Origin: an uncultured Chloroflexia bacterium | GTDB taxonomy: Bacteria; Chloroflexota; Limnocylindria; Limnocylindrales; CSP1-4 | Assembly (NCBI GenBank): GCA_963776395.1 | Contig: CAVZML010000006.1 | Location: 5,312-69,311 of the forward strand | Length of the DNA stretch: 64,000 nucleotides | Reading direction: 5' to 3' | In this document: positions 1 to 64,000 of the stretch, piece after piece | Position numbering within the stretch: position 1 is the stretch's first letter | Layout of the letters: every line of letters starts with the position of its first letter | Translations under genes and position numbers: made by a program | The notes under the pieces: generated by a model | Database searches by the model: none | What the model saw: only the letters and a program-made list of their open reading frames with translations | Told to the model about the DNA's origin: nothing

Positions 1-177
1 TGCAGGTGGACGGCCTGACGGGGCGGCGAGCTTGGGCGTCAAATTCTTCCCGAGCATTCAACCACGATTCCTTAACTGGTTGTGTGCCCCGTGGACGAAA
101 AGCAAATCTTGTGCGCCCAGCAAGCCGCTAATACCCTTGTAGTCGCAACGCCGCCTACCGCTGGCAGAAGAGGTCCA

Positions 178-1367
178 GTGCCAAGGCGACGGTTTCAAAA
201 AGGCAGTTTTGTGATGTGAGAAGAACGGTGGAATGTAGCAGCATGCACTATGTTGACGCAGAGCGCCCGGACGGGACGACTGCGACCAAACAAGTGAAAC
301 GGTTCTAGGGAACCTCAGCCAGATGAGTGAGCGCGCGGCTCGCCGTGAACACGCTCGCATCATGGAGAGAAGTCAACCAGATAGCGAGGCAGCATTATGC
401 CCATTGTTAAGGGGCAGACATTTGCCGACGCGGTCAACAAATGGCGGCAGGCAATTGCGCCAAACCTATGCCCCTCAACCGTGCGGCAACGTGAATCGTA
501 TTTGAAAAATCACATGATGCCGCGCTTCGGTCGTTCTGGTTTGCTCGATTTGAACGTCGATGCAATCCAGCAATTCGCGACCGACCTAAGGAAGACCGTC
601 TCCGGTAAGACCACGCTCAACATCCTCGGCGCCTTGTTCACGATAGTCGGGTATGCCGGGCAAGTGCGGTATGCGCGTGGCCAAAGTTAGCTTCTCAGAC
701 CTTCAACTCGGTTCCATCGCGAGCGAAAAGCCGTTGCCTTTTTCACCCGCGAACAGGCGAAACGCATCATCGAAGAAGCGCGGGAGCCGTTCAAAACACT
801 TTTCGATCTCACATGGTTAACGGGCTTGCGTGCCGGAGAAATTCTGGCGCTTACGCTCGATGACCTGAACTTTGACCGCAAGACAATACGCGTGAACAAG
901 GCGTCGGATGACCTCACGCGCGAAATTCGCCAACCCAAGACTAAGGGTTCTGTCGCACTTCTACCAATGCCGTCCGCGCTGGAAGATGTGTTGCGGAACT
1001 ATATTCAAAAGTGCTGGAAGCCAAACCCAAGCGGCCTTCTATTCGCGTCATCGCACGACAGATGGAAAGCCGCGTACGCGGAAAAGAACGTAGTGGTGAA
1101 CGGGCTCAAGCCAGTCCTGCGAAAGCTCGGCATCCCGAGCGAGGAACACAGGGCTTCATGCGTTCAGACCGGCCTTGCAACAGAATTGGTCGATCCAATT
1201 CTGTGCCTCTAACCGTGCTGCAAAATCAGCTGAGGCACGCGGACGGTGAGGACATCGTTGAAAATATACGCCCACCTCATCCCGCAATCGCAGCGCGACG
1301 CAATGGAGAAAATTGGCGGGCTCCAATCATTACTTTCAACCAATACGTTACTGAAGTTCGCTTCTAA
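178..1367 (+). pseudogene. Tyrosine recombinase / phage-type integrase, multiply frameshifted
   Basis: GTG at 178 opens MPRRRFQKGSFV, an N-terminus typical of site-specific integrases. The core-binding segment lies in ORF 397-690. The catalytic segment (TGLRAGEILALTLDDL, HAFR-like and LRHAD..IYAH-like motifs) is spread over the frames of ORFs 826-1212 and 1011-1367. Several internal stops and frame changes are present. Confidence 0.75.
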
Positions 1368-1389
1368 GTAGTTGCTGTTAAAAGGGAAA

Positions 1390-1434
1390 TGGTAGGCCCG
1401 TGGGGACTCGAACCCCAGACCTCTACCGTGTCAA
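1390..1434 (-). repeat. tRNA-Val 3'-half copy (att-like) no. 1
   Basis: By eye, these 45 nt (tggtaggcccgtggggactcgaaccccagacctctaccgtgtcaa) are identical to 22868-22912 of the intact tRNA-Val. The copy ends at the anticodon loop. Confidence 0.9.
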
Positions 1435-1664
1435 CCTACCACGCATACAAAAGAGAAGGACTTAGATCGTGTCGAACAGCGTCTTCACAAGCGTTTTACC
1501 TATTTCACAGGTAGAGATCACAGGTAGGAAATGCAGGTTCCATTTGAGTTGCAGGCGCATTAACCTCCTTCCTCCAGTTGGAGCCCTCCACTAAACCTCG
1601 CCTGACTATTACCAGAAACCGAGTAACTCCGTCGACGATCCATCTAGAATCCAAAATATGATTG

Positions 1665-2318
1665 CTATGTAACGAGGGTGAACAGACCCGTGACCACGAG
1701 CGCTGCACTCCATACCAAGTTGAGATTAATCCAGGCCTTGCGAAGAATCGCCAGCCCGAGCTTGCTGTAGACCACCCATGCGACGATCCCGGTGACAGCA
1801 AGATAGGCAGCAGTATGGATCGCGGTGGCCAGCAGTGCTGCCAGGGGGCTGGCGGCTGCGGACATGTGATGGTGACCCGCCATGTGGTCAGCCGCTTCGA
1901 CTGCACGGCTGCCCAGCAGCACCGGCAGCAACATCAAACCAGCACCGTGCGCCGATGCCATCAGAAACGACCACAGCGTCAGGTCGCGAAAGCCTACCTG
2001 CATGCGGACCCATCGCGGATGGTAATGGCGCAGAAGGGAGAAAATTCCGAGGCCGAACAAAAGCGCCGCGACGGAATAGCGGATCGCCTCGCGCGGCAGT
2101 GCCATGCCGAGAAACGCCACCGCCAGAACGACGCAGCCAATGGACAACGCGTGGCCAAGCGCAATCGGGACCAGCGCTCTCGCCACCGCACTCCCCTTCT
2201 GCTCCTGCATCCCCAGCGCCACCGCGAAAAGCCAACCCATCCCGGGGTTGATTCCGTGGTAGGCGCCGAGCAGCAGCATCAGCCACAACGCAGTTGACCC
2301 CATCTCCGCGTGCATCAT
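1665..2318 (-). CDS. Polytopic membrane protein with a His-rich loop, function unknown
   Basis: 217-aa ORF with several hydrophobic helices and a DHMAGHHHMS loop. No family is recognised with confidence. Confidence 0.5.
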   Translation of the reverse strand: MMHAEMGSTALWLMLLLGAYHGINPGMGWLFAVALGMQEQKGSAVARALVPIALGHALSIGCVVLAVAFLGMALPREAIRYSVAALLFGLGIFSLLRHYHPRWVRMQVGFRDLTLWSFLMASAHGAGLMLLPVLLGSRAVEAADHMAGHHHMSAAASPLAALLATAIHTAAYLAVTGIVAWVVYSKLGLAILRKAWINLNLVWSAALVVTGLFTLVT

Positions 2319-3736
2319 TTCGCCTCTGAGTAGCAGTAGGAATCAGATGAAGCGTCCCCGCCCTCCAGCCGCACCTGATGCGCGCGCAACCCGTCGAACT
2401 CGACAAAGAATTTTTCGTCGAGTTTCATTCCGCCGTTCGGGTCCGCGTAAAGTTTTACCATCCAACTCTTCAGCCCATCGGGATAGATCTGCTCGTCCCA
2501 CGGGGAATAGAGCGAGTTGGTGAAGTAGACCCGCTTGCCATCACGGCTGATCTCAACCATCTGTGGGCCGCCGTTGAGCGGTTGCTTGGGGTTTTGGGGA
2601 TGAGCCGCACGGCGTACGATGCCGCCGAGATGGACTGAGCCCGTCTTTTCGGGTTGACCGGATCCGAGACGTCGTACTGGATGAACTCCCCGGTCCCCCA
2701 ACACGAAGCATAGAGGAAGCGGTCGTCGAGCGACAGATTGATGTCAGTTACAAGCGGTGGCACGGCCTTGAAGCCCTTCAGCAGTGGCGGCACAGTTCCG
2801 GATCAGCGGGCTCCGCGGCAATTTCAATCACTTTGCGGACGGCCCATTTGCCGTTCTTGCCGCCGTCCTCGCGGTACCACATCCAGATCGACGACGAAAG
2901 ATCTTTGAGCGAAATGCCCACGCTGACAAAACCATAAGTCTTATTGGGATCGTGAGAAGGGTCTCAACTCGAGCACCCACTGTTGCTCCGCACCCAAGTC
3001 CACTTCCTGCAGGTGGCGCCGCTTGTCCAGGTCCCAGATATGAATCTTGTGCCCGTACTTGCCGGCGAATAGCAGTTCCGGGTTGACGCCGTCTCTTCAC
3101 CATGTTCGGCGTGCCCCATTCGGACGTAATCATCGTGTCGTGTCCCAAGTGCCACCAGAAGTCATATGCCAGTTGCTGCGGGCCGCGATCCTGTTCCCAC
3201 TGGCCCTTCAGCTCGAATGTATTCGCGTCCATCAGGAATATGCCACCCGGGCCGTCTCCGCTCGCCGATCTCCCAGTGCGCTCTCCATAGATGCAATCGG
3301 GCCCGCAATGAATTGTATGAGGGCGAGGTGTAACCGGTTTTTTCGTTATGAACTCTTCCGGCTCGATCACCTTAACAATTTTCGGTTTTTGAGGATTCGG
3401 CTTCGTATCCAGGATGTAAATCCGGGATAAACCGATGCCTGGGACGATCAGGTAGCGACGTTCCATGTGCGGATGCGGGGTCTGCGGACAAAGACACGCG
3501 CTGCAGGCATTCCATCCGAAGTGATGCAGCTCATTGTCACTGCGGCCAAAATCCACTTGGCCAACCATTCGGCCATATGCGGACGAAGTGGGATCAAGAT
3601 CGATGACGCCCATACGGTCATGCTTTCCATTCTTGCCGTCGTTGAGCAGTGCTACATAGGCAAGGCGTTCTGGCGGAGCTTGCATGGCCATCTTGGGTGA
3701 AGGGTAGAAAGTGGGATCGGGGTGCAACATTGACAT
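2315..3736 (-). pseudogene. SBP56 (selenium-binding protein / methanethiol oxidase family) gene, at least 4 frameshifts
   Basis: ORF 2828-3736 matches the SBP56 N-terminal two thirds (HHFGWNACSACLC, PRPHTIHCGPD, WWHLGHDTMITSEWGTPNMV). The continuation NPELLFAGKYGHKIHIWDLDKRRHLQEVDLGAEQQ is in another frame. The C-terminal part (PPLLKGFKAVPPLVTDINLSLDDRFLY..., ...SLYSPWDEQIYPDGL...GGDASSDSYCY) is in ORFs 2470-2793 and 2315-2704. Confidence 0.8.
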
Positions 3737-3774
3737 TTTGAAGTCTCCTTTTTTATTTAGACGTTATCAGTGAT

Positions 3775-4632
3775 TTAAACGGCAACAGTAACCCGCATGA
3801 ACGTGGCAGGGATGAACGTGCCGGCGTTACTCTTGTTCTGCGCGATCGCTAGCTCCACAAGCTGCTTGTGCAGTTCCTCTTCTTTTCCGTTCTTTCGAGC
3901 TGCTTCGACGGCATTCATCGTCGGTCCATAGAACCTTTCGAACAGCTCGATGAACTCCGTCGGGCTTTTCTCGGAATGCGTGAAGTAGTACGTGTCCTTC
4001 ACCATGGAGATGTTTTCCTTGGGCACCCCGGCCTGCCCAAAGCGCTCGATAATGTGGCTCTCCACACCCCAAATCATCGGGCTCACAAAGCCTTCCGGAG
4101 GCGCAGGCGTGAACGCCGAACTGACTTTGAGCAACTGCGACACGAACGTCGGATCGTTGGGGATCCAATTGCCCATCACGATACGACCGCCGGGTTTCGT
4201 GACTCGCACCATCTCCCTTGCGACGTCGAATGGCTTGGGTGCGAACATCGCGCCGAACACCGAGAGGCTCAAATCAAACGAATCGTCGTCGACTCCTTCC
4301 AGATTGCAGGCATCGCCCTCATGAAACTTCAGCCGATTGAGACCTGCCTCTGCGGCTCGCTTATTGCCGGCTTCCACAAGGTTCCTGGCGATATCGACTC
4401 CCGTCACATCGGCGCCCAGACGCGCGAGCGGGAATGCTGTCGTGCCGTCTCCGCAGCCGAGATCCAACGTGCGCAACGGCAGCGTAACCCCGAGGGACTC
4501 GACAACCGCTTCTCCGGACTGCCGCATGAAAGCGGCGATCTCGGTGAAGTCACCTTTTTCCCATAATGCTTTATTCGGATTCTTGGCGGCTCCATTTGCT
4601 GCCGTGCTCGTTTCTACCGTTTTGGGACTCAT
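3775..4632 (-). CDS. Class I SAM-dependent methyltransferase
   Basis: Motif I (LDLGCGDGT) is followed by typical post-I/II motifs (VTGVDIA, FDLSLSVFGAMF, KPGGRIV). The start was chosen at the internal Met (MSPKTV), because the upstream part of ORF 3775-4809 looks non-coding. Confidence 0.8.
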   Translation of the reverse strand: MSPKTVETSTAANGAAKNPNKALWEKGDFTEIAAFMRQSGEAVVESLGVTLPLRTLDLGCGDGTTAFPLARLGADVTGVDIARNLVEAGNKRAAEAGLNRLKFHEGDACNLEGVDDDSFDLSLSVFGAMFAPKPFDVAREMVRVTKPGGRIVMGNWIPNDPTFVSQLLKVSSAFTPAPPEGFVSPMIWGVESHIIERFGQAGVPKENISMVKDTYYFTHSEKSPTEFIELFERFYGPTMNAVEAARKNGKEEELHKQLVELAIAQNKSNAGTFIPATFMRVTVAV

Positions 4633-4703
4633 TTGGGTATCTCCCGATTGGCATTGATTCCGCATCAGGATTACAATTCTGCAGCGAGTCTGCAGGAACG
4701 ACC

Positions 4704-5897
4704 ATGCCCGAGCGTCGCTATAACTTGCTCGAACGGCTGGCGGGCGCAGATTCCTTTGCACGGATGCCAGGTAACTTTGCAGAGAGTCCGGTCGACAGAA
4801 TGGACGCATTCTCCGAAATCTTGAGCGGAGTCAAGCTGAACGGCGCTGTTTTCTTCACGGCCGAATTCTCGGCCCCCTGGGGATTCTCAGCGCCCGCCTC
4901 GAAACAAATGGCGAATCGGCTCGCTACCGGAGCGGCACATTTTTTGCTTTACCATCTGGTGGTCGAGGGCGGCGCGGTTGTCGAAATGGCGGACGGGCAG
5001 CCCCTCGAGCTCAGCTCCGGAGATGTCGTCATTTTCCCGAATGGCGATGCACATCACATGAGCAGCAAGGGAGCGAAGCCGCCGTTCCCTAACTACGGAA
5101 TCAATGAAAAGATCAAGTCGCGCGACTTGAGCCCTTTGCACGCCGGCGGCGGCGGCGAGACTTCGCGCTTCGTGTGCGGATACATGACTTGTGACCCCTA
5201 CCTCAGCCGGCCAATACTAAACGGCCTGCCGCCTGTGTTTAAGGTCAACATCCGGACGGATCGATCCGGACAGTGGTTGGAGAGTTCCATTCTGCACTTG
5301 GTCGAAGAAGCGGTTTCGGGACGCGTCGGCAGTGAAGCCATGCTTGCGAAGCTCTCGGAGGCCCTGTTCGTTGACACGTTGCGGCGTTACGTTACTGCAT
5401 TGCCCGAACAGCAATGGAGTTGGCTCACGGGAGCGCGCGATCCGATCGTGGGCAAAAGCTTGAGCTTGATGCATCGCCGCATCGCTCACCCGTGGACCAT
5501 TGCGAGCCTCGCGGACGAGGTGGGCATTTCACGATCAGCTTTGGTGGAGCGGTTCACCCGATATCTTTCCGAACCACCCATGGCGTACTTGACGCGCTGG
5601 AGACTTCAATTGGCCGCGCGATCACTGGAAAGGACATCGCGAGGTGTCGCGGAAATCGCCGGTGACGTCGGGTATGAGTCAGAGGCAGCTTTCAACCGCG
5701 CGTTCAAGCGTGAGTTCGGACGGCCCCCAGGTCGATACCGCAGCGATCATAAAAAGTCCCTCATCACGCGTCAGAAAAATGGCCGGGGGCAGGACGAGAG
5801 TGCCTCCTCCGGGACCGATATCAGTCGCCCCAGCCCTACCATCAGGAAAAGAACAGAGTCCATCTCCAGGAAAAAGAAGCGCTCTGAAGCAATGTAG
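4704..5897 (+). CDS. AraC family transcriptional regulator (cupin-type N-domain)
   Basis: N-terminal cupin-like domain, followed by a C-terminal AraC double HTH (IASLADEVGISRSALVERF...GYESEAAFNRAFKREFGRPPGRYR). The start was taken at MPERRY. The last ~40 codons run into island-junction repeat sequence. Confidence 0.8.
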   Translation: MPERRYNLLERLAGADSFARMPGNFAESPVDRMDAFSEILSGVKLNGAVFFTAEFSAPWGFSAPASKQMANRLATGAAHFLLYHLVVEGGAVVEMADGQPLELSSGDVVIFPNGDAHHMSSKGAKPPFPNYGINEKIKSRDLSPLHAGGGGETSRFVCGYMTCDPYLSRPILNGLPPVFKVNIRTDRSGQWLESSILHLVEEAVSGRVGSEAMLAKLSEALFVDTLRRYVTALPEQQWSWLTGARDPIVGKSLSLMHRRIAHPWTIASLADEVGISRSALVERFTRYLSEPPMAYLTRWRLQLAARSLERTSRGVAEIAGDVGYESEAAFNRAFKREFGRPPGRYRSDHKKSLITRQKNGRGQDESASSGTDISRPSPTIRKRTESISRKKKRSEAM

Positions 5898-5926
5898 GCC
5901 CGCTGAGCACATCTCCACAGTGTCAA
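5893..5926 (-). repeat. Decayed tRNA-Val 3'-half remnant
   Basis: tgtaggcccg...cacagtgtcaa keeps both ends of the 45-nt att block but carries an internal deletion. Confidence 0.5.
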
Positions 5927-6016
5927 CCTACCACCGATACCTTGGAACAACCGCTCTACAGGTGAAGAATTACAGGTGAAGTTTCCTGGTGATTTTTGCT
6001 AAGTGATTGAAAACGA

Positions 6017-6060
6017 TGGTAGGCCCGTGGGGACTCGAACCCCCAGACCTCTCGTGTCAA
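6017..6060 (-). repeat. tRNA-Val 3'-half copy no. 2 (slightly degenerate)
   Basis: Same block as 1390-1434, but with one extra C in the T-arm and a 2-nt deletion before gtgtcaa. Confidence 0.85.
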
Positions 6061-6212
6061 CCTATAGCAAGAAACAAAAAGAGAACAACTTAGCCCGTAT
6101 CGAACGCCGTCTTTCCAATTGTTTTAGTGTCGATACAGATAAGAATCACAGTTAGGAAATGCAGGTGGCTTGCATTCATAGGTTCTTAAGACGTCTGGCT
6201 CAAACGCTTTTG

Positions 6213-7256
6213 CTACCCGTTCGGCATCAGTACGATCTTACCGATCACGCCTCCGCCTCCCAGTAATTCGTGTGCGTGCCGCGCTTGGCAGAGAGGCAAC
6301 CGTTGTGCGATCAGCGGCTTGATCTTCTTCTGCTGTAATAGGTCGAACAATGTGAGTAGGTCGTGGCGGAACCACGCGGGTTTCAGCCGCATCAGCCACT
6401 GGATACTGTAAGGCACCATGCTCTTGCGGCCCGGAAGAAACCAGTTCCGGAGAATGTACCACCCCAAGATCGCGGATTCCCGAATCGGGTGCCGCCCGCT
6501 CGGCGCGCCCGAAGCCATCCTTCCTCCGTGCAGCTTGGCCTGGAATCCGTAAACCACCACGCGGCCGCCTTCGCGGAGCGCTTCGCGCGAGCGCCATAGA
6601 TTGTCGCCACCGATACCGTCGAAAACAGCATCCACACCGTCACCGGTGAAGCGGTGGATTTCCTGGACGAAGTCAGAATTGCGGTAGTCGATGGGGGTGG
6701 CGCCAAGCTCCTTAACTACGTCCGTTGCCTGCGCCGAACACGTTCCGTACATTTCCACGCCGGCGAGCCGCCCCAGTTGCAGGAACGCAGTGCCGACGCC
6801 GCCTGAGGCGCCGTGAATCAGTACGCGCTGCCCTGGCTTTACTTTCGCCGAACGATCCAGCATCTGGTATGCCGTGATGTAGTTCAAGACGACCGCGACG
6901 GCTTCTGCAGGGTCCAAACCTGCGGGCACTGGAATGAACTTGCGTTGTGGCAAGCAAACATATTGTGCGTAACAGCCGCTGATCGGCATGGCCGCAACCG
7001 TCTGGCCCGGTTCGAAACCGGAGACGCCTTCGCCGATATGATCCACAATGCCGACCAGGTCCCAACCGGGCGTATAGGGCACGCGCGGTGTTTCCGGATG
7101 GACGCCCTCGCGCGCCAGTACGTCGGGAAAACTAACGCCCGCGGCCAGCACCTTCACCCGGACCTCGCCAGGCATTGGCGCAGGGCATTCTTGTTCGGCG
7201 ACAGTGATCACCTCCGGTCCGCCGTAGTGCGTGACGACGATCTTCGTCTGCCGCAT
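6213..7256 (-). CDS. MDR-superfamily zinc-type/quinone oxidoreductase, copy A
   Basis: 347-aa intact ORF with a GroES-like N-domain and a Rossmann motif (HGASGGVGTA). Paralogous to 19394-20449; about 20 aa differences counted by eye. Confidence 0.85.
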   Translation of the reverse strand: MRQTKIVVTHYGGPEVITVAEQECPAPMPGEVRVKVLAAGVSFPDVLAREGVHPETPRVPYTPGWDLVGIVDHIGEGVSGFEPGQTVAAMPISGCYAQYVCLPQRKFIPVPAGLDPAEAVAVVLNYITAYQMLDRSAKVKPGQRVLIHGASGGVGTAFLQLGRLAGVEMYGTCSAQATDVVKELGATPIDYRNSDFVQEIHRFTGDGVDAVFDGIGGDNLWRSREALREGGRVVVYGFQAKLHGGRMASGAPSGRHPIRESAILGWYILRNWFLPGRKSMVPYSIQWLMRLKPAWFRHDLLTLFDLLQQKKIKPLIAQRLPLCQARHAHELLGGGGVIGKIVLMPNG

Positions 7257-7626
7257 AAGCCACTTGTCGGCATACTATGCTGGGCGCTCGATCTTGTCGA
7301 CCAGAACTCTTTCTTACACTGACCCGAATAAAACCGGAACTGATCGACCTACACATCGGAACGCGCTGGCAACGAGGATGTGAAACAGCTCGCCGTCATA
7401 TCCCCTGCGATAATGGGCCCCGCGTACTTCCGCGAGGCCGCCGAAGTAATCAACGCTGCCGCCGGCGGCCCGCCCGATCACCCAAAATGATGGACGTCTT
7501 CCGCCGTCATGGCATGACGCTGGCCGTGCCCCCGCCTGTTAAGTAGAGACGTTTGTAAGCCCGGTGTAGAATCCGGACGGTCTTCGTTCTTAAATCGGAA
7601 ATGTCGGTTCATTCAGGAGGATAGTC

Positions 7627-8055
7627 GTGACAGCAGATGAGCAAGTCATCCAAGGAATCCTGCAACAAATCGAAAGCGCGTGGAATCGTTACGATAGCGT
7701 CAGCCTTGCAGCGATGTTTGCCGAGGATGCCAACTTCATCCAAATCTTTGGGGGACAGTTGGACGGGCGGACTGCCATAGAGGCGTCGCACCGGCACATT
7801 TTCGAGACGATCTACAAAGGCAGCCATGCCAGTTTCGTGCTACGGAGCATCCGCTTTCTGCGCCCCGATGTCGCGGTGGTATTCGCCCGAGCGCACGTGA
7901 AGTTCAAGGAAGGCGACGAGGCGCGCGAAATAGAAACCCGCCCAACGTTGATCGTCGTAAAGGAGCAGGACAAGTGGCAAATCGTCGCGTTCCAAAACAC
8001 CAAGATCTCCGAGGTGCCAGCCGCCGCCCAAGCCGCGGCCCGTCTTGCAACTTAG
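7627..8055 (+). CDS. SnoaL-like / SgcJ-EcaC family protein, copy A
   Basis: 142 aa, with RBS aggagga before a GTG start. The pattern W..A.N..D...LA.MFAEDA.F........GR.AI...H resembles the SgcJ/EcaC (DUF4440-like) fold. Confidence 0.7.
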   Translation: MTADEQVIQGILQQIESAWNRYDSVSLAAMFAEDANFIQIFGGQLDGRTAIEASHRHIFETIYKGSHASFVLRSIRFLRPDVAVVFARAHVKFKEGDEAREIETRPTLIVVKEQDKWQIVAFQNTKISEVPAAAQAAARLAT

Positions 8056-8308
8056 TGGTGAAACCTCGGCCCGCCCTCAACCAGCAGCAGGGACGATCTT
8101 GCGAAATGCCGATGGCGAAAAGACCGTGCCTTGGGTTCCTTGGGAGGTCCCATGGGACGTCTCATCTCCACAGCCTCAACCTACGACCACCCATAGCAAA
8201 GAGAACAACTGAGGCCGTATCGAACATCCGTGCTACCTGTGTCATACCATGCAGGTTGTCCCAGTATAACCGTCATCTGGCGGGCGGCGATGGGCAAGTT
8301 GGGATTAG

Positions 8309-9486
8309 ATGGCTATTTGGAGGAAGCTACATTCCACAATGACTTCATCTCTATTGGATCGTTCTCAATATCCATGCCTCCGCGACAGTGTGTATCTGAA
8401 TCAAGCATCGTTGGGATTGATTGGCCAGCCAGCAGTCGCTGCGATGCACAACTTCCTTAAGAATGTGGCGAGGCATGGCAATCTCTTTATGTCGGACAGC
8501 GATAGATCAACTACGGGCATGCCCTAAGGGGAGTTGCCGGCAGATTGTTTCATAACGATCCATCTCGCATCGCCATTCTTGCGAGTGCGAGCGAACTGCT
8601 GGGACAATTTCCTCTGCTACTTCGTCTCAAACCCAATGCCACAATTCTTGCAGTTTCCTCCGACTTTCCCGCAGTCACTCGCCCGTGGATTCGCCAGTCC
8701 TATTTTGAAAAAATCCATGTTCGTTTTGTCGATGATCTTCCTGATCGTGATCTGACAGACGCCATCATTAACGCCATAGACGAAACCACGGGTGTCATAG
8801 CTGTTGGCAGTGTGCAATACGCTACAGGCACCCTCGTGGACGTTAGTCGCGTGGCCAGAAGTGCTCAGAAGGTGGGCGCATTCCTGATCGTTGACGCGAC
8901 CCAAGCGGCCGGTGCAATGCTGGTGGATACCTCGACGTTCGAAGCTGCTGCGGTGGTTACCAGTGGTTATAAGTGGTTGGGCGGACATGGGGGCGTCGCT
9001 TTGGCAGTCGTGTCTGAGTCCTTACTGAAACAGCTTCCGATTTTGCCGGGCTGGATGGGCGCCCCTGATGCTTTTGACTTCGACGCTAAATCAGTTTCCT
9101 TCGCGTCCGATGCTCGGCGCTTCACGCAGTCCACCATGTCCTATGTCTCGATAGCGGGTCTCACTGTTTCTATCGAACAGCTGTTGTCCCTCGGGGAGAA
9201 CCGAATTGAAGCGCATGCACATCAATTGGCCGCGCTGCTGGTTGATGGCGCTCGCGAATATGGCTGGGAACCGTTTCATGACGTTCATGGTGTGGCCGCA
9301 TCTCCTCACATCATCTCGCTTGCACACAGCCGAAAGAGCGCACGGGAAACCGTGGAGAAACTCCGCGACCAGAGGATTATATGTTCGGCGCGCGGCGAAC
9401 GGATCCGAGTATCCCTTGCTCCTTACAACGATGCAGGTGACGTGATGAAGCTTTTTCAGGCGCTCGCGGGGTTTCATTCCGCATGA
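8309..9486 (+). pseudogene. Class-V aminotransferase-fold PLP enzyme, copy A, disrupted
   Basis: Same gene as the intact 21504-22682. Here gatgag has become gatag (1-bp deletion near 8503), which gives a stop at 8525-8527. The remaining 313 codons (ORF 8545-9486) are identical to copy B. Confidence 0.85.
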
Positions 9487-9669
9487 GCTCCCGCGATAGC
9501 GTTCATGGAGAGAATGCCACCCCTCAGGGCAGCCCACTTGTGGGCAGAAGAAGGAGCACGAAAAGGCCCTCAAGAGTAAAGAAAGAGAGCAGCCGCAAAC
9601 GACCGCCAGTTCCTCTCCGAGAGGAGGAAGCGCTCTGAGGCAATGTTGGCCCGTATGACCTGAAAACGA

Positions 9670-9714
9670 TGGTAGGCCCGTGGGGACTCGAACCCCAGAC
9701 CTCTACCGTGTCAA
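9670..9714 (-). repeat. tRNA-Val 3'-half copy no. 3
   Basis: 45 nt identical by eye to 22868-22912. Confidence 0.9.
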
Positions 9715-10033
9715 AGCGGTTTTATTATCTACGGCCAACAACTTCGAGGGCATTGGACGCCGCCTAAGTCCGTGTAAGGACGCCTATCCTGAAACTCTTG
9801 CAGGTGAAATTACGGGATTCTTTGGTGAACTGAAATAAGAGAAAACAGCACGCCAGATATATATATACCGTGCTAGATAGTGTGCCGTATGGTTAGCACA
9901 ACTCGCAAGGAGGCGATGACACTCGTTTGAAGACCAATCTGAAGAATCTTCTTCTACCAGCGGGCGCCCAAATTCAGAACGCTTCGCTCATAAGCGCGGG
10001 ATTGATAACGAAATCGGACCCTGTTTCTGCTCG

Positions 10034-10361
10034 CTACTTCTTCAGCGAACGAATGAACGCAACCATGTCCTTCACCTGATCCGGCGTCATCGTTTTGTAG
10101 GCGGGCATCTTGCCTTTTCCATTTGTGATGATGCCACTCAGATCGGCATCGCTCTTCTTCTGGACATCGGCGGACGTGAAGTCAGGGGTCTTCATTGATT
10201 CTTTGCCCTTGCCATCCGCGCCATGACACATCGCACACTTAGCCTTGTACGTCGCCTCGCCCGCGGCGACATCAGCCTTCGCCGGCGAACTGACCAGGCA
10301 AGTGTTGCCATCAGCGCCACGCCCAATGCATCGCTCCGAAGTTCTTAATGGTTGTTTGCAT
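10034..10361 (-). CDS. Monohaem class-I cytochrome c (N-terminus frameshifted)
   Basis: CAMCH haem motif plus the downstream KMPAY Met ligand region. A likely start (MQTTIKNF, RBS gggagag) and the signal-peptide helix (LGVALMATLAWSV) lie in two other frames relative to the mature part. Confidence 0.7.
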
Positions 10362-10443
10362 TTGTCTCTCCCTGACTGAATTTCAGCAAGGAACGTTTCC
10401 GCTCCCCCCGTATTGCAAAATCCGAATAGCACGTTGAATAAAT

Positions 10444-11684
10444 CTAACGGTGCAACTCCGCCGTCTCCACTTTGTCCGAATTGCTTTCAATCTGTCGAAT
10501 GTATAAGCCCAATCCGAGCAAAACAACAAGAATAATTCCCACGGACAGGCCCAGACCTCTGCGGCGACGGTCGCGCTCGGCCAGCGCTGCTTGGCCCTCG
10601 GCTTGCGTCTTAGCGGCGATCTTGAGACCTGTGTGGATATCTTGTTCGACGAGTTCGGTTTGAAAGCTATGGATGGTGACGCGAGCCTTGGTCAGAGAAT
10701 CTCGGGCCTGATCCTGCTCCGTTCGAGCCTCGCTGACTTCCATACCTGAGGATTCAGCGACACTCAACATGCGGTCTGCCGCTTTGACGGCATCATCCAA
10801 TTGGGTCAAATCCTGCAGCATTTTCGCCCGGGCCTGATCGCACACGTCACCCGGTCTATGGCAGCGCATGCAGACGGCCTCAGGGCCCGTACCGAGTTTT
10901 GCGTCCGTGGGAAGGCTTACGTCATGATTGCTGTGGCAGACAACACATCCCGGAAGCCCGGCGGATTGAAATGCCGCTTTGTGCGTGCTCTTGTCATACA
11001 TCTGCGCCTGAAAAACATGGCAGTTCGCGCAGACATTCTTTACGGAGTCGATGCCTGGCGGAGTGGCGCCATGATTTCCATGGCAAGTCGAGCACGTTGG
11101 TGCGCTCAGATCCCCCCGAACGGTCATCGCCTCGTAGTGCACGCTGCTTTTGTACTTCGCATACTGGTCCGTGGGGATGCCATATCCGTTGCATGTAATT
11201 AGCGTCGGAGTGGCACCGGGAACAAGTCTGTGCCACGTTCAACGGGCTAATCTTAGAGCGCGAGTCGCCCGCCGGCGCGCAGGTCGTGTACACCGTGGCA
11301 GTCGATGCAAACCGCAACTTTCGTATCTCCTTGCAACAGCCGCTTGCCGTGCACGCTGGTTTTATACTGGGCTAACTGGTCGGTACGCAACGATGGGTTG
11401 TATTTGCGCATGAACGCGCCGTCGGAGTGGCAATGGCCGCAGAGCTCCGGAATCTGGTTGCGCTGAATCTTGCCGCGAAAACCGGCAGCCTTACTCATGG
11501 CGTCCATGTCTGCTTTGGTGGGGTCGCCGCCGTGACAACTGGCGCAGGTCAGCCCTTTTTGAGCATGAATGTCTTGAGAGAACTGGGCTTGCGTTACCTG
11601 CAGCGGAGGATCCAAGGCGGCATGGCAATCCAGGCATGTGCTAGGCGACTTGGGCGTGGGCCGCGCCGGCACAAGCGCAGGCAA
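10444..11684 (-). CDS. Multihaem (nine CxxCH) cytochrome c with C-terminal membrane anchor, frameshifted
   Basis: Haem motifs CLDCH, CASCH, CGHCH, CIDCH (ORF 11253-11684); CSRCH (10994-11317); CSTCH, CANCH, CVVCH, CMRCH (10444-11142). C-terminal TM helix GLSVGIILVVLLGLGLYI. The gene is split over three frames, and a signal-peptide-like segment lies upstream in another frame. Confidence 0.75.
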
Positions 11685-11719
11685 CCGTTAACAACAAGAT
11701 GAGCGATCGGGAAAGACAG

Positions 11720-12807
11720 TTATTTAGCCATGTATCCATAGATTGTCATCGCGATGATATAGCTCAGAGCAAATATTCCTGCGCCGAGAACGAGTCTTCG
11801 TCCGCGCCTGGTTCCAGCTTGATCGAAGAACGGCAAGAGCAGCCAGACAATTCCTGCCACGCCAAACACCAAAATGCCCAGGACGTCTCCGTCGGCAAAC
11901 CACACCTTTGCGGGAATTTTCTTGAGCGTCTGGAACATGAACATGAAATACCATTCCGGCCGGATGCCGGCCGGCGCAGGGGGCAAACGGATCCGCCTTG
12001 GCTCCGAGTTCCCAGGGAAGAATCGCCCCCAGCGCTCCGAGAACTCCCAAAGCGATGTACCAGGCCATCAATTCGCGCAAAAAGAAGTTTGGGAAAAACT
12101 TTATCTGCCGTGCTTCACTTGGCGCGGCTTTCCAGCGTGCCTCCACACCGGGTGGAACGCTCATGCCAAAATATTGGACCAATGCGATGTGAGTGAGCAG
12201 CAGGAGTGTAGTCAATCCGGGCAAAAGTGCGACGTGAAAACCAAAGAAGCGAGTGAGCGTGGCGCCCGTTACGTCTTCACCGCCGCGAAGAAAACCTTCA
12301 GGGCGTGGCCGATGAATGGGTACTTGGCCGGTGATTTCCGTTCCGACCTTGGTGGCGAAAAATGCCAATGTATTCCAGGGAAGCAGGTATCCGCTGAAAC
12401 CGAAACCCATGGCCAGAAACAGCAATAACATGCCGGTGATCCATGTCAGCTCCCGTGGCTTGCGGTAAGCCCCCAGGAACAACACGCTGAACATGTGGCA
12501 GAAGGCAGTAAAGATCATCAGGTTGGCGGCCCAGGAATGGATGGAACGCACCAACCAACCGAACTGCACTCGGGTCATAATGTACTGGACGCTCTCGAAA
12601 GCCTCGGTGGCACTGGGCCGATAATAAAGTAGCAGGAGAATGCCCGTGCAAACTTGGATCCCAAAGAGAAAAAGCGTGATACCGCCGAGGAAATACCAGT
12701 AAGACAAATCGTGGGTGGGGACGGTCTTTCTTGCGTAGAGGAGCGGTGAGATCGGCCCAGTCAAATCGTTCATCGATCCAGTTGCGCAGGGCGGCAAACA
12801 AGGTCAT
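11720..12807 (-). CDS. Cytochrome b (b6 plus subunit-IV-like regions fused), frameshifted
   Basis: The N-terminus ([17 protein letters not shown]) is in the frame of ORF 12298-13056. The core ([43 protein letters not shown]) is in ORF 11724-12797. The subunit-IV-like end ([15 protein letters not shown]) is in ORF 11720-11986. Confidence 0.85.
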
Positions 12808-13285
12808 GCCTCCCGCTTCAGCTGAAACTACCACATCGTCTCCGCGCAAGTGGACCTCATATACATCAAGTGGCCGGGGCGGCGGACCCGAGACGTTGCG
12901 GCCATTGAGATCGTAGAGGCCGTTGTGGCAAGCGCACCAGATCTCTTGCAGGTCGCCGCGGTATTGCACGATGCAACCCAGATGCGTGCACGTGGCGGAA
13001 AGCGCGCGATAACTCCCGTCGCTGTTTCTATATGAGCAGGCCCGGACGGCTGCCAAAGCGAAAAATCTTGGCCGAGTTTGGCTTTAGTTCGGCGATCTTG
13101 CCGGCGATGACCTGATCGCCGCCGAGTTCCGCTACAGGCGGGGGAACAAGGTATCGAAGCACGGGATAAATGAAAGACGCGAAGGAACCGAGCAGTCCGC
13201 CGCCAAGAAGGATTTCGATCATTCGCCGGCGCGCCGGTTTGGGCTGGGGATTTCCGTCAGCGGCCATGGGCTGAACTCCAGGCAA
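12804..13285 (-). CDS. Rieske [2Fe-2S] subunit, frameshifted
   Basis: N-terminal [15 protein letters not shown] (Tat-like motif plus TM helix) is in ORF 13028-13285. The cluster-binding motifs CTHLGC and CACHNG are in ORF 12298-13056. The gene runs in frame into cytochrome b, although an ATGA overlap (12804-12807) exists in the +1 frame. Confidence 0.8.
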
Positions 13286-13346
13286 CAGAGTCTGCGGAGG
13301 TCCTGACGGTCCACGTTGCCATTTTCATCGAACACTCACCCAAAAT

Positions 13347-13818
13347 TTATGCGGAATGCTTTTCCACCGTGCGTTGCATTTCGCGCAGCCACATCGCCTG
13401 GAACAGTTGCAGGCGATGGCCAATGACCACTGCCAAGTTCAAAGTGATTTTGTAGCCCACGGTGGGGTTCGCGGCAAAATGCTTGCGCAACTCCTCCCGG
13501 GGCAGGGCGATGACTTCCGTTTCGAGCGGGGCTGTGGCGGCAAGAGTGAACTTGTGGGGCGGAATCAGGGCTGACCAGCCCACCGTCTGACCTGAGGTCC
13601 GCTCTTCAACGACCACATCTTCTTGCCTCCCTCGGACCTGCATCGGCAGCGTGAGCCTGATTCGTCCGCGCTCAACCAGAAAGAGGCGCTCAGCCGGGTC
13701 TCCCAGCTGGAACAAGGAAGCCCCGCTGGGCACCGTGATTCTGGTACCAAGGGCAAGAATCCGTTGAACTTCCTCTGGCGTGAGATCTCTTCAGCAGTTC
13801 CGGTTGTTCGTTGGCCAT
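13347..13818 (-). CDS. Cyclic-nucleotide-binding domain protein (no obvious HTH), one frameshift near the 5' end
   Basis: cNMP-binding signature (PSGASLFQLGDPAERLFLVERGRIRL....GQTVGWSAL). The start (MANEQPELLK, ATG at 13818) is in a different frame from the body (ORF 13347-13733). Confidence 0.65.
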
Positions 13819-14257
13819 GAGGCAAGTCTCAGTTTACGAATGCCGAGGTCGTCTTGCTGTGCAACTGGGCGTGCGAGGGGGACTCGAGGAATGATTCTGC
13901 AGCAGCCTGCTCCAACCGGACATGGTTTTCAATCTGCGACAGCAGGACTTCTATGGGCACATGGGGTCGCGGAGCAGCGATGGCAGGACTTGGTCGAGTA
14001 AAGAACCGGCCTGGAGCCACCGCTTTGACAGGCCGAAGCTCAGGTTGAGCAGGTGAAGATGACGATCCTGGACGCGTCGCCGCTCCAAATGCGACGCCGC
14101 GACAGCCAGAGTAAACATACTCATGCACAATGCCATCAAGAGCATTTCCATGGTCGAGCACCTCCCTGAAGCCTTTCATAGGCACGTTCCATACCAGCTT
14201 CCTTAGTCCTAACTCCTTTAATTTCAGATGAGGAGGGCTTGTGACCGACAGACCGAG

Positions 14258-14296
14258 CTGACAAATATGTCAGGACGTGCCTGACAATTTCGTCAG
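14258..14296. promoter_or_regulatory. Two adjacent palindromes in a divergent intergenic region (candidate operator)
   Basis: CTGACAAATATGTCAG (14258-14273) and CTGACAATTTCGTCAG (14281-14296) start 23 bp apart, immediately upstream of the sensor kinase gene. Confidence 0.35.
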
Positions 14297-14353
14297 TCAT
14301 TGACGCGACCGGTCGCCCTGTGCCATGCTCCGTTCAATTCGGTACTCCACACC

Positions 14354-16236
14354 ATGAAACTGCGTTCCGCCAGCATGACGGTTGTCCTCGCCCTCGGAAT
14401 TACCTTAGTTGTGGTCGTTGCCTGCGCGGCTGCCTCTTACATTTATTCCGTTCACCACTTCCAGAGCCTCTTGGAAACCGCGCGCAGCACAGCACTCGCC
14501 GAAGGCGACCTGATCCGCGTTGCGCTCGAGCACCAGATGATCGAAAACGACCGTACCCTAATTGGGCGTATGATCGAAAGTTTCGGGAAACAGGCACGCG
14601 TTGAACAAATCATTCTGTTGGACCGCAACGGCATGGAACGGTATTCGAGTAAGCCTGGAACGGTTGGGAACAATTTCCGGATCGATTCTCCCACATGCCA
14701 GGCCTGCCATCGAGATCCGCCGGAACGCAGGGACACAAGCCGCGTCATCGAGACGCGAGGTGGCGACGATACTCAGAACCGTGGTGCCGATTCGAAACCG
14801 CGAAGAGTGCCACAAGTGCCACGATCCGCAGCAAAAGATTAACGGCATCCTCATTCTCGATTACAACGCTGGAGAGGTCCGCGCCGCGATGACGCGGGAT
14901 CTGCGCTGGATGGTGGCCGGCACCGGTGCGTTGACCTTCGTAGTCGCCGGTACCATCTTGCTCCTCATCCGGTTTTCCGTGCTGCGCCGTCTGAACCAGT
15001 TTGAGACCACCGCGCGCTTGATTTCCCAGGGCGACCTGCAACGCCGCGTTCCGGCGGAAGGTTCGGACACATTGGCCTGGTTGGGCCGGGAGTTCAACGC
15101 CATGGCTGATTCCGTGGTTGGTTTGGTGGGTGAAGTTCGCACGCAGCGGGAACGCCTGGAGACCGTCATCAACAGCATCGATGACGGAATCGTCGTCCTT
15201 GACCCGGAACGAAGAATCCTGGCGGCGAACGATGCCTTTCTGCAGCGCACAGGGAGCAACCGTGATCAGGTGCTGGGCTGCAGTTGTCTGGAAGTCGGCT
15301 CCGGCCCTTGCAACGTGGTCGATTGTCCCGCGCTTGCTTGTTTGCAGTCCGGTGCGCGCCAGGTGCGCATTTGCGAACGCAGAACCAGCAAGGGCACCCC
15401 GGCATGGGAAGAGATTCACGCTTCTCCAATTCTCGACGCCTCAGGCCGCCTGACCCAAGTTGTGGAGGTCTGGCGCGACATTTCGGAGCGCCGTGCGGCC
15501 GAGGCAAACCTTGCGGAGTCGCATCGCTTGGCCTCGCTGGGAGTGCTGGCTTCCGGGTTTTCGCACGAGTTGAACACGCCGCTCGGAACGGTCCTGATGT
15601 GTGTCGAGGGAATCCTCCGCGAAACTCCCGCAGGAGAGAATCGGAATGCGGACGTAGACCCGGCCAGGATTCGGGACAGCGCCAACATCGCCCGCGAACA
15701 GATCTTGCGCTGCCGTGGCATCACCCAGAATTTCTTGAGATTGTCGCGGGGTCAGCGGGCCCCCGGGAACATCGTGGACATTGGATGTGGCAATCGCAGC
15801 GGTACAGCAGGCTGATCGATCCCACCGCGTCCGCCCACTCGGTGAGCGTCGAGGTGCATCCGTTTCCGGCGGGCTTGCGCGTCCGCGCAGACGAAGCAGA
15901 ACTACAAAACCTCTTGGTCAATCTGATCCTCAATGCCATTCAAGCCTCAAGGCCGGGAAACAAAGTTGTCGTCGAGGCGACCGAGAGGCGATACCGTTTG
16001 CATGCGTGTCTCCGACGAGGGGTGCGGGATTGCCCCGGAATACCGGGAGAAGATTTTTGAGCCCTTTTTCAGCCTCCGCTCAGGTGGCACCGGGCTGGGT
16101 CTTTTCCTGTCGTTGAACGCCGTGCGCAGCTGGGGCGGTGACATTCCTGTGGAGAGTACTCTGGGAAATGGGTCTACCTTCGAGGTCGTGCTCCCGGCAA
16201 TCCAACAGGGCATGCAGCAGCAAGGGGAGACAATGA
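14354..16236 (+). CDS. Sensor histidine kinase with CxxCH-containing periplasmic domain, HAMP, PAS, HisKA and HATPase (about 3 frameshifts)
   Basis: TM helix (MTVVLALGITLVVVVACAAA), CQACH and CHKCH motifs before the second TM helix, HAMP (ISQGDLQRRVP), PAS (DDGIVVLDPERRILAANDAF), H-box (SGFSHELNTPL), N/G boxes (LILNAIQAS, DEGCGI, GGTGLGL). Pieces lie in ORFs 14300-14842, 14601-15815, 15284-16060 and 15933-16415. Confidence 0.8.
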
Positions 16237-17597
16237 AGCCGGCTTCCGTCCTCCTCGTTGATGACGATGCAGTATTTCGCCAAGTGATGGCGAATGAGCT
16301 GACTCGTCTCGGCTATCAAATTGATGCAGTGGGAACAGGTGAGGAGGCCGTCCAGTCGAGTTGCCACCTCAGAACCCGAAGTCGTCCTGCTCGACCTGCG
16401 CCTGCCCGGCAATGAACGGCCTGGACGTGCTGAAGGCCATCCACGCCAGCGCGCCGGCAACCGAGGTCATCATGTTGACCGGCCACGGTTCCATCGATAC
16501 GGCAATCGAATCGATCCGTATCGGTGCGTTCGATTACGTCGTGAAGCCTTGCCCGCTCGATGAACTTCATATTCGGATTCAGAGAGCAATTGAGCGGCGA
16601 TCGCTGCAGCAGAGGGCGAATCTTCTCGAGCGCGGTTTGACCCCGCCCGATCTCGGAAGTTCGTTCATCGGCGAAAGCCCGGAATTCCGCGGCTTGCTCA
16701 AACTGATCGAGCTGGTGGCCCCCAGCGATGGCACCGTGCTCATCACCGGAGAGACCGGCGCGGGGAAAGAACGCGTCGCCAAGCTGATTCACGCGCGCAG
16801 CCCTCGCCGATTCCGGCCGTTCGTAGTGGTGGAGTGTGCCACCTTGCAGGAGAGCTTGCTCGAGAGCGAACTGTTCGGCCACGAACGCGGCGCGTTCACC
16901 GGTGCCGATCGCGGCAAGCCAGGATTATTCGAAGTCGCGCAATCGAGGAACGATTTTCCTCGACGAGATCGGCGAGGTCAGCCCTGCGACCCAGACCAAG
17001 TTGTTGCGCGTCCTGGACACCTCCACTTTCCGGCACGTCGGTGGGACAGGCGAAATTCGTGTTGATGTTCGGGTTTTGACTGCGACCAACCGCGATCTCT
17101 ACGCTATGGTCCGGCAGGGCCTTCTCCGTGAAGATCTGTTCTATCGCCTCAGCACCATTACCGTGGAAGTTCCTCCACTGCGGGCCAGAGGCGCTGACGT
17201 GGAACTGCTGGCGCAACACTTTGTGAATACGCTCAACGAGCGGTTCACCTCCAGCAAACAGATCAGCGAGGAAGCTTTGCAGCTACTGCGTCGCCACAAC
17301 TGGCCGGGAAACGTGCGCGAACTTCTCCACGTAGTCGAAGCGGCCATGGTGTTATGCGAGGGAAACAGCGTTCTTCCGGAGCACCTCCCCGCTCCCTTTC
17401 GTAGTTCGCGCGCCGGCCCAGGGGCGAATGCTTTATTGAACGGTGGTTCGCTCCCGACTCTAGAACAAGCGGAGCGAGAACATATCCGGCTGGCGCTCGA
17501 AGCCAGCAAGGGCCACCGTGGAAATGCGGCCAAAATCCTTGGTATCAGTGAGCGGAATCTTTACCGGAAACTTCACGAGCACCGTCTGCTGGACTGA
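16233..17597 (+). CDS. Sigma-54-dependent (NtrC-family) response regulator, about 2 frameshifts
   Basis: REC domain (VLLVDDD...[12 protein letters not shown]-like), AAA+ domain ([14 protein letters not shown], walker B FLDEIGE, R-finger region) and Fis-type HTH ([18 protein letters not shown]). Spread over ORFs 15933-16415, 16361-17065 and 16836-17597. Confidence 0.85.
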
Positions 17598-17838
17598 ACC
17601 GGCCTGCCCGGCTATGCTCAATCTGAACTGGACAAGGTAGCACTACGCTTAAATCAACTCTCGCGAAAGAGCTTAGGTTTTGAGACACTTGCGAGTGAAC
17701 TTCGAGCTAATGTTGCGTCGATCGACCAATTAAGCTCGCCAGCTAATCAAGTTTTTACTGGGACCTACTTGATTACACCACGCGCAATCAAGCCACTTAC
17801 AGGTGAAGAATTACAGGTGAAGTTTTTTGAGTTCTTTC

Positions 17839-19186
17839 GGCTCTGAGCGAGAATCTGTAGAGGCCCAATAAGAGAGCGGGTTTCCGTGAGGGGGCTGTTC
17901 GGCTAGACTCGGGGGAATGCGCGACAACGAATTCACGAGAATCCTAGATTGGCCGGGTTACCGAGTTTTTCGACACGAAATCGATGAAACAGCCAAGACG
18001 CTGCGGTTATGGGTGCGGCGGAAACGGGGCAACCGCAAACTGATCTGTTCGGGATGTGGAAGGAAGTTTACCGAAGCCCATGATTATTACCAGCGCGAGG
18101 TGCGCGACTTGCCGTGGAGGAAGTATCAGACCACGGTGATCATCGAACTATACCGGGTGTGCTGTCCCGAGTGTGGGGTAAGGATCGAGAAGGTTCCGCA
18201 ACTGCCGGGCAAAGCGCCGTTCAGCAAAGACTTTGAGGATGCCGTGGGGCTGGCGTGCGAAAGCGCATCGGTACGCCAGGTGGCCCGACAGTTCGGACTG
18301 GTTGCCAGCACGGTGCGAGCGATCGACCTGCGGTATCTGCAGCGATGGAGTGCCACGCGGCGCAAGGAGCGGTTGGAACAGATGGGCGTGGATGAGATTT
18401 ACTTTGGCAAGCAGATGAAATTCATCACCGTGGTCAGCAACTTGGAGACCGGCGAGCCCTTGTGGTTTGGACAGGATCGCAAACAGGAAACACTCGATGA
18501 GTTTTTCCGAACGCAATTGAGGGCCACACAGCGGAAACGAATTGAGGCGGCTTGCGTGGATATGTGGCGGCCGTTCACCAACAGCATTAAACAATGGGCC
18601 CCGAATTGCCGCATCGTCTACGACAAGTTCCACGTCCTGCAGCACGCCAACAAAGCCATCGATGAAGTGCGCCGGGCGGAGTTCTTCCGCAAAGGCGGGC
18701 GCATGCGCGGTGTCGTGAAAGGCAAGCGCTGGCTGCTGCTGACTCGCTGGATGAATCTGGACAGCCAAAAACGGCAGCAGTTAAACCAGCTATTCGCCCT
18801 CAATCGGCAGGGTGATGAAAGCCTACCTTCTAAAGGAAAGTCTGGAACGGTTGTGGACCTACCGCTATGAAGGGGCCATGCTGAACTATTTGAAGAACTG
18901 GATTGATCAACTGCGGTGGCAACGGTTGGTACCGTTTCAAAACCTCGCGAAAATGCTGCTGGATCACCTCGACGGCATCCTCAACTATTGCCGCACGAAA
19001 GTACCCTTCGGAGTGGTGGAAGCCATCAACGGCAACATCAAAACCCTTTTTAGAAGGGGTCGTGGCTACAAGAATCTTGGTTATCTGCTGCTCAAGGCTC
19101 AGCGCATGGCGGTCACCAAGACCGAATTCATCGTTCTACAGAAAGCCGCCTAAAATGCGCGTCTCTACGAATTCTCGTGCAGAGCC
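17839..19186 (+). mobile_element. ISL3-family insertion sequence with 8-bp target-site duplication
   Basis: The terminal inverted repeats GGCTCTGAGCGAGAATCTGTAGAG (left) and CTCTACGAATTCTCGTGCAGAGCC (right) are imperfect reverse complements. The flanking direct repeat GTTCTTTC occurs at 17831-17838 and 19187-19194. A transposase gene lies inside. Confidence 0.85.
17917..19153 (+). CDS. ISL3-family transposase (single frameshift near 18805-18812)
   Basis: N-terminal zinc-finger region (CSGCG...CCPECG) and the DDE domain are in ORF 17917-18870. The C-terminal part (MKAYLLKESLERLW...) is in ORF 18812-19153. Joining them needs a 1-nt correction. Confidence 0.85.
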
Positions 19187-19211
19187 GTTCTTTCTAAGTG
19201 ATTGAAAACGA

Positions 19212-19256
19212 TGGTAGGCCCGTGGGGACTCGAACCCCAGACCTCTACCGTGTCAA
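19212..19256 (-). repeat. tRNA-Val 3'-half copy no. 4
   Basis: 45 nt identical by eye to 22868-22912. Confidence 0.9.
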
Positions 19257-19393
19257 CCTATCACGGAGCCAAAAGAGAACAACTTAGCCCGTATCGAACG
19301 CCGTCTTTCCAATTGTTTTAGTGTCGATACAGATAAGAATCACAGTTAGGAAATGCAGGTGGCTTGCATTCATAGGTTCTTAAGACGTCTGGC

Positions 19394-20449
19394 TCAAACG
19401 CTTTTGCTACCCGTTGGTATCAGCACGATCTTACCGATCACGCCTCCGCTTCCCAATAATTCGTGTGCGTGCCGCGCTTGGCAGAGAGGCAATCGTTGTG
19501 CGATCAGCGGCTTGATCTTCTTCTGCTGCAGTAGGTCGAACAGTGTGAGCAAGTCGCGGCGGAACCACGCGGGTTTCAGCCGCATCAGCCACTGGATACT
19601 GTAAGGCACCATGCTCTTGCGGCCCGGCAGAAACCAGTTCCGGATGATGTACCACCCCAAGATCGCGGATTCGCGAGTCGGGTGCCGCCCGCTCGGCGCG
19701 CCCGAAGCCATCCTTCCTCCGTGCAGCTTGGCCTGGAATCCGTAGACCACCACGCGGCCGTTTTCGCGGAGCGCTTCGCGTGAGCGCCATAGATTGTCCC
19801 CACCGATGCCGTCGAAAACAGCATCCACACCGTCACCGGTGAGGCGGCGGATTTCCTGGACGAAGTCAGAATTGCGGTAGTCGATGGGGGTAGCGCCAAG
19901 CTCCCTAACTACCTCCGCCGCCTGCGCCGAACACGTTCCGTACATTTCCACGCCGGCGAGCCGCCCCAGTTGCAGGAGCGCAGTGCCGACGCCGCCTGAG
20001 GCTCCGTGAATCAGCACGCGCTGCCCCGGCTTTACGTTCGCCGAACGATCCAGCATCTGGTATGCCGTGATGTAGTTTAAGACGACCGCGACGGCTTCTG
20101 CAGGGTCCAAACCTGCGGGCACTGGAATGAACTTGCGTTGCGGCAAGCAAACATATTGTGCGTAACAGCCGCTGATCGGCATGGCCGCAACCGTCTGGCC
20201 CAGTTCGAAACCGGAGACGCCTTGGCCGATCTGATCCACAATGCCGACCAGGTCCCAACCGGGCGTATAGGGCACGCGCGGTGTTTCCGGATGGACGCCC
20301 TCGCGCGCCAGTACGTCAGGCAAGCTCACGCCCGCGGCCAGCACCTTCACCCGGACCTCGCCAGGCATTGGCACAGGGCATTCTTGTTCGGCGACAGTGA
20401 TCACCTCCGGTCCGTTGTAGTGCGTGACGACGATCTTCGTCTGCCGCAT
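19394..20449 (-). CDS. MDR-superfamily zinc-type/quinone oxidoreductase, copy B
   Basis: 351-aa intact ORF, paralogue of 6213-7256. Confidence 0.85.
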   Translation of the reverse strand: MRQTKIVVTHYNGPEVITVAEQECPVPMPGEVRVKVLAAGVSLPDVLAREGVHPETPRVPYTPGWDLVGIVDQIGQGVSGFELGQTVAAMPISGCYAQYVCLPQRKFIPVPAGLDPAEAVAVVLNYITAYQMLDRSANVKPGQRVLIHGASGGVGTALLQLGRLAGVEMYGTCSAQAAEVVRELGATPIDYRNSDFVQEIRRLTGDGVDAVFDGIGGDNLWRSREALRENGRVVVYGFQAKLHGGRMASGAPSGRHPTRESAILGWYIIRNWFLPGRKSMVPYSIQWLMRLKPAWFRRDLLTLFDLLQQKKIKPLIAQRLPLCQARHAHELLGSGGVIGKIVLIPTGSKSV

Positions 20450-20820
20450 AAGCCACTTGTCGGCATACTATGCTGGGCGCTCGATCTTGTCGACCAGAAC
20501 TCTTTCTTACACTGACCCGAATAAAACCGGAACTGATCGACCTACGCATCGGAACACGCTGGCAACGAGGATGTGAAACAGCTCGCCGTCATATCCCCTG
20601 CGATAATGGGCCCCGCGTACTTCCGCGAGGCCGCCGAAGTAATCAACGCTGCCGCCGGCGGCCCGCCCGATCACGCCAAAATGATGGACGTCTTCCGCCG
20701 TCATGGCATGACGCTGGCCGTGCCCCCGCCTGTTAAGTAGAGACGTTTGTAAGCCCGGTGTAGAATCCGGACGGTCTTGGTTCTTAAATCGGAAATGTCG
20801 GTTCATTCAGGAGGATAGTC

Positions 20821-21249
20821 GTGACAGCAGATGAGCAAGTCATCCAAGGAATCCTGCAACAAATCGAAAGCGCGTGGAATCGTTACGATAGCGTCAGCCT
20901 TGCAGCGATGTTTGCCGAGGATGCCAACTTCATCCAAATCTTTGGGGGACAGTTGGACGGGCGGGCTGCCATAGAGGCGTCGCACCGGCACATTTTCGAG
21001 ACGATCTACAGGGGCAGCCATGCCAGTTTCGTACTACGGAGCATCCGCTTTCTGCGCCCCGATGTCGCAGTGGTATTCGCCCGAGCGCACGTGAAGTTCA
21101 AGGAAGGCAACGAAGCGCGCGAAATAGAAACCCGCCCAACGTTGATCGTCGTAAAGGAGCAGGACAAGTGGCAAATCGTCGCGTTCCAAAACACCAAGAT
21201 CTCCGAGGTGCCAGCCGCAGCCCAAGCCGCAGCCCGTCTTGCAACTTAG
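20821..21249 (+). CDS. SnoaL-like / SgcJ-EcaC family protein, copy B
   Basis: 142 aa, with 3 aa differences from 7627-8055. Confidence 0.7.
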   Translation: MTADEQVIQGILQQIESAWNRYDSVSLAAMFAEDANFIQIFGGQLDGRAAIEASHRHIFETIYRGSHASFVLRSIRFLRPDVAVVFARAHVKFKEGNEAREIETRPTLIVVKEQDKWQIVAFQNTKISEVPAAAQAAARLAT

Positions 21250-21503
21250 TGGTGAAACCTCGGCCCGCCCTCAACCAGCAGCAGGGACGATCTTGCGAAA
21301 TGCCGATGGCGAAAAGACCGTGCCTTGGGTTCCTTGGGAGGTCCCATGGGACGTCTCTCATCTCCACAGCCTCAACCTACGACCACCCATAGCAAAGAGA
21401 ACAACTGAGGCCGTATCGAACATCCGTGCTACCTGTGTCATACCATGCAGGTTGTCCAGTATAACCGTCATCTGGCGGGCGGCGATGGGCAAGTTGGGAT
21501 TAG

Positions 21504-22682
21504 ATGGCTATTTGGAGGAAGCTACATTCGACAATGACTTCATCTCTATTGGATCGTTCTCAATATCCATGCCTCCGCGACAGTGTGTATCTGAATCAAG
21601 CATCGTTGGGATTGATTGGCCAGCCAGCAGTCGCTGCGATGCACAACTTCCTTGAGAATGTGGCGAGGCATGGCAATCTCTTTATGTCGGACAGCGATGA
21701 GATCAACTACGGGCATGCCCTTAGGGGAGTTGCCGGCAGATTGTTTCATAACGATCCATCTCGCATCGCCATTCTTGCGAGTGCGAGCGAACTGCTGGGA
21801 CAATTTCCTCTGCTACTTCGTCTCAAACCCAATGCCACAATTCTTGCAGTTTCCTCCGACTTTCCCGCAGTCACTCGCCCGTGGATTCGCCAGTCCTATT
21901 TTGAAAAAATCCATGTTCGTTTTGTCGATGATCTTCCTGATCGTGATCTGACAGACGCCATCATTAACGCCATAGACGAAACCACGGGTGTCATAGCTGT
22001 TGGCAGTGTGCAATACGCTACAGGCACCCTCGTGGACGTTAGTCGCGTGGCCAGAAGTGCTCAGAAGGTGGGCGCATTCCTGATCGTTGACGCGACCCAA
22101 GCGGCCGGTGCAATGCTGGTGGATACCTCGACGTTCGAAGCTGCTGCGGTGGTTACCAGTGGTTATAAGTGGTTGGGCGGACATGGGGGCGTCGCTTTGG
22201 CAGTCGTGTCTGAGTCCTTACTGAAACAGCTTCCGATTTTGCCGGGCTGGATGGGCGCCCCTGATGCTTTTGACTTCGACGCTAAATCAGTTTCCTTCGC
22301 GTCCGATGCTCGGCGCTTCACGCAGTCCACCATGTCCTATGTCTCGATAGCGGGTCTCACTGTTTCTATCGAACAGCTGTTGTCCCTCGGGGAGAACCGA
22401 ATTGAAGCGCATGCACATCAATTGGCCGCGCTGCTGGTTGATGGCGCTCGCGAATATGGCTGGGAACCGTTTCATGACGTTCATGGTGTGGCCGCATCTC
22501 CTCACATCATCTCGCTTGCACACAGCCGAAAGAGCGCACGGGAAACCGTGGAGAAACTCCGCGACCAGAGGATTATATGTTCGGCGCGCGGCGAACGGAT
22601 CCGAGTATCCCTTGCTCCTTACAACGATGCAGGTGACGTGATGAAGCTTTTTCAGGCGCTCGCGGGGTTTCATTCCGCATGA
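21504..22682 (+). CDS. Class-V aminotransferase-fold PLP-dependent enzyme (cysteine desulfurase / selenocysteine lyase-like), intact copy B
   Basis: 392-aa ORF with a class-V fold pattern, including SGYKWLGG (candidate PLP lysine). Confidence 0.75.
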   Translation: MAIWRKLHSTMTSSLLDRSQYPCLRDSVYLNQASLGLIGQPAVAAMHNFLENVARHGNLFMSDSDEINYGHALRGVAGRLFHNDPSRIAILASASELLGQFPLLLRLKPNATILAVSSDFPAVTRPWIRQSYFEKIHVRFVDDLPDRDLTDAIINAIDETTGVIAVGSVQYATGTLVDVSRVARSAQKVGAFLIVDATQAAGAMLVDTSTFEAAAVVTSGYKWLGGHGGVALAVVSESLLKQLPILPGWMGAPDAFDFDAKSVSFASDARRFTQSTMSYVSIAGLTVSIEQLLSLGENRIEAHAHQLAALLVDGAREYGWEPFHDVHGVAASPHIISLAHSRKSARETVEKLRDQRIICSARGERIRVSLAPYNDAGDVMKLFQALAGFHSA

Positions 22683-22867
22683 GCTCCCGCGATAGCGTTC
22701 ATGGAGAGAATGCCACCCCTCAGGGCAGCCCACTTGTGGGCAGAAGAAGGAGCACGAAAAGGCCCTCAAGAGTAAAGAAAGAGAGAGCAGCCGCAAACGA
22801 CCGCCAGTTCCTCTCCGAGAGGAGGAAGCGCTCTGAGGCAATGTTGGCCCGTATGACCTGAAAACGA

Positions 22868-22944
22868 TGGTAGGCCCGTGGGGACTCGAACCCCAGACCT
22901 CTACCGTGTCAAGGTAGCGCTCTAACCAACTGAGCTACGGGCCT
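22868..22944 (-). tRNA. tRNA-Val (anticodon GAC)
   Basis: Folded by hand into a 77-nt cloverleaf: acceptor AGGCCCG/CGGGCCT, D-arm GCTC-AGTTGGTTA-GAGC, anticodon arm CTACC-TTGACAC-GGTAG, T-arm TGGGG-TTCGAGT-CCCCA, discriminator A and an encoded CCA. Confidence 0.92.
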
Positions 22945-22995
22945 AATGGTGCAAAATCATTCAGTTAGGCAACCTCGATTGTAACCCACGTCCAG

Positions 22996-23021
22996 GTTGG
23001 TGCACAAATTGGTGCACACCT
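22996..23021 (+). repeat. 26-bp direct repeat, left copy (GTTGGTGCACAAATTGGTGCACACCT)
   Basis: Matches 37328-37353 with 2 mismatches. Contains two GTGCAC palindromes 12 bp apart. Lies 51 bp from the 5' end of the tRNA. Confidence 0.7.
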
Positions 23022-23270
23022 TTCTGAATTTCTTGTGTAGCGACTCCCACCAAAGCTTGCCGCTGTGCTTCCGGTCGGATACCCAAATTCCCGACAAGTC
23101 GGAAGTCATCCCGCAACTTCTTCTCGACCGTGAAGTTTGTTTACGCGCTAAGGCGTGTTCTTGCCTGTTGAGTCTGGTGCCTGAAGCTCCGAGCGGTACG
23201 AGCCGCTTGTCCGTTTGCTGAGGCTTATCAACTGGCAGCTGCGACGGATGACGCCCCTGAACTACGTGGC

Positions 23271-26211
23271 TCAGCTTTCATCCTCTTTGTAGTCATCTTC
23301 ATCGTCATCACAACAGCAGGGGTATCCTTGCTGGCAACCACTCTGCTTGTGGTGCTGTTCGCAACACCCCTTACGGCAGTCCTCACAATCTTCCTTGCAG
23401 CGGCAGTCACTCCAGATGGTGTAAGCGAGCACTTCCAGAGTCTTGATGGGAGTAATCGGATCGTCGCTCTCAATGACCAGCTCGCAACATCTCGGGCACT
23501 TTTCGGTTGCTTTGTATCGAATGACGACGCTCAGGCACGAACCCGGGTGCAACGTCGCTGGGAAAGGATTGTTGATCAACTTCCAATGGCGGTTCTTCCG
23601 CTTGAACGCAACGCTGGTCACGTGCAGGGGGCACTGGCCCACGTTACAAATGGATAGAGTGCGGTCTGCACAGCAGCAAGCCTTCACCCCGCCGAAGTGC
23701 GTCGAGCCGGTCACAGCGAGCTTGCCGGAAGGAGCGTTGCCTGACACAGCGATTGTCTTTGGACCGGCGGGATCATTGCTGAACACGGTGATCGTAGCCG
23801 ACTGTGCGCCGTGGACGGCGGGCTGAAAGCGGATCGGTACTTCAATGGCAGTGCCCGCCTCGACCGTGAACGGGAAAACCAGCACGCTCGGGACTAGGAA
23901 CTCGCCGGACGACGAAGTAATACTGTTCACGGAAAGCGTGCAATGCCCGGCATTGCACAAGGTCACCGGTCCGTCTGCGAAGGAACCGATGCAGACATTC
24001 CCGAACTCGCCCGAATCGGCCACCATCGTGACGAGCCTTGGTGCAGGCGCGCTGCCCGAAACCTGGATAACCTTGGGACTCTTCAAGTCGTCGCTGGTTA
24101 CTGTGATCTTAGCAAGGTGCGTGCCGACGCTGGTGGGTTTGAAGCGGATCGGGATCTCGATTGAGTCGCCTGCGCCCAGGGCCAACGGGCTAGACAACAC
24201 CGAGGGAACCTGGAATTCCCCTGACGAGGAACTGATTCCGAAGATCGACAGTTGGCAGGCCCCGTTGTTGTTGAGCGTGAGTTCCATATCCATGAACCCG
24301 CCGACGCAAACATCGCCGAAGTTCCCGCTATCGGCGATTACGGTTTCTAGCGAGCCCGTTCCACGAGTGCCGCTGGTCTTGACATCGAAGTGTGGTGTGA
24401 CCGGGTCGTTGCTGGTGATTCGGATCGTGGCGGTCTCGAGAACACCTCGCTTCGTAGGCTCGAAGACAACAGTGAAATCCACATGATCGGTTGGGCTGAT
24501 CGTCAGAGGCGTGACTGGATTTGGAAGCACTGTGAAGTCGGGCGAACCCGAAAGGAGCGCAACGCTGTCAACAATCAGGTCAGTATTACCAACGTTGAAG
24601 ACTTCTATGGTCAAGAATTGGGGCTCGCTGCAAACGGTTCCGAAGAGCAGATCGTCCTGCAGGTTGACGGCGATTGCGGGATCAGCCGCGACAATGTTGA
24701 CGACAACCGGGTCAGAAGGAATTCCGTTCGCAATCACCGTCATGTTATACACGCCAGTCGGCATTGCCGACGGAATGTCGATGATAGTGGTGTGAACATT
24801 AGGGCCCGGCGCAATGCCCATGGTTGAGTAGTCATGCGTGCGCGCGTAAACCACTGTGCTGCTTGTTGTGCTGGTCAGCCTCACGATGGGGTAGTTGGTC
24901 GCCATCTGTGCGTCGTCCCCATAGCTGCACGCCTGCGTCAATCCGTTGATCTGCTTGCCCGAAACCGTGTAATGGTGCCCGAAGGCCATGATCGAGGTGA
25001 ATCCGGTGATGACGGGTTTCCAGGCAGCCTTGGGCGCGGGATCGGCAGGATCCGCATTGAAGATACCAATCGAGTTGATAAACATCGACGCAAACAGAAC
25101 CTGCCCGGTCGGCAGCAACAAGAACCGCGTGGCCCACGTATCGTCCGTGTTGTTGGTGGGCTGTTGAGACGAGGGAAGCTGTTTGAGAACATTCGTGGAA
25201 GGATCATATTCAAAGAGCCTGGTAGGGCCGGACCAGAAAGGATTGGCCCCTCCTTCATTCTTAGTGTTTCCGGCCACGCACAACACTTTGCCGCTTGGGA
25301 GGAGACATCCCGGTGCATCGATATTGGTCATCAGCGGGTTGATCGGACTAGCCGAGGAGTCTGCGGGAAAGTCAGGACCGGCGGACCAACCAGTGCCAGG
25401 CGTGTAGATGCCTGTGTGGCCCGTACCACCGATCGCAAGCAGCTTGCCATTCGGCAGAAGAATACTGGGGCCGAGTTCATTGACCGTAGCGGTCGTAGGA
25501 GGGCTCGTGGAATTTCGGTAACAACCGGCAAGGCTAGATTCGGAGGGTGGGACCCACGAGAGTCCAGAGATCGGTGGCCGGATCATAGATCTCAGTAGTT
25601 TGGGGATTGTTGGAAATATCAATCGCCATCACGGTGCCATCCTGAAGCAACGTCCAGGTTTCCTCGTTGCAACTTCCGGTTTTCGAAGACGGCGCACCCG
25701 GTGTAAATCCCAGTCCGGCTTCCGTCCAAGAATCACTTGCCGGGTCCCATATTGCAGTTCTGAACGTATTCAGGGATCCGAGAAGCACGCGCCCATCGGC
25801 GAGGATGCAGCCCGCGGCATCCCCCGCCACCCAGTTGAACGCGGCGGGTTTGTTCATGGGCGACCACTTATTGGTCAGAGGATCGAAGATTTCACCGAGT
25901 GGAGAATCAGATGGCGCCGAAGGATCGTCGGAGGTCTCTCCACCAATCACGTAGACTCTCCCGTCCCGAAACACACCAGAGGAGAAATACTGCCGCGCGT
26001 TAGCCATATGAATAACCGCTGACCATGATCCCGTTTCATACTTACCTTGGGCATCCGGGGTATAGCGGTACCATTCATTCCGTGGGGTAGCGCCGGGGTT
26101 CTCGGCATTGTGAATTAATACCGATCCATCTGTGAGCAGAATCATGGTATCGGGAAAGAACGTTTTCGTGCCGAATTTCGGCGGTGTAAGGTAGGTCCAC
26201 TTTACGGCCAT
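23271..26211 (-). CDS. Large kelch/galactose-oxidase-like protein with four Ig-like repeats and a Cys/Asp-rich tail (one frameshift near 25540-25620)
   Basis: ORF 25534-26211 plus ORF 23271-25622. Repeated kelch-like blades (DGRVYVIGG, DGRVLLGS, NGKLLAIGG, SGKVLCVAG, TGQVLFAS) are followed by a galactose-oxidase C-terminal-like Ig domain (YPIVRLTS...VYNMTVIANGIPS). Then come four ~105-aa repeats of pattern FG.VC.G....L.L.N.G...L.......S.EF.VPSVL......G..I..PI.F.P. The tail is CRCKEDCEDCRKGCCEQHHKQSGCQQGYPCCCDDDEDD. Confidence 0.7.
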
Positions 26212-26576
26212 ATTTTCTCCTGTCGACAGGGTCCCCGATTTTTGTGGGCGTACTTCTCCCGACAGAATTTCGGGTTCTAGTGCGCGCCCTTAAGGTGCTG
26301 TGAACTCCTCTGCCCATTTCTTGCTCTGGCTAGGGCGACTCGCAGCAATGGAAAGAGGCACTGCAAGACACGAGCCAACTCGGAGCGGAAAAAACGCCAT
26401 TCGACGTTCCCCGCGTTTGCTATGACATACAGCTCCGGGAACCTAATTCAGACCGATCGCTCGTTCGTTTTCGCTTGGTGGGCCTACCGGAATAGATAGT
26501 GGCGACTATCCGTTCCGCTAGTGTCCTGTAACTTGAATAAGTGAAACAAATATCGCGATCCGTGCGAATTGCTCTA

Positions 26577-26962
26577 TAAGGAGGAGAGCATCGCGCTGGA
26601 CGACCCAAGACCACTCTGAAATTGAATGAGGACGAGGAACGCGAATTCCCATCTCTGGCTCACCGATCACGCTCGGCACCGAAGCTGGCGCGCCGCGCGC
26701 GCATTGTGCTGGCTTGCGCCACGGAGGGAGTGACAACAAAACGGTGGCGCGCCAGGTGCACATCAACCCCGGAACGGTCGGCAAGGGGCGCAACCGATTC
26801 CTGCAGGACCGCCGCGAGGGGCCGTTTGAAGGGCTCGGTTTTTCGTACCAGGAACTCGCCAAGCTCTCCGACCCTGCCGTTCGCAAGACTGTCGGGATCG
26901 GCGCATACTCGCCCAAAATCATGACTTTGGGCAATCAGAAGTTTGAGAATTCGCGCTTGTAG
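26577..26962 (+). pseudogene. IS630-type transposase N-terminal HTH remnant
   Basis: GRPKTTLKLNEDEERE...RSRSAPKLARRARIVLACATEG, then (frame change) VARQVHINPGTVGK.RNRFLQDR.EG. This is the typical pattern of IS630-family HTH domains. There is no start codon and no DDE domain. Confidence 0.5.
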
Positions 26963-27909
26963 ATTCATCAATTTAGACAAGGGGCGTGAGGAGGTTTTTG
27001 GGCAGCCCTGATCGCTGCAAGGTGTTCACAAAACAGAATATCGAACACCATGTCGCACGAAGATGTTATGTGAATTTCAACGGGTTGGGGCAACCTGGAT
27101 AGGAAGGATATTTGAACGTGCGAACCGAGATTGTGGAATCGACACGGAATACTACTGGCGACCTATTTTGGACGAAGCGCAATTCCAGATCGCCCAGGAC
27201 CGGTTGTTTGCCTACGTGGGCAATTCGCTCATGGCTGATGTGGCGAAGGCCGGTCAACTCGCATCTTTCGTGGAGGAAAGCGATCGATTTTTCATCCCGC
27301 CGCCACACGGAGCTTTAAACAGCGCTCGACATGACCACTGTCCAAGGTGACCTTCGGGCCGCTCGACTGCGTGGTCATCAACCGCCATCGATTATTACAA
27401 GGATCTCAGCGGGATGGACCGAAGAAAGAGGGATCCGCGTGAACCATGGCATGGGACATCAACACCCGCAGAAGCCAACTATGTCCGTTTCCGACCGGAT
27501 TCGGGGTCAATCGAGGAATTCCTCCGAGGCATTTTCGATAAGGAGACTAGAAGGAAGCCGCTAGGTGGTTGCGGCGGATGCGTTGAGCTATGGGGATTTG
27601 CACGGACACTTTTCTGGCCAAGGCATTTCCGATCAAGGCTAGCGACAATCCGCACAAGATCTGACTGTGGCTTCCCTCATCGCAGGTCTCGCCCTGAGAA
27701 AAGCCCGCAGGATCGCTCTCAAAATCTCTTGTAATGCTTTTGGCTACGGCAGTACGAATAACAGGTTCTCGATTGGCCATTTCGCTCGTAAACTGAAATG
27801 AAACGAACCCGACATCCTGAGCACTATTTAACATTAAGACAAAGATGGAGCTAGCCTGAGTGATCGGCTACTGATAACGGCGGCTTTCGTTCGAACAAGT
27901 AGTGGACTC

Positions 27910-28200
27910 GTGGATAAACGTATCAAGATCGCCTTGGAAATCATGTGCCGCTCTTCCGCTGGGGCTCTCACAGTCTCCGACGTGGCCGCAGAAGTCGGGC
28001 TGAGCCCCTCCCGCTTTGAGCATATTTTGAAAGACGCGACCGGACGAACTTTCCGGCAACATAAACGTAGCGGACGCATCACGCGAGCGAAGACACTTCT
28101 TCAAAACTGACACTTGTCATTGAAGGAGATTGCCTATCTGCACCGGTTACTCCTTCGCCTTCGAGTTTCTCTCGCGCATTCCGCCGCTCGGTTTACCGAT
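27910..28200 (+). pseudogene. AraC-type HTH fragment (frameshifted, no sensor domain)
   Basis: LTVSDVAAEVGLSPSRFEHILKDATGRTFRQH...RITRAKTLLQN is followed by a stop, then SLKEIAY..TGYS.A.EF-like second-helix remnants in other frames. Confidence 0.5.
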
Positions 28201-28452
28201 CACCGTCACAATATCGAATTGGTGCTACTTATCGGGCGGCTAAGCGACCCCTTTGAAACACAGCAGGTCAAGTCAAGACGTAGCAGATTCGGTCAAGCGA
28301 TTCTCGTTGGCGCGGAGGCCTCCGCACCGTATATTCGCGCACTCGAAGGTTGCCCCCGAATGTTGTTGGCGAAAATCGACGGTGGACAAATCAGGTTCGT
28401 GAGTTAAGCAGCTGAGGCGCCTGCACATGTTGCAGGTTGCAAGGAGGAACAG

Positions 28453-28803
28453 ATGGCCCAGGCCGTATCCATTTCACTAAGTAAGTTTACCAGTTCGGTG
28501 CAAGCCGCGGTGAAGGCGGCCATCGCAAAGCATCCCAAATTTAAGGTTGAGGTGCCTCAGGGCGTGACCGTGGCCTTCTTAATCCGTGGTTTTCCCGTGC
28601 CCGACAGCATCGTATCGAACGTAACATTGGGCGAAACGCAGGCGTTCGCGAACGATGTCGCCGCGCAGATTGCCGGTTCACACCCGGAAGCTTTCGCTCT
28701 GACAAAATCGGGCCAAGCAACCGAAGGAGCCGTGCTATCGGTGGGCCGTCACGTAATCTGTGGGATTCCGCCTGTGACTCAGGTCTTTGAAATGGAGAAA
28801 TAG
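28453..28803 (+). CDS. Hypothetical protein (116 aa)
   Basis: Strong RBS aaggagga 5 nt upstream of the ATG, and an intact ORF. No family recognised. Confidence 0.55.
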   Translation: MAQAVSISLSKFTSSVQAAVKAAIAKHPKFKVEVPQGVTVAFLIRGFPVPDSIVSNVTLGETQAFANDVAAQIAGSHPEAFALTKSGQATEGAVLSVGRHVICGIPPVTQVFEMEK

Positions 28804-29243
28804 TGGGAGAGCGCGTGTCAAAGCTTTGTCCCAGCGCGCAGCCTGGCATGGATCAGTGCACGGTCTTAGGTGTAGTCCAGCATCAAGGTCCGAGACCAAT
28901 GCTGGAATATCTTAAGGAACCTGTATCTGCCAGCCCAGACATTCTGGCGATGGCCGCTCCGTTGAAACCAACCGAAGTCTTTCGCCTGTCTGCGACCTGT
29001 GCAGAACACAAGTGCCCACATTTCGATGGTGCCGATTGTCGGCTCGCCACCAGAGTAGTGCGCATTTTGCCAGCCGTAGTCGACATCTTGCCACCTTGTA
29101 TCATTCGCAAGGGATGCCGGTGGTATTTCCAGGAGGGTGGTGCTGCGTGCAAGCGGTGTCCTGAGATCACAACCGTGACCTATGATCTGTCGGCGCAACT
29201 CGAAGAGGTTTCCGGGCTCCCAGTGATTGAGGAAACAACGTAA
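28803..29243 (+). CDS. Hypothetical Cys-rich protein (146 aa)
   Basis: The GTG start overlaps the stop of the upstream ORF. About 10 Cys, including CAEHKCPHFDGADC and CKRC. No family recognised. Confidence 0.5.
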   Translation: MGERVSKLCPSAQPGMDQCTVLGVVQHQGPRPMLEYLKEPVSASPDILAMAAPLKPTEVFRLSATCAEHKCPHFDGADCRLATRVVRILPAVVDILPPCIIRKGCRWYFQEGGAACKRCPEITTVTYDLSAQLEEVSGLPVIEETT

Positions 29244-29480
29244 ACGCGATTAGTCCAGATGGTTTCCTGGCTGCTGGTCAACCCACAGAACGTGACGTTG
29301 CATGAAGATCCTCTTCAAGCTCCACCTTTACCGTCGTAGGTCGCAGTGGTATATGCGCCCGCCGAGCACAAAGAGATTGCACCCTTCGCAAACCGGAGCG
29401 GCGTGTGCCTTGTTGGCTCCTTTGATGTTTTCCTGTCCAAGGTCAAAAGGATATGTGGGTCATTTGAAGGGAGGCCTAAC

Positions 29481-30227
29481 ATGGCTATTGCAAAATACAG
29501 TTTTGCTGCGAATGGATGGATTGGCCCGGTTGTGGAGGGTAGAAATAGGTTCGACTGGAAAATAGCGAAGACGAGAAATCCGATTTGCTTCCTTGTCTTG
29601 CCTCAGCTGGCCCTCCGTTTAGTTGTGATGGTCGCCGTCTGTGGGGCAGGCATAGCTCAAGCCGCTAGCTGCATTCCAGGTAGCCAGGCCGTACCTGCTG
29701 GCTCTTACCTCCAAACATGCAGTGGAGCCTCCGTTTCCGGCACCACCTTGAGGGCCGACTGCAAGGAGGTCACGGGCTCCGCACACACAGGCAGCGAGCT
29801 TCGTGACTGCCAGAATTGTCTGCCTCAATCGGACATCGCCAACTATAACGGTGAGTTGCATTGCAGCAAGGGGAATATGCCTTTCTCTGGCTCCTACATG
29901 CAGACCTGTCGCTTCATTTATGTCATCGGCACCACGCTCATCGCCGATTGCAAGGAGGATTCGGGTCGATGGCACGGTGCAGTGCAGCTACCCAACATGT
30001 TGAGTTGTTTGAACGGCTCCATTATCAACGTTTCTGGTGTTCTTCAGTGCAGCTCGGCACCACCTCCGGGCGGCTCCTACAAGCAGTCCTGTGATGATAT
30101 TTGGTACTTCGATGGCGTCTTGCATGCCCGTTGCAGGACGACATCAGGCAACCGGAACTCAACGCAGTCGAAGGCATCGCCAGGGTCAGCCTGTAGCAAT
30201 CAGAACGGCAACTTGCAGTGTCAATAA
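29481..30227 (+). CDS. Secreted CVNH-like (cyanovirin-N homology) lectin-repeat protein
   Basis: RBS gaagggagg before the ATG at 29481, and a hydrophobic signal-like segment (LRLVVMVAVCGAGIAQAAS). Three ~55-aa repeats have the pattern SY.QTC......GTTL.A.C....G.......L......I.N..G.L.C, resembling cyanovirin half-domains. Confidence 0.6.
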   Translation: MAIAKYSFAANGWIGPVVEGRNRFDWKIAKTRNPICFLVLPQLALRLVVMVAVCGAGIAQAASCIPGSQAVPAGSYLQTCSGASVSGTTLRADCKEVTGSAHTGSELRDCQNCLPQSDIANYNGELHCSKGNMPFSGSYMQTCRFIYVIGTTLIADCKEDSGRWHGAVQLPNMLSCLNGSIINVSGVLQCSSAPPPGGSYKQSCDDIWYFDGVLHARCRTTSGNRNSTQSKASPGSACSNQNGNLQCQ

Positions 30228-30520
30228 ACTCCCCAATTGCAGTACTGCAAAAATGGCCGGGTGCGACACCAAGGTCAAACCGTTTGACCCGTCCTGCTGA
30301 GCCATCTCCTTAGGTTGAGCCACGCTGAATTGTCGATTGAGCTCACCTGAACCTGTCAACGAATCTGCCGGAAGAAGACGTTCGCCAACCCAGATCGGTA
30401 AATGCGCAAGTGATAATTGCACGTCGACGAATTCGAGGCAATAAGCGTTATCGGCCGCGACTTTGACTTTTGACTGTAGGTCGCTTCACGCGCTTCTTCA
30501 TGTAGAATGACTCCATTCTG

Positions 30521-31150
30521 GTGCGGAGTTCGGCGGCTGGCATGGCAGAGCTCAAGAAGGACTGGGTATTAAACCCAGGGGCGTTTCAGCGTCTTCTCGA
30601 ATGGCTGGACCGCGGTGGAGATTCGGCCGGACACGGGTACCTTGAAGTGCGCCGACGGCTCACGGCATATTTCGATCGAAAAAACTGTCACTCATCCGAC
30701 GAATTGGCTGACGAAACGCTCAATCGCATTGCTCGCAAACTCGAAGAAAAGGGCACTATCATTGACGTATCTCCGCTTCACTATTGCTATATCGTGGCTA
30801 AGTTTGTTTTCCTGGAAAGCTTTCGCCGCGCCAAACTTAGGGAGAACCGCACCACGGAGTTCTTGGCTTCTGATTGCCACTCCCTGGATTCCGCTGCGGC
30901 TTTCGAACTGAGCGCCGGGGACTCGAAGGAAAAGCTGTTCGGCTGCCTCGAGGAATGCTTGAATAAACTGGCGGTCGAGGATCGCGAACTCATTCTAGAG
31001 TACTATCGCGGCGGACAGCGGGTGAAGATCGAGCGGCGGTCCGAACTTGCCAATCGTCTCGGCCTCACGGCGAACGCACTCTGCATTCGGGCATGTCGCA
31101 TTCGTAACAAACTGGAGGCTTGCGTAAAAACCTGTTCGAGCAGGAAATGA
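30521..31150 (+). CDS. ECF-type sigma-70 family factor
   Basis: 209 aa with a region-4-like C-terminus (DRELILEYYRGG...ELANRLGLTANALCIRACRIRNKL) and a divergent region 2. Its stop overlaps the next start (ATGA at 31147-31150). Confidence 0.7.
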   Translation: MRSSAAGMAELKKDWVLNPGAFQRLLEWLDRGGDSAGHGYLEVRRRLTAYFDRKNCHSSDELADETLNRIARKLEEKGTIIDVSPLHYCYIVAKFVFLESFRRAKLRENRTTEFLASDCHSLDSAAAFELSAGDSKEKLFGCLEECLNKLAVEDRELILEYYRGGQRVKIERRSELANRLGLTANALCIRACRIRNKLEACVKTCSSRK

Positions 31151-32163
31151 CAGATTTTGGCGGTTTTTGTCTTATGGGAGTAGGGATGATGGGTACCGCA
31201 GACAAGCACGAAGACGATGAGCAACTTCTGACCCGTTACCTGCTCGGCGCGCTGTCCGGCGACGAGGCGCAACGCCTGGACGAACAGAGCGTAACGGACG
31301 ATGAGTTCGCATGGCGACTGGATGCGGTCGAGCATGACCTCGTGGATGCGTATGCAAATAATGAACTATCAGGCGAAACGCTGGAGCGTTTCAAGAACTT
31401 CTACCTGAGCTCTGCCAAACGATTAGGGAAGGTAGAGTTTTCGCGAACTCTGCTGCGCTTCGCCGAAAAGCCGGCTCTGGCGGACATCTCAGCCGGGGCT
31501 AAGCGAGCTACTCCGGGTTCCAGACGGCTCGACAAATCGCTGGAAGCCCGTGTTCCCGTGCGATGGTTTGGGACGCCTCACTGGGGACTGCAGATGGGGT
31601 TAGCGGGCGCGTCGCTGCTGATGCTGTTCGCCGCAGCCTTTCTGTTTGTCAAAAATGGGCGACTGCAAGAACAGATCGCCCAGGCATATAACCAGCAAAT
31701 GGCTCTGGAACAACGAGCGCACAAACTGGAAAACGAGCTTGATGAGCAACGCTCCACTGATACCAAATTGCAGACCGAACTGGAGAAATTAAGCGAATCG
31801 ACGCCGGCGGCCAGGGCACTGAAGACAATCGCCGTGCTGCTGTTGCCTCAGACACGCGGATTCAGTCAAGTTACGACCGTTTCGATTCCTCCTGCGACCG
31901 ATCGCGTCACGCTGCGACTACAACTCGAGTCCGATGATTTCCCCATATATCGGGCCGCTTTGAAGGACCCCGCAAGCGGGCACAATGTATGGAGCGGCGG
32001 CGATTTGAAAGCGAGATCGGAAGGGCAGAAGAGCGTTGTATCCCTGAGCGTGCCTGCAACCGTGTTGAAGCAACAGAATTACAGCGTAGAACTCACCGGT
32101 GTTCCCGCGCTGGGAGCTTCTGAAATTCTCAGCAGCTACGCGTTCAAGGCGGTGTTCAGGTAG
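31147..32163 (+). CDS. Single-pass anti-sigma-like membrane protein
   Basis: N-terminal LLTRYLLGALSGDEAQRLDEQ motif typical of anti-sigma N-domains. One TM helix (GLAGASLLMLFAAAFLFV), then a coiled-coil segment and a ~150-aa external beta-rich domain. Translationally coupled to the sigma gene. Confidence 0.65.
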   Translation: MTDFGGFCLMGVGMMGTADKHEDDEQLLTRYLLGALSGDEAQRLDEQSVTDDEFAWRLDAVEHDLVDAYANNELSGETLERFKNFYLSSAKRLGKVEFSRTLLRFAEKPALADISAGAKRATPGSRRLDKSLEARVPVRWFGTPHWGLQMGLAGASLLMLFAAAFLFVKNGRLQEQIAQAYNQQMALEQRAHKLENELDEQRSTDTKLQTELEKLSESTPAARALKTIAVLLLPQTRGFSQVTTVSIPPATDRVTLRLQLESDDFPIYRAALKDPASGHNVWSGGDLKARSEGQKSVVSLSVPATVLKQQNYSVELTGVPALGASEILSSYAFKAVFR

Positions 32164-32203
32164 GGTCACGAAGCGCTGCTAGCTAGTGTGCTTGGGAGGC
32201 TAC

Positions 32204-35200
32204 ATGAGGCCAAGAACGTTGCACTGCCGATCGCGAGACGTTCGTTGGGCTCTTATGTCAATCATAGCGAGCGTTTTGTTTCTCATTTGTTTGAATAGAA
32301 CTGCCGTCGCGCAAAAGACATCGCCTAATTCTGGTGAGCAAGCCACCGTCCCGAACACGCTATCGTTGCACAGGCCGATCGACCGAATCCTGAAGCCTGG
32401 CGAGCAACACAGCTATCAATTTGCCCTGGTTGCTGGGCAATACGCCAGACTGGCGGTCGAACAGCGCGGTATCGAACTTGTGCCTGAAGTTCTTGAGCCT
32501 GACCAGGGACTGCTCGCCAAATTCAATGACCAAGTGCGGCCAACAGGCGAGCAACAAGTCTTTATCGTGGCGGACACGGCCGGCAACTATACCGTGAGGA
32601 TCAAAGCGAACCTGAAAGGAATGCCTGCAGGTTCCTACTCGATTCGCGTTGATGAGATTCGCGCAGCGGGGGAGGACGACCGGGCCCTATTTGAGGCGCG
32701 CAAACTGCAGACCCAGGCATTGTCGCTGCACCAGCCGGCAAGTACGATGAGGAGCTTCCGCTCTCCGAACGTGCCGTGGCCATCACGGAAAGAGTATCCT
32801 CGGCGAGTCCAGCTTATCTGGCGGGATTGATTCGAGACCTCGGAGCGGTCTACTGGTTGAAGCAGAATCCCAAGGCAAAAGCGCTCTTCGAGCGTTCCGT
32901 CGCGATGTTTGAGCAAGCATTGGGCCCCGAGGATCCGCAAACCGCTTACACCGAGAGCTGGTTGGGAATCGTGTATCGTGTTGATGGAGACTACGACAAA
33001 GCGGAACAGATATTGCGACGTGACCTGGCAATTTTGGAGAAAGAAGTAGGCCCCAACCATCCCTGGGTTGTAAACACACTGAGGAGCCAAGGCATCCTGT
33101 ACGATGCCCGGGGAGATTTCGACAACGCAATGGAGACCACTCAGCGTGCCTTGGGTATCGCGGCGAAAACCGTGGGCGAAGAGTCCCTAGTGTATTCGCA
33201 ACTTGAGAACAACGTGGGCTTGGTCTTCCTTGAAAAGCATGAATACACACACGCTGGCCCGCACCTGGAGCGCAGCCTAGCGATACAGGAGAAACTCTTC
33301 GGGCCGAGCTATCCGCCAATCGCAATCATCCTGCAGAACCTCGGGATCGTCGCACGCGAGGCGAAAAAAGATCCTCTGGCGCACCAGTACTACGACCGCG
33401 CGCTGGCCATTCGCGTGAAAAACCTGGGCCCGGAGAGTCGCGACGTTGCCGGCACCCTGGTAAACATTGCGAATCTGTATCACTCCGAAGGCGACGACAC
33501 AAAATGCCTGCAAACTCACCTTCGTGCGCTCAAGATCGTGGAGAAACGGCAAGCCCCAGCGAGGCGTTGACGATCATTTCTCTGGTAATGTCGCGAAAAC
33601 GTATGCAGCGCTGGGTGATTTGCCGAATGCGGTTTTGTACCAAGCCAGGACCGATGCCGCCATTGAACGGGCCATCGCCGCAAACGTCATCATCGGGTCA
33701 GAGCGGCAAAAACTACTTTTTCTCCATGGCGATATCTCGAATCGGACGGACCGAACCGTCTCACTCAGCTTGCAATTGGCGCCTAAGAATCCCCAGGCGA
33801 GTTCGTTGGCCGCTTTGGTCCTTCTACAGCGCAAGGGGCGTGTGCTCGATGCGATGACCGACTCGTTCGGCAAGCTGAGGCAGCGCGCGGATGCCGGCGA
33901 TCAGGCGCTATTGGATGAATTGATGAAAACCACCACGCAACTGGCACAGTTAGTTTTATATAGCCCAGGAAAGACTCCTGCTGAGGAGCTCCAGAAACGG
34001 GTGAGAGAACTAGAGGATCGCAAAGAGGACCTGGAAGCGGAAATCAGCCGGCACAGTCTGCAATTCCGTGCGCAGTCCCAGCCCGTGACACTGGAATCAG
34101 TGCAGGCAGCGATTCCAGAGAATACGGCGCTGCTGGAATTTACGGCGTATAAGCCATTCGATCCCAAGTCGATCAGCACCAGCACTAACTACGGCGAGCC
34201 TCGCTATGCTGTCTTCGTGATTCGCAGGACCGGAGCGCCGCACGCAGTGGATCTCGGCGAGGCCAAAGCGATTCAAAAGGCATTAGAGAAGTTTCGCGAA
34301 ACCTTGCGCGATCCGCTGAACGGTGATGTGCGGGAGTCCTCACGAGAGCTGGACGCCATGCTGCTGCAGCCAGTTCGGGGTTTGCTGGGCGACGCAACAC
34401 AGTTGTTGATCTCGCCGGACGGTGACCTCAATCTCATCCCATTTCAGGCGCTGCTCGACGAACAAGGGCATTATTTGTTGCAACGTTATTCGATCGGGTA
34501 TCTGACCACCGGGCGTGACCTCTTGCGCATGCAGATCAGCCCCGCAAGCAAGAAGGCGCCGCTGGTGATGGCCGATCCGGCTTTCGGCGAGCCACAAACG
34601 ACGGAAGTTGTTCGTGCAGGGCAAACCCCACCTCTAACTGTGGCAAGCATGCGCCGCAGCGTCACGACGGCCAAAGATCTCTCCGGTGTCTATTTCGCGC
34701 CGCTCGGTGGCACGGCCATCGAGGCGCGGGCCATTCACAACTTGTTTCCAGAAGCGCAGGTCCTCACGGGACCGCAGGCAGCGAAGGATATTTTGAAACA
34801 AGTCGAAGCCCCGGGCATTCTCCACATTGCCACCCACGGTTTTTTCTTGCAGGAAGCAACCGAAGGTAAAACTTCGCCGCCGAGAACGGCTGCAACGAAA
34901 GACGCTCCTGAGAAAGAAGATCAGCCAGTTTGCGAAATCCGCTTCTTCGATCCGGCCTGGCACTGGCCGGCGCCAATGTGAACAAGACCGCAGCCGACAA
35001 TGGCATTCTCACGGCCCTAGAGGCTTCCGATCTGAACCTCTGGGGTACAAAGCTCGTCACCCTATCGGCCTGCGACACCGGAGTCGGCGAAGTGAAAAAC
35101 GGCGAGGGCGTCTACGGATTACGCCGCGCATTCATCCTGGCCGGCACCGAATCGTTGGTCATGAGCCTCTGGCCCGTCAGCGACTATGTGACGCGACAGC

Positions 35201-35364
35201 TGATGACACAGTATTACACGGGCTTGAAGAACGGCCTCGGCCGAGGCGAGGCGCTGCGGCGGGCGCAACTCGCCATGCTGAATCGCAAGGACCGGCAGCA
35301 CCCCTTTTACTGGGCCAGCTTTATCCAGGTCGGAGAATGGGCCAATCTCGAAGGCAAGCGCTGA
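32204..35364 (+). CDS. Secreted beta-sandwich/TPR/CHAT (caspase-like) protease, about 3 frameshifts
   Basis: Signal peptide (ALMSIIASVLFLICLNRTAVAQ), an N-terminal pre-peptidase-C-terminal-like domain, and TPR units (ORF 32776-33570). The CHAT domain has a His site (ILHIATHGFF, ORF 33467-34981) and a Cys site (LVTLSACDTGVG, ORF 34930-35364). Frame changes occur near 32738, 33550 and 34950. Confidence 0.75.
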
Positions 35365-35533
35365 GCGCCAAGTTCATTCAACCGAAGATCATCTCCAGCG
35401 CACTCTGCCATCTACCACTGAGCAACTCGTGCATCCTGCCGTAAAAAGCCGTCAGCCAAATGCGCGTTTTGCCCAGCGGAACCTCATTTGAAATGTTTTT
35501 GTCTTTTCGTCTTATCCCTACAAGAGCGTCCCC

Positions 35534-37162
35534 TTGGGCACTCCTTATTGTTCTGTGGCGAACGTGGTCAACGGAGGAGATGTGTCCAGATTTCAAACCC
35601 GCTATTTGCGTTGTACTTCGAGCAGGATCATCCTCGGGAAATTCGGAGTTGGCATAGTTGTGGGTCTTGTTGCCGTGCTGTTTGTTGGAGGAATCCTGGC
35701 GGTAGCTGCGGGCGGCAACCGCTTCATTCCGCGTTACGAGGAATTCCCGGATGCGGACGGCGGCCTTGCCAACCTGAATCTCGGCGGACCTACAGACACG
35801 ACCACCAATCCCTTTTTCCAGCCCATGGGCACTAACGGCCGCAGTTGTGTGACGTGCCACCAACCTAGCGACGCTTTTTCCGTTACCCCACGTCACATCC
35901 GTCAGCGCTTCGAGGCCACCCGGGGTACGGACCCGATCTTCCGCCCGGTGGACGGCGCGAACTGTCCAATGGCGGATGTTTCCACAATGGAGGAGAGGCG
36001 CGAGGCCTACAGCCTGCTGTTCAGCAGAGGGCTCATTCGCATCGGCATCGCCGTTCCGGAAAACGCGGACTACCAAGTCGTCGCCGTCTACAACCCGTAC
36101 GGATGCAATGCAACCAATGTCATTTCCATGTACCGGCGTCCGCTGCCGACCACGAATCTTCGCTTCTTGAGCGCGGTGATGTTCGACGGACGGGAATCCA
36201 CTCCGCTCACCGGCACCACCAAAATCATCTACAGCAATTATCCGGATTCGCTCATGGCCGATTTGGCGCACCAGTCGGTTGACGCCACAATCGGCCACGC
36301 ACAGGGAGACGGTACGCGGCCAACCGCGGAGGAGCAGCAGCAGATCGTGGATTTTGAAACGAAACTCTTCACCGCGCAGGTACACGACCGCCACGCCGGT
36401 AGACTTCGAGACGACGGTGCGCAGGGCGGCCCCTATTCTCTTTCTACGCAACCCTTTTTCATTACCATCAATTCAAGCGTACATTTTCTGCTTTCGGCAT
36501 TTGAGCAACCCGGCGGGTTGCTGACTCCGGGCGACGGCCAATTTACCGCGAATATTTTCAATCTTTATGGCAGTTGGGTATACACGAAGGACGACGATCA
36601 CGATCCGCGGACCACCGCACGACAATCCATCGCTCGCGGGGAGTTGCTCTTCAACACCTTGCAGATTCCCATCTCAGGTGTGGCTGGCATCAACGATGAT
36701 GTAGCGGCAGGAGGGCTCGTTGCCGGCGGCATTCCAGTGCTGCAGGGCAATTGCGCCACTTGCCACGACACGCCCAATGTCGGCAATCACTCTTTCCCCA
36801 CGCCCTTGAACATCGGCACCGGGGATCTCTCTCCGGACGACTCTTCCGTCAACCTGGGAGGTTTGGAGGTGAGTTACTTGCCGGAGATCACAGTGTGCAG
36901 GAAAGACCCCACTTCAGGCCTACCGACCAACAACTGTAAGACCACGACTGATCTCGGCCAGGCCTTGATCGATGGTAAGTTCGACCATGTTGGCAAGATT
37001 AAGGGACCGATCCTTCGCGGGCTGGCCGGGCGCGCACCCTATTTCCATAACGGCTCGGCAGCCACGTTACTGGACGCCGTCAACTTCTATGACACCCGCT
37101 TTAATCTGAACCTCAGCCAGCACGACAAAGACGACCTAGTCGCCTTTCTGAAGACTCTGTAG
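35534..37162 (+). CDS. Membrane-anchored di-haem cytochrome c peroxidase/MauG-family-like protein
   Basis: N-terminal TM helix (FGVGIVVGLVAVLFVGGILAVAA), two CxxCH motifs (CVTCHQPSDAF, CATCHDTPNVG) and the conserved GRAPYFHNGSAATLLDAVNFY region. The exact start is uncertain. Confidence 0.7.
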   Translation: MGTPYCSVANVVNGGDVSRFQTRYLRCTSSRIILGKFGVGIVVGLVAVLFVGGILAVAAGGNRFIPRYEEFPDADGGLANLNLGGPTDTTTNPFFQPMGTNGRSCVTCHQPSDAFSVTPRHIRQRFEATRGTDPIFRPVDGANCPMADVSTMEERREAYSLLFSRGLIRIGIAVPENADYQVVAVYNPYGCNATNVISMYRRPLPTTNLRFLSAVMFDGRESTPLTGTTKIIYSNYPDSLMADLAHQSVDATIGHAQGDGTRPTAEEQQQIVDFETKLFTAQVHDRHAGRLRDDGAQGGPYSLSTQPFFITINSSVHFLLSAFEQPGGLLTPGDGQFTANIFNLYGSWVYTKDDDHDPRTTARQSIARGELLFNTLQIPISGVAGINDDVAAGGLVAGGIPVLQGNCATCHDTPNVGNHSFPTPLNIGTGDLSPDDSSVNLGGLEVSYLPEITVCRKDPTSGLPTNNCKTTTDLGQALIDGKFDHVGKIKGPILRGLAGRAPYFHNGSAATLLDAVNFYDTRFNLNLSQHDKDDLVAFLKTL

Positions 37163-37168
37163 GCATAA

Positions 37169-37199
37169 GGAAACGGTACCTGCCGAACGTACAGTTTCC
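37169..37199 (+). terminator. Hairpin downstream of the peroxidase-like gene (weak terminator candidate)
   Basis: GGAAACGGTAC-ctgccgaac-GTACAGTTTCC forms an 11-bp stem with one mismatch. No U-tract follows. Confidence 0.3.
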
Positions 37200-37327
37200 A
37201 CCCACCAAGCCAATCTTGCGCGAATTAGGAGCGAAAGGTACGAACTTCTCCGGGCGCGCTTATCGAAGAAGTGGCTCTTAGTACTCGCCTCTACGAGCTC
37301 ATAATCCGCCAGCGGCAGGTTCAGAGA

Positions 37328-37353
37328 GTTGGTGCACATTTTGGTGCACACCT
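37328..37353 (+). repeat. 26-bp direct repeat, right copy (GTTGGTGCACATTTTGGTGCACACCT)
   Basis: Partner of 22996-23021. Confidence 0.7.
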
Positions 37354-37460
37354 AGGTCAAATTAGATAGCAAGTGGTAGTAATGGAACGAGCGACCTAAG
37401 TTGCTGGGATATAATGTGATAGCACAAGACGACGGTCGGCAGTAGGTGTCTGGTTTTGAA

Positions 37461-37499
37461 GTGTCAGGGTAGCGCTCTAACCAACTGAGCTACGGGCCT
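37461..37499 (-). repeat. Orphan tRNA-Val 5' half (position 1 to the anticodon loop)
   Basis: 39 nt equal to 22906-22944 apart from one mismatch in the anticodon loop (gtgtcaG versus gtgtcaA). No 3' half follows. Confidence 0.85.
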
Positions 37500-37517
37500 A
37501 TTTACACCTCTAGAATA

Positions 37518-37835
37518 TCACGCCTGCTGGCCTGAGAGAATTTCGTACACACTCTTCCACTCCGCCTCATTAGCGGGCTGCCACGCAGCTCCCAAACCAC
37601 GCACCGCGCTCTGCACTTCGGCAAAAGGCCGGTCCGCAAGCACCTTTTGCAATCTCAGCCACTCATCGCGGACATCCTGAATCTCGTCGCCGCTCGCCTC
37701 AGCCAGAAATTCTTTCACCGCTTCGCCCGCCGACTCATATTCTTCCGCAAAATCCTCATGCAGGTAGGCGGGAAAGAATTCCTGCAGCGCCGGATAATCA
37801 TTCGGATCGAATCCCTTCTTCTCTTCGTGCTTCAT
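37518..37835 (-). CDS. CDI-type immunity protein family member
   Basis: 105 aa. YPALQEFFPAYLHEDFAEEY...EFL......EIQDVRDEWLRL matches the pattern of contact-dependent-inhibition immunity proteins. Its ATG overlaps the stop of the upstream toxin gene (ATGA). Confidence 0.65.
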   Translation of the reverse strand: MKHEEKKGFDPNDYPALQEFFPAYLHEDFAEEYESAGEAVKEFLAEASGDEIQDVRDEWLRLQKVLADRPFAEVQSAVRGLGAAWQPANEAEWKSVYEILSGQQA

Positions 37836-38383
37836 CTGCCAGCCTCCGGGTATGCCGTCAGCACGTAGAAACCGTCCGGCCCATCGGCGCGCAGCACAAT
37901 CACTGCATCGGTGCACGCCTCCGCAGCGCTCTCCCCTCGCCGTAAGCTTCGGCCAATCGGCCGGGCCGCCGAATAATGCAGAGCCAGGTTCGGACGCGGA
38001 TAGCCACGCCTCATCCAACTTTCCACGCGCCCGCGTTTGTCTCGCAGCGCTTCAGCCACCGTCTCTTCTGCCGTCGCGCGATCCGTCCACGTAGACGCCG
38101 CCGAAATGTTGCGTTCGCGTTCCAGCCGCTCCGCCAGTTCTGCGTTGGTTCGCGTCACGTGGCGACTCAACGTGTGCCCGCCGCGTTGCTCGTCGCGCTC
38201 CAGATCGTAGCGATCTTTCGTACTTTTGGGTGTCGCGGCTGTTTGCGCAGGACTGCTGCTTTCGACGCCGCTGTTACCAGGCGCGGGCGCCTTTCCGCAT
38301 CCGCCCGCGTGCATGGCCGCCAAGCACAGCATCAGCGCGGCAATCGCGCTAACAATCCATCCCCGCGTGCGCTTCCCCTTCAC
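37832..38383 (-). CDS. Lipoprotein with RNase-A-like (CdiA-CT type) toxin domain
   Basis: Lipobox-like signal (LMLCLAAMHAGGC). The domain carries RGGHTLSRHV..T.AELAERL...ASTWTD.ATAEE.V, resembling bacterial RNase-A-like toxin domains. Confidence 0.55.
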   Translation of the reverse strand: MKGKRTRGWIVSAIAALMLCLAAMHAGGCGKAPAPGNSGVESSSPAQTAATPKSTKDRYDLERDEQRGGHTLSRHVTRTNAELAERLERERNISAASTWTDRATAEETVAEALRDKRGRVESWMRRGYPRPNLALHYSAARPIGRSLRRGESAAEACTDAVIVLRADGPDGFYVLTAYPEAGR

Positions 38384-38518
38384 GTTCCTAGTCCGCTCCC
38401 GTTTCTGCCTAATGCCGCCGTCATCGCATCGCCGCCTCGAGTATACGCATATCCTTCATACCCTCGCACGCCTTCCCTTGGTTGTGACCGCGCCGAACCG
38501 GATGCTATTCTCAACTTT

Positions 38519-39195
38519 ATGGCTGATCTGCAACATCCCTCTCTCGACGACGCGAGCCTCGACTCCGCCACAGCTTCACCGACGACTACGCCTTCGTCTA
38601 TCAATCACTCCGCCCGCCAGGTGGAAGCCCTCCTCGAAGTCACCGAAACCATCGCCCAACAGCGCGACCTCAAAGCTCTCTTCCACGATCTCGCTGAGCG
38701 CCTCCACGGCGTTCTCGCTTTCGACTTTCTGGCTCTGGTCCTTCACGAGCCCTCCAACAACACCATGCGCCTTCATATCCTCGAGACGCACGATCCTGTC
38801 GAGCCCAAGCCGCAAAGCGAATTTCCCGTCGACGAAGTCCCCGCAGGCTGGGTTTGGCAGCATCAGCAACCATTCGTCATTCTTGATTCCTCCAAGGACA
38901 CGCGCTATCCCGCCTTCATGCAGCGCCTGCAAGACGCCGGTGTTCATACCATGGCGATGCTCCCGCTCACCACCGCGCAGCATCGCCTCGGCGCTCTTGG
39001 TTTCGGCCGCTACATTCCTCAAGGAGTCACTGAGCCTGAGATCGACTTCATGAAGCGCGTCGCCGCTCAAGTCGCGGTCGCTGTTGACAATGCCCTCAAC
39101 TTCCAAGCCGCCGAAGCCGCGCAGAAGCGACTCTCTCGCGAACGCGACCGCTTGCAGGTTCTGCTGGAGATCAACAATCTCCTCGTCTCTCCCGC
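38519..39195 (+). pseudogene. GAF-domain N-terminus of a sigma-54 activator-like regulator, truncated at the composition break
   Basis: MADLQHPS... GAF domain (LKALFHDLAERL...LALVLHEP...LPLTTAQHRLGALGF), then the linker coiled coil (RLSRERDRLQVLLEINNLLVS). No AAA+ domain follows. Confidence 0.7.
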
Positions 39196-39467
39196 TGGAG
39201 GATGCCGGGTGGGAGGACGACGAGGACCATCCGCGAACCGCAGCCGAGCTGGTCGACGCGTTCCAGGTGACCTGGCTGGTGATCGACGACTGCCTGCGGC
39301 GCTGGACCGAGGAGGATTTTCAGGCCGAGTTCTCGCGGCCCCGGAGGCACGGTCCCGCGTCCACCCGCGCCTGGGTGCTCTGGCACGTCATCGAGCACGA
39401 GCTGCAGCACGGCACGGAGATCGCACTCATTCTTCGCAGCCACGGCCTGCCCACGCTCGACCTGTAG
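39196..39467 (+). pseudogene. DinB-family C-terminal fragment (5'-truncated)
   Basis: ...TAAELVDAFQVTWLVIDDCLRRWTEEDFQ...WVLWHVIEHELQHGTEIALILRSHG in the frame of ORF 39084-39467. There is no N-terminal half. Confidence 0.6.
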
Positions 39468-39609
39468 CAGTCCCGGGCGGCGGTCGGCCAGGCGGTCGAC
39501 CCAGACGGTCGATGATGACAGCCTCGGTAGAATCGGGGTACCGTCGGCCCCCTCGGCGAAGGACCGTGCCTACCGCCAGGGTCGACGCGAATGCACGGAG
39601 GCGTCCCAT

Positions 39610-40017
39610 ATGCTGGCCTTTGTCGTGGAGCTCAAGGACCGCCCGGGCGAGCTCGCCAAGGTGGCGGAGACGATCAGCGCGAAAGGCATCAACATCACCG
39701 GGTTCACCGGGGCGACCTGTGGCGACATGGGCTCCGTCTGCCTGATCACCAACGACGAGTCGGCGACGCGGCGGGCGCTCCAGGACGCGCACTACAAGGC
39801 TCGCGAGCGTGAGCTCGTGGTCGCGACGATCCCGGACAGGCCCGGATCGCTGGCCGACTTCGCCCGCCGGCTCGCGAATGCCGGCGTCAACATCGAGGCC
39901 GCCCTGCCGACGGGCATGAGCGGCGACGGCGTCCACGTCGCGTTCGCCACCAACGACGCGGCGAAGGCGCGCGCTGCGCTCGGCGACGCGGTCCTGAGCG
40001 GGTCCAGCACCCGCTGA
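39610..40017 (+). CDS. Tandem ACT-domain protein
   Basis: Two ACT-like units (VELKDRPGELAKVAETISAKGINI and IPDRPGSLADFARRLANAGVNI). Confidence 0.75.
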   Translation: MLAFVVELKDRPGELAKVAETISAKGINITGFTGATCGDMGSVCLITNDESATRRALQDAHYKARERELVVATIPDRPGSLADFARRLANAGVNIEAALPTGMSGDGVHVAFATNDAAKARAALGDAVLSGSSTR

Positions 40018-40198
40018 TACGGACGCTGCCGCCCGACCTCGAAGCCCCGGCGACCGCCGGGGCTTCGCCTTGTCATCCCCCGCGAACCATGGCTGGGGGT
40101 CTCACGGCACCCGGATCGCGCGACCATTGGCCCATTGCGACGACCCCGATGCCGCCCCACGCTCGGGCCCATCGGTTCAGCGATGACGAGGCGTCCCA

Positions 40199-40462
40199 AT
40201 GATCATCCCGGCGGAGCAGTATCGGAATTGCGCGACCTGCGCTCGCCCGGCGCCGGTGCGCCGGTTCGATCTCACGGTCGTGGGCGACGACGGTCACGAG
40301 CGCCACTTCTTCGGTCTCCCCGCGGCAGCGTGCCGCCCGTGCGGCAGCCTGGCCCTGGACACCGATGCGACGAAGCTGTTCCGCATCGATCCCGCCGAGA
40401 TCCTTGCCGCGATCCAGAGCGATAGCTGCCTGACCGAGGCCCGCGGCTTCGACGCGGCCTGA
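40199..40462 (+). CDS. Small hypothetical protein with two CxxC pairs
   Basis: 87 aa with CATC...CRPC, a possible zinc ribbon. Coding status is moderately uncertain in high-GC DNA. Confidence 0.4.
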   Translation: MIIPAEQYRNCATCARPAPVRRFDLTVVGDDGHERHFFGLPAAACRPCGSLALDTDATKLFRIDPAEILAAIQSDSCLTEARGFDAA

Positions 40463-40535
40463 CGCCCGGAGCGAAACGACCAGACGCCTGGCTGCGTCGC
40501 GCCCGCCGCCTCGGCGTTCGCCCGATCCCGCCTGC

Positions 40536-41402
40536 TCACGTCCCCGTTGAAGGCGCATCCTCGACCTGGGCGATCCCCGCCGTGGCCGCCCGCCGAAACC
40601 CCAGGCGCTCGTAGATCCGCGCCACGTCGTCCCCGGCCGCTGACAGGAAGACGAGATCCAGCCCGGAGGCAATCGCATCATGGACGAGCGCGCCGGTCAC
40701 CGCGGCACCGATGCCCCTCCTGCGCGCCGAAGGCAGCGTGGCCACCCCGACGACCTCGGTCACGCCGTCCACTGGCTGGTGGGCGCCTGACGCGATCGGC
40801 CCGGCCCGATCCTCTGCGACGACCAGGACGGTCGCGCCTGCGGCCAGCCGCTCCCGGAAGCGCGAGCGGTCGTGGCCCGCGGCCGCCGCGAGGTCGTCAC
40901 GCTGGACCGGTCCCGCGGGTCCGGCGGCCGTTCCCGCGTGGGCGAACGCGACGGACGCGACCGCCATGATCCGGTCGAGGTCGGGCTCGTCGGCCGGGAC
41001 ACGCCGTATCCGGACACCTGCCGGTGCCGGCGCGGCAACGACGCCGTCCAGGATGAGCAGTGGCAGCTCCAGGACGCGCATGCCCGCCGCGCGTGCCGCC
41101 GTCGACAGCGACGGCGTCGTCTCGACGACCCATTCGATGGACTCCGGCACTCCCAGCCCACGCTGCAGCTCCCGCACGGACGTGACGTCGTCCGGCTCGA
41201 TGGCTGACGCGAGTCCCAGGCAGGGACGGGCGTAGTAGGGGAATTCGCCGGTCGAGATGAACAGCGTGAAGGGCCCTGCCGCCTGGGTTCGCGCGGAGGC
41301 GCGCGGGGCGGCATCGTAGTAGCGCTCGATGCGCACGAGGCTGGACGGGGATCCGGATCCGGGCACGGCCCGGATGGTGACAGGTGCGGGGGTCCGGTGC
41401 AC
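40536..41402 (-). CDS. GNAT family N-acetyltransferase (two-domain type)
   Basis: Acetyl-CoA motif RRRGIGAAVTGALV and a C-terminal YERLGFR. Confidence 0.75.
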   Translation of the reverse strand: MHRTPAPVTIRAVPGSGSPSSLVRIERYYDAAPRASARTQAAGPFTLFISTGEFPYYARPCLGLASAIEPDDVTSVRELQRGLGVPESIEWVVETTPSLSTAARAAGMRVLELPLLILDGVVAAPAPAGVRIRRVPADEPDLDRIMAVASVAFAHAGTAAGPAGPVQRDDLAAAAGHDRSRFRERLAAGATVLVVAEDRAGPIASGAHQPVDGVTEVVGVATLPSARRRGIGAAVTGALVHDAIASGLDLVFLSAAGDDVARIYERLGFRRAATAGIAQVEDAPSTGT

Positions 41403-41487
41403 CTCGAGTCCGCTGCGGCCTTGACCCGGTGCCCACCGAACCGGGGCACGTCAGACTGCCTGTGGAACGGGATGGTAGGGTTCGCCC

Positions 41488-41997
41488 ATGAGCAGACCAT
41501 TGCTGGAAGACGCGTTCGCGCACCACGTCTGGGCGACACTGCGGCTGGTCGACGCCTGCGCGCTGCTGAGCCCGGAGCAGCTGGCCACGGGAGTCCCGGG
41601 TACCTACGGGTCGATCATCGACACCCTGCGCCACCTCGTCGGGGCCGACGCCTCGTACCTGTTCGTGCTGTCCGGCGGGCGCGTCCCCGACATCGACGAG
41701 GACGCGATGGGACTCCCGGAGCTGCGGGCCGTGATGGAGCGCAACGGCGCGGCGTGGTCCGACCTGCTCGCCGGCGACCTCGATGCCGACCAGGTCCTGG
41801 TCAGGCATCGCCCCGACGGGTCCGAGACGCACGCGCCGATCGGAATCCGGATCGCACAGGCGCTCCACCACGGAACTGATCACCGCAGCCAGGTCTGCAC
41901 CGCGCTCACGGCGCTCGGCCAGGAGCCACCGGATATCGACGTCTGGGACTTCGCCCTCCACGAAGGACGGCTCGTCCGGGTGCCGCCGCCAGCCTGA
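41488..41997 (+). CDS. DinB family protein
   Basis: HHVWATLRL...IDTLRHLVGAD...QALHHGTDHRSQ, the His triad of the DinB fold. Confidence 0.8.
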   Translation: MSRPLLEDAFAHHVWATLRLVDACALLSPEQLATGVPGTYGSIIDTLRHLVGADASYLFVLSGGRVPDIDEDAMGLPELRAVMERNGAAWSDLLAGDLDADQVLVRHRPDGSETHAPIGIRIAQALHHGTDHRSQVCTALTALGQEPPDIDVWDFALHEGRLVRVPPPA

Positions 41998-42205
41998 GGG
42001 CAGGGCGCACGCCCTTCGCCCCTCGGCGACCTGAGCCGCGGACGCCGACCAGGCGAGCCCGGGCCCAACAGGCGGACGACGTCAGGCCGCCGTAGACGCC
42101 CTGGCCTCGTCGGCGGTGCGTCCCAGCTCATTCTTGAACGTTCTGGGGTCGGCCGGTTTCATACTGGGTGAGGCAGCCAGACGGGCGGCCGGCACGGGTG
42201 CCGAG

Positions 42206-42757
42206 ATGCAGGCAGATCTCGTCGAACGAGCGCAGCGTGGTGACGCGGATGCCTTCGCGGCGCTCGCCGCGGCGTCGGTCGATCGCTCGTATGCGCTCGC
42301 GTACCGGATCCTGCGCGACCCACACCGTGCCCAGGACGCAACGCAACGGGCCTTCCTGAACGCGTGGCAGAACCTGCCGACCCTTCGGGATCGAGACCTG
42401 TTCGAGGCCTGGCTTCACCGACTCGTGGTCCGTGCCTGCTACACGGAGGCGAGGGGCGACCGTCGCTGGACCGCGCGTGTCCGCCTCATCCCGAGCGACA
42501 CGGCGACGGTGTCGGATACGGCGGTCTCCGTCGCCGACCGCGACGAGCTCGAGCGCGGTTTCCGTCGGCTGTCACCGGAGCAGCGCGCGGTCGTCGTGCT
42601 CCATCACTACATGGGATACCCGTTGACGGAGGTCGCCGCGACCCTCGACATCCCCGTCGGGACCGCCCGGTCGCGACTGCACTATGCGACCCGCCAGCTG
42701 CGGGCCGCGATCGAGGCGGACGGTCGCCCGACCGGCACCAGGGAGCGGACCGCGTGA
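42206..42757 (+). CDS. ECF sigma factor
   Basis: Region 2 (DATQRAFLNAWQNL, FEAWLHRLVVRAC) and region 4 (LSPEQRAVVVLHHYMGYPLTEVAATLDIPVGTARSRLHYA). The start was taken at MQADLV. Confidence 0.85.
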   Translation: MQADLVERAQRGDADAFAALAAASVDRSYALAYRILRDPHRAQDATQRAFLNAWQNLPTLRDRDLFEAWLHRLVVRACYTEARGDRRWTARVRLIPSDTATVSDTAVSVADRDELERGFRRLSPEQRAVVVLHHYMGYPLTEVAATLDIPVGTARSRLHYATRQLRAAIEADGRPTGTRERTA

Positions 42758-43662
42758 ACACCTCGCCGAAGTTCGAACAGCAGCTCGCCGCCTGGCTCGA
42801 GGATGGACCGGCGGACGCACCGGAAGAGACCCTCGAGAACATCCTCGCCGGCTTCCCGTCATTGCCACAACGACGGGGCGCCCTGCGCGTCCCGTGGAGG
42901 GTTGCGCCCGTGTCTGCCTTCTCCCGCAGTCTGATCGGCATCGCTGCAATCGTCGCGATCGCCGCCGGCGTCGTCTTCGTCGTCCCGAGGCTGCAACCGG
43001 GTGGCGTGGGAGGTCAGCCCTCGCCGATCCCCACGACGCCGGCGGTTGCGCCATCCCCGACCGAGGCCACATCGACGCCGTCGGCCTCGCCGGCGCCGTC
43101 AGCCTCGCCGGCGCCGTCGGCCCCGCCATCGCCTGCAGCGGAACCATCGCGGTCAGCGCCGCCATCGCCTGCAGCGAAACCATCGCCGTCGCAGGTCGCG
43201 GTCGTCTCGTCCAAGGCGTGCCTGGGGGATCATCTCACGGCCCAGGTGATGGACTGGCAGGGCGCGGCGGGCACGCGGTTCGGCACGGTCAGGCTCCGGA
43301 ACACGGGCAAGACCAGCTGCCTCGTCAGCGGGACCCCCGCCCTCCAGCTCGTCGAGGGTCACTCCCAGGTGTTCCTCGACTCGGCGAGCCTCGGGAACCC
43401 GGCCAGCGTGTCGCCCGCGACGCCGGTCTTCACGCTTCGCCCCGCCGGCGCCAGCAGCGTCTACCTCATGGCAGGGCTCACGAACTACTGCGGGGTCGAC
43501 CCAGTCTCCCTCGTCCGCCTGGCGCTGGTCCTCCCGGGGAGCCTCGGGCGCGTCGTGGCGGAGGCGGCCCCGGGTGTCGTGATCACCATGGCTCCGTGCA
43601 ATGGTCCGAGCAGCCCGACCGAGCTCCACGTGCAGGTCCCGTGGTCGACCAGGGCCCCCTGA
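42754..43662 (+). CDS. Anti-sigma-like membrane protein with Pro/Ser/Ala linker and DUF4232-like C-domain
   Basis: GTGA overlap with the sigma gene, a TM helix (IGIAAIVAIAAGVVFVV), a repetitive SPAPSA linker, and a C-terminal Cys-containing beta domain (CLGDHL...RLRNTGKTSCLVSG). Confidence 0.7.
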   Translation: MNTSPKFEQQLAAWLEDGPADAPEETLENILAGFPSLPQRRGALRVPWRVAPVSAFSRSLIGIAAIVAIAAGVVFVVPRLQPGGVGGQPSPIPTTPAVAPSPTEATSTPSASPAPSASPAPSAPPSPAAEPSRSAPPSPAAKPSPSQVAVVSSKACLGDHLTAQVMDWQGAAGTRFGTVRLRNTGKTSCLVSGTPALQLVEGHSQVFLDSASLGNPASVSPATPVFTLRPAGASSVYLMAGLTNYCGVDPVSLVRLALVLPGSLGRVVAEAAPGVVITMAPCNGPSSPTELHVQVPWSTRAP

Positions 43663-43777
43663 TGCGGAAGGCGACCAACCGGGACCGGCGCCGCGATCGC
43701 GTGGTGCCGAAAGGCCCGATGAGCGAGCCACGGGCGACCGTCCGGACCTGGCCCGGTGATTGCCGGGGCCCGCGGGG

Positions 43778-44221
43778 CTACGAGGTGTAGCGTTCGACGG
43801 CGTCGGAGATCGCCTCGAGCATCTCGGCACTCTCCCTCGCCAGGGGGACGCCCTCCAGGGCTGCCGCGAGCAGCTCCCGTCGGCGGACGGAGATCTCTGC
43901 CCAGGTGCGGCTGCCCTGGTTCGTGAGACGCACCACCACGGCCCGACGGTCGGCCGTGGTCCCGCGCTCGCTCCACAGCAGACCCCTGGCCTCCAGGCGG
44001 AAGACGATCCGGCCGATTGCCGACGCCGGCGTGTTGGCACGTCGCCCCAGCTCGGTCACGCGAAGGCCGTCGTCAGAGCTCGCCACGAGTGCCAGGACGC
44101 GGTACTGGCTGATGGTCAGCGCCCGCACCTCGGGATGGACCTCCGCGAGGGCGCGGGTCGTGATTGCCCCACTGCGCACGACGAGCCGCTCCAGCGCCGC
44201 GATCGTCTCGCTGTCTTCCAT
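43778..44221 (-). CDS. MarR family transcriptional regulator
   Basis: Winged-helix pattern (LTISQYRVLALVASSDDGLRVTELGRRANTPASAIGRIVFRLEARGLL). Confidence 0.85.
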   Translation of the reverse strand: MEDSETIAALERLVVRSGAITTRALAEVHPEVRALTISQYRVLALVASSDDGLRVTELGRRANTPASAIGRIVFRLEARGLLWSERGTTADRRAVVVRLTNQGSRTWAEISVRRRELLAAALEGVPLARESAEMLEAISDAVERYTS

Positions 44222-44336
44222 GACGCGATGTTACCGGGCGGACCCGGCGCTGGACTCAGGTAAAGACCCCACATGCTGGCGTGCCGTTCGGACCTGCTCG
44301 TGCATGCCGAAAGACATTGCAGGCCCATTTGGATCC

Positions 44337-44381
44337 AACTGTACTAAGGAAGTTGTAGTACTAACGATGTTGTAGTCGAAC
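44337..44381. promoter_or_regulatory. AT-rich repeat cluster between marR-like and signal-peptidase genes (candidate operator/promoter)
   Basis: Direct repeats GTTGTAGTACTAAC (44352-44365) and GTTGTAGTCGAAC (44369-44381), plus the inverted GTACTA...TAGTAC. The site stands out as AT-rich in ~70% GC DNA. Confidence 0.4.
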
Positions 44382-44431
44382 GGCTGCTACATGCGGCCCA
44401 TCCTGCAGCATTCCCGTTACTCGAGGCTGGC

Positions 44432-44925
44432 GTGAAAGGCCGCATCCTTACCCTCGCCTTGCTCCTGATCGGCTTCCTCGTCCTGTCGGGCGGGGTCGCC
44501 GTCCGTGTGTCGGGGCTGCGGACGCAGACGTCCTGACGGGCTCGATGGTCCCGACGGCCTCGCCAGGCGACGTCGCCGTGACCGAGCCCGTCCCGTTGTC
44601 GGCTCTCAGGGTCGGCGACGTGATCGCGTTCTACCCGCCCGGCGAGAGCATGCCCGTGCTCCACCGGATCCAGACGCTCGACGCCATCGGCGGCGTCACG
44701 TCCGTGAGCACGAAGGGCGACGCGAACCGCGTGCCGGACCCGTGGGGCGCGGTTCAGCTCCAGGGATCGACCGCCTACCGGCTCGTCGCCGTGGTCCCGT
44801 TCGTCGGCTGGCTCACCCACTACAAGGGCCTGCTGTTCATCGCAGCCGGTCTCGTGCTCGGAGCCTGGCTCCTGCAGCAGTTGAAGAGGGAGGTCCGGCT
44901 GCATCGCCCCAGCCCGGCGGCCTGA
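44432..44925 (+). CDS. SipW-type (archaeal/ER-type) signal peptidase I, one frameshift near 44530
   Basis: The N-terminal TM segment (VKGRILTLALLLIGFLVLSGG) is in one frame and stops at 44535. The catalytic part (VLTGSMVPTASPGD...HRI...KGDAN) is in ORF 44545-44925, with a C-terminal TM helix. Confidence 0.75.
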
Positions 44926-45020
44926 CGCCAACCTGCGCGTTCGCGCGTTCCCCCGAAACGAACAGTTGACGCTGTGGTTTGTTCCCGACCAGGTCATTCG
45001 ACTGAGAGGACAGATACACG

Positions 45021-45485
45021 ATGCGCAAGATCGCGGCCATGCTGGTCGCATTCGGCCTGACCCTTGGACTCCTCGGTGCTGGAATCAGCGCCACGTTCAC
45101 CGACTCCGCCACCGCGACGACGAGCATCACGGTCGGCTCGTTCAACATCGACATCAGCACGACGCAGGTCGGCGCCGTCACCGTGGATGGCTCGTCCGTC
45201 ACCTTCACGTGCCCGGACATCCTGTCGTCCGGCGCTGGCTCGTGCGCCCTCCCGTTCACGATCACGTCCACCGGCTCGATCCCGGCTGACCTGCTCGTGA
45301 CGGCCAACACGCCCGCTTCGCCGTTCTCCGACCTCCTCGCCGCTGGCGAGAAGTCGCCGAACGTGATCCACCTGACTCAAGGACAGCACCACGACTTCGC
45401 TGCTGGCCTTCAGTGGGGCGCCCTCACGAACGCGAACCTCGGGCAAGCCGTCTCGATCACCTACACGATCAACGCCGCTCAGTAA
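45021..45485 (+). CDS. TasA/camelysin-like secreted protein with SipW-cognate-type signal peptide
   Basis: MRKIAAMLVAFGLTLGLLGAGISATFTDSATATTSITVGSFNI. The extended signal peptide ending in A.F(T/S)D, followed by G(S/T)(F/L), is characteristic of SipW substrates. Confidence 0.7.
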   Translation: MRKIAAMLVAFGLTLGLLGAGISATFTDSATATTSITVGSFNIDISTTQVGAVTVDGSSVTFTCPDILSSGAGSCALPFTITSTGSIPADLLVTANTPASPFSDLLAAGEKSPNVIHLTQGQHHDFAAGLQWGALTNANLGQAVSITYTINAAQ

Positions 45486-45522
45486 GGCGCGTGCGCGAGC
45501 ACGTCCCGGAAGGGATGATCGA

Positions 45523-46716
45523 ATGAACCTCCGACAGATAGCGACCGGACTGGTCGCCGCAGGGATGACACTCGGCCTCATTGGGGCCGGTGTCGCAGCC
45601 ACCTACACCGACACGGCGACCGCGCAGGAGAACGTGACCTACGTCGGCTCCTTCGGTTGCCAGCTCGACTCGACCACCCAGGGCGCCGTCGTCTCGACGG
45701 ACCATCACACGGTCACGTTCCAGGAGCCGGACATCGCCCTCTCGGCGCCGCCGCAGGGCGGCAACGCGTTGGATCTGTCCATCACGCTGACGAACACCGG
45801 CTCGATCCCCCAGAACGTCCATTGGACGATCACCGGGCCTGACTACAACATCAGCCCCTACAACCGGCCGCCGTACAACTCCCCCAACGGGCACTTCGGC
45901 ACGTCGTCGGGCTCCCCGTCGATGCTGACCGATCTGCACAACTGGACCGGCAGCCAGACCTACACGAGCCTCGGCTTCATGTGGCTGACGCCCCTCGACA
46001 ACACCGATCTCGGTGTCACGCTGACGGCGACATACCACGTCGACTGCACCGACTACTCGCCGCCGAGCCGCCCGACCTACATCGGCGGTGCGTCGGCCTC
46101 CACGGGGACGCTCGCGACCCAGACCGTCTCGCTGCCCTCGGGCTGGCAGCCGGGCGACCTAGCGATCGGCTACACGTGGCGAGCCGCATCCACCGGCGGT
46201 GGCGCCGGGATCACCGGTTTCACGACGGTCAACTCGAACATCTTCACCAGTGGTCTGCGTCAGGCGATCCTGCAACGGACCCTGGCGGCCGGTGACTCGA
46301 CGTTCTCGACGTCGGCAACCGCCAACGTGATCATGATCGTCGTCTACCGCCACGCGGCAGTTCTGAGCAGCGCTGGTCTGTTCCTGACCACCGGCGCGAT
46401 GAGCAGCACCGCCACGGCGTTCAACTGCAACCAGCCTGCCAATGGACCGATGCCGACCGACGGCTCGGCCGTTGACGTCTGCTTCGCGGGAGACACTGCG
46501 GCCACCAACGTCAAGTCCATCGCGCCAACGGGCACGATCGGGCTGACGAACCGATCGGCCGGCTTCGCTGCGCCGAACGCCGGCATGGCCGACAGCTCGG
46601 ACACCTCCATCAACGTCTGGCCGGGTGCTGGGGTTTCGCTCAGCACGTGGACCAGCACCCCGAACAACGCCCGTGCCCACGGCACGGCCTCCGTTGGCAT
46701 CGGCTACGCCCCCTGA
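45523..46716 (+). CDS. Second, larger protein with the same signal-peptide class
   Basis: MNLRQIATGLVAAGMTLGLIGAGVAATYTDTATAQENVTYVGSF, then a ~350-aa domain of unknown function. Confidence 0.65.
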   Translation: MNLRQIATGLVAAGMTLGLIGAGVAATYTDTATAQENVTYVGSFGCQLDSTTQGAVVSTDHHTVTFQEPDIALSAPPQGGNALDLSITLTNTGSIPQNVHWTITGPDYNISPYNRPPYNSPNGHFGTSSGSPSMLTDLHNWTGSQTYTSLGFMWLTPLDNTDLGVTLTATYHVDCTDYSPPSRPTYIGGASASTGTLATQTVSLPSGWQPGDLAIGYTWRAASTGGGAGITGFTTVNSNIFTSGLRQAILQRTLAAGDSTFSTSATANVIMIVVYRHAAVLSSAGLFLTTGAMSSTATAFNCNQPANGPMPTDGSAVDVCFAGDTAATNVKSIAPTGTIGLTNRSAGFAAPNAGMADSSDTSINVWPGAGVSLSTWTSTPNNARAHGTASVGIGYAP

Positions 46717-46780
46717 GCGCAGCCCGGCGCCTATTGACCGAGGCGGCGAGCGTCCCCGCCGCCTCGACTGGGAGATCCCG

Positions 46781-47413
46781 ATGCGTCAGAGTTCCGAGAT
46801 CCTGCTCGTGGTTGGGGTGGCGTTGATCGTGTTCGCGGTCGCCACCCCGCGCGATGGCATCCTGGCGCGGGTCCTCGCCAGCGACGAGGCGCGGGCGACG
46901 TCCACGGTCACCGTCCGGTCGTTCGACGGATCTCTGTCCGACGCTGCCCCGGCGACATTGGAACCGAGTATCGAGCCTGGGGCCACGGTGGCGCCGGACC
47001 CGGCCGGATCCCCGGCACTGGCCCTCGACCCGACCACCGCGCCGACGGACAACCCCTATCCGACGGGGGCGCCCACATCCGCTCCCGGTGACACGCCGGC
47101 GCCAACAGCGGGCCTGGACCCCACACCGCAACCCCCGGCGACACCTGCGCCGCCAGCGACGGTGACGCCGTCTCCGCCGACGCCCACCGCCCTGCCCACG
47201 TCGACGCCCACGGCCGCCCCGCCCACGCCCGTACCCTCGCCGAGGCCGACCCCGACTCCCGCCCCGACCTCCACCCCCACCCCCGGCCCCACGCCGCAGC
47301 CGACGCCGGAGCCGACCCCGAGGCCGACCGCGAAGCCGAAGCACAACCCGTCCCCGACACCTGCCGCGACACCCGAGCCCACGCCCGATCCGAGCGCGTC
47401 CATCGCCCCGTAG
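46781..47413 (+). CDS. Single-pass membrane protein with a long Pro/Thr/Ala-rich tail
   Basis: TM helix (ILLVVGVALIVFAVA), then low-complexity PTPxPTP repeats. The start was taken at MRQSSE. Confidence 0.5.
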   Translation: MRQSSEILLVVGVALIVFAVATPRDGILARVLASDEARATSTVTVRSFDGSLSDAAPATLEPSIEPGATVAPDPAGSPALALDPTTAPTDNPYPTGAPTSAPGDTPAPTAGLDPTPQPPATPAPPATVTPSPPTPTALPTSTPTAAPPTPVPSPRPTPTPAPTSTPTPGPTPQPTPEPTPRPTAKPKHNPSPTPAATPEPTPDPSASIAP

Positions 47414-47476
47414 GCCACTCATCGGGGCCCGCCGTGGGATGATCCCGGGACGTTCGTCCCTACGAGAGGTGCCCGG

Positions 47477-47839
47477 GTGGTCAAGCACACGAGCGTCGAG
47501 GCGTACCTCGCCGCGCTTCCCGCGGTCCAGCGCGAAGTCCTCGCGGCGCTTCGCGAGACGATCCGGGCCGCGGCCCCGGACGCGACCGAGCTGATCTCCT
47601 ACGACATGCCGGCGTTCAAGGCGAACGGCCGGTTCCTCGTCTCGTACGCCGCCTACAAGCGGCACTACAGCATCTTCCCGGCGAGCCAGGCCGTCCTCGA
47701 CGCGCTGGGGGACGAGATCAGGCCCTACCACACCGGCAAGGGCACGATCCAGTTCACCGCCGAGCGCCCTCTCGCCGCGGACGTCGTGACCAGGCTGGTC
47801 AGGGTGCGGCTGGAGGAGTGTGCCGACCGCGGTGGCTGA
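47477..47839 (+). CDS. DUF1801 (YdhG-like) domain protein
   Basis: VEAYLAALPAVQREVLAALRETIRAAAPDATELISYDMPAFK..GRFLV.YAAYKRHYSIFP. Confidence 0.7.
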   Translation: MVKHTSVEAYLAALPAVQREVLAALRETIRAAAPDATELISYDMPAFKANGRFLVSYAAYKRHYSIFPASQAVLDALGDEIRPYHTGKGTIQFTAERPLAADVVTRLVRVRLEECADRGG

Positions 47840-48377
47840 GCCGCCTGGGATCCGGCTCATCGCCCCCGGGGAGCCGACCGCCGCGGAGCTCGAAGGCCTC
47901 ATGCAGCTGTTCACCGCTGCGTGGCCGGACGGCCAATTCACGGCCGACGATGCGGAGCACGCCGCGGGAGGCGTCCGCTGGGTGGCCGAGGCGGACGGTC
48001 GCATCGTCGGGCACGCGTCGGTCGTGCAGCGCCTGCTCGAGGTCGACGGACGGCCGATCGCGGCGGGCTACGTCGAAGCGGTGGCGACACTGCCCGCCTG
48101 GCGCGGGAAGGGGATCGCGACGCGCATGATGGAGGCTGCCGGGGACCATATCCGCGCCACGTGTGAGCTCGGTGCGCTGAGCACGGGCGCTCATTGGCTG
48201 TACGAGCGGCTGGGCTGGACCCGCTGGCGTGGCCCCACGTTCGTCCGCACCGTAGACGGCCTCCTCCGCACCGCTGACGAGGACGACGGGATCATGGTCC
48301 TGCGCACGTCGCGGACACCGCCGCTTACGGGCGCCGAGGCCTTGAGCTGCGAGTGGCGCGCCGGGGACCCCTGGTAG
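47820..48377 (+). CDS. GNAT acetyltransferase resembling aminoglycoside 2'-N-acetyltransferase AAC(2')
   Basis: GYVEAVATLPAWRGKGIATRMM acetyl-CoA motif, and a C-terminal ...LSCEWRAGDPW like the AAC(2')-I family end. Confidence 0.6.
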   Translation: MPTAVAEPPGIRLIAPGEPTAAELEGLMQLFTAAWPDGQFTADDAEHAAGGVRWVAEADGRIVGHASVVQRLLEVDGRPIAAGYVEAVATLPAWRGKGIATRMMEAAGDHIRATCELGALSTGAHWLYERLGWTRWRGPTFVRTVDGLLRTADEDDGIMVLRTSRTPPLTGAEALSCEWRAGDPW

Positions 48378-48381
48378 GTGC

Positions 48382-48461
48382 GCCCGTCAGGCTCGCCGCC
48401 CGTCAGGCTCGCCGCCCGTCAGGCTCGCCGCCCGTCAGGCTCGCCGTCCGTCAGGCCTTCC
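48382..48461. repeat. Tandem repeat, 5 x 16 bp (GCCCGTCAGGCTCGCC)
   Basis: Four perfect units and one degenerate unit between convergent genes. The last units overlap the stop codon region of the MOSC gene. Confidence 0.9.
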
Positions 48462-49005
48462 GGATGATGTCGCCCACGCGCACCGGGCCGCCGCTGACGA
48501 TGCGGACGTACATCCCGCGCATCCGGTTGGCCCGACCCGTCGGGGTGCTGATCCAGCGGAGCGCGTCCGCCCCGAATCGCGCCCTGAACTGCGTGCATCC
48601 GGTGTGCGGGAGGTCGGTCACCTCGAGCACGACGGGCCCGACCGTCAACCGGGTCCCCGGCGGCAGGTTCTCGGCGGACAGGTCCAGGTCCAGGTAGAGC
48701 TGGTCGCCGGCGAGCGGCCACCGCGACCTGTCGGGCTCGATGGCGGTGAGGACGCGCGTGCTCATCAGCGTGAGCTGCGCGGCCGGATTGGCTGCGTGAT
48801 CCACCGTGGAGCTGCTGCCGCGAGCGAGCCAGCCATCGCCCACCAGGCCCCGCGACACGTCCAGGATGCCCTCCTGGAGGATCTCGCGCTCGCCCGGGGA
48901 AGGTCGGGCGACGATCAGCTCGAGGGCCCCGCCGTCGTGGGGCGAGGCGAGGACGAAGTCGAGGTGCTGGTCGAAGTCGCGGGTCGGCGAAGGGTTGGTC
49001 TCCAT
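48451..49005 (-). CDS. MOSC domain protein
   Basis: LYLDLDLS..NLPPGTRL.VG.VVLEVT..PHTGC.QF, with the conserved Cys of the MOSC fold. Confidence 0.8.
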   Translation of the reverse strand: METNPSPTRDFDQHLDFVLASPHDGGALELIVARPSPGEREILQEGILDVSRGLVGDGWLARGSSSTVDHAANPAAQLTLMSTRVLTAIEPDRSRWPLAGDQLYLDLDLSAENLPPGTRLTVGPVVLEVTDLPHTGCTQFRARFGADALRWISTPTGRANRMRGMYVRIVSGGPVRVGDIIRKA

Positions 49006-49136
49006 TCGTGAAGTGTCGCCGATCCGCCCTCGAGTGCAAGTATCGAGGACATCGATCGCCTACGGCACTCGCCCAAGGCGAACGACGGCCGGTATGCCAG
49101 CCGGGGCCTCGGCCGGAGCCCGGCTAGACTCCGCTG

Positions 49137-49970
49137 ATGGACGATGCCCTTCGCGCCAACCGTGAGGTCTGGGACGCGTGGACCGCCATCCACACCGCCT
49201 CGGAGTTCTACGACGTCCCCTCGTTCCGCGACGGCCGCCGTCCGATCCGCCTCGCCGGCTATGAGCGCGAGGAGATCGGGCCGGTCGCGGGCAAGTCGCT
49301 GCTCCATCTCCAGTGCCACTTCGGCCTCGACACCCTCTCCTGGGCGCGCCTAGGTGCCAACGTCACGGGCGCGGACTTCAGCGAGCGTGCCGTCGAGGAG
49401 GCGCGGGCCCTGGCGGCGGACACTGGTGTCCCCGCGACCTTCGTGCTCTCGAACCTGTACGACCTCCCGGACACGCTGGAAGGCGAGTTCGACATCGTGT
49501 ACACGTCGAGGGGGGTGCTCGGCTGGCTCCCGGACATCGCGGGCTGGGCGCGAGTCGCGGCGCATTTCGTCAGGCCCGGCGGCACGCTGTACGTGACCGA
49601 GATCCACCCCGTCGCCCAGGTGTTCGAGGAGGAGGGTGTGGCGGCCGGCGAGCTGCGCCTCGCCTACCCCTACTGGTCTCACGAGGCCCCGATCACGTTC
49701 GAGGTCCGGGGCTCCTACGCGGACGAGGATGCGCCGACGCCCGACGGCCTCGTGGAGCACGGCTGGGCCCACTCGCTGGGCGAGATCGTCACCGCCCTCA
49801 TCGACGCCGGCCTCCGCATCGACTTCCTCCACGAGTTCGACTTCTGCGAGTGGAAGGTGGGGTTCCTCGTGGAGGGCCAGGACCGCCGGTGGCGCCTGCC
49901 GGCCGACGCCAAGGGCGGGCTCCCGCTCTTCTTCTCGATCCACGCCACGAAGCCGATGGACGCCGGCTGA
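49137..49970 (+). CDS. Class I SAM-dependent methyltransferase
   Basis: LLHLQCHFGLDTLSWARLGANVTGADFS (motif I region), then DIVYTSRGVLGWL and RPGGTLYV. Confidence 0.8.
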   Translation: MDDALRANREVWDAWTAIHTASEFYDVPSFRDGRRPIRLAGYEREEIGPVAGKSLLHLQCHFGLDTLSWARLGANVTGADFSERAVEEARALAADTGVPATFVLSNLYDLPDTLEGEFDIVYTSRGVLGWLPDIAGWARVAAHFVRPGGTLYVTEIHPVAQVFEEEGVAAGELRLAYPYWSHEAPITFEVRGSYADEDAPTPDGLVEHGWAHSLGEIVTALIDAGLRIDFLHEFDFCEWKVGFLVEGQDRRWRLPADAKGGLPLFFSIHATKPMDAG

Positions 49971-50047
49971 TCGTTCGGTGGCGCGCCCGCGCCTGCGGTG
50001 GCTCGCCCGCGCCTGCACCATCCGCGCCCTGCGTGCACACTTCTCGC

Positions 50048-51004
50048 ATGACGACCCCGTGGTTCGGCCTCCATCTCCCCAACTACACCTTCCCCGAGAC
50101 GCCGCCCGAGCGGCTGTTCGACCGCATCGTGGAGCAGGCCCGCGCGGCCGAGACCGCCGGCTTCGGGCTGGTCACCGTGATGGACCACCTGAACCAGATC
50201 CCCGGCATCGGCCCCCAGTCGGACCCGATGCTGGAGTCGTGGTCCGTGCTCGCCGCCCTCGCCCGCGAGACGCGCAGCGTCCGGCTGGGGACCCTGGTCA
50301 CGGGCGTGACCTATCGCAACCCGTCGCTGCTCGCGAAGACGGCCACGACGCTGGACGTGATCTCCGGCGGGCGCGCGATCTTCGGCCTCGGTGCGGCGTG
50401 GTACGACGAGGAACACCGGGCATTCGGCTTCGACTTCCCACCGATCGGGGAGCGGATGGACCGGCTCGACGAGGCACTGGCGATCGCGAAGGCGATGTTC
50501 ACCCAGGAGCGGCCGTCGTTCGTCGGTCGCCACTACCAAATCGAGGAGGTCCTCAACGTTCCCCGACCTGTGCAGCCGGGTGGCCCCCGGATCCTCGTCG
50601 GTGGCGGTGGCGAGCAGCGGACCTTGAAGATCGCGGCCAGGCACGCGGACCTGACGCACTGGTTCCCGCTCGGCCTCCCCGCCCTCGCGCACAAGACCGA
50701 GGTCCTCGCCCGTCACTGCGAGGCGATCGGCCGCGATCCGGCCACGATCGAACGGACGATGGCGGCGCCCGTGATCGTGGGCGCCACCGAGGCCGATGCC
50801 CGCGCCGTGTGGGAGCGTCTCCCCGAAGAGCGGCGGGCCACGACGAGGCCGTCGACGCCTGACCAGGCGGCCGATCTCCTCCGGCCCTACCTCGACGCGG
50901 GTTTCACGGGCTTCACGTTCAACAACAACGTCTACGAGACGCCGGAGCGCATCGCGGTGCTGGGCGAGCTGCTCCGTCTCATCGGTGGCCGGCCCCCGGC
51001 GTGA
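50048..51004 (+). CDS. LLM-class (luciferase-like) F420-dependent-type oxidoreductase
   Basis: MTTPWFGLHLPNY...VTVMDHL...LGTLVTGVTYRNPSLLAK...GGRAIFGLGAGW. The start was taken at the internal Met of ORF 49313-51004. Confidence 0.8.
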   Translation: MTTPWFGLHLPNYTFPETPPERLFDRIVEQARAAETAGFGLVTVMDHLNQIPGIGPQSDPMLESWSVLAALARETRSVRLGTLVTGVTYRNPSLLAKTATTLDVISGGRAIFGLGAAWYDEEHRAFGFDFPPIGERMDRLDEALAIAKAMFTQERPSFVGRHYQIEEVLNVPRPVQPGGPRILVGGGGEQRTLKIAARHADLTHWFPLGLPALAHKTEVLARHCEAIGRDPATIERTMAAPVIVGATEADARAVWERLPEERRATTRPSTPDQAADLLRPYLDAGFTGFTFNNNVYETPERIAVLGELLRLIGGRPPA

Positions 51005-51975
51005 GGCCCTTCCGCTTCCTCGCCGACCCGGGCGACGTCACCGGCGGCGCGTCGCTCAGGGAGGCAGCCCGGCGCGCGGAGGCCATCGGATACTCGACGC
51101 TGGTCTACGCGGACCACGTCGTGAACCAGTTCGGGTATCTACCTATGCTGGCCTCGATCGCCGCGGTGACGGACACGGTCCGCGTCGCGCCATTCGTCGT
51201 GAACAACGACCTGCGCCACCCGGCGCTCGTGGCCCAGGACCTGGCAACGCTCGACGTGCTGAGCGACGGTCGCGTCGACGTCGCGGTCGGCGCCGGCTGG
51301 AACCGGCCGGAGTACGACGCGCTCGGGCTGACGTTCGACCCCGTCGGCGTCCGCGTCGCTCGCCTGGCCGAGGCGGTCGCCATCCTGAAGGGCTGCTTCG
51401 GCGACGGCCCGTTCAGCTTCTCCGGCGAGCACTACACGCTGACCGACTACGAGGGGCTCCCGAAGCCGGTCCAGCGTCCCCACCCACCCATCTTCATCGG
51501 CGGGGGAGGCCGGCGGACGCTCGAGCTGGCGGCACGGGAGGCCGACATCGTGGGGCTCGCGCCTCGCACGCTCGGCGGGGCCGGCACATCGGGCTCGGGC
51601 CCGCTTGTCCGCTCGGACCCCCGCTCGATCACCGTTGCCGCGACCGAGGAGAAGCTGGCCTGGCTCCGAGAGGCCGCCGGCGACCGCTTCGACGCCCTGG
51701 AGCTCAACGTCTACCCGGCCGGCACCGCCACCGGGCCGGTGATCACGGACCACCCACGTGCGGTGGCCGCCGATATCGCCGACGGGATCGCGGCCCGCAC
51801 GGGCCTCACCATCACGGTGGACGAGCTGCTCGAGTCGCCGCACGTGTTCATCGGCTCGATAGACGGCCTGACCGCCAAGCTCACCGAGCTGCGAGAGCGC
51901 CTGGGCATCAGCTCGTTCATGACCGGTGACATCGACACGCTCGCACCGGTGGTGGAGCGCCTCGCCGGAAGCTGA
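51001..51975 (+). CDS. Second LLM-class oxidoreductase paralogue
   Basis: 324 aa, with a GTGA overlap to the previous gene. YADHV...VVNNDLRHPALVAQDLATLDVLSDGRVDVAVGAGW. Confidence 0.8.
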   Translation: MRPFRFLADPGDVTGGASLREAARRAEAIGYSTLVYADHVVNQFGYLPMLASIAAVTDTVRVAPFVVNNDLRHPALVAQDLATLDVLSDGRVDVAVGAGWNRPEYDALGLTFDPVGVRVARLAEAVAILKGCFGDGPFSFSGEHYTLTDYEGLPKPVQRPHPPIFIGGGGRRTLELAAREADIVGLAPRTLGGAGTSGSGPLVRSDPRSITVAATEEKLAWLREAAGDRFDALELNVYPAGTATGPVITDHPRAVAADIADGIAARTGLTITVDELLESPHVFIGSIDGLTAKLTELRERLGISSFMTGDIDTLAPVVERLAGS

Positions 51976-51980
51976 TCCGG

Positions 51981-52108
51981 GCGTGGCGCCGCGAGGCAGG
52001 CGCCGTGGCGCGAGAGGCAAGGCGCCCGTGGCGCGAGAGGCGAGGCGCCCGTGGCGCGAGAGGCCAGGCGCCCGTGGCGCGAGGCCGGCGCCCGTGGCGC
52101 GAGAGGCC
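51981..52108. repeat. Tandem array of about 6 units of ~23 bp (GCGCCCGTGGCGCGAGAGGCnAG)
   Basis: Read directly from the sequence. Units vary by 1-3 nt and there are no spacers. Confidence 0.85.
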
Positions 52109-52166
52109 ACGAAATCGAGCACGAGAGGGCGACCTGGAGGCTTGAGCGAGCCCGTCGGGTTAATAC

Positions 52167-52305
52167 GTGGTCTCCTGCGCCACGAAGTCGCCCGAAACCG
52201 CGTCGCCTCGGGTCCGGAACCCGGATTCGTGGCGCCAGGGACCACACGACGGGGAGCCATCCGCCGCGGAACCGGGAATCGTGGCGCCAGCGGACCACAC
52301 GACGG
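52167..52305. repeat. Local ~40-bp repeat family, two direct copies plus an inverted partner
   Basis: GGTCCGGAACCCGGATTCGTGGCGCCAGGGACCACACGACGG at 52211-52252, a variant at 52267-52305, and the inverted partner GTGGTCTCCTGCGCCACGAA at 52167-52186. It shares the core CGTGGCGC(C/G)AG with the 23-bp array. Confidence 0.75.
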
Positions 52306-52344
52306 GCGAGATCGGGGCACCGGCGCGGTCCGTCGGCCCGGTGC

Positions 52345-53002
52345 GAGGCCGATGCCCGGCTCGTCGCCCGGATCGCGGTCGCCCATGCGCAGAGCCGGGG
52401 CACGTATGGCGCACCCCGGATCCGGGCCGAGCTCCAGGCGGACGGGAACCCCGTGGGCCGACGGCGGGTGGCGCGCCTCATGCGCCTGGCCGGGCTCCGG
52501 GGCATCACCCGCCGCCGCTTCAGGTCGACCACCCGCCAGGACCCGACCCGGGCACCCGCCCCCGACCTCGTCCGGCGCAGGTTCGCCGCCCTCGGCCCCG
52601 CCGGACCGGCTCTGGGTGGCCGACATCACCGAGCTCCCGACCGACGAGGGCAAGCTCTATCTCGCCGTCGTCCTCGACGCCTGCAGCCGGCGGGTCGTGG
52701 GCTGGTCGATGGCCGAGCTCCAGCGCACGGCCCTCGTGGTCGACGCCCTCGAGGCGGCCCTCGCCGCCCGGCACCCGCTGGGCACCATCTTCCACTCGGA
52801 CCGCGGCTCCCAGTACACGAGCCTCGCCTTCGGCGACCGGCTCGCCGAGGCCGGGGTCGCGGCGTCGATGGGTGCACCCGGCACCGCCTTCGACAACGCC
52901 ATGGCCGAGAGCTTCTTCGCCTCGCTCGAGACCGAGCTCATCGACCGCAGCCACTGGGCGACGCGGGCCGAGGCACGGCTCGGCCGTCTTCGACTGGATC
53001 GA
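52345..53002 (+). pseudogene. IS3-family transposase OrfB (rve integrase domain) remnant, truncated at both ends, one frameshift
   Basis: ARLVARIAVAHAQSRGTYGAPRIRAELQ...(frame change)...LWVADITELPTDEGKLYLAVVLDACSRRVVGWSM...FHSDRGSQYTS...DNAMAESFF..LETE..., ending at AVFDWIEV, where the repeat begins. No OrfA is present. Confidence 0.8.
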
Positions 53003-53046
53003 GGTCCGGAACCGGGATTCGTGGCGCGAGGGACCACACCCGACGG
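53003..53046. repeat. Third copy of the ~40-bp repeat family
   Basis: GGTCCGGAACCGGGATTCGTGGCGCGAGGGACCACACCCGACGG replaces the 3' end of the IS3 orfB. Confidence 0.75.
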
Positions 53047-53197
53047 CGACGGCCGCGCCCCTGCGGCGGCCGAGGTGGGCACGCCGCATGTCGCTCGCTC
53101 GCCGGACTCCCGGAAAGAGCCTCCCGGCGGTCCCGGCTCGATTATCGTGTACGCCGTCGTCGCCATCGCGACCTGACCCGATCACAGCGGGGCGAAC

Positions 53198-54043
53198 GTG
53201 GACATCCAGCTCGGCGAACCGCGGATCTTCAATCTCGAGCCGCGCATCCCCGTGGAGGATCTCCGGCGCCGCGCCGAAGAGCGGAAGACCGCGTCCCTCG
53301 GGACCGGCATCGGCGGCCTGCTCCAGCGCCCAAGGTCCGAGGACGTCGTCCTGGTCACCACCCAGCGCCGCGTCGAGCCTTTCTGGCACGTCGACTGTCA
53401 CGCCCACTACGTCTACGACCGCAGCCGCACCTACACGATCCCTGCCAGTGCCCCCGACGTCCGGGCCGTTACCCTCCTGGGCGAGGACTTCGCCGTCCTG
53501 CAGTCGGGCAAGGCCCCGGCTGCGTTCATGGTCTCGCTCATGGAGCACTGCACGGACGACATCCGGGACGAGGTGTTCGTCGACGGTCAGACCGGCACCC
53601 CCGTCGCCACCGGGGCGGCGCTGATCAACGGCGAGCGCACCGAGGTGATGGATCCTGGGGCGCTGGGCGAGGATGGGACGATCGTCGTCGTACCGGAGCA
53701 GCGCGCGTCGGCCATCGTCCGGCAGCTCCTCGCCAAGATGCTCCGGCCCCTCCAGGCCGACGTGGTCCACGAGGAGTCCCTCGCCATGGACCACATCGAG
53801 CTGTTCTACCGGCCCATCGTGGCGTTCGAGTTCCACCTGCCCGCGAAGGACCGCCGAGGGGTGGTGGAGGTCGACGCGCTCACCGGCGAGGCGAAGACGG
53901 CCTCGTCCCTCAAGATGCAGATCACGCGTCGGGTCAGCAGGGACGCGCTGTTCGACATCGGCGCCGACACCGTCGGACTGCTCGTGCCGGGCGGGAGCAT
54001 CGCAGTGAAGCTGGCACGGGTCGCGCTGGACAAGGGGTACTGA
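53198..54043 (+). CDS. Hypothetical protein (281 aa)
   Basis: GTG start and codon composition consistent with neighbouring genes. No recognisable family. Confidence 0.45.
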   Translation: MDIQLGEPRIFNLEPRIPVEDLRRRAEERKTASLGTGIGGLLQRPRSEDVVLVTTQRRVEPFWHVDCHAHYVYDRSRTYTIPASAPDVRAVTLLGEDFAVLQSGKAPAAFMVSLMEHCTDDIRDEVFVDGQTGTPVATGAALINGERTEVMDPGALGEDGTIVVVPEQRASAIVRQLLAKMLRPLQADVVHEESLAMDHIELFYRPIVAFEFHLPAKDRRGVVEVDALTGEAKTASSLKMQITRRVSRDALFDIGADTVGLLVPGGSIAVKLARVALDKGY

Positions 54044-54131
54044 GGGGACCCTGGGGGACCGGAGGCACCCGGTCGAGTCTGCTCCCGCACGCGTCGCGGC
54101 CCGGGCGTCCCGGACCGGGCATGATGGCCCC

Positions 54132-55568
54132 GTGTCCGCGCAGCCCATTCCTTCCGCGCTCGACGAGGCGCGGACCGCCGACCTCTTCGCGCCTGGCCTC
54201 CGGGGCCTGACGCTCGGCCTCGTTCTCACGATCACCCTCACCGCGGTCGAGTCGCTCGCGATCGGCACGGTCATGCCGATGGTGGCCGCCGACCTGGGCA
54301 ACATCGAGCTGTACGGGTGGGTCTATTCGGCTTTCTTCCTCGGCAGCCTGGTCGGGATCGTGGTCACCGGCGGCGCGATCGACCGGATGCCGCTGTGGCG
54401 CCCGTACGCGGTGGGGCTCGGGCTGTTCGCGCTGGGTCTGGCGATGGGCGGCGCCGCACCCTCGATGCCCTTCCTCGTGCTGGCCCGGTTCGTCCAGGGC
54501 CTCGGTGCGGGCTCGGTGGGCCCGACCGCGTACACCGCCATCGGCCGGTGCATGCCCGAACGGCTCCAACCGCGCATGTTCGCGATCCTGTCCACCGCGT
54601 GGGTGGTGCCAGGGATCATCGGGCCGTCGCTCGCTGCGGTCGTCGGCCAGGCGCTCGGCTGGCGCTGGGTCTTCCTGGGCCTGCTGCCGCTCCTCGCCGT
54701 GGCCGGCGGGCTTGCGCTCTCGGCGCTGCGTAACGTGCCGGCCGCGATCCAGACGACCGGAGACGCGGCCACCGCGGCGACCGTCCGGCGCCTGCCGAAC
54801 GCGCTGCTCGCGGCCGCCGGCGCAGGGACACTGGTAGCGGCGCTGACCGCCCAGAGCCCGGGCCTGATGATCGCGGGCGCCGCGATCGGACTCGCAATGC
54901 TCCTTCCTGCCTTCCGGCGCCTCACGCCGGCCGGGACCCTGGTGCTGGCCGTCGGCGTCCCGGCCGCGATCCTGCTGCGCGGTGTCATGACCTTCGCTTT
55001 CTTCGTCGGTGACGCCTACATCCCGCTGCTCCTGCAGACCTGGCGCGGGACGTCGCCCACGCTCACCGGGGTCGTGTTCACGGCCACCACCATCGCGTGG
55101 ACCACCGGCTCGTGGGCACAGGCGCGGCGGATCGATGCCTGGGGGCCGCGGCGGTTCGTGACGCTCGGGTTCACGCTCATCGCCGTCGGGGCCGGGCTGA
55201 CGTTGCTCGCGGTGCTGCCGGGTGTGCCCCCGGAGATCACGATCCTGACCTGGATCCTGCCGGGCCTCGGCATGGGCTTCATGTACTCCGCCGTGACGCT
55301 CGTGGTGCTCCGCGGCGTCGCCGCCTTCGAGCAGGGATCAGCCACGTCCGCGCTGCAGCTGTCCGACATCCTGGGCACCGCACTCGGGACCGGCGTTGCG
55401 GGTGCGATCATCGCCTTCGGGGAGCGGGCCGGGACCGATGGGCTGGGTCTCGCGCTCGCCGGCGTCTTCGCCCTGTCCGGGGTCGTGGCAGTCGCCGGCG
55501 CGGTCGCATCGGGGCGGATCCGGGCCCCGCGACCCTCGCAGAGCGTGCTGACGGCTGCGGTAGACTAG
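54132..55568 (+). CDS. MFS transporter
   Basis: About 14 predicted helices, with the MFS loop motif (GGAIDRMPLWRP). Confidence 0.8.
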   Translation: MSAQPIPSALDEARTADLFAPGLRGLTLGLVLTITLTAVESLAIGTVMPMVAADLGNIELYGWVYSAFFLGSLVGIVVTGGAIDRMPLWRPYAVGLGLFALGLAMGGAAPSMPFLVLARFVQGLGAGSVGPTAYTAIGRCMPERLQPRMFAILSTAWVVPGIIGPSLAAVVGQALGWRWVFLGLLPLLAVAGGLALSALRNVPAAIQTTGDAATAATVRRLPNALLAAAGAGTLVAALTAQSPGLMIAGAAIGLAMLLPAFRRLTPAGTLVLAVGVPAAILLRGVMTFAFFVGDAYIPLLLQTWRGTSPTLTGVVFTATTIAWTTGSWAQARRIDAWGPRRFVTLGFTLIAVGAGLTLLAVLPGVPPEITILTWILPGLGMGFMYSAVTLVVLRGVAAFEQGSATSALQLSDILGTALGTGVAGAIIAFGERAGTDGLGLALAGVFALSGVVAVAGAVASGRIRAPRPSQSVLTAAVD

Positions 55569-55602
55569 CCACCCGGCGGCAACCTGCCCGCGCCGCCACC
55601 CG

Positions 55603-56154
55603 TTGCGCAACCTCCGGAGGTTTCCGAAGCCCATGTCCGCCGAGACGCTTCGCGCGAAGGTCCGCGAGATCCCCGACTTCCCGAAGCCCGGCATCCTGTT
55701 CTACGACATCACGACGCTCCTCAAGGACAGCGCGGCCTACAAGGAGTCGATCGACCTGATGCTCGAGCCGTACACGGACGAGCACGTGGACCTCGTCGTG
55801 GGGATGGAGTCGCGCGGGTTCATCTTCTCGGCGCCCATGGCCTACCAGCTGGGCACCGGGCTCGTCCCGGTCCGCAAGCTGGGCAAGCTGCCCGCCGAGA
55901 CCCTGACCGTGGAGTACGCCCTGGAGTACGGCTCCAACACGCTCGAGATCCACCGCGACGCCATCCAGCCCGGCCAGCGCGTGCTCATCGTGGACGACCT
56001 CCTCGCCACCGGCGGCACCGTGGGCGGCACGATCGAGCTGGTCGAGCGCCTCAAGGGCGTCGTCGTGGGCCTCGCGTTCCTCGTGGAGCTCGACTTCCTC
56101 AAGGGTCGCGAGCGTCTCGAGGGCCGCAAGGTCACGAGCGTCATCCAGTACTGA
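55603..56154 (+). CDS. apt: Adenine phosphoribosyltransferase
   Basis: IPDFPKPGILFYDITTLL...GMESRGFIF...VLIVDDLLATGGT (PRPP motif). The true start may be the Met at 55633. Confidence 0.9.
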   Translation: MRNLRRFPKPMSAETLRAKVREIPDFPKPGILFYDITTLLKDSAAYKESIDLMLEPYTDEHVDLVVGMESRGFIFSAPMAYQLGTGLVPVRKLGKLPAETLTVEYALEYGSNTLEIHRDAIQPGQRVLIVDDLLATGGTVGGTIELVERLKGVVVGLAFLVELDFLKGRERLEGRKVTSVIQY

Positions 56155-56200
56155 CGGTCGCTGCCACGCTGCGCGGCTCGCCCGGCCATCTCCCCATCCC

Positions 56201-59960
<3,760 letters not shown>

Positions 59961-59963
59961 CCC

Positions 59964-61988
59964 GTGGTATCGGGGGAGGACCGGCATGCCCCCGGCGTGG
60001 GCGCCGCGGCGGGCAGGGTCGCGGCCCCATTCGGCAGCTGGGCCTCGCCGATCGGCATCGAGCTCGTGGCGGCCGCCGCGGTCGCTCTCTCCGAGCCGCA
60101 ACCGGACGGCGAAGACGTCTACTGGATCGAAGGGCGCCCGTCCGAGGGCGGCCGCAGGACGCTCCTGCGGCACGCGCCGGATGGCTCGACGCGGGAGCTG
60201 ACGCCCGCGCCGTTCGACGTCCGGACTCGCGTCCACGAGTACGGCGGGGGCTCCTACCGGGCCGATGCCGGGCGGGTGGTCGCGTCCTCGCTCGCCGACG
60301 GGCGACTCTGGTCCATCGACCCGGAGGGGACGCGCCCGCCGGATCCGATCACCCCGGAAGGGCCATGGCGCTTCGCGGACCTGCGGTTCGACCCGGTGCG
60401 GCCGCTGCTCTACGCCGTGCGCGAGACGCACGATCCCCGCGACGATCTCCCGGCCGAGGTCCGGAACGACATCGTGGCGATCGCGCTGGACGGGCCAGCC
60501 GGCAGTGACCCGGTCCGCGTCCTGGTCCAGGGCCCGGACTTCGTCGCGGCCCCACGTCCCTCGCCGGACGGCTCGCGGCTCGCGTGGCTGGAGTGGGACC
60601 ACCCGGACATGCCGTGGGACGCCGCCCGTCTGCGGGTCGCCGCGATCGCCGGGGACGGCTCCCTGGGCGAGGCCCGGACGCTGGCCGGCGGTCCCGGGGT
60701 CTCGGTGACCCAGCCGGAGTGGTCGGCCGCGGGTGTCCTGCACTTCGTGTCCGACGAGACCGGTTGGTGGAACCTGTTTGCGTTCGACGCTGCCGGGGGC
60801 CTTCACGGCCCGGCCCGGAACCTCGCCCCGATGGAGGCCGAGCTGGGCGACCCGGCCTGGCTGTTCGACCGGTCGGCCTACGTGTCCGCCGATGGCGGCG
60901 GGATCCTCGCTGCCGCCCGCTCGGACGGCGGCGACGGGCTCGTCCGCATCGCCCGCGACGGGAAGGTCACGCCGGTCGACCTGCCGTTCACGGAGCTCGA
61001 GTGGCTCCGGCGTGCCGTGGGCGGCGGCCAGGCCGTGGTGGTGGCCGCGGGGCCCCGCGACGCGGCCGTGCTCGTGCGCCTGGATCCAGCGACCGGCGAG
61101 CCATCCGGCGTGCTGGCGCGCTCGATCTCGGCCCCGCTGGACGCCGACGCCCTGCCGTCGCCCGAGCCGATCGCCTTCCCGACGACCGGTGGGGCCACCG
61201 CCCGTGCCCTCTACTTCCCCCCGACCAATGGCGCGTTCGAAGGTCCGGAGGGGGAGAGGCCGCCGCTCATCGTCATTGCCCACGGGGGCCCGACGAGCGC
61301 GGCCACGTCGGCGCTCTTGTTGGACCGCGCGTTCTTCACCTCGCGTGGCATCGCCGTGGCCGCGGTCGACTACCGCGGCTCCACCGGCTACGGGCGTCGC
61401 TACCGGGATGCGCTGAAGGGCCAGTTGGGGATCGCGGACGTCGATGACTGCGTCGCCGCGGCCCGGTTCCTCGCCGACCGCGGGTCCGTCGACCCGTCCC
61501 GGATGGCCATCCGGGGGGCCAGCTCCGGCGGCTACACGACGCTGGCCGCGCTGGCCTTCCGACCGGATGTCTTCGCAGCGGGGATCAGCCACTACGGGAT
61601 CGCGGACCTCGAGCTGATCCATGCCGACAGCCACAAGTTCGAGGCACGCTACGACGAGGGGCTGGTGGCACCCTGGGACACGGGCAGGGACGTGTACCGG
61701 GACCGATCGCCGATCCACTCGCTCGATCGCATCCGCGCGCCGATGCTCATCTTCCAGGGCCTCGACGACAAGGTCGTTCCCCCGAGCCAGCTGGATGTGA
61801 TGGTCGACCTGTTCAGGTCCCGCGGTCTGCCGCACGTCGCAATGACCTTCGAGGGCGAGGGTCATGGATTCCGCCGCGCGGCGACGAAACGGACCGTCTA
61901 CCGCGCCGAGATCGCCTTCCTCGCCCGTGTCTTCGGGTTCAGGCCGGCGGACGACATCGAGCCGATGGAGATCCCGGGTCTGGCCTGA
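59964..61988 (+). CDS. S9 family (prolyl oligopeptidase/dipeptidyl aminopeptidase-like) serine peptidase
   Basis: N-terminal beta-propeller region. The C-terminal alpha/beta hydrolase carries GASSGGY (Ser), QGLDDKVV (Asp) and EGEGHGF (His). Confidence 0.85.
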
Positions 61989-62068
61989 CCCTCGCCGATG
62001 GCGGCCCGGCCGCCCGCGGGGCCGGTGGTACGCTCGCCCGGTCACCCACAGGCCTGCCCGGAGCGCGC

Positions 62069-63283
62069 ATGAGCATCGTCGACTCGGACCACTACCTGTT
62101 CACCTCGGAGTCGGTCACCGAGGGGCACCCGGACAAGATGTGCGACCAGATCTCGGACGCCATCCTGGACAGGATCCTCGAGGACGACCCCGACGCGCGC
62201 GTCGCCTGCGAGACGGCGACGACGACCGGTCTCGTCCTGGTCCTGGGCGAGATCACCACATCGACCTACGTGGATTTCCAGGCGGTCGTACGGGACACGG
62301 TCCGGGACATCGGCTACACGAAGGCCGAATACGGGTTCGATTACCTCACCTGCGGCACGCTGGTGAGCGTCAAGGAGCAGGCATCCGACATCGCACAGGG
62401 CGTCGACAGGGCGCTGGAGGTTCGCGACTCGGCCGCTCCGACCCGCGAGCTGGGCGCCGGCGACCAGGGGATGATGTTCGGGTACGCGTGCCGCGACACC
62501 CCGGAGCTGATGCCGCTCCCGATCGCGCTCGCCCACCGCATGGCCCGTCGGATGGCCGAGGCGCGCAAGTCCGGGCAGCTGCCCTACCTGCGGCCCGATG
62601 GCAAGACCCAGGTCACGGTGGAGTACGAGCGTGGCAAGCCGATGCGCGTGCGGACGGTCGTCGCGTCGGCCCAGCACGACCCGAACGTGCGCCAGGAGCG
62701 GATCCGGTCCGACCTCATCGAGAGCGTGATCCTGCCCGTGATCCCGGCCGAGCTCCGGACCGTGGACCCGGTCATGCACGTGAACCCGACCGGCCGGTTC
62801 GTGACGGGCGGGCCGATGGGCGATGCGGGCCTCACGGGCCGCAAGATCATCGTGGACTCGTACGGCGGCATGGCCCGTCATGGCGGCGGCGCCTTCTCGG
62901 GCAAGGACCCGACGAAGGTCGATCGCTCGGCTGCCTACGCTGCCCGCTGGGTCGCGAAGAACATCGTCGCGGCGGGGATCGCGGAGCGGTTCGAGGTCGA
63001 GGTGGCGTACGGCATCGGCATCGCCCACCCGATCTCACTCTCGATCGAGACGTTCGGGACGGGCCGGATCCCCGACGAGAGGGTCCAGGCGCTGGTGGAG
63101 GCTCACTTCGACCTCCGTCCGGCGTCGATCATCGAGGCGCTGGACCTGCGGCGGCCGATCTACCGCCAGACGGCCGCCTACGGCCACTTCGGACGCGAGG
63201 ACCTGGACGTGCCGTGGGAACGGACGGACAAGGCCGCGGCCCTGGCCGCCGACGCAGGGCTCCCGGAGCCCGTTCTGGGCTGA
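62069..63283 (+). CDS. metK: S-adenosylmethionine synthetase
   Basis: [55 protein letters not shown]. Confidence 0.95.
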
Positions 63284-63532
63284 CCCGCCGGGTCTTGCGA
63301 AAGCCCGACCGATACACCCCTGGATAGAGACGGGTGTCGGGGGTTTCAGCCGATCGATACAAAAAGTGCGATAGAGAAGGCGGGCTGATCCGCCGCTCTT
63401 TGTGCCGCCCGACGGGTGGGTCGGTCCGGCCTTCCTCCGCAGACTGCTCGGGAAAGCTGCGCACAAGCCGCGCCGCTGCCCCGGTGTCGAGCGCTCCCCA
63501 GACCGCTCGGGGCCCAAGAGGAGGATCAGCGC

Positions 63533-64000
63533 ATGACTGACCCCACCCCCACCCACTCCCCGAGTCGCGAGTCGGCGACCGGCCGTGCGTCCTCGCGGAA
63601 CGGCGGGCGTCGGTCCCGGAACCGGCTCGGCGGCGCCGCGGGCGCGACCGGCATCCTCGTCGCTGCGCTGGCGGTCGTCCTGGCGCAGCCCGGCCTCGTT
63701 CAGGGGCAGAACAGCTACCTCAGCGCGTGGACCGCCACCTACCCGAACTCAAGCACCGACAACAACGCGAGCTGCCTCCTCTGCCATGGTGCGACCGCCT
63801 CCGGGTCGCGGGACACGGGCCAGCTCAACGCCTACGGCGCGGCCGTCCTCCACGCCGGCCCGAACGCGGCCGGCTTCAGGAGCATCGAGAGCCTCGACTC
63901 GGACGGCAACGGCACCACGAACATCGCCGAGATCACCGCGGGCACGCAGCCGGGCTGGCGTGCGGGCGCGAACAACACCACGTACGACGTGGCCGACGGG
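63533..64000 (+). CDS. Partial CDS: secreted protein with one CxxCH motif and a DSDGNG Ca-binding-like loop (3' end outside the window)
   Basis: RBS aagaggagga before the ATG at 63533. Arg-rich N-region plus a hydrophobic helix (ILVAALAVVLA), then CLLCHG. The frame stays open to the window end, so it is not in the ORF track. Confidence 0.55.
   Translation, partial: MTDPTPTHSPSRESATGRASSRNGGRRSRNRLGGAAGATGILVAALAVVLAQPGLVQGQNSYLSAWTATYPNSSTDNNASCLLCHGATASGSRDTGQLNAYGAAVLHAGPNAAGFRSIESLDSDGNGTTNIAEITAGTQPGWRAGANNTTYDVADG

Follow-up and report, generated by a model that had tools for sequence, protein, structure and literature searches.

Sites of integration within tRNA genes (tDNA) are reportedly ordered by sublocation in a scheme put forward by Williams in 2002. 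In the Islander collection, 3760 of 3919 islands are of the 3'-fragment type, as against 159 of the 5'-fragment type, and 2083 are anticodon-centred; only four arrays of at least three islands are included, with an integrase required for each member (PMC4383910). The locus described here lies in a window of 64,000 nucleotides, the whole stretch of DNA analysed. It shares with Islander islands an intact tRNA gene accompanied by displaced fragments in direct orientation, identity running from the loop to the gene end, tyrosine integrases adjoining the tRNA gene, and the occurrence of both 3'- and 5'-fragment types. It differs from the Islander cases in having, at a single gene, seven displaced 3' halves along with an island on the 5' side, and the Islander integrase filter would reject most of its modules.

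CIMEs and tandem accretion are exemplified by ICESt1/ICESt3 of Streptococcus thermophilus, in the part of PMC5704250 that relays Pavlovic 2004 and Bellanger 2011. As in that part of the account, the window contains att-bounded units without integrase or transfer genes, arranged in tandem at the 3' end of the target gene, and newcomers would have entered a regenerated site. In contrast to the elements treated there, no conjugation or mobilization genes are visible in the window, and its units are far more numerous and much smaller.

In the ssrA arrays of Dehalococcoides, tandem islands lie between more than 12 direct repeats of the end of a small-RNA gene; fifteen islands without an integration module were suggested to be CIMEs, and the older parts are fixed and syntenic (PMC3146451). 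The window likewise has tandem islands, some integrase-less, between direct repeats of a small-RNA gene end. However, the Dehalococcoides arrays involve serine recombinases, a 20-bp repeat and the T-loop of tmRNA (PMC3146451), whereas the window has tyrosine recombinases, repeats of 40–45 nt and a crossover in the tRNA anticodon loop, with both sides of the gene used. A row of small, mostly single-function, integrase-less units between recombination sites near an integrase gene also recalls integrons. This likeness is one of resemblance only: instead of an IntI-type integrase and folded attC hairpins, the locus has tRNA-derived, double-stranded att sites with arm motifs.

Copies of the tRNA-Val(GAC) 3' half and their flanks

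ARAGORN and Rfam detected a single tRNA in the window, an intact tRNA-Val(GAC) at 22868–22944 on the minus strand. An exact search with its 45-nt 3' half (CCA end to anticodon loop) returned four matches in the same orientation, at 1390, 9670, 19212 and, in the live gene, 22868; none was expected from 100 shuffles. The first three had been called identical by eye in the first-pass annotation and are named here c1 (1390–1434, +), c4 (9670–9714) and c5 (19212–19256). The small-indel copy reported at 6017–6060 (c2b, +) was also recovered, with a 94.5% match. Three decayed copies exist as well, at corrected coordinates: c2a at 5895–5926 (+; previously 5893–5926), with the acceptor and T arm mostly deleted, c3 at about 8140–8179 (previously 8163–8190) and c6 at about 21335–21375 (previously 21357–21385). 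In the copy alignment, all three have the variant CATCTCCACAG(TG/CC)TCAA in common and run on into the flank of the good copies, which marks them as homologous relics rather than matches by chance. Every 3'-half copy breaks at ..TCAA in the anticodon loop, in agreement with the stop at GTGTCAA noted earlier, and 47 of 122 exact 3'-half matches in a scan of Acidobacteriota genomes were fragments broken at the same GTGTCAA.

The flanks had been described as mutually related. This holds for six of the seven non-tRNA copies, in which CCTA comes next and then a related flank, AAAGAGAACAACTTAG..CGTATCGAAC; the seventh, at 9670, is flanked differently, by sequence found again in the comparison loci L038, L049 and L084. 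The iterated motifs proposed as possible arm-type sites proved real and tied to particular positions. ACAGGTGAAG is present as a pair at 5958/5972, in module Eb, and as another at 17799/17813, in the P arm of module Ee; CACAGGTAG occurs twice at 1507/1520, in the X arm of module Ea; and TTGGTGCACA pairs at 22997/23009 and 37329/37341 are confined to both ends of the 5'-side element. In 12 independent loci, ACAGGT pairs stand at constant spacings from the site (−59/−45 or −69/−55 from the CCA end; +72/+85 or +85/+97 past the loop), a pattern that fits arm-type integrase sites. CAANNNNTTR was found 15–24 nt past the loop in 18 of 53 fragment flanks (0.6 expected from shuffling). Lying about 20 nt from the crossover, it fits the consensus of a DNA-bending site for integration host factor (IHF).

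Modules and integrases on both sides of the gene

The anatomy of the 3' side (1435–22912) can be read directly from the DNA. Module Ea (1435–5926) contains the X arm, a 217-aa hypothetical protein (hyp217), an SBP56 pseudogene, a SAM methyltransferase and an AraC/cupin regulator. The unrelated contig L129 has the same gene series (AraC, methyltransferase, SBP56, hyp217) in a block inverted relative to the decayed half; the hyp217–SBP56 stretch (1690–3750) is 85% identical to it and AraC only about 65%, and the methyltransferase has no DNA match in L129. Module Eb (5927–6016) is empty, with arm sequence only. Its counterpart is the arm to the left of tRNA-Val in L053 (78% match) and L104 (85%), and an empty unit resembling it is present in L008. 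Module Ec (6061–8179) has an X arm, a zinc-type alcohol dehydrogenase gene (6213–7256, −) and a DUF4440/SnoaL gene (7627–8055, +), both assigned by Pfam on the ORFs of the Ef copy and transferred at about 96% nucleotide identity, and is closed by c3. Module Ed (8180–9714), closed by c4, consists of an X-arm-like flank, a class-V aminotransferase gene frameshifted at about 8504, and a P arm.

Module Ee (9715–19256), closed by c5, begins with a left arm of the other flank family, 83–85% identical to the fragment flanks in L038, L049 and L084. It carries genes for c-type cytochromes, cytochrome b and a Rieske protein, together with fragments of cNMP-binding, histidine kinase and sigma-54 activator genes. 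An ISL3-family insertion sequence (17839–19186, +; Pfam DDE_Tnp_ISL3, HTH_Tnp_ISL3 and Zn_ribbon_ISL3) lies within its P arm, with a truncated or split transposase, terminal inverted repeats GGCTCTGAGCGAGAATCTGTAGAG and GGCTCTGCACGAGAATTCGTAGAG, and the 8-bp target duplication GTTCTTTC at 17831–17838 and 19187–19194. Modules Ef and Eg (19257–22912) are a second copy of Ec and Ed, with c6 inside. By Pfam they hold an alcohol dehydrogenase gene (19394–20449, −), a DUF4440 gene (20821–21249) and an intact aminotransferase gene (about 21534–22682), and they end in the 3' half of the live tRNA. No integrase was found between the copies, with ordinary cargo only in Ea, Ec+Ed, Ee and Ef+Eg. These modules resemble CIMEs (cis-mobilizable elements) as integrase-less, att-bounded units, and their present-day mobility would need an integrase in trans.

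The first-pass annotation had reported a single, dead integrase abutting the most distal copy. Its decay is clear: the frame-1 translation of the tyrosine integrase pseudogene at about 160–1367 (+; Pfam Phage_integrase and Phage_int_SAM_3) is interrupted by in-frame stops and frameshifts close to the catalytic region. It is not the only one, as the last 39 codons of a second family remain at 22964–23080 (−), a stub that encloses the first TTGGTGCACA pair. The stub matches at 85% identity the C-terminal end of the L053 integrase (tblastn; Phage_integrase), which adjoins the tRNA-Val 5' end in that locus. No intact integrase was found within the 64-kb window. The pseudogene lies left of c1, which forms an attP-like junction with the X arm on its right; the order integrase C-terminus, 3' half, X arm is also contiguous in L005, and in 11 loci an intact relative, likewise placed and oriented, adjoins tRNA-Val or a fragment of it. 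Because the left is where the integrase of the supplying element sits in L014, L068, L077 and L106, c1 is probably not the distal end. The pseudogene is part of an older element extending left, past the window edge, and the array itself probably continues there, judging from this arrangement.

The hotspot is two-sided. A 14.5-kb integrative element, E5' (22913–37467), is bounded by a 40-nt direct repeat of the tRNA 5' half; its cargo comprises Ig-like/DUF1573, Kelch, CVNH, anti-sigma-like, TPR and CHAT proteins and a multihaem cytochrome. Neither this element nor the 5'-half copy appeared in the earlier annotation. The displaced native 5' half (37461–37500, −) is identical at 39 of 40 positions, the mismatch falling in the loop (GTGTCAG). 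The right junction of E5' was found in six metagenome contigs, four of which run into the same chromosomal flank, and L104 has a contiguous, attP-like version. The native flank (37501–39189) takes in the region upstream of the tRNA together with the 5' portion of a GAF/sigma-54 activator gene. It is 88–90% identical to DNA upstream of intact tRNA-Val in the Acidoferrales MAGs L014, L042 and L073, with homology that begins exactly at the anticodon loop and ends at 39189. Since the native 5' half and chromosomal flank sit at 37461–39189, both halves of the live tRNA were probably supplied by elements, the 3' half by Eg and the 5' half by E5'.

The locus in other Acidobacteriota genomes

The homologies found in the genome comparison were observed directly. 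The 47 fragments have a few recurrent flank families, the window's among them. About 25 loci have a tyrosine integrase adjoining tRNA-Val or a fragment of it; in L004, L032, L053, L065 and L094 an integrase lies on the 5' side. Both sides of the tRNA are occupied by an integrase or stub in L032, L116 and L049/L053, a window-like layout. Short integrase-less elements lie between tRNA-Val halves in L044 (1.5 kb), L097 (3.4 kb), L069 (4.1 kb) and L049/L053 (6.9 kb). The same break, flank families, arm motifs, integrases and two-sided occupancy outside the window uphold the first-pass proposal of an integration hotspot with an anticodon-loop crossover.

The same annotation had counted at least four successive or amplified integrations. 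Accretion stands, but the copies cannot count integrations, because the internal deletion of c2a occurs identically, in an identical setting, in L129 and is thus an old shared scar. In the comparison with related genomes, the flank of an intact tRNA-Val was recovered in three (L014, L042 and L073). The cargo genes have a conserved neighbourhood in L119, L126 and L129, where att sites are few or absent; some of the modules may thus have been resident for long and rearranged by other means, and not be separate integrations. No exact match to any window protein is known from other records. Cargo genes take other arrangements in related genomes, and the array is an old mosaic of integration plus deletion, inversion and IS insertion. 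Later decay is seen in one integrase pseudogene, one 39-codon stub, some eroded half-copies, several broken cargo genes and the ISL3 element in one arm.

Origin of the array

We consider it probable, at about 80%, that positions 1–37500 are an old pile of integrative elements, many layers deep, at a single chromosomal tRNA-Val(GAC) gene of an Acidobacteriota (Acidoferrales-like) soil host. We infer the recombination chemistry and the order of events as follows. On the known biology of integrases, at least two families of tyrosine integrase would cut and rejoin DNA within the 7-nt anticodon loop, with the palindromic anticodon stem as core site. Elements on the 3' side would carry the tRNA 3' half in attP, so that insertion rebuilds the gene and displaces the earlier 3' half outward; repeated insertion (accretion) would give the row of copies. 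Internal junctions are attP-like, with a P arm, the 3' half and loop, a P' (X) arm and paired ACAGGT(G/A) motifs. An element of a second type (22913–37467), carrying the tRNA 5' half and upstream region, would have entered the same loop from the opposite side and left the native 5' half stranded at 37461. Against the integration pile, the sequence that follows the loop at X-arm junctions, CCTACC, departs from the inverted repeat that a classic core site would show. The window has no intact integrase and gave no sign of excision, so that nothing points to present activity of the array.

The first-pass annotation had missed a 3.7-kb duplication (5993–9714 vs 19188–22912; 97.9% identity). Its 78 substitutions are unevenly distributed, with 4–5% divergence in the dehydrogenase part vs about 0.3% in the aminotransferase part, where about 1 kb has zero differences. 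The block was either acquired twice or duplicated long ago. For this block only, it is possible but rather unlikely that unequal homologous recombination between half-copies duplicated it in place, without a second integration. The right end falls exactly at a half-copy and, with the ISL3 element discounted, the left end is set about 60 nt inside the P arm that adjoins a half-copy on its left (5957/17798); the near-identical aminotransferase parts also favour this origin. However, repeats of 45–55 nt are short for RecA-dependent exchange, the uneven divergence requires extra events such as gene conversion, and the copies are separated by the 9.5-kb Ee, which has its own arm family and needed site-specific recombination to enter anyway.

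At 39189/39190 the window switches mid-gene to Chloroflexota-like DNA, likely a misjoin to judge by the sequence, and with this chimerism its long-range continuity is unproven. That the repeated blocks might be assembly artefacts had been raised earlier; the two 3.7-kb copies differ by about 2% and are therefore not a collapsed-repeat artefact, but the window is chimeric. We regard it as very improbable that the assembly strung islands of different strains or loci together at the shared 45–55-nt tRNA half, with strain variants of the 3.7-kb block in tandem. At least one abrupt join of two phyla inside a gene, the shortness of the shared repeats (up to 55 nt), a difference of about 2%, as between strain variants, and the lack of exact protein matches would agree with such an error. 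However, the join at 39190 does not coincide with a repeat and is thus an error of another kind, all internal junctions have the structure of a tandem array (P arm, half, P' arm), and matching layouts are present in independent assemblies: a pair of fragments in one tile in L097 and in L104, the integrase–half–X arm order in L005, the empty unit in L008 and the two-sided loci.

The modules could also be dedicated integrase-less cassettes with conserved ACAGGT arms, captured and shuffled at tRNA-Val by a trans-acting integrase in integron-like fashion, which we find unlikely. As expected of cassettes, the elements seen end to end (Ea, Ec+Ed, Ee, Ef+Eg, L044, L097 and L049/L053, most of them ACAGGT-armed) have neither an integrase nor a remnant of one. 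Their sizes go down to 1.5 kb and a single gene; an integrase of the pseudogene family directly adjoins the X arm in the window and in L005; and the aminotransferase gene recurs at ≥90% nucleotide identity in at least three unrelated settings. The sample, however, is small and made of 8-kb tiles only, integrase loss by deletion is well documented in CIMEs, and the window's own deletion left just a stub. The cassette genes also occur in the conserved neighbourhood of L119, L126 and L129 with few or no att sites. No circles or alternative junctions were seen, which also counts against cassettes.

As an old pile of integrative elements, about 37 kb of mostly decayed modules would be an extreme case of a known process, with no new mechanism. 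Its ingredients are already published: anticodon-centred attP, 5'-fragment islands, tandem arrays and CIMEs (PMC4383910, PMC3146451, PMC5704250).

Fragments of the tRNA-Val gene

The sole tRNA gene in the window is a tRNA-Val(GAC) on the minus strand (22868–22944), and Rfam identified no other RNA family there. The first-pass annotation had described exact copies of the 45 nt between its CCA end and the 5′ edge of the anticodon loop; we recovered these, in the same orientation, at 1390, 9670 and 19212, where none is expected by chance. The copy with small indels (6017–6060) is likewise present. Three fragments that had been proposed as decayed copies proved real, at about 5895–5926, 8140–8179 and 21335–21375: they have a common variant sequence and the same flank as the good copies, indicating that they are relics and not chance matches. 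All copies terminate at GTGTCAA or ..TCAA, and the suggested break in the anticodon loop recurs in at least 47 fragments from other genomes. The block of identity stops within the 7-nt loop, between symmetric anticodon-stem arms, as in an anticodon-loop (class A/I) site.

Self-comparison of the window revealed a further repeat that the first-pass annotation had missed. The 5′ half of the gene (22906–22945) recurs at 37461–37500 with one mismatch. Every 3′ fragment, as well as this 5′ fragment, is direct relative to the intact gene; with the gene on the minus strand, the 3′ fragments at lower coordinates are downstream and the 5′ fragment at a higher coordinate is upstream. An intact tDNA and its cognate fragments thus share one replicon and one orientation, in the correct configuration, as the Islander definition of a tDNA island demands. 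The same definition requires a tyrosine integrase in each island, and the window has just a pseudogene (160–1367) and a 39-codon stub (22964–23080). The array qualifies as the remnants of tDNA-integrated islands rather than as intact islands.

A host scan was performed with a 33-nt query from the 3′ half, using one genome per species. Among the matches listed, all were MAGs, nearly all of them labelled Acidobacteriota (Terriglobia or Acidoferrales). A separate scan of viral contigs did not detect the 3′ half, so a known phage origin is unsupported. Two short contigs labelled otherwise, L005 (DATKPA010000057.1, Phycisphaerae) and L085 (Udaeobacter), carry Acidobacteriota-type tRNA-Val halves and arms; these contigs are probably mis-binned mobile DNA.

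Integrase-less modules on the 3′ side

The half-copies delimit a series of modules, Ea to Eg. Ea (1435–5926) contains a 217-aa hypothetical protein, an SBP56 pseudogene, a methyltransferase and an AraC/cupin regulator. Eb (5927–6060) is arm sequence alone, without genes, and its last 44 nt are the indel half-copy. Ec (6061–8179), judging from its copy in Ef, contains a zinc alcohol dehydrogenase and a DUF4440 protein, and Ed (8180–9714) a frameshifted class-V aminotransferase. Ee (9715–19256) carries cytochromes, a Rieske protein, and sensor and regulator fragments, and Ef and Eg (19257–22912) are a second copy of Ec and Ed in which the aminotransferase is intact. Half-copies with their P and P′ arms (the flanks left of the 3′ half and right of the loop, respectively) enclose each of Ea, Ec+Ed, Ee and Ef+Eg, which have no integrase, the pattern of cis-mobilizable elements (CIMEs) accreted in tandem. 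An integrase deletion is visible in the element on the 5′ side, where a stub is left; in modules Ea–Eg neither an integrase nor a recognisable remnant of one was found.

The right arm of Ee is interrupted by an ISL3-family insertion sequence (17839–19186) with ISL3-type DDE transposase domains (Pfam), terminal inverted repeats and an 8-bp target duplication, GTTCTTTC. Its transposase is probably broken, because the open reading frame spans only 144 of the 240 Pfam profile positions. With the insertion taken out, the right arm of Ee is homologous to Eb. Broken cargo genes were also observed (2315–3750, 14300–16100 and 16660–17600): the SBP56 gene, which is full length in locus L129 of another genome, a PAS/HAMP histidine kinase divided over two frames, and a sigma-54 activator missing its N-terminal part. 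These are consistent with long residence without selection.

Iterated motifs in the flanks had been put forward as possible arm-type sites. In the P arm, left of several halves, ACAGGTGAAG occurs twice, at −59 and −45 from the CCA end (5958 and 5972); another pair, at 17799 and 17813, stood at −59 and −45 before the IS insertion. In the P′ arm, here termed the X arm, CACAGGTAG occurs twice at +72 and +85 (1507 and 1520). ACAGGT pairs were found at matching distances in 12 loci of other genomes, which is consistent with arm-type sites. In addition, of 53 fragment flanks, 18 from several flank families have CAANNNNTTR 15–24 nt past the loop, where shuffling predicts 0.6. Integration host factor (IHF) is a DNA-bending protein, and this motif, which matches the IHF consensus, fits a putative IHF site. 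In their overall layout the junctions of the array resemble attP sites.

The integrase pseudogene lies left of copy 1 (the exact half-copy at 1390–1434) and points at it. Its Phage_integrase and SAM-like domains mark it as a true tyrosine recombinase, now interrupted by stops and frameshifts. Intact relatives adjoin the half that each supplies (L014, L068, L077, L106 and others), indicating that the window's integrase belongs to an older element that extends out of the window; the array therefore probably does not end at copy 1. The first-pass annotation had regarded this gene as the only integrase, dead and abutting the most distal copy; it is indeed dead, but it is accompanied by the 39-codon stub, and copy 1 is probably not the most distal. 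The integrase C-terminus, the 3′ half and the X arm are contiguous in the window and independently in L005, which ties the X arm to the integrase family of the pseudogene. This order is expected for elements of the same family in tandem.

A second feature absent from the first-pass annotation was a duplication of 3.7 kb (5993–9714 and 19188–22912; 97.9% identity by self-comparison). The two copies are separated by 78 substitutions and a few indels: the dehydrogenase part is about 4–5% different, and about 1 kb of the aminotransferase part has zero differences. Such divergence rules out a simple collapsed-repeat artefact, and equally a duplication of very recent date.

The class-V aminotransferase (21534–22682; also 8286–9486) has more than 100 close relatives or clusters in metagenomes at 76–95% protein identity, mostly 85–93%. 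Versions with about 90% nucleotide identity stand in three or more unrelated genomic contexts (L119, L123, L126 and L129), and the gene looks like often-moved cargo. We considered that it might be the native neighbour of the tRNA and rejected this, as none of 118 tRNA-Val loci has it while at least three unrelated settings do. In L119 and L126, it stands tail to tail with the dehydrogenase across a join at window positions 22799 and 19391 with 9-nt microhomology; this arrangement is a circular permutation of Ef+Eg with the att junction deleted. In L123, it lies beside the 3′ end of a different tRNA (about 9700–9750). L129 has the order aminotransferase, its P arm, a decayed half, the X arm and the Ea gene set in opposite orientation. 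The decayed half in L129 has the same internal deletion as the copy at 5895–5926, indicating a scar common by descent or co-transfer.

The region was shaped jointly by integrations, deletions, inversions and one IS insertion, and the array is old and mosaic. Given these events and the scar shared with L129, the number of half-copies does not equal the number of integrations, and the earlier count of at least four integrations cannot be read from it.

The 5′-side element, its chromosomal flank and the composition switch

The 5′-side element (22913–37467, 14.5 kb) is bordered by the 40-nt 5′-half repeat. A pair of TTGGTGCACA motifs lies close to either end (22997/23009 and 37329/37341), and the rest of the window has none. 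Beyond the element, positions 37461–39189 are 88–90% identical to DNA upstream of intact tRNA-Val in three Acidoferrales MAGs (L014, L042 and L073). This homology sets in precisely at the first anticodon-loop base (37461). The stranded 5′ half and its flank are therefore native, and all sequence from 22913 to 37467 was inserted on the 5′ side of the gene. The element's flank upstream of the live tRNA recurs in L053 (92.6% identity over 215 nt), where it continues into a 409-codon open frame that encodes a Phage_integrase domain and adjoins the tRNA-Val 5′ end. The stub at 22964–23080 corresponds to the last 39 codons of this type of integrase (85% identity), and homology ends there; the integrase of the 5′-side element was lost by deletion.

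A metagenome scan identified the right-hand junction of the element in six contigs. Four of the six run into the window's chromosomal flank and GAF gene, and a paired GGTGCAC motif lies at the same distance in five. In L104, both ends of the element are joined in an attP-like arrangement. Further 5′-side integrases were found in L004, L032, L065 and L094, and an integrase or integrase stub is present on both sides of the tRNA in L032, L116 and L049/L053, a layout resembling that of the window. A search of the arm left of 37461 for a concealed, decayed 5′ half was negative. From the geometry of the locus, the live tRNA seems to have received its 3′ half from module Eg and its 5′ half from the 5′-side element. 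In consensus promoter scans, no sigma-70-like site preceded the live tRNA, and none preceded the stranded native 5′ half.

At L003, L018, L031, L052 and L116, integrase frames related to the 5′-side family extend 46–54 nt into the tRNA-Val 3′ half, so that attP seemingly lies inside the integrase gene. An attP within the integrase gene has been reported for Mx8 and SSV. The family thus apparently lies 5′ of the tRNA in some genomes and 3′ of it in others. The 3′ flanks were also compared at 12 loci with the native upstream flank: four carry the same integrase family, and a flank is common only to L015 and L043. The window itself stops short of the native 3′ flank of its tRNA-Val. An open reading frame on the minus strand just upstream of the native tRNA flank (37518–38018) matches a CdiI-type immunity protein domain weakly (PF18593, E = 5e-7). 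This frame, which overlaps the beginning of the GAF gene, may be spurious.

GC content is 54–59% from position 1 to ~38 kb and 65–75% beyond, reaching about 72% after 39190. The native GAF/sigma-54 activator gene breaks off mid-codon-run at 39189/39190, where Acidobacteriota-like DNA (about 56–60% GC) gives way abruptly to DNA of about 72% GC. With reading frames picked by third-position GC, the genes past this point are ordinary housekeeping genes. Among them, adenosylhomocysteinase is 87–95% identical to database proteins, the few organism-named ones being Chloroflexota (Limnocylindrales). No repeat, IS end or att site was found at the join. The simplest reading is that this is probably a chimeric assembly join; a real transfer between phyla is less likely. 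The join lies outside the tRNA-Val array, yet it calls for caution over the long-range continuity of the window. Independent assemblies contain the same structures, which supports the local array junctions.

Comparable units and known systems

Short integrase-less units between tRNA-Val halves are common in the comparison genomes. They include 1.5 kb with one DUF2165 gene (L044), 3.4 kb with a protein kinase (L097), 4.1 kb with an XhoI-type restriction-modification pair (L069) and 6.9 kb with a response regulator and a kinase (L049/L053). An empty unit like Eb, with a decayed half after it, is present in L008.

One possible explanation is an integron-like cassette system at the tRNA-Val(GAC) of soil Acidobacteriota. 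Small integrase-less modules, whose arms carry conserved ACAGGT motifs and whose core is a tRNA half, would be captured, stacked and reshuffled at the anticodon loop by integrases of resident elements acting in trans. A related integrase family would use the opposite side of the same symmetric site, and the working tRNA gene would eventually be made wholly of element-donated halves. We consider this full scheme unlikely, at roughly one chance in five. The array does not conform to the integron definition (IntI-type integrase, attI and attC hairpins). Unlike IntI, both integrases of the window are of the ordinary Phage_integrase type, their N-termini being SAM-like or arm-binding, and its sites are tRNA halves, not the imperfect palindromes of attC.

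Every ingredient of the array is already known. In the Islander survey, 2083 of 3919 islands have anticodon-centred sites and 159 have 5′ fragments; 125 tandem pairs and four arrays of three or more were recorded, and integrase-less candidates were discarded (PMC4383910). CIMEs and accretion are described for streptococcal elements (PMC5704250), and Dehalococcoides has more than 12 ssrA repeats with tandem islands, and 15 islands without an integration module (PMC3146451). What is unusual here is the number of layers, the small modules uniformly without an integrase, and the use of both sides of the gene.

The array leaves the current understanding of the mechanism unchanged. It is a clear and unusually crowded case of one tRNA gene gathering tens of kb of foreign DNA from both sides, in Acidobacteriota, a phylum whose mobile elements are little studied. 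As standard island finders demand an integrase per island, they would miss most of the array and similar short units elsewhere. The common arm motifs offer concrete sites for asking which integrase moves which module. The live tRNA, apparently rebuilt from two element-borne halves, shows the reach of gene replacement by integration.

Follow-up and report, generated by a model that had tools for sequence, protein, structure and literature searches.

A probable decayed integrative element of reversed polarity in an acidobacterial tRNA-Val(GAC) gene

Integration that displaces the 5′ part of a tRNA gene is known from two sources. In the Islander database a displaced 5′ tDNA fragment was recorded in 159 of 3,919 islands (PMC4383910), and in the pelagiphages HTVC021P/022P, HTVC109P and HTVC120P the attP carries a partial tRNA 5′ end, the gene being rebuilt from phage-derived 5′ sequence (bioRxiv 10.1101/410191). 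The reverse-polarity layout is real and already documented in both the Islander islands and these phages. When the locus considered here was first described, duplication of a tRNA 5′ half was called unusual; it is indeed rare, at about 4% of mapped tRNA islands, but it had already been catalogued. Elements lacking recombination genes are known as well, namely the CIMEs derived from Streptococcus thermophilus ICEs, in which both att sites flank the cargo and which form an array at one target. Finally, in Mx8 and SSV the int gene overlaps attP (PMC4383910).

In the window, that is the whole stretch of 64,000 nucleotides that was analysed, the segment 22945-37460 is very probably, judged from sequence comparison, a decayed integrative element that entered an acidobacterial tRNA-Val(GAC) gene by means of a tyrosine integrase and with reversed polarity. 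It resembles the 5′-fragment islands of Islander in having a full tRNA gene and a 5′ fragment upstream in the same orientation with the island in between, in its presumed anticodon-centred crossover and in its association with a tyrosine integrase; the unoccupied site that Islander looks for is provided by a relative (L135). Unlike those islands, it has no integrase gene inside or overlapping the segment, only a remnant of 39 codons, and since the integrase was lost, it would fail the Islander integrase filter. A further difference is that the tRNA-Val clade and the sister clades sharing its arm layout have opposite polarities. With the pelagiphages it shares an attP carrying the tRNA 5′ part and a tRNA rebuilt on integration; yet the phages are SAR11 podoviruses whose junctions were verified by PCR, whereas this is a non-viral cargo island of a soil-type acidobacterium, known from sequence alone.

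The tRNA-Val gene and its displaced 5′ half

The following tRNA-Val features were located in the window:
22868-22944, minus strand: working tRNA-Val(GAC) gene, the one gene called (ARAGORN and Rfam)
37461-37499, minus strand: displaced 5′ half of tRNA-Val, tRNA positions 1-39, i.e., the 5′ half with the 7-nt anticodon loop (BLAST of the tRNA)
1390-1434, 6017-6052, 9670-9714 and 19212-19256: four 3′ halves of tRNA-Val to the left of the gene (BLAST of the tRNA)

The rebuilt gene is complete, with an Rfam score of 71.8 bits, and Acidoferrales genomes possess a tRNA-Val that is 100% identical to it. The full gene and the 39-nt copy lie in the same orientation and bracket 14.5 kb, the fragment being placed upstream of the minus-strand gene as the Islander configuration rule demands. 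The preliminary description had reported this copy with one mismatch in the anticodon loop, and BLAST returned the same picture: the sole mismatch, A at 22912 against G at 37467, concerns the first base of the loop, tRNA position 32 in a numbering particular to this analysis. This base falls in the presumed overlap region, which counts against the model set out here, and the mismatch may block mobilisation of the segment in trans.

According to the model, strand exchange would occur in the anticodon loop, and integration would rebuild tRNA-Val with the 5′ half of the element while moving the native 5′ half, together with the flank upstream of it, 14.5 kb away. We infer that the 3′ half of the gene at 22868-22944 is native and that the loop and 5′ half (22906-22944), at the int-proximal junction, were supplied by the element; 37461-37499 is apparently the displaced native 5′ half, still joined to the native upstream flank. 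The working gene would now be transcribed from element DNA. A consensus scan for sigma-70-type promoters returned nothing upstream of the two tRNA copies, and TAGAAT was rejected as a −10 box for tRNA-Val, since it lies on the wrong strand. The locus lends itself to studying how expression of a tRNA gene is maintained after separation from its own upstream region. The tRNA-Val locus as a whole is a crowded array, in which a 3.7-kb cassette is present in two copies.

Attachment arms and the integrase

Between the two tRNA pieces the ends of the segment carry the following features:
22961-23080, minus strand: 3′ remnant of a tyrosine integrase, its last 39 codons (22964-23080) and stop, ending in IRPEAQRQALVGVATQEIQKGVHQFVHQPGRGLQSRLPN (tblastn, translation)
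22996-23021, plus strand: int-proximal site pair, TTGGTGCACA twice with a 12-bp period, within the tail of the integrase, coding there for VHQFVHQ
37328-37353, plus strand: second, int-distal pair of these 10-bp sites, lying in non-coding DNA
37354-37460, plus strand: int-distal att arm, 107 bp between site pair and crossover loop, recognised by similarity to the arms of relatives

Read on the motif strand, the attP would start with the distal TTGGTGCACA pair, continue through an arm of about 107 bp to the 7-nt anticodon loop, the place of crossover, and proceed through the remaining 32 nt of the tRNA 5′ half and 51 bp to the second pair in the last codons of the integrase, some 51-52 bp from the tRNA-Val 5′ end. 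The two pairs form the 26-bp direct repeat that had been noticed inside both ends, and it occurs nowhere else in the 4.39-Mb assembly, even with 4 mismatches allowed. No copy would be expected by chance in the window, the 26-mer is the only sequence that the two segment ends share, and within the acidobacterial block the four words of the two 26-mers are the only occurrences of TTGGTGCACA with one mismatch allowed. The fear that it was a common genomic repeat proved unfounded, as it is an att-arm motif of an integrase family: 84 exact matches were found in the searched genome contigs, where by our own estimate about one is expected by chance. The family of tyrosine integrases whose two att arms are marked by the pairs is widespread, with members in Acidobacteriota, Verrucomicrobiota and Planctomycetota. 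In G121, and likewise in G194, pairs of a TGTGCC-type variant lie on both arms of one element, whereas a reversed-pattern control gave 0 matches; judging from these variants, the 10-mers of the two arms co-vary. A literature search with the 10-mer sequence returned primers only. The paired 10-mers provide a simple tag for both element ends in genomes of the three phyla.

The pairs are putative arm-type integrase-binding sites, to which the N-terminal domain of the integrase would bind. Repeated 10-bp sites flanking the core on both sides are shared with heterobivalent tyrosine integrases (lambda Int, HP1, L5), a small N-terminal domain in front of the core-binding and catalytic domains may be a further common feature, and the location of one pair inside the int reading frame recalls Mx8 and SSV. 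The site sequence and the 12-bp tandem pairing differ from all of these systems, and unlike in Mx8 and SSV, the overlap involves the disordered C-terminal tail of the integrase and leaves the gene unsplit. In the AF2 model, residues 1-49 form three strands and a helix (β3-α; pLDDT 60-68) outside any Pfam match, and in Foldseek the integrase model matches Tn1549 Int, XerA and lambda Int best.

The remnant, which contains the left 26-mer, is 85-87% identical (tblastn) to residues 366-404 of the L054 integrase and 327-365 of that of L078; it represents the tail beyond the catalytic region, the remainder of the gene having been deleted from the segment. At four loci (L054, L078, L113, L123) an intact 404-aa integrase stops 16 bp short of the 5′ end of tRNA-Val, exactly at the position of the remnant. 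The L054 protein matches PF00589 at 81.8 bits, and an excisionase-family ORF adjoins one of the intact integrases. Apart from their overlap with the tRNA, classical Val(GAC) integrases have no match in the window, and no description of the Acidobacteriota integrase clade was found in the literature. The segment had been taken to lack an integrase, which is correct for an intact gene, but since the 39-codon remnant survives, the island is not wholly integrase-free. In the model the gene would have been deleted down to these codons after integration. Since neither an intact integrase nor an excisionase is present in the segment, mobility here is historical only: both att sites are kept, yet the segment cannot move by itself. 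This is the situation of CIMEs, with cargo between both att sites, no recombination genes and an array at one target.

The distal arm is enriched in words of the GATAGC/GGTAGT type, and a test for folding gave no signal (z = -0.29). Over the 132 bp between motif and loop it shares 76-87% identity with the arms of the four closest loci (L122, L065, L076, L109); in five other loci the right arm shows 62-68% identity, and left arms across loci are 86-91% identical. These arms bear on a different explanation, in which a single large element severed the tRNA at its loop, did not rebuild it and brought a complete tRNA-Val of its own to replace the broken gene, following the logic of tRNA-dependent lysogeny. 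A 3′ orphan would then remain on the left and a 5′ orphan at 37461; 3′ orphans are indeed present on the left, and phages that disrupt and replace a tRNA are documented (PMC10865867; pelagiphage HTVC019P). However, 22945-37460 is precisely the stretch enclosed by the conserved arm pairs and the integrase remnant, the full tRNA is abutted by intact integrases in relatives, the arm sequences of the left 3′ orphans differ from those of the segment, and in genome A, which has the same bracket, the 7 kb inspected next to the tRNA contain no 3′ orphan. In tRNA-dependent lysogeny the attP holds no tRNA part and the target stays broken, whereas here the element end supplies the 5′ half. This explanation is very improbable.

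Empty site, recurrence and polarity in relatives

An empty site, the search for which had been proposed, was found in genome G243 (L135): a tRNA-Val 100% identical to that of the window runs straight into a homologue of 37461-39120, with 89% identity over 1680 bp of flank and 94% over all 218 nt across the joined flanks. In six more genomes (L136-L141) tRNA-Val likewise adjoins the homologous flank. The same architecture with other cargo occurs at at least nine other Acidobacteriota loci; the same bracket encloses 5.2 kb in CAVZMQ010000026 and 11.6 kb in CAVUHF010000018, with cargo unlike that of the segment, and larger copies in G078 and G080 are spread over several contigs. The native left flank of tRNA-Val, as taken from L135, is absent from the assembly. 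The earlier proposal of an element with the 5′ half in its attP and crossover in the anticodon loop is thus borne out by the empty site, the recurrent architecture, the intact integrases at the position of the remnant and the conserved arms.

That 37461-37499 belongs to a second, independently decayed tRNA-Val gene, as had been considered, is suggested by nothing but the presence of the copy; relatives have a single tRNA-Val at the locus, fused to the same flank, and the copy stops exactly at the anticodon loop, leaving this reading with a vanishingly small probability. Rearrangement, i.e., inversion or recombination among classical islands at tRNA-Val, might also leave an orphan 5′ half, and both the crowded array with its repeated cassette and G082, which has an extra inverted distal arm and 5′ half across its tRNA from the first, are in keeping with it; nevertheless, the empty site is clean, polarity is identical in all tRNA-Val members of the family and a dedicated integrase clade serves them, and the chance that rearrangement accounts for the orphan is slight indeed.

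Within the motif-defined family, tRNA-Val(GAC) is flipped relative to the arms in every Val(GAC) member: the int-proximal tRNA-Val copy lies on the minus strand in 11/11 cases and the distal pieces are 5′ halves in 9/9. The other tRNAs catalogued beside the C-terminus of the integrase or beside the distal arm occupy the plus strand, with 3′ halves, which is the classical arrangement; the arrangement differs in a tRNA-Cys set in Verrucomicrobiota, and among 26 further homologues all those with an adjacent tRNA are classical. The sampled integrases of the Val 5′ type form one clade (support 100/100), and polarity is clade-specific. The clade lies in a polytomy and the sole sampled Asp integrase groups with the Ala and Thr clades; a sister relationship of Val and Asp integrases is not supported by the tree. 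The flip may conceivably stem from the Val anticodon GAC being the reverse complement of Asp GTC, an unlikely origin: with its target turned round, an integrase could pass from one tRNA to another whose anticodon is complementary. On the opposite strand the tRNA-Val loop shares the central TGTCA with the tRNA-Asp loop (GTGTCAA vs. CTGTCAC), which relatives use classically, and the tree neither supports nor excludes such a jump. If true, target switching would follow a general rule of this kind. One clade that turns its target, beside sister clades of the same arm geometry that do not, constitutes a natural system for the study of integrase polarity, and the locus, as a comparative case, shows reverse-polarity integration into a tRNA cleanly and would settle the identity of the segment.

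Cargo, native flank and contig join

Pfam searches, with synteny for the flank, gave the following features:
23081-37327: cargo block
23271-26211, minus strand: kelch/Ig protein, split
29346-30227: CVNH lectin
31120-32163: zf-HC2 anti-sigma-like ORF
32776-34981: TPR and CHAT
35534-37162: multi-haem cytochrome c-like protein
37500-39187: native acidobacterial flank, outside the element, including a GAF gene truncated at the join
37518-38018, minus strand: CdiI-like immunity protein
37832-38383, minus strand: RNase-A-like toxin
about 39,185-39,192: join of 55% GC acidobacterial and unrelated 71% GC DNA, with genes truncated on both sides

Several cargo genes are split by frame changes. The ORF at 30521-31150, previously taken for a sigma factor, has no Pfam match. 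As a unit the cargo block was found in none of 200 genomes of the order, the matches being to single genes only.

The 55% GC block is acidobacterial DNA, Acidoferrales-like, and the join at about 39.19 kb (39,187-39,190) is probably an assembly chimera; the missing N-terminal part of a DinB-like gene at the join occurs nowhere else in the assembly. A chimeric contig, together with the many frame-shifted genes of the block, could make the placement of the segment itself an artefact. However, both junctions agree exactly with the architecture that the family displays in genomes assembled independently, and to the right of the orphan the flank keeps its gene order in relatives, being 89% identical to that of L135 and 76% to that of G082, and an artefactual placement is correspondingly most doubtful. 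The tRNA-Val(GAC) found in genus relatives of the 71% GC genome is a different one, which gave the first hint of foreign DNA, and the 55% GC block is not to be read as part of that genome.

Copies of tRNA-Val(GAC) and the empty site

The only tRNA of the window is tRNA-Val(GAC), which was called by ARAGORN and, in agreement, by Rfam (71.8 bits). BLAST of this tRNA against the assembly returned six tRNA-Val pieces, the orientation being identical in all.

tRNA-Val pieces in the window
1390-1434: 3′ half, 45 nt, ending at the anticodon loop GTGTCAA (BLAST)
6017-6052: 3′ half, damaged (BLAST)
9670-9714: 3′ half, 45 nt, ending at the anticodon loop GTGTCAA (BLAST)
19212-19256: 3′ half, 45 nt, ending at the anticodon loop GTGTCAA (BLAST)
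22868-22944, minus strand: full gene (ARAGORN, Rfam, BLAST)
37461-37499: 5′ half, 39 nt, starting at the same GTGTCAA loop (BLAST)

The preliminary description had reported that the segment between the full gene and the 5′ half (22945-37460) ends at a copy with one anticodon-loop mismatch and carries a 26-mer near both ends. Both claims were borne out: the mismatch is at 37467 (G vs. A at 22912; tRNA position 32 in our numbering), and the motif search found GTTGGTGCACAWWTTGGTGCACACCT at 22996-23021 and 37328-37353, where chance would give none. No further copy of the 26-mer is present elsewhere in the 4.39-Mb assembly, and the likeness of the two segment ends stops at the 26-mer itself.

A query that fuses the full tRNA with the 141 bp following 37,499 was searched against 201 genomes of the order, and one of them (G243) matches the entire 218-nt joined query at 94% identity. 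At this locus, L135, a tRNA 100% identical to that of the window directly abuts a homologue of 37461-39120 (89%, 1680 bp), and in six more genomes (L136-L141) the tRNA adjoins the homologous flank. The empty site for which the preliminary description had asked, with tRNA-Val directly followed by the sequence right of 37,499, thus exists in G243, and it rules out the alternative that the 5′ half belongs to a second, decayed tRNA-Val gene. The 14.5 kb were therefore inserted between the body of the tRNA and the flank natively upstream of it, and a CdiI/RNase-A-like pair and a GAF gene are native neighbours of tRNA-Val. The former, genes for a CdiI-like immunity protein and a free-standing RNase-A-like toxin at 37518-38383, is kept beside the empty site in L135-L141 and is not island cargo.

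On the 3′ side of the tRNA, four cassettes that lack an integrase are arrayed over 1390-22912, with tRNA-Val 3′ halves as their boundaries; the cassette 6053-9714 is present again at 19257-22912 with identity climbing from 95% to 100%. Many genes of the array are split (SBP56, sigma-54 activator, ISL3 transposase), and apart from a fragment at about 739-1212 there is no trace of an integrase.

Origin of the 55% GC block

GC content is 55% up to about 38.9 kb of the window and 70-75% beyond, the 55% GC block being situated at the contig end. The 71% GC genome has its own tRNA-Val(GAC) on contig 9, identical to the window tRNA-Val at 56 of 77 nt; the inspected genomes of its genus have the contig-9 type, and nothing near-identical to the window type was found in 60 other genomes of that genus. 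From these comparisons, the window tRNA-Val(GAC) is not the one that this genus uses. It is 100% identical to the tRNA-Val of Acidoferrales (Acidobacteriota) metagenome genomes, to which homology runs unbroken from 37458 to about 39,189, and homology to the high-GC genus starts at about 39,186. At the join (39185-39192), which is sharp, the acidobacterial GAF gene is without its 3′ end and a DinB-like gene without its first 80 or so codons. Since homology limits, tRNA type and truncated genes concur, the DNA left of about 39,187 is treated here as a piece of acidobacterial chromosome, and its junction with the 71% GC DNA is probably an assembly error (chimera).

The arm motif and its integrase family

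Exact matches to TTGGTGCACANNTTGGTGCACA, in which 20 bases are fixed and for which we estimate a chance expectation of ~1, were sought in 185,579 species genomes; 84 stretches match, mostly in Acidobacteriota, the rest including Verrucomicrobiota and Planctomycetota. Most of the catalogued matches in these three phyla adjoin a tRNA gene or tRNA half, and they occur in two contexts. In the int-proximal context, the motif falls, on the other strand, within the final codons of a ~404-aa integrase, where it encodes VHQ-x-VHQ, and a full tRNA lies 40-52 bp to its left in most cases (80-98 bp in two Arg cases). In the int-distal context, the motif is non-coding and is followed by a 110-165-bp arm and then a tRNA half. 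The left 26-mer of the window is of the int-proximal and the right one of the int-distal type. The minus strand at 22964-23080 encodes ...IRPEAQRQALVGVATQEIQKGVHQFVHQPGRGLQSRLPN*, 85-87% identical to the C-termini of intact integrases (L054, L078), and all of the window integrase gene but this remnant is missing. The left arm of the window is 86-91% identical to seven loci, and the right arm 76-87% to four and 62-68% to five others. The 26-mer is thus an att-arm motif of an integrase family.

The arms are kept in independent genomes while the cargo varies, and the same bracket recurs: at one end 52 bp separate a full tRNA-Val from a site pair, and at the other about 107-120 bp separate a second site pair from the 5′ half.

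Recurrence of the bracket in other genomes (contig or genome; length; remarks)
CAVZMQ010000026; 5.2 kb; different cargo
CAVUHF010000018; 11.6 kb; different cargo
G077, contig 22; 4.9 kb; recognised by full tRNA and 5′ half alone
G078; at least 50 kb, over several contigs; intact integrase
G080; over several contigs; intact integrase

Are the 10-bp sites kept for the peptide or for the DNA? In some relatives the tail peptide is VAQNWAQ, encoded by TGTGCC-type repeats at the position of the VHQ tail. Five such genomes were searched, and the TGTGCC-type variant turned up again; a reversed-pattern control gave 0 matches in the same five. In two of the five, G121 and G194, a second copy shares strand and contig with the int-side copy, at 44.6 and 29.2 kb from it, respectively, and an orphan 3′ half (Asn in G121, Ile in G194) lies 142-143 nt past the motif start. 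The site sequence therefore co-varies on the coding and the non-coding arm, which points to a role of the 10-mers at the DNA level, and we infer that they are bound by the integrase.

For the L054 integrase, AlphaFold predicts (mean pLDDT 71) three strands plus one helix over residues 1-49, at modest confidence, then the core-binding and catalytic domains, and from residue 377 a disordered tail, which contains the repeat peptide. PF00589 is detected in this protein (Pfam), and in Foldseek the predicted structure falls with those of Tn1549 Int, XerA and full-length lambda Int. At L113, another locus with an intact integrase beside tRNA-Val, an excisionase-family ORF adjoins the integrase. The int-distal arms (window 37354-37460 and 35 loci) contain TCGCA, GGTAG, GTAGC and GTCGC, 6-9 times over-represented and several per arm; such words may be candidate sites for a second protein, e.g., an excisionase.

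Reversed polarity at tRNA-Val and a proposed mechanism

Polarity was counted over catalogued motif loci beside an integrase C-terminus or a distal arm. Without exception (10 loci and the window), an int-proximal tRNA-Val(GAC) and the motif are on opposite strands, and the int-distal tRNA-Val pieces are all 5′ halves, of positions 1-37 to 1-40 (8 loci and the window). The other int-proximal tRNAs (Asn, Ile, Pro, Met, Arg) are all on the motif strand, as are ~27 distal pieces (Pro, Ile, Asp, Asn, Thr, Ala), mostly 3′ halves from positions 28-33. Arm geometry is therefore kept and the tRNA alone is reversed. Among 26 further integrase homologues from 150 genomes of the order, polarity is classical (duplication of the tRNA 3′ half) wherever a tRNA adjoins; its 3′ end is mostly no more than about 10 bp from the integrase stop codon, and a few of the homologues overlap the tRNA.

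In the tree, the integrases of elements that supply the tRNA-Val 5′ half form one clade with 100/100 support and a long stem, nested, within a polytomy, in a 100/100 group of classical clades sorted by target; the classical integrases that target this tRNA-Val through its 3′ half are a distant clade. Members of the reversed clade (L054, L078, L113, L123) share a ~30-aa insertion with four cysteines (CxxC...C....C) at alignment columns about 363-392, between the WRxAWRR motif and the HxxR box; in the alignment, the classical relatives L094 and L108 lack this insertion. Rare as it is, reverse polarity has been catalogued: of the islands in Islander, 159 have a 5′ and 3,760 a 3′ tDNA fragment (PMC4383910), and in several pelagiphages attP includes part of the 5′ end of a tRNA (bioRxiv 10.1101/410191). 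New here are an acidobacterial integrative-element family with paired 10-bp arm sites, the overlap of these sites with the integrase tail, and a clean case of one flipped-polarity clade amid classical sisters.

Verrucomicrobial tRNA-Cys loci are a differently arranged set, unlike the acidobacterial one, with the tRNA on the opposite strand and its 3′ end closest to the motif. In L041, L043, L050, L071, L082 and L116-L118, a TTGGTGCACA pair lies ~50-70 bp from the 3′ end of tRNA-Cys(GCA), and just past it begins an ORF of integrase-like size (267-394 aa), directed away from the tRNA.

We propose that attP of the circular element would comprise, in order, the distal site pair, the ~107-bp arm, the 7-nt loop, the remaining 32 nt of the tRNA 5′ half, 51 bp, and the proximal site pair within the int tail. 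If this attP and the chromosomal tRNA recombined in the loop, the gene would be rebuilt with the element-borne 5′ half, and the native 5′ half would stay joined to the native upstream flank. The working tRNA would then lie just downstream of the int gene in the same direction, so its transcription would have to begin in element DNA; a simple scan for a promoter gave no consensus match. The substitution in the orphan 5′ half of the window falls in the presumed overlap. In the window island the integrase was later deleted; the island is probably fixed in place, and it resembles an integrase-less cis-mobilisable element.

In CAVUHF010000018.1 (L077; flipped 24-kb stretch, 2348-2526), a third distal arm with a tRNA-Val 5′ half lies inverted, 8.6 kb away on the 3′ side of the tRNA, which the simple integration model leaves unexplained. 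In loci L122, L065 and L086, some tRNA-Val 5′ orphans are directly followed by another int-proximal arm, an order which implies that reverse-polarity elements also stack in tandem, on the 5′ side.

Follow-up and report, generated by a model that had tools for sequence, protein, structure and literature searches.

Soil Acidobacteria conserve a module of divergent ECF-like sigma factor, membrane anti-sigma factor and separately exported TPR-CHAT protease

[quoted passage not shown] It is a split version of the recently described fused system DdvS/DdvA of Myxococcus, which is the closest known system. As the original prediction had claimed, the three genes were all present, on the same strand and closely spaced (Table 1). 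Their co-occurrence was very strong, with order and strand kept in 55 of 59 informative Acidobacteriota loci (93%), across which sigma identity fell to ~50%; three loci (L051, L052 and L093) kept the sigma factor and the anti-sigma factor, including its ectodomain, without an adjacent CHAT gene. Gloeobacter possessed an analogous trio of sigma factor, single-TM protein and signal-peptide TPR-CHAT, whose sigma factor and partner had no detectable relation to those of the window. Tentatively, at somewhat under even likelihood, we read the module as a sigma/anti-sigma switch gated by the exported CHAT protease, with the freed sigma factor driving promoters that share a common motif.

Table 1. Features of the module and the adjoining gene, in window positions
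Feature	Position	Strand	Remarks
Extended -10-like element TGTAGAAT	30501..30508	+	33 nt 5' of sigma start codon
Divergent ECF-like sigma gene	30542..31150	+	202 aa; NCBIfam, relatives' Pfam and structure matches
Promoter-like motif P1, TGACAGATTTT-N10-GTCTTAT	31148..31175	+	24.1 bits
Single-pass anti-sigma gene	31189..32163	+	324 aa; zf-HC2, AF2; alternative start ATG 31186
Anti-sigma TM segment	~31597-31686	+	
Anti-sigma invariant R223-G224	31855-31860	+	
Exported TPR-CHAT protease gene	32204..35364	+	1054 aa once repaired; Pfam CHAT and TPR
TPR-CHAT domains			Signal peptide 1-36; beta-sandwich 50-154; TPR 157-500; helical scaffold 501-637; CHAT 640-1054
CHAT single-base deletions (4)	32732, 33544, 33584, 34922		
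CHAT His879 codon (IATHGFF)	34835-34837	+	
CHAT Cys958 codon (LSACDTG)	35071-35073	+	
Promoter-like motif P2, TGAAATGTTTT-N9-GTCTTAT	35489..35515	+	34.1 bits, window's best match
Di-haem cytochrome c peroxidase/MauG/MbnH-like gene	35582..37162	+	526 aa; weak Pfam/NCBIfam

All three gene assignments stood in profile searches, though for the sigma factor of the window with sub-threshold matches only. Pfam gave zero matches to this protein at E<=0.01, and the NCBIfam models TIGR02989 (7.4e-11, 42 bits against a cut-off of 124.55), TIGR02937 (1.6e-3), SigZ and the type III-E sigma factor all matched below threshold. Among 46 diverse relatives, Sigma70_r4_2 was matched by 21 and Sigma70_r2 by two, and the profile of the relatives matched the structures of the ECF sigma factors SigE and RpoE (E = 0.003 to 0.014). 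The predicted ECF-type sigma factor is thus best described as a very divergent ECF-like member, an assignment that for the window protein itself comes from sub-threshold matches. Its family comprised 2338 cluster representatives (E<=1e-10). Cysteines C135, C139, C194 and C198 were conserved. Since homologues begin MAELKKDW, the start was placed at ATG 30542; GTG 30521 is an unconserved alternative. The element TGTAGAAT, which most Terriglobia loci retain as tTCaTGTAGAAT and in place of which Pyrinomonadaceae loci have TTGATG-N17-TATGCT ~90 nt 5' of the sigma gene, is a putative housekeeping-type promoter. Upstream of the sigma gene there were zero copies of the ECF-type motif described below on the + strand.

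The anti-sigma gene product matched zf-HC2 in Pfam above the cut-off (1.5e-5, 25.4 bits, cut-off 22.2), and no Cys/His zinc ligands were conserved in an alignment of 50 sequences. An AF2 model (pLDDT 77.7) began with a helical N-domain, which a disordered linker joined to a single long helix of TM and coiled coil, and ended in a C-terminal beta-sandwich, which agrees with the single-pass anti-sigma-like protein first proposed. Residues 1-95 form the cytoplasmic helical anti-sigma domain (ASD), and the coiled coil and beta-sandwich form an external part of ~160 aa (residues 164-324), shorter than the ~190 aa originally given. Foldseek searches with this ectodomain returned generic Ig/cupredoxin-like matches only. 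An invariant Arg-Gly falls in a low-confidence loop of the ectodomain, but as a cut site it is only a guess because the P1 specificity of CHAT proteases is unpredictable. The ATGA overlap said to couple this gene to the sigma gene exists in the DNA (31147-31150) but is not the conserved anti-sigma start, as all 50 homologues begin M(S)SADKQ, corresponding to ATG 31186/31189, and a 1-nt difference at 31164 in one locus (L001) shifts the ATG of the overlap out of frame.

After a spacer of 40 nt (32163 to 32204), correctly given in the original prediction, follows the CHAT gene, for which Pfam CHAT matched two different frame pieces (7e-33 and 8e-46, profile positions 2-159 and 157-289) and TPR_12 gave 2e-41. 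Once repaired, the gene encodes one protein of the predicted ~1050 aa with a signal peptide, beta-sandwich, TPR array and CHAT domain; an AF2 model of P0121 had pLDDT 88.6 and pTM 0.86. The His and Cys sites noted as retained are present, and the His879/Cys958 dyad and its surrounding motifs were invariant in 84/84 homologues, 77 of which had a signal-peptide-like N-terminus. The best structural match in Foldseek was Csx29 (8eey_B, 7e-13), and separase (1e-12) and DdvA (3e-11) also matched.

A new result of this analysis is an ECF-type promoter motif common to the loci, TGAAATGTTTT-N9/10-GTCTTAT, whose AA...GT arrangement is that of ECF promoters (PMC6061681). Matches of at least 20 bits numbered 154 in 1.07 Mb of loci and one in shuffled sequence, with a spacing of 9 or 10. 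In 73 of 77 loci a copy occupied the sigma/anti-sigma spacer, and in most a copy lay 10-370 nt 3' of the CHAT stop, mostly ahead of genes for signal-peptide proteins, and often again further downstream. In the window there were exactly two matches of at least 14 bits: P1, which runs from the sigma stop codon to a point 10 nt 5' of anti-sigma ATG 31186, and P2, a perfect consensus 66 nt 5' of the next gene. The motif lies upstream of the anti-sigma and CHAT genes, with no separate promoter or terminator between the two, so that both are themselves putatively under a sigma-dependent promoter, and it is presumably read by the module's own sigma factor. Motif-driven genes encoded di-haem peroxidase-like enzymes, DUF7948/beta-propeller proteins and uncharacterized secreted proteins, and hydrophobic N-termini occurred in 55 of 69 of these proteins compared to 48% of control ORFs. 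A candidate for the regulon is the gene behind P2, whose product has a hydrophobic segment at its N-terminus, two CXXCH motifs, weak Pfam/NCBIfam matches (MbnH family, 4.5e-8; RoxA-like) and matches to di-haem enzymes and peroxidases in the PDB (1e-4). Homologues lay 3' of CHAT in 13 loci, and in L032 and L035 the homologue was divergent, upstream of the sigma gene and still behind the motif.

DdvS/DdvA likewise combines an ECF-type sigma factor, an anti-sigma factor that crosses the membrane once and binds sigma through an N-terminal helical domain, and a TPR-CHAT, located on the outer face of the membrane, that has a His-Cys dyad, and shares the proposed logic of CHAT as site-1 protease followed by RseP. 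In DdvA the anti-sigma factor and a periplasmic TPR-CHAT make up one fusion protein, which is proposed to be its own site-1 protease (PMC11506125), whereas the TPR-CHAT of the window is a separate protein that bears a signal peptide and an additional N-terminal beta-sandwich, and the anti-sigma factor, unlike DdvA, retains a small beta-sandwich as its own ectodomain. A CHCC zinc site is present in DdvA, whereas the window's anti-sigma domain has no zinc ligands, and sequence similarity of the module to DdvA and DdvS was undetectable. The promoters differ (DdvS: GTAA-n16-CGT), the sigma gene of the window is not itself preceded by the motif, and the targets are exported proteins rather than CBASS/CRISPR. 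The host phylum is Acidobacteriota; DdvA-like proteins were reported only from Myxococcota and one Comamonas (PMC11506125). Because anti-sigma factor and TPR-CHAT are fused in DdvA, a functional link between the separate proteins is suggested here by the Rosetta-stone argument, and DdvA is a published precedent, unnamed in the original prediction, for its idea of a TPR-CHAT that resides in the envelope and acts on an anti-sigma factor independently of CRISPR; cleavage itself is plausible only.

The analogy first drawn was to type III-E Craspase (Cas7-11/Csx29 TPR-CHAT/Csx30/RpoE; PMC10028731), where the gene of a TPR-CHAT is likewise linked to those of an ECF-like sigma factor and of a sigma-binding partner, in Craspase the substrate of the protease. 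It holds for the fold, through Csx29, but is weaker than that to DdvS/DdvA: the III-E sigma model scored 22.8 bits against a cut-off of 100, and PADLOC found no defence system. Craspase is cytoplasmic and RNA-guided, whereas the module has a signal peptide and a membrane anti-sigma factor. In classical regulated intramembrane proteolysis (RseA/DegS/RseP with sigma-E, RsiW/PrsW, RsiV) a membrane anti-sigma factor likewise sequesters an ECF sigma factor and the gate is an extracytoplasmic protease step, but the site-1 candidate of this module has the fold of a caspase (clan CD) and is operon-encoded; no gene for a site-2 protease was recognized in the window. Actinobacterial ECF54 is similar by context, its sigma genes being conserved beside CHAT-domain genes with proteolytic control proposed, and differs in phylum, in lacking an anti-sigma factor and in adding carboxypeptidase and subtilase genes (PMC8999054). 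In CalpL/CalpT/CalpS of type III CRISPR a dedicated protease also frees an ECF sigma factor by cleaving the anti-sigma factor, but this SAVED-Lon protease is of another family, cytoplasmic and activated by cyclic oligoadenylate.

Under the switch reading, the sigma gene is probably transcribed from a housekeeping-type promoter and the anti-sigma factor would hold its product through the zinc-free N-terminal domain. The exported TPR-CHAT cysteine protease would be the signal-responsive partner of the ectodomain, a signal arriving via its beta-sandwich or TPR parts would lead to site-1 cleavage, and an intramembrane protease would then finish the release. The freed sigma factor would drive the motif promoters, with feedback through the copy in front of anti-sigma and CHAT, while other copies would drive genes for exported proteins, in the window the di-haem peroxidase-like enzyme. 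An action of CHAT on the anti-sigma factor, and the direction in which it runs, are both our inference. Ectodomain and CHAT-domain distances were correlated with the sigma factor controlled for (Mantel r = 0.37, p = 0.0005), a signal made ambiguous by the correlation of sigma and CHAT-domain distances with the ectodomain controlled for (r = 0.35).

Alternatively, CHAT may be an output rather than part of the switch, exported as the first regulon member to the periplasm or the cell exterior with the other secreted proteins, while the sigma/anti-sigma pair senses alone via its small ectodomain and an unlinked site-1 protease. Because anti-sigma and CHAT share a putative sigma-dependent promoter, CHAT can be read as output or as feedback component, and the shared promoter fits an output equally well; the hydrophobic N-termini of most remaining motif-driven products and the three loci that retain the ectodomain without CHAT point the same way. 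Yet CHAT keeps its position and order in 93% of loci whereas downstream targets vary freely, and one would not expect an effector protease to remain beside the anti-sigma gene while all other targets turn over. The DdvA fusion, which joins both proteins physically in another phylum, and the independent trio in Gloeobacter also argue against this account, which we consider unlikely though of appreciable probability. A further, rather unlikely possibility is that CHAT controls the anti-sigma factor without cutting it, as a co-receptor or guard, either shielding the ectodomain (as RseB shields RseA) until CHAT is titrated away, self-cleaved or degraded, or processing some third protein, which would be the actual ligand. 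Both TPR arrays and beta-sandwich domains serve as protein-binding modules, RseP is blocked sterically by the large TPR-CHAT of DdvA, whose dyad is in resting geometry, and a stoichiometric inhibitory pair would be consistent with co-induction of both proteins from a single promoter; however, the invariance of the dyad and surrounding motifs argues that catalysis matters, and nothing points to a third substrate.

Control of an anti-phage defence island, as suggested by the architecture shared with DdvS/DdvA, which controls CBASS and CRISPR-Cas, is very improbable: PADLOC gave zero matches for the sigma, anti-sigma and downstream genes and a generic TPR match only for CHAT, the motif-driven genes included no known defence genes, and neither TRF nor Rfam found a CRISPR array in the window, in agreement with the original prediction. 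The frame breaks in the CHAT gene, of which there are four and not three as first counted, had been named as a sign that the gene might be dead. All four were private to the window among related assemblies: the ORF was intact at 1054 aa in three independent assemblies from different samples (99% identical) and intact in 97%-identical ones. Private 1-nt indels numbered ~12 over 14.6 kb of the window and also broke an AraC-type gene; at 14.6-17.6 kb, the genes for a histidine kinase and NtrC were split likewise. The breaks are thus most likely assembly errors in a functional but mis-sequenced locus, and although four frameshifts fall in the 3.2 kb of CHAT and none in the sigma, anti-sigma and di-haem genes (3.2 kb together), a genuine pseudogene in a decaying module is scarcely credible, as CHAT dN/dS (0.36) was not above that of its neighbours (0.21-0.43). 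With protease and anti-sigma factor as two separate proteins, the split module would allow testing of whether a caspase-like protease opens a sigma switch.

The three genes predicted at 30521-35364 are indeed packed closely together in one orientation, and they form a conserved trio. An alignment of the sigma factor scanned against one genome per species gave 191 matching stretches, and nearly all of the best 80 of these loci were labelled Acidobacteriota, spanning Terriglobia/Acidoferrales, Blastocatellia/Pyrinomonadaceae, Thermoanaerobaculia and Chloracidobacterium. At 59 loci the downstream sequence extended 5 kb or more, and in 55 of these the sigma, anti-sigma and TPR-CHAT genes followed each other in the same order and on the same strand, a co-occurrence that the original prediction had set as a check. 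In loci L051, L052 and L093 the anti-sigma gene had no CHAT gene adjacent; what came next was an RND efflux operon, unrelated genes or, behind the sequence TGAAATGTTTT-N9/10-GTCTTAT (hereafter the motif), a di-haem oxidoreductase, while L073 had neither anti-sigma nor CHAT. In Gloeobacter kilaueensis a CHAT homologue that is more distantly related (38% identity) was preceded by a Sigma70_r4 gene and a single-TM gene, whose products had no detectable similarity to the window sigma and anti-sigma factors; the motif was absent from this locus (L094). Because this trio is analogous, the sigma/CHAT association seems to recur outside Acidobacteria. No sigma gene lay near the Solidesulfovibrio CHAT homologue (L095), where two motif-like matches, at 4094 (-) and 8669 (+) with 29.0 and 24.4 bits, flanked the TPR-CHAT gene; these may be chance matches lying in AT-rich spacers. 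The gene directly 5' of the window sigma gene encodes a protein of CVNH repeats (cyanovirin-N-like, mannose-binding lectin) whose N-terminus is hydrophobic; this gene was present in 99%-identical relatives and absent from the 97%-identical relative L001, and no motif came before it.

We read the sigma factor as 202 aa from the ATG at 30542, since its close homologues all begin MAELKKDW. Pfam gave no match to the window protein at E≤0.01, and NCBIfam gave only sub-threshold matches: TIGR02989 (Sig-70_gvs1; 7.4e-11, residues 54-202), where 42.2 bits against a curated cut-off of 124.55 place it outside that subfamily, SigZ, TIGR02937, and the type III-E CRISPR-associated RpoE-like sigma model NF041236 (22.8 bits, E = 7.3e-5, cut-off 100). 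A whole-library search recovered 3949 cluster representatives of the family at E≤1e-3, and among 46 diverse relatives 21 matched Sigma70_r4_2 in Pfam (best 4e-7) and just 2 matched Sigma70_r2 (1.5e-5). A profile of diverse relatives (A5) aligned to the ECF factor SigE at positions 51-191 (E = 0.003) and to Rhodobacter RpoE (E = 0.014); S100 proteins slightly outscored the ECF structures in this search of solved structures, probably as a helical artefact. The profile of close homologues (A1) had no PDB match at E≤0.1, and its hhalign comparison with Escherichia coli RpoE was not significant. Region 4 (HTH) of the ECF group 4 sigma-70 family was thus recognized by NCBIfam, by Pfam on relatives and by the profile against SigE, and the length of the protein fits sigma-2 and sigma-4 only. 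On sequence comparison it is best described as a very divergent ECF-like sigma factor, an assignment that is firm only once distant relatives are included. Two CxxxC pairs (C135/C139 and C194/C198) flanked the sigma-4 region and were invariant or nearly so even in relatives of 35-50% identity; they could constitute a metal or redox site within the sigma factor itself.

An anti-sigma gene adjoined the sigma gene in at least 73 loci. The PF13490 match, a helical bundle in the AF2 model and the adjoining sigma gene identified its product as a class I anti-sigma factor (ASD / zf-HC2), though the zinc ligands H-x3-C-x2-C (ZAS) were missing, an alignment of 50 homologues showing neither Cys nor His conserved in the N-domain. 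The AF2 model (pLDDT 77.7) had four parts, a layout that gives an ectodomain of about 160 aa, at residues 164-324, instead of the ~190 aa first estimated, and Foldseek matched this domain only to generic Ig/cupredoxin and phage-baseplate beta-sandwiches, with TM-scores of 0.3-0.5. The ATGA overlap reported between the sigma and anti-sigma genes exists in the DNA but does not hold as a conserved start, as every homologue opens M(S)SADKQ and a one-base difference at 31164 in L001 throws the overlap ATG out of frame. Arg223-Gly224 was invariant, lying in an LLPxTRG loop (219-228) that opens the ectodomain sandwich, and our guess is that it is a candidate site for CHAT cleavage.

The CHAT gene began 40 nt after the anti-sigma gene, as predicted, and its repaired product bore out the proposed architecture, running from a signal peptide through a beta-sandwich, a TPR array and a helical scaffold to the CHAT domain; the mature protein comprises residues 37-1054. 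PF12770 (CHAT, clan CD caspase fold) was covered over its full length in two fragments (profile 2-159 at 7e-33 and 157-289 at 8e-46), and the catalytic His (IATHGFF, His879) and Cys (LSACDTG, Cys958), already recognized as retained, were invariant in 84 homologues, 77 of which had a signal-peptide-like N-terminus. The model of P0121, an intact homologue of 97% identity (pLDDT 88.6, pTM 0.86), had its best PDB matches to the type III-E craspase protease Csx29 (8eey_B, 7e-13), separase (1e-12) and DdvA (8rw5 and 8rot, 3e-11), while a sequence-only search of the CHAT protein against solved structures matched the TPR part alone. We regard it as settled that the protein is exported and that its catalytic site is conserved.

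The motif was found, at fixed spacing, by aligning Terriglobia loci over the DNA that follows the CHAT stop codon, and a weight matrix was trained on these 12 post-CHAT sites, leaving out those in the sigma/anti-sigma spacer. On both strands of the whole 64-kb window the matrix found just two matches of ≥14 bits (P1 and P2 in the table), and in 1.07 Mb of non-redundant loci there were 154 matches of ≥20 bits, compared to 1 in shuffled sequence, 126 of the sites having a spacer of 9 nt and 26 one of 10 nt. The anti-sigma transcript, with P1 so close to the start codon, is predicted to be near-leaderless. The spacer between sigma and anti-sigma genes carried the motif in 73 of 77 loci, and the post-CHAT sites lay 10-370 nt beyond the CHAT stop. 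In Pyrinomonadaceae it was repeated further downstream, as in L082 at +109, +1216, +2418 and +3577. In some loci divergent genes were preceded by an opposite-strand copy lying 60-240 nt 5' of sigma; the window had none, and no locus scanned had a same-strand site ahead of the sigma gene. Dyad enumeration and alignment of the region 5' of sigma yielded housekeeping-like elements rather than an ECF-type promoter. Terriglobia loci had a conserved TGTAGAAT and Pyrinomonadaceae loci TTGATG-N17-TATGCT, and both look like housekeeping-type promoters of the sigma gene. The motif agrees with the AA...GT geometry described for ECF promoters (PMC6061681), and we infer that it would be the promoter read by this sigma factor. 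It is settled that a conserved anti-sigma/CHAT pair stands behind an ECF-type promoter, beside a sigma gene with a different one, and the pair is probably co-transcribed.

Positions of the features discussed, in window coordinates unless residues or another sequence are named
Feature	Position	Strand	Details
Rieske and cytochrome b ORFs	11724-13056	-	bc-type complex; overlapping ORFs
tRNA gene	22871-22944	-	
Window-private 1-nt indels	25515, 25554, 27300, 27380, 27910, 28140, 28154, 35582		against three independent 99%-identical assemblies
AraC-type gene	27910-28407		split by indels, against 99%-identical assemblies
CVNH repeat protein gene	29346-30227	+	
TGTAGAAT	30501-30508		conserved 5' of sigma in Terriglobia loci
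Sigma factor gene	30542-31150	+	
P1 (motif)	31148-31175	+	24.1 bits; begins on sigma stop codon, ends 10 nt before anti-sigma ATG
Anti-sigma factor gene	31189-32163	+	324 aa; zf-HC2 (PF13490) 25.4 bits, cut-off 22.2
Anti-sigma helical N-domain (bundle)	residues 3-101		AF2 model
Anti-sigma disordered linker	residues 96-130		AF2 model
Anti-sigma single long helix	residues 133-204		AF2 model; hydrophobic membrane segment, then coiled coil
Anti-sigma C-terminal beta-sandwich	residues 213-323		AF2 model
TPR-CHAT gene	32204-35364	+	1054 aa after repair
P2 (motif)	35489-35515	+	34.1 bits; next gene 66 nt downstream
Di-haem gene	35582-37162		526 aa, two CXXCH; distant member of di-haem cytochrome c peroxidase/MauG/MbnH group
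ORF with GAF domain	37976-39745		
Opposite-strand motif copies 5' of sigma	L001 2201 (-); L022, L030, L032, L035, L043, L083		before divergent genes
Gloeobacter trio (L094)	CP003587, 3157-7985		Sigma70_r4 287 aa; single-TM 299 aa, 4-nt overlap; signal-peptide TPR-CHAT 994 aa

Of the motif sites of ≥24 bits, 50 had an anti-sigma gene as the first long ORF after them, 13 a homologue of the gene downstream in the window and 60 another gene. The di-haem homologue was divergent and upstream of sigma in L032 and L035, still behind the motif, and other targets included DHOR di-haem oxidoreductases, TPR proteins, DUF7948/beta-propeller proteins (behind divergent copies in L030 and L083) and many proteins without a family. 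A crude hydropathy test assigned a hydrophobic N-terminus to 55 of 69 targets, compared to 48% of control ORFs. Rapidly exchanged secreted proteins, di-haem peroxidase-like enzymes among them, appear to make up the regulon. In the Pyrinomonadaceae loci L059, L060, L074, L081 and L082, three or four consecutive small genes followed CHAT, each preceded by a perfect TGAAATGTTTT-N9-GTCTTAT, and mostly encoded signal-peptide proteins without a Pfam family.

We infer that the exported CHAT protease would act on the anti-sigma ectodomain as the site-1 step. The strongest argument is that DdvA of Myxococcus xanthus, the anti-sigma partner of DdvS, joins the same parts in one polypeptide: an anti-sigma domain that binds zinc, a TM helix and, in the periplasm, a TPR-CHAT whose removal allows cleavage by RseP, with CHAT self-cleavage proposed as the site-1 step (PMC11506125). 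DdvS/DdvA works alike, and the window module divides this set of parts in two. It is not, however, a member of the DdvA family, which its authors reported only in Myxococcota and one Comamonas (PMC11506125), as its domains are encoded by separate genes, CHAT has its own signal peptide, the zinc ligands are absent and there is no sequence similarity; among the homologues listed, none had an anti-sigma domain at the CHAT N-terminus. The likeness to craspase (Csx29/Csx30/RpoE) and to classical regulated intramembrane proteolysis is looser. Nor is the module a type III-E system, as its sigma factor scored far below the cut-offs of both the III-E model and TIGR02989, TRF and Rfam found no CRISPR array or repeat family in the window, as the original prediction had stated, and PADLOC found no defence system and no cas match, Cas7-11 being the type III-E effector, among the four proteins scanned. 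ECF54 of Actinobacteria has CHAT genes in its neighbourhood but, unlike the window module, no anti-sigma factor (PMC8999054). The main text of the ECF classification paper (Casas-Pastor 2021) does not mention CHAT, and our literature search found no paper describing the split trio or its promoter.

Our reading in its fullest form, held tentatively and as less likely than not, is that the exported TPR-CHAT protein would serve in trans as a signal-activated site-1 protease of the membrane anti-sigma factor, in an Acidobacteriota-wide family with a cyanobacterial analogue, freeing the four-cysteine ECF-like sigma factor for a turnover-prone regulon of exported proteins via the motif. In mirror-tree / partial Mantel tests controlled for sigma, the ectodomain correlated at r = 0.37 (p = 0.0005) with the catalytic domain of CHAT, and the cytoplasmic anti-sigma domain did not correlate with CHAT; sigma against CHAT left a residual of similar size (r = 0.35), which makes the ectodomain signal ambiguous. 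Alternatively, and with lower probability, CHAT might be purely an output of the regulon, sharing with the secreted targets a position behind the motif. Somewhat less probable again is that CHAT guards the ectodomain without cleaving it.

The three frame breaks originally noted in the CHAT gene are really four 1-base deletions, at 32732, 33544, 33584 and 34922, the middle two lying 40 nt apart and therefore resembling a single break. Contigs from independent metagenome assemblies that encode an identical sigma protein were 99% identical to window 22867-37517 and had an intact CHAT ORF, and all four deletions were private to the window. About 12 private 1-nt indels were present in 14.6 kb of the window, an AraC-type gene was split too, and between 14.6 and 17.6 kb the domains of a histidine kinase and of an NtrC-type regulator were likewise scattered across successive frames; the window sequence has a high indel error rate. 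Since close relatives are intact, private indels occur elsewhere and the dN/dS of CHAT against the 97% relative (0.36) resembles that of its neighbours (0.21-0.43), the breaks most likely stem from errors in the assembly and the gene, too, is most likely alive, and we rejected the possibility, raised with the original prediction, of a pseudogene killed by genuine frameshifts. Elsewhere in the window, G+C rose from ~0.59 to 0.70-0.78 at 39100-39300 and remained high through to the end, and the ORF spanning this point gave way, beyond a good GAF domain at aa 231-370, to Arg/Pro/Ala-rich nonsense, so that the window looks chimeric at about 39.15-39.2 kb, through a mis-join or two sources. The overlapping Rieske and cytochrome b ORFs may be another frame problem. 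The 99%-identical contigs L096 and L097 become syntenic with the window exactly at the tRNA gene, beside which both have a phage-type integrase that the window lacks; this site of integration varies between strains.

Soil Acidobacteria, a dominant yet poorly studied phylum, commonly carry the module, and 2338 sigma clusters at E≤1e-10 indicate its abundance. It also occurs in complete genomes, OZ252004.1 (locus L084) among them. Its circuit is unusual in that sigma stands behind a housekeeping-type promoter and feedback falls on anti-sigma and CHAT only, and the motif offers an immediate computational handle on the regulon without experiments. The site-1 proposal could not be tested in DdvA, for want of a known signal and because a single polypeptide is both protease and substrate; because they are separate proteins here, the module allows a cleaner test of that model. 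If the reading of CHAT as a site-1 protease is true, this would be the first caspase-like site-1 protease of regulated intramembrane proteolysis shown with separable components.

Follow-up and report, generated by a model that had tools for sequence, protein, structure and literature searches.

At about position 39,190, the window (the whole stretch of DNA analysed, 64,000 nt in length) passes from moderately GC-rich to very GC-rich DNA in the middle of two genes. The question raised by this locus is whether the two sides were ever neighbours in a living cell, or were brought together when the sequence was assembled. A preliminary description, made from the sequence alone, had favoured an assembly or concatenation chimera over a natural insertion. 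The features on which the answer depends are collected in Table 1.

Table 1. Features on both sides of the junction, in window coordinates
Feature	Position	Strand	Basis
Acidobacteriota (Candidatus Acidiferrum-like) chromosomal DNA, GC 0.565	1..39190	.	Change-point, tetranucleotides, collinearity, homologue names
Last intact left genes: CdiA-CT-type RNase A-like toxin with lipoprotein-like N-terminus, and CdiI (37518-37835)	37518..38392	-	Pfam RNAse_A_bac, CdiI_2
Sigma-54-dependent FhlA-like regulator, 5' fragment, residues 1-224 of 730	38519..39190	+	Pfam GAF, tblastn
Regulator frame read on into the GC-rich block	38519..39745	+	ORF list, alignment
Hybrid ORF over the join, 125 aa, P0241	39090..39467	+	Exact 100% match to P0241
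Junction dinucleotide CT, sole sequence fitting both parents	39189..39190	+	Three-way alignment of window, L002-L005 and L006/L007
DinB_2/DinB-fold gene, 3' fragment including stop codon	39189..39467	+	Pfam DinB_2, homologues P0242-P0244
ACT-domain pair protein (P0391), first intact right gene	39610..40017	+	Pfam ACT
Chloroflexota (Limnocylindria-like) core chromosomal DNA, GC 0.716	39191..64000	.	Change-point, AhcY identity, collinearity with L008

Composition of the two blocks

A single change-point model of GC content, applied to the 64,000-nt window, places the break at 39,190 (2-ln-unit support interval 39,102-39,237) with a log-likelihood gain of 756 nats. The compositional break is real and far beyond chance. 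GC is 0.565 for bases 1-39,190 and 0.716 for bases 39,191-64,000, and each side is homogeneous. In a 1-kb profile, the values lie between 0.53 and 0.62 over positions 1-39,000 and between 0.65 and 0.76 over positions 39,001-64,000. Strand-symmetric tetranucleotide profiles of 5-kb pieces show correlations of 0.72-0.89 among the left pieces and 0.96-0.98 among the right pieces, as against 0.56-0.76 between left and right. The contrast of moderate GC on the left with very GC-rich DNA on the right, as first described, was confirmed by both the sliding GC and the tetranucleotide checks.

This is the only compositional break in the 64-kb window, and the composition stays switched after 39,190. The abruptness of the GC jump holds for the blocks overall, but at the join itself the step is milder than had been implied, GC rising from 0.60 to 0.70 over the flanking 1 kb on each side. 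The two gene fragments have GC3 values of 0.69 (left) and 0.89 (right). The preliminary description had set the break near 39,195; a sharp break does exist, and its exact place is 39,190|39,191.

Origin of the left block

Relatives of the left side were found via the CdiI gene that adjoins the regulator fragment. Four acidobacterial loci (L002-L005) were recovered, located on two contigs of ERZ25039551, one contig of ERZ25039557 and one Logan assembly (ERR15855730). Positions 1678-5900 and 37461-39190 of the window are collinear with these contigs at 87-92% nucleotide identity, and the order of regulator, RNase A and CdiI genes is repeated in all four loci. The GC of the left-side relatives' loci is 0.57-0.58.

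The named homologues of the GAF protein belong to metagenome-assembled genomes (MAGs) of Candidatus Acidiferrum, Acidoferrales and Bryobacteraceae, and at the 90% level the CdiI of the window clusters with a protein from a Candidatus Acidiferrum MAG. The Acidobacteria-like gene content initially reported for this side is borne out by the acidobacterial names of both the GAF and the CdiI homologues. Within the left block, a conserved selenium-binding-protein gene is disrupted by 1-nt indels.

Origin of the right block

The adenosylhomocysteinase (AhcY) of the right block is 88-94% identical to proteins of Candidatus Limnocylindrales and of Chloroflexi bacterium RBG_16_72_14. Positions 41,493-63,270 (22 kb) are collinear with a 1.7-Mb Limnocylindria contig (L008) of GC 0.707. 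The shared order comprises DinB, DUF1801, two luciferase-like oxidoreductases, an MFS transporter, a phosphoribosyltransferase, an IF-2B/MtnA-like protein, GNAT, AhcY, an S9 peptidase and MetK. The block had been called Actinobacteria/Chloroflexi-like; the Chloroflexota part of this assignment stands (Limnocylindria), whereas the names of the AhcY homologues do not support Actinobacteria.

The loci of the right-side relatives have a GC of 0.71-0.72. The GC of the right block equals that of its relatives and there is therefore no amelioration; neither block drifts in composition toward the other. The closest relative of the first intact right gene product, P0391, has 89% amino acid identity and lies on a 1.24-Mb contig (L001). 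Synteny with this contig around the ACT gene is confined to approximately 1 kb, containing the ACT gene and a small ORF, and DinB was not found upstream. The native sequence to the left of the break is therefore not revealed by L001.

No mobility genes (integrase, transposase or conjugation genes) were found by Pfam among the right-block genes scanned. The nearest insertion sequence (IS) to the join is located at 17.8-19.2 kb of the window, within the left block. Because it represents syntenic core chromosome, collinear with L008, the right block is, as judged from its gene order, the ordinary core chromosome of a Limnocylindria-like organism and not a mobile island.

The junction at nucleotide resolution

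In blastn comparisons, L002-L005 align to positions 37,461-39,190 at 89.7% nucleotide identity, and all four alignments end at 39,190. Past this point, the four loci carry the rest of the regulator gene, encoding residues 225-730; in L003 this part spans 7135-8655, with RidA-like and TPR genes behind it. Two Chloroflexi-type DinB loci first align at 39,189, with identities of 82.8% (L006) and 73.7% (L007). In a three-way alignment, 39 of 40 bases equal those of the acidobacterial relatives up to 39,190, with random similarity beyond. The Chloroflexi relatives show the converse pattern, matching only to the right of the join. The breakpoint thus lies between 39188 and 39191, with no filler or unexplained base, and the two parents have only the dinucleotide CT in common. 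The join is seamless and essentially blunt.

No direct or inverted repeat, tRNA, att site, IS end or integrase was found at the join, and no promoter-like or terminator-like site is present there. The window contains no N, and no other place was seen in its 64 kb where truncated genes meet bluntly. The claim that no mobile element, repeat or att site marks the junction is accordingly upheld for 39,190 itself. As regards att sites, it needs one qualification, as an att-like half of a tRNA-Val gene (37,461-37,500) is found 1.7 kb to the left, in an acidobacterial context. This half is common to the acidobacterial relatives and is therefore unrelated to the join.

Two truncated genes and their hybrid reading frames

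The regulator fragment begins at 38,519 (MADLQ...) and encodes a complete GAF domain (Pfam, E 6e-14). This is followed by a coiled linker, ending ...RERDRLQVLLEINNLLVS. The last residues of the fragment are ...LLEINNLLVS, of which the S codon occupies 39,188-39,190. In a tblastn comparison with the 730-aa orthologue of L003, residues 1-224 match the window at 96% amino acid identity, up to 39190, and five further homologues likewise stop at this position. Full-length orthologues of 730 aa have the architecture GAF-GAF-Sigma54_activat (AAA+) plus further C-terminal domains. The first GAF domain and the linker are kept in the fragment; the second GAF domain, the AAA+ domain and the helix-turn-helix (HTH) are missing, and the remainder of the regulator was not found anywhere else in the 64-kb window. 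Similarity to acidobacterial FhlA-like regulators vanishes directly after LLVS in the alignment. The frame reads on as an Arg/Pro/Gly/Ala-rich sequence without homology until a stop at 39745.

FhlA-type activators consist of two GAF domains, an AAA+ domain and an HTH. The left fragment resembles them in being the orthologous N-terminus, and the neighbours of the relatives' gene, the RNase A-like toxin and CdiI, are present here too. It differs in that it contains neither an AAA+ Sigma54_activat domain nor a C-terminal HTH. With its second GAF, AAA+ and DNA-binding domains missing, the fragment is therefore unable to act as an activator.

On the right, the DinB_2 profile of Pfam is matched only at positions 61-128 of 128. 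In a homologue of 179 aa, the matching part is residues 87-179, and the fragment starts at the conserved LPLEDAGWEDD. It is in another reading frame than the regulator (codon phases 38519 vs 39189). The missing N-terminal part was not found anywhere in the 64-kb window. The likeness to the DinB_2/DinB fold is restricted to the C-terminal half, with the conserved HxxxH-containing last helices (WHVIEHELQHGTEI). With the first 86 residues (about 48%) absent, the DinB fold is incomplete; a full-length profile match, as given by a complete DinB four-helix bundle, was not obtained.

The initial reading of both genes was correct: on the left, a GAF N-terminus and linker without an AAA+ domain; on the right, the C-terminal half of a DinB-fold protein in another frame. 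Both fragments are predicted to be non-functional pieces of well-known families, namely the FhlA-type sigma-54 activators and the DinB_2 fold. In the hybrid ORF P0241, the first 33 residues are encoded by regulator DNA read out of frame and the remainder is the DinB fragment. P0241 is a by-product of the gene caller.

An insertion hot spot at tRNA-Val in the left block

At tRNA-Val(GAC), the left block has a genuine hot spot for insertions, of a fairly complex structure. The intact gene is located at 22,868-22,944. Its 3' part (anticodon loop to CCA) recurs four times downstream, and upstream is the single copy of its 5' half mentioned above. In L003, CdiI and an AraC-type gene directly flank the intact tRNA; in the window, 31.5 kb separate these two genes. 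L002 has the boundary of the 5' half and 134 nt of the adjoining element in common with the window, followed by other cargo. No integrase was found between the tRNA fragments among the 20 larger ORFs scanned.

A 3.7-kb segment of this block is present twice, with 97.9% identity between the copies. The two copies are distinguished by an ISL3 element, which precedes one of them and has imperfect inverted repeats of 24 nt and a target duplication of 8 bp. A reading of the tRNA-Val fragments and the duplicated segment as further assembly joins is not supported, in view of the boundary shared with L002 and the ISL3 signatures. The features of the hot spot carry marks of biological origin and have no connection with the chimeric join.

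Occurrence of the junction in public records

For four proteins of the window (P0241, the ACT protein and second DinB from the right block, and CdiI from the left block), the record (NCBI and ENA) gives in each case one contig of 582,003 bp. The possibility that separate records were glued together when the window was made is ruled out, as a gene has been called over the join on one deposited contig. The join therefore predates the cutting of the window. Lying inside a single deposited contig, it would therefore be an error of that record, arising in assembly or scaffolding.

Clustering of about 15 billion proteins at 90% identity leaves P0241 as a singleton, seen on one contig. It is also the sole protein that matches through the join among 1.84 billion representatives. 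The 50-mers directly to the left and right of the join have no second copy in GTDB-species genomes or JGI metagenome contigs. The preliminary description had proposed a search for the same junction in an independent genome as a test of the chimera. The outcome was negative, given the singleton status of the hybrid ORF and the absence of the flanking 50-mers.

Origin of the junction

The best explanation for the junction is an artefact, an inter-phylum chimeric contig, to which a probability of about 0.9 is attached on the basis of the sequence comparisons. The lineages of the two sides are unrelated, and the genomes of each side's own lineage are collinear up to the break and then differ. No independent assembly was found to repeat the junction, and there is one sharply defined switch in composition. 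The sequence-level predictions of a chimeric join thus all held, in favour of the assembly or concatenation chimera originally suggested. Assembly of a mixed, probably soil, metagenome would have joined Acidiferrum-like to Limnocylindria-like Chloroflexi sequence, and the chimeric contig would then have been deposited as one 582-kb record. No cell is likely ever to have carried the joined molecule. The hybrid ORFs, that is the read-through of the regulator and the 125-aa ORF, would be consequences of the join, without function.

Three points count against an artefact. Long-read assemblers seldom join different phyla without a shared repeat. Natural illegitimate recombination may also yield a seamless join, with 0-3 nt of microhomology. 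Finally, real fine structure has been resolved correctly in the left block, as seen in the ISL3 element and its 8-bp target duplication.

As to how the chimera arose, only CT is common to the parents, which argues against a repeat-induced misjoin; a chimeric read and concatenation would account for it equally well. It is probable that the assembler created the join, either from a chimeric long read or by a false graph link between two contig ends of low coverage. The relatives of both sides have neighbouring ENA assembly accessions and records named 'contig_N', which, together with the 1-nt indels in the left block, is compatible with long-read assembly. The assembler is preferred over concatenation because of these accessions, names and indels, because the record is treated as one contig, and because published evaluations describe chimeras as an error that long-read metagenome assemblers make repeatedly (PMC13543314).

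A less likely route to the same artefact is blunt concatenation, in which two separately assembled contigs, each broken off within a gene, were abutted with no N between them. This could have occurred in scaffolding, through a mis-binned genome written as one sequence, or through a file-handling error. The absence of any N in the window fits such an event, as does the cutting of both genes at arbitrary positions, like contig ends. A blunt join without a shared k-mer or repeat is, moreover, unlike the normal output of overlap or de Bruijn assemblers. However, the record is listed as one 582,003-bp contig, and common long-read pipelines bin contigs rather than join them, as described for the Flye contigs of one such pipeline (PMC12313526). 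The presence of a single compositional break and the lack of a second blunt join of truncated genes in 64 kb also speak against concatenation, and the other odd structures of the left block bear biological signatures.

Very improbable is a real and very recent transfer of at least 25 kb of unameliorated core chromosome between a Limnocylindria bacterium and an Acidiferrum-like acidobacterium, in either direction. The mechanism would be microhomology-mediated illegitimate recombination without a mobile element, destroying both the regulator and the DinB genes. The 2-nt microhomology and the seamless join fit non-homologous recombination. Contact between the lineages is plausible, because both occur in samples of seemingly one sequencing project, as indicated by the neighbouring ENA accessions, and the left block contains, 1.7 kb away, a tRNA-Val at which many insertions mark a hot spot of recombination. 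Against this, the transfer would have involved non-mobile core chromosome (ahcY, metK, mtnA-like) that is syntenic with Limnocylindria chromosomes and lacks any integrase, transposase, conjugation gene or att site. Despite a GC difference of 15 points, amelioration is nil, and the recipient sequence is not resumed within 24.8 kb. Searches covering about 15 billion proteins trace the junction to a single contig, and inter-phylum chimeras are a known type of assembly error (PMC13543314). If true, a real join would represent an extraordinary case of core genes passing between phyla on a large scale with no vector.

A natural gene fusion giving a new GAF-DinB two-domain protein has a negligible probability: an ORF does cross the join in each of two frames, but the GAF and DinB parts are in different frames and therefore no protein holds both domains, the regulator frame is non-homologous (Arg/Pro/Gly-rich) after LLVS, the DinB frame before LPLEDAGW is out-of-frame regulator DNA, and the first half of the DinB fold is missing, so that a functional fusion is ruled out by the reading frames.

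Comparison with known kinds of join

Inter-genome chimeric contigs are the type of error targeted by tools such as GUNC. The present contig resembles them in its sharp switch of composition and taxon within one contig, with genes truncated at the switch. Like them, it lacks a mobility signature and has a junction unique to one assembly. Many chimeras form at sequence common to both genomes, such as rRNA, an IS or a conserved gene. The present case differs in that the overlap of the parents is limited to 2 nt, and this favours a chimeric read or a blunt join over a repeat-induced error.

Genomic islands also show an abrupt change in composition, and a tRNA-associated insertion hot spot is found nearby in the left block. 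At this border, however, there is no integrase, att site or direct repeat. Mobility genes were not found at or near the border, and the border itself has no tRNA. The cargo would be the syntenic core chromosome of another phylum, comprising core metabolism in the order of a Limnocylindria chromosome, and the window ends before any far border is reached. The GC of the block is, furthermore, above and not below that of the putative host.

Implications

The biological significance of the junction is probably nil, and the practical value of the finding is modest, consisting of a quality flag on a public record held by both NCBI and ENA. As this case illustrates, aligning the relatives of both parents can locate a chimeric join to within 2 nt from sequence alone. 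The hybrid "protein" P0241 is already a cluster representative in a protein collection derived from public assemblies. Genome bins, taxonomic placements, pangenomes and screens for horizontal gene transfer (HGT) which use the 582-kb contig, an apparent fusion of two phyla, would inherit its false gene content, together with a false inter-phylum transfer.

Probable tRNA-Val(GAC) insertion site

The left, acidobacterial block of the window contains one intact tRNA-Val(GAC) and five partial copies of it. Four of these are 3′ parts, running from the anticodon loop to the CCA, with a length of 46-54 nt and an identity of 94-100%. The fifth is a copy of the 5′ half. Every partial copy breaks at the anticodon loop. 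In L003, an acidobacterial relative of this block, the CdiI and AraC genes directly flank the intact tRNA-Val, and the same two genes lie 31.5 kb apart in the window. The pattern resembles insertions arrayed in tandem, each at the anticodon loop, one of which is unusual in that it appears to have duplicated the 5′ half. An integrase was sought in the segments between the tRNA fragments, and the 20 larger ORFs scanned contained none.

The 5′-half boundary recurs in L002 (ERZ25039551 contig_29089), an independent acidobacterial contig, where positions 10336-10509 match window 37327-37500. The match covers the tRNA-Val 5′ half plus the 134 nt next to it, which in the window belong to the adjoining element. 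Beyond the shared 134 nt the cargo of L002 differs from that of the window, and comprises DUF2085, TIR_2, DNA ligase and Big_2. A shared boundary with other cargo suggests that the elements using the tRNA-Val site form a family whose cargo varies.

Duplicated segment and ISL3-family element

Both copies of a 3.7-kb segment (97.9% identity) are bounded by 3′ fragments of the tRNA-Val. The segment carries a Zn-dependent dehydrogenase gene, a DUF4440/SnoaL-like gene and two ORFs of unknown function. An ISL3-family element with imperfect terminal inverted repeats of ~24 nt lies before the second copy, and its target duplication is 8 bp long, GTTCTTTC. The transposase of this element is spread over two frames that overlap, suggestive of a frameshift.

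Coordinates of features in the window
Feature	Position	Strand or orientation	Remarks
Disrupted selenium-binding-protein (SBP56) gene	2318-3736	minus	
PAS/HAMP/HisKA kinase ORF	14574-15815		ends without ATPase domain
Second sigma-54 activator	16343-17597		similarity split between two frames (16664-16939; 16839-17573)
ISL3-family element	about 17838-19190		
3.7-kb segment, two copies	5995-9714, 19191-22912		
Intact tRNA-Val(GAC)	22868-22944	minus	
tRNA-Val 3′-part copies (n=4)	1389-1434, 6008-6060, 9661-9714, 19203-19256	direct	downstream of intact tRNA
CHAT-domain ORF	33464-35364		stops at profile position 159/289; next ORF in another frame
tRNA-Val(GAC) 5′-half copy	37461-37500		upstream of intact tRNA; 40 nt, 1 mismatch
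RNase A-like toxin/CdiI_2 pair	37518-38392	minus	
18/36-nt array	43076-43190		Pro/Ser/Ala-rich part of ORF after ECF sigma factor
16-nt tandem repeat	48381-48456		4.8 units, 98% identity
23-nt tandem repeat	51982-52107		5.7 units

Toxin-immunity pair and disrupted genes

The CdiA-CT-type RNase A-like toxin of the left block is a stand-alone protein with a lipoprotein-like signal, lacking the large CdiA body. Its gene overlaps that of the CdiI_2 immunity protein by 4 nt. In all four acidobacterial relatives the pair is conserved beside the sigma-54 regulator, the GAF gene that in the window is cut at the join of the two blocks.

The SBP56 gene has ~140 codons out of frame and two stops, the result of several 1-nt indels; its counterpart in L003 is intact. 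Either the gene in the window is a pseudogene or consensus indel errors of a long-read assembly account for its state. The kinase, the second sigma-54 activator and the CHAT ORF also look truncated or frameshifted.

Features of the Chloroflexota block

The tandem repeats of the right block are GC-rich at all three sites. In the same block, a single uninterrupted reading frame (57492-59960) spans a GNAT acetyltransferase and adenosylhomocysteinase (AhcY). A 676-aa GNAT-AhcY protein is recorded elsewhere (P0204), and in the Limnocylindria contig L008 the two are separate genes with a 4-nt overlap.

The ACT gene was compared with its closest relative, on the 1.24-Mb contig L001. Between window 39506-40464 and L001 9899-10891, only the ACT gene and the following Cys-rich ORF of 87 aa are common to both. 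Upstream of the pair, L001 carries an M48 peptidase gene and, further away, rapZ-whiA-tpiA-secG; downstream are a response-regulator/ParA-like gene and then rpsF-ssb-rpsR. As the pair alone is shared, the ACT gene and the Cys-rich ORF seem to shift position together, as one small unit, within genomes of Limnocylindria.
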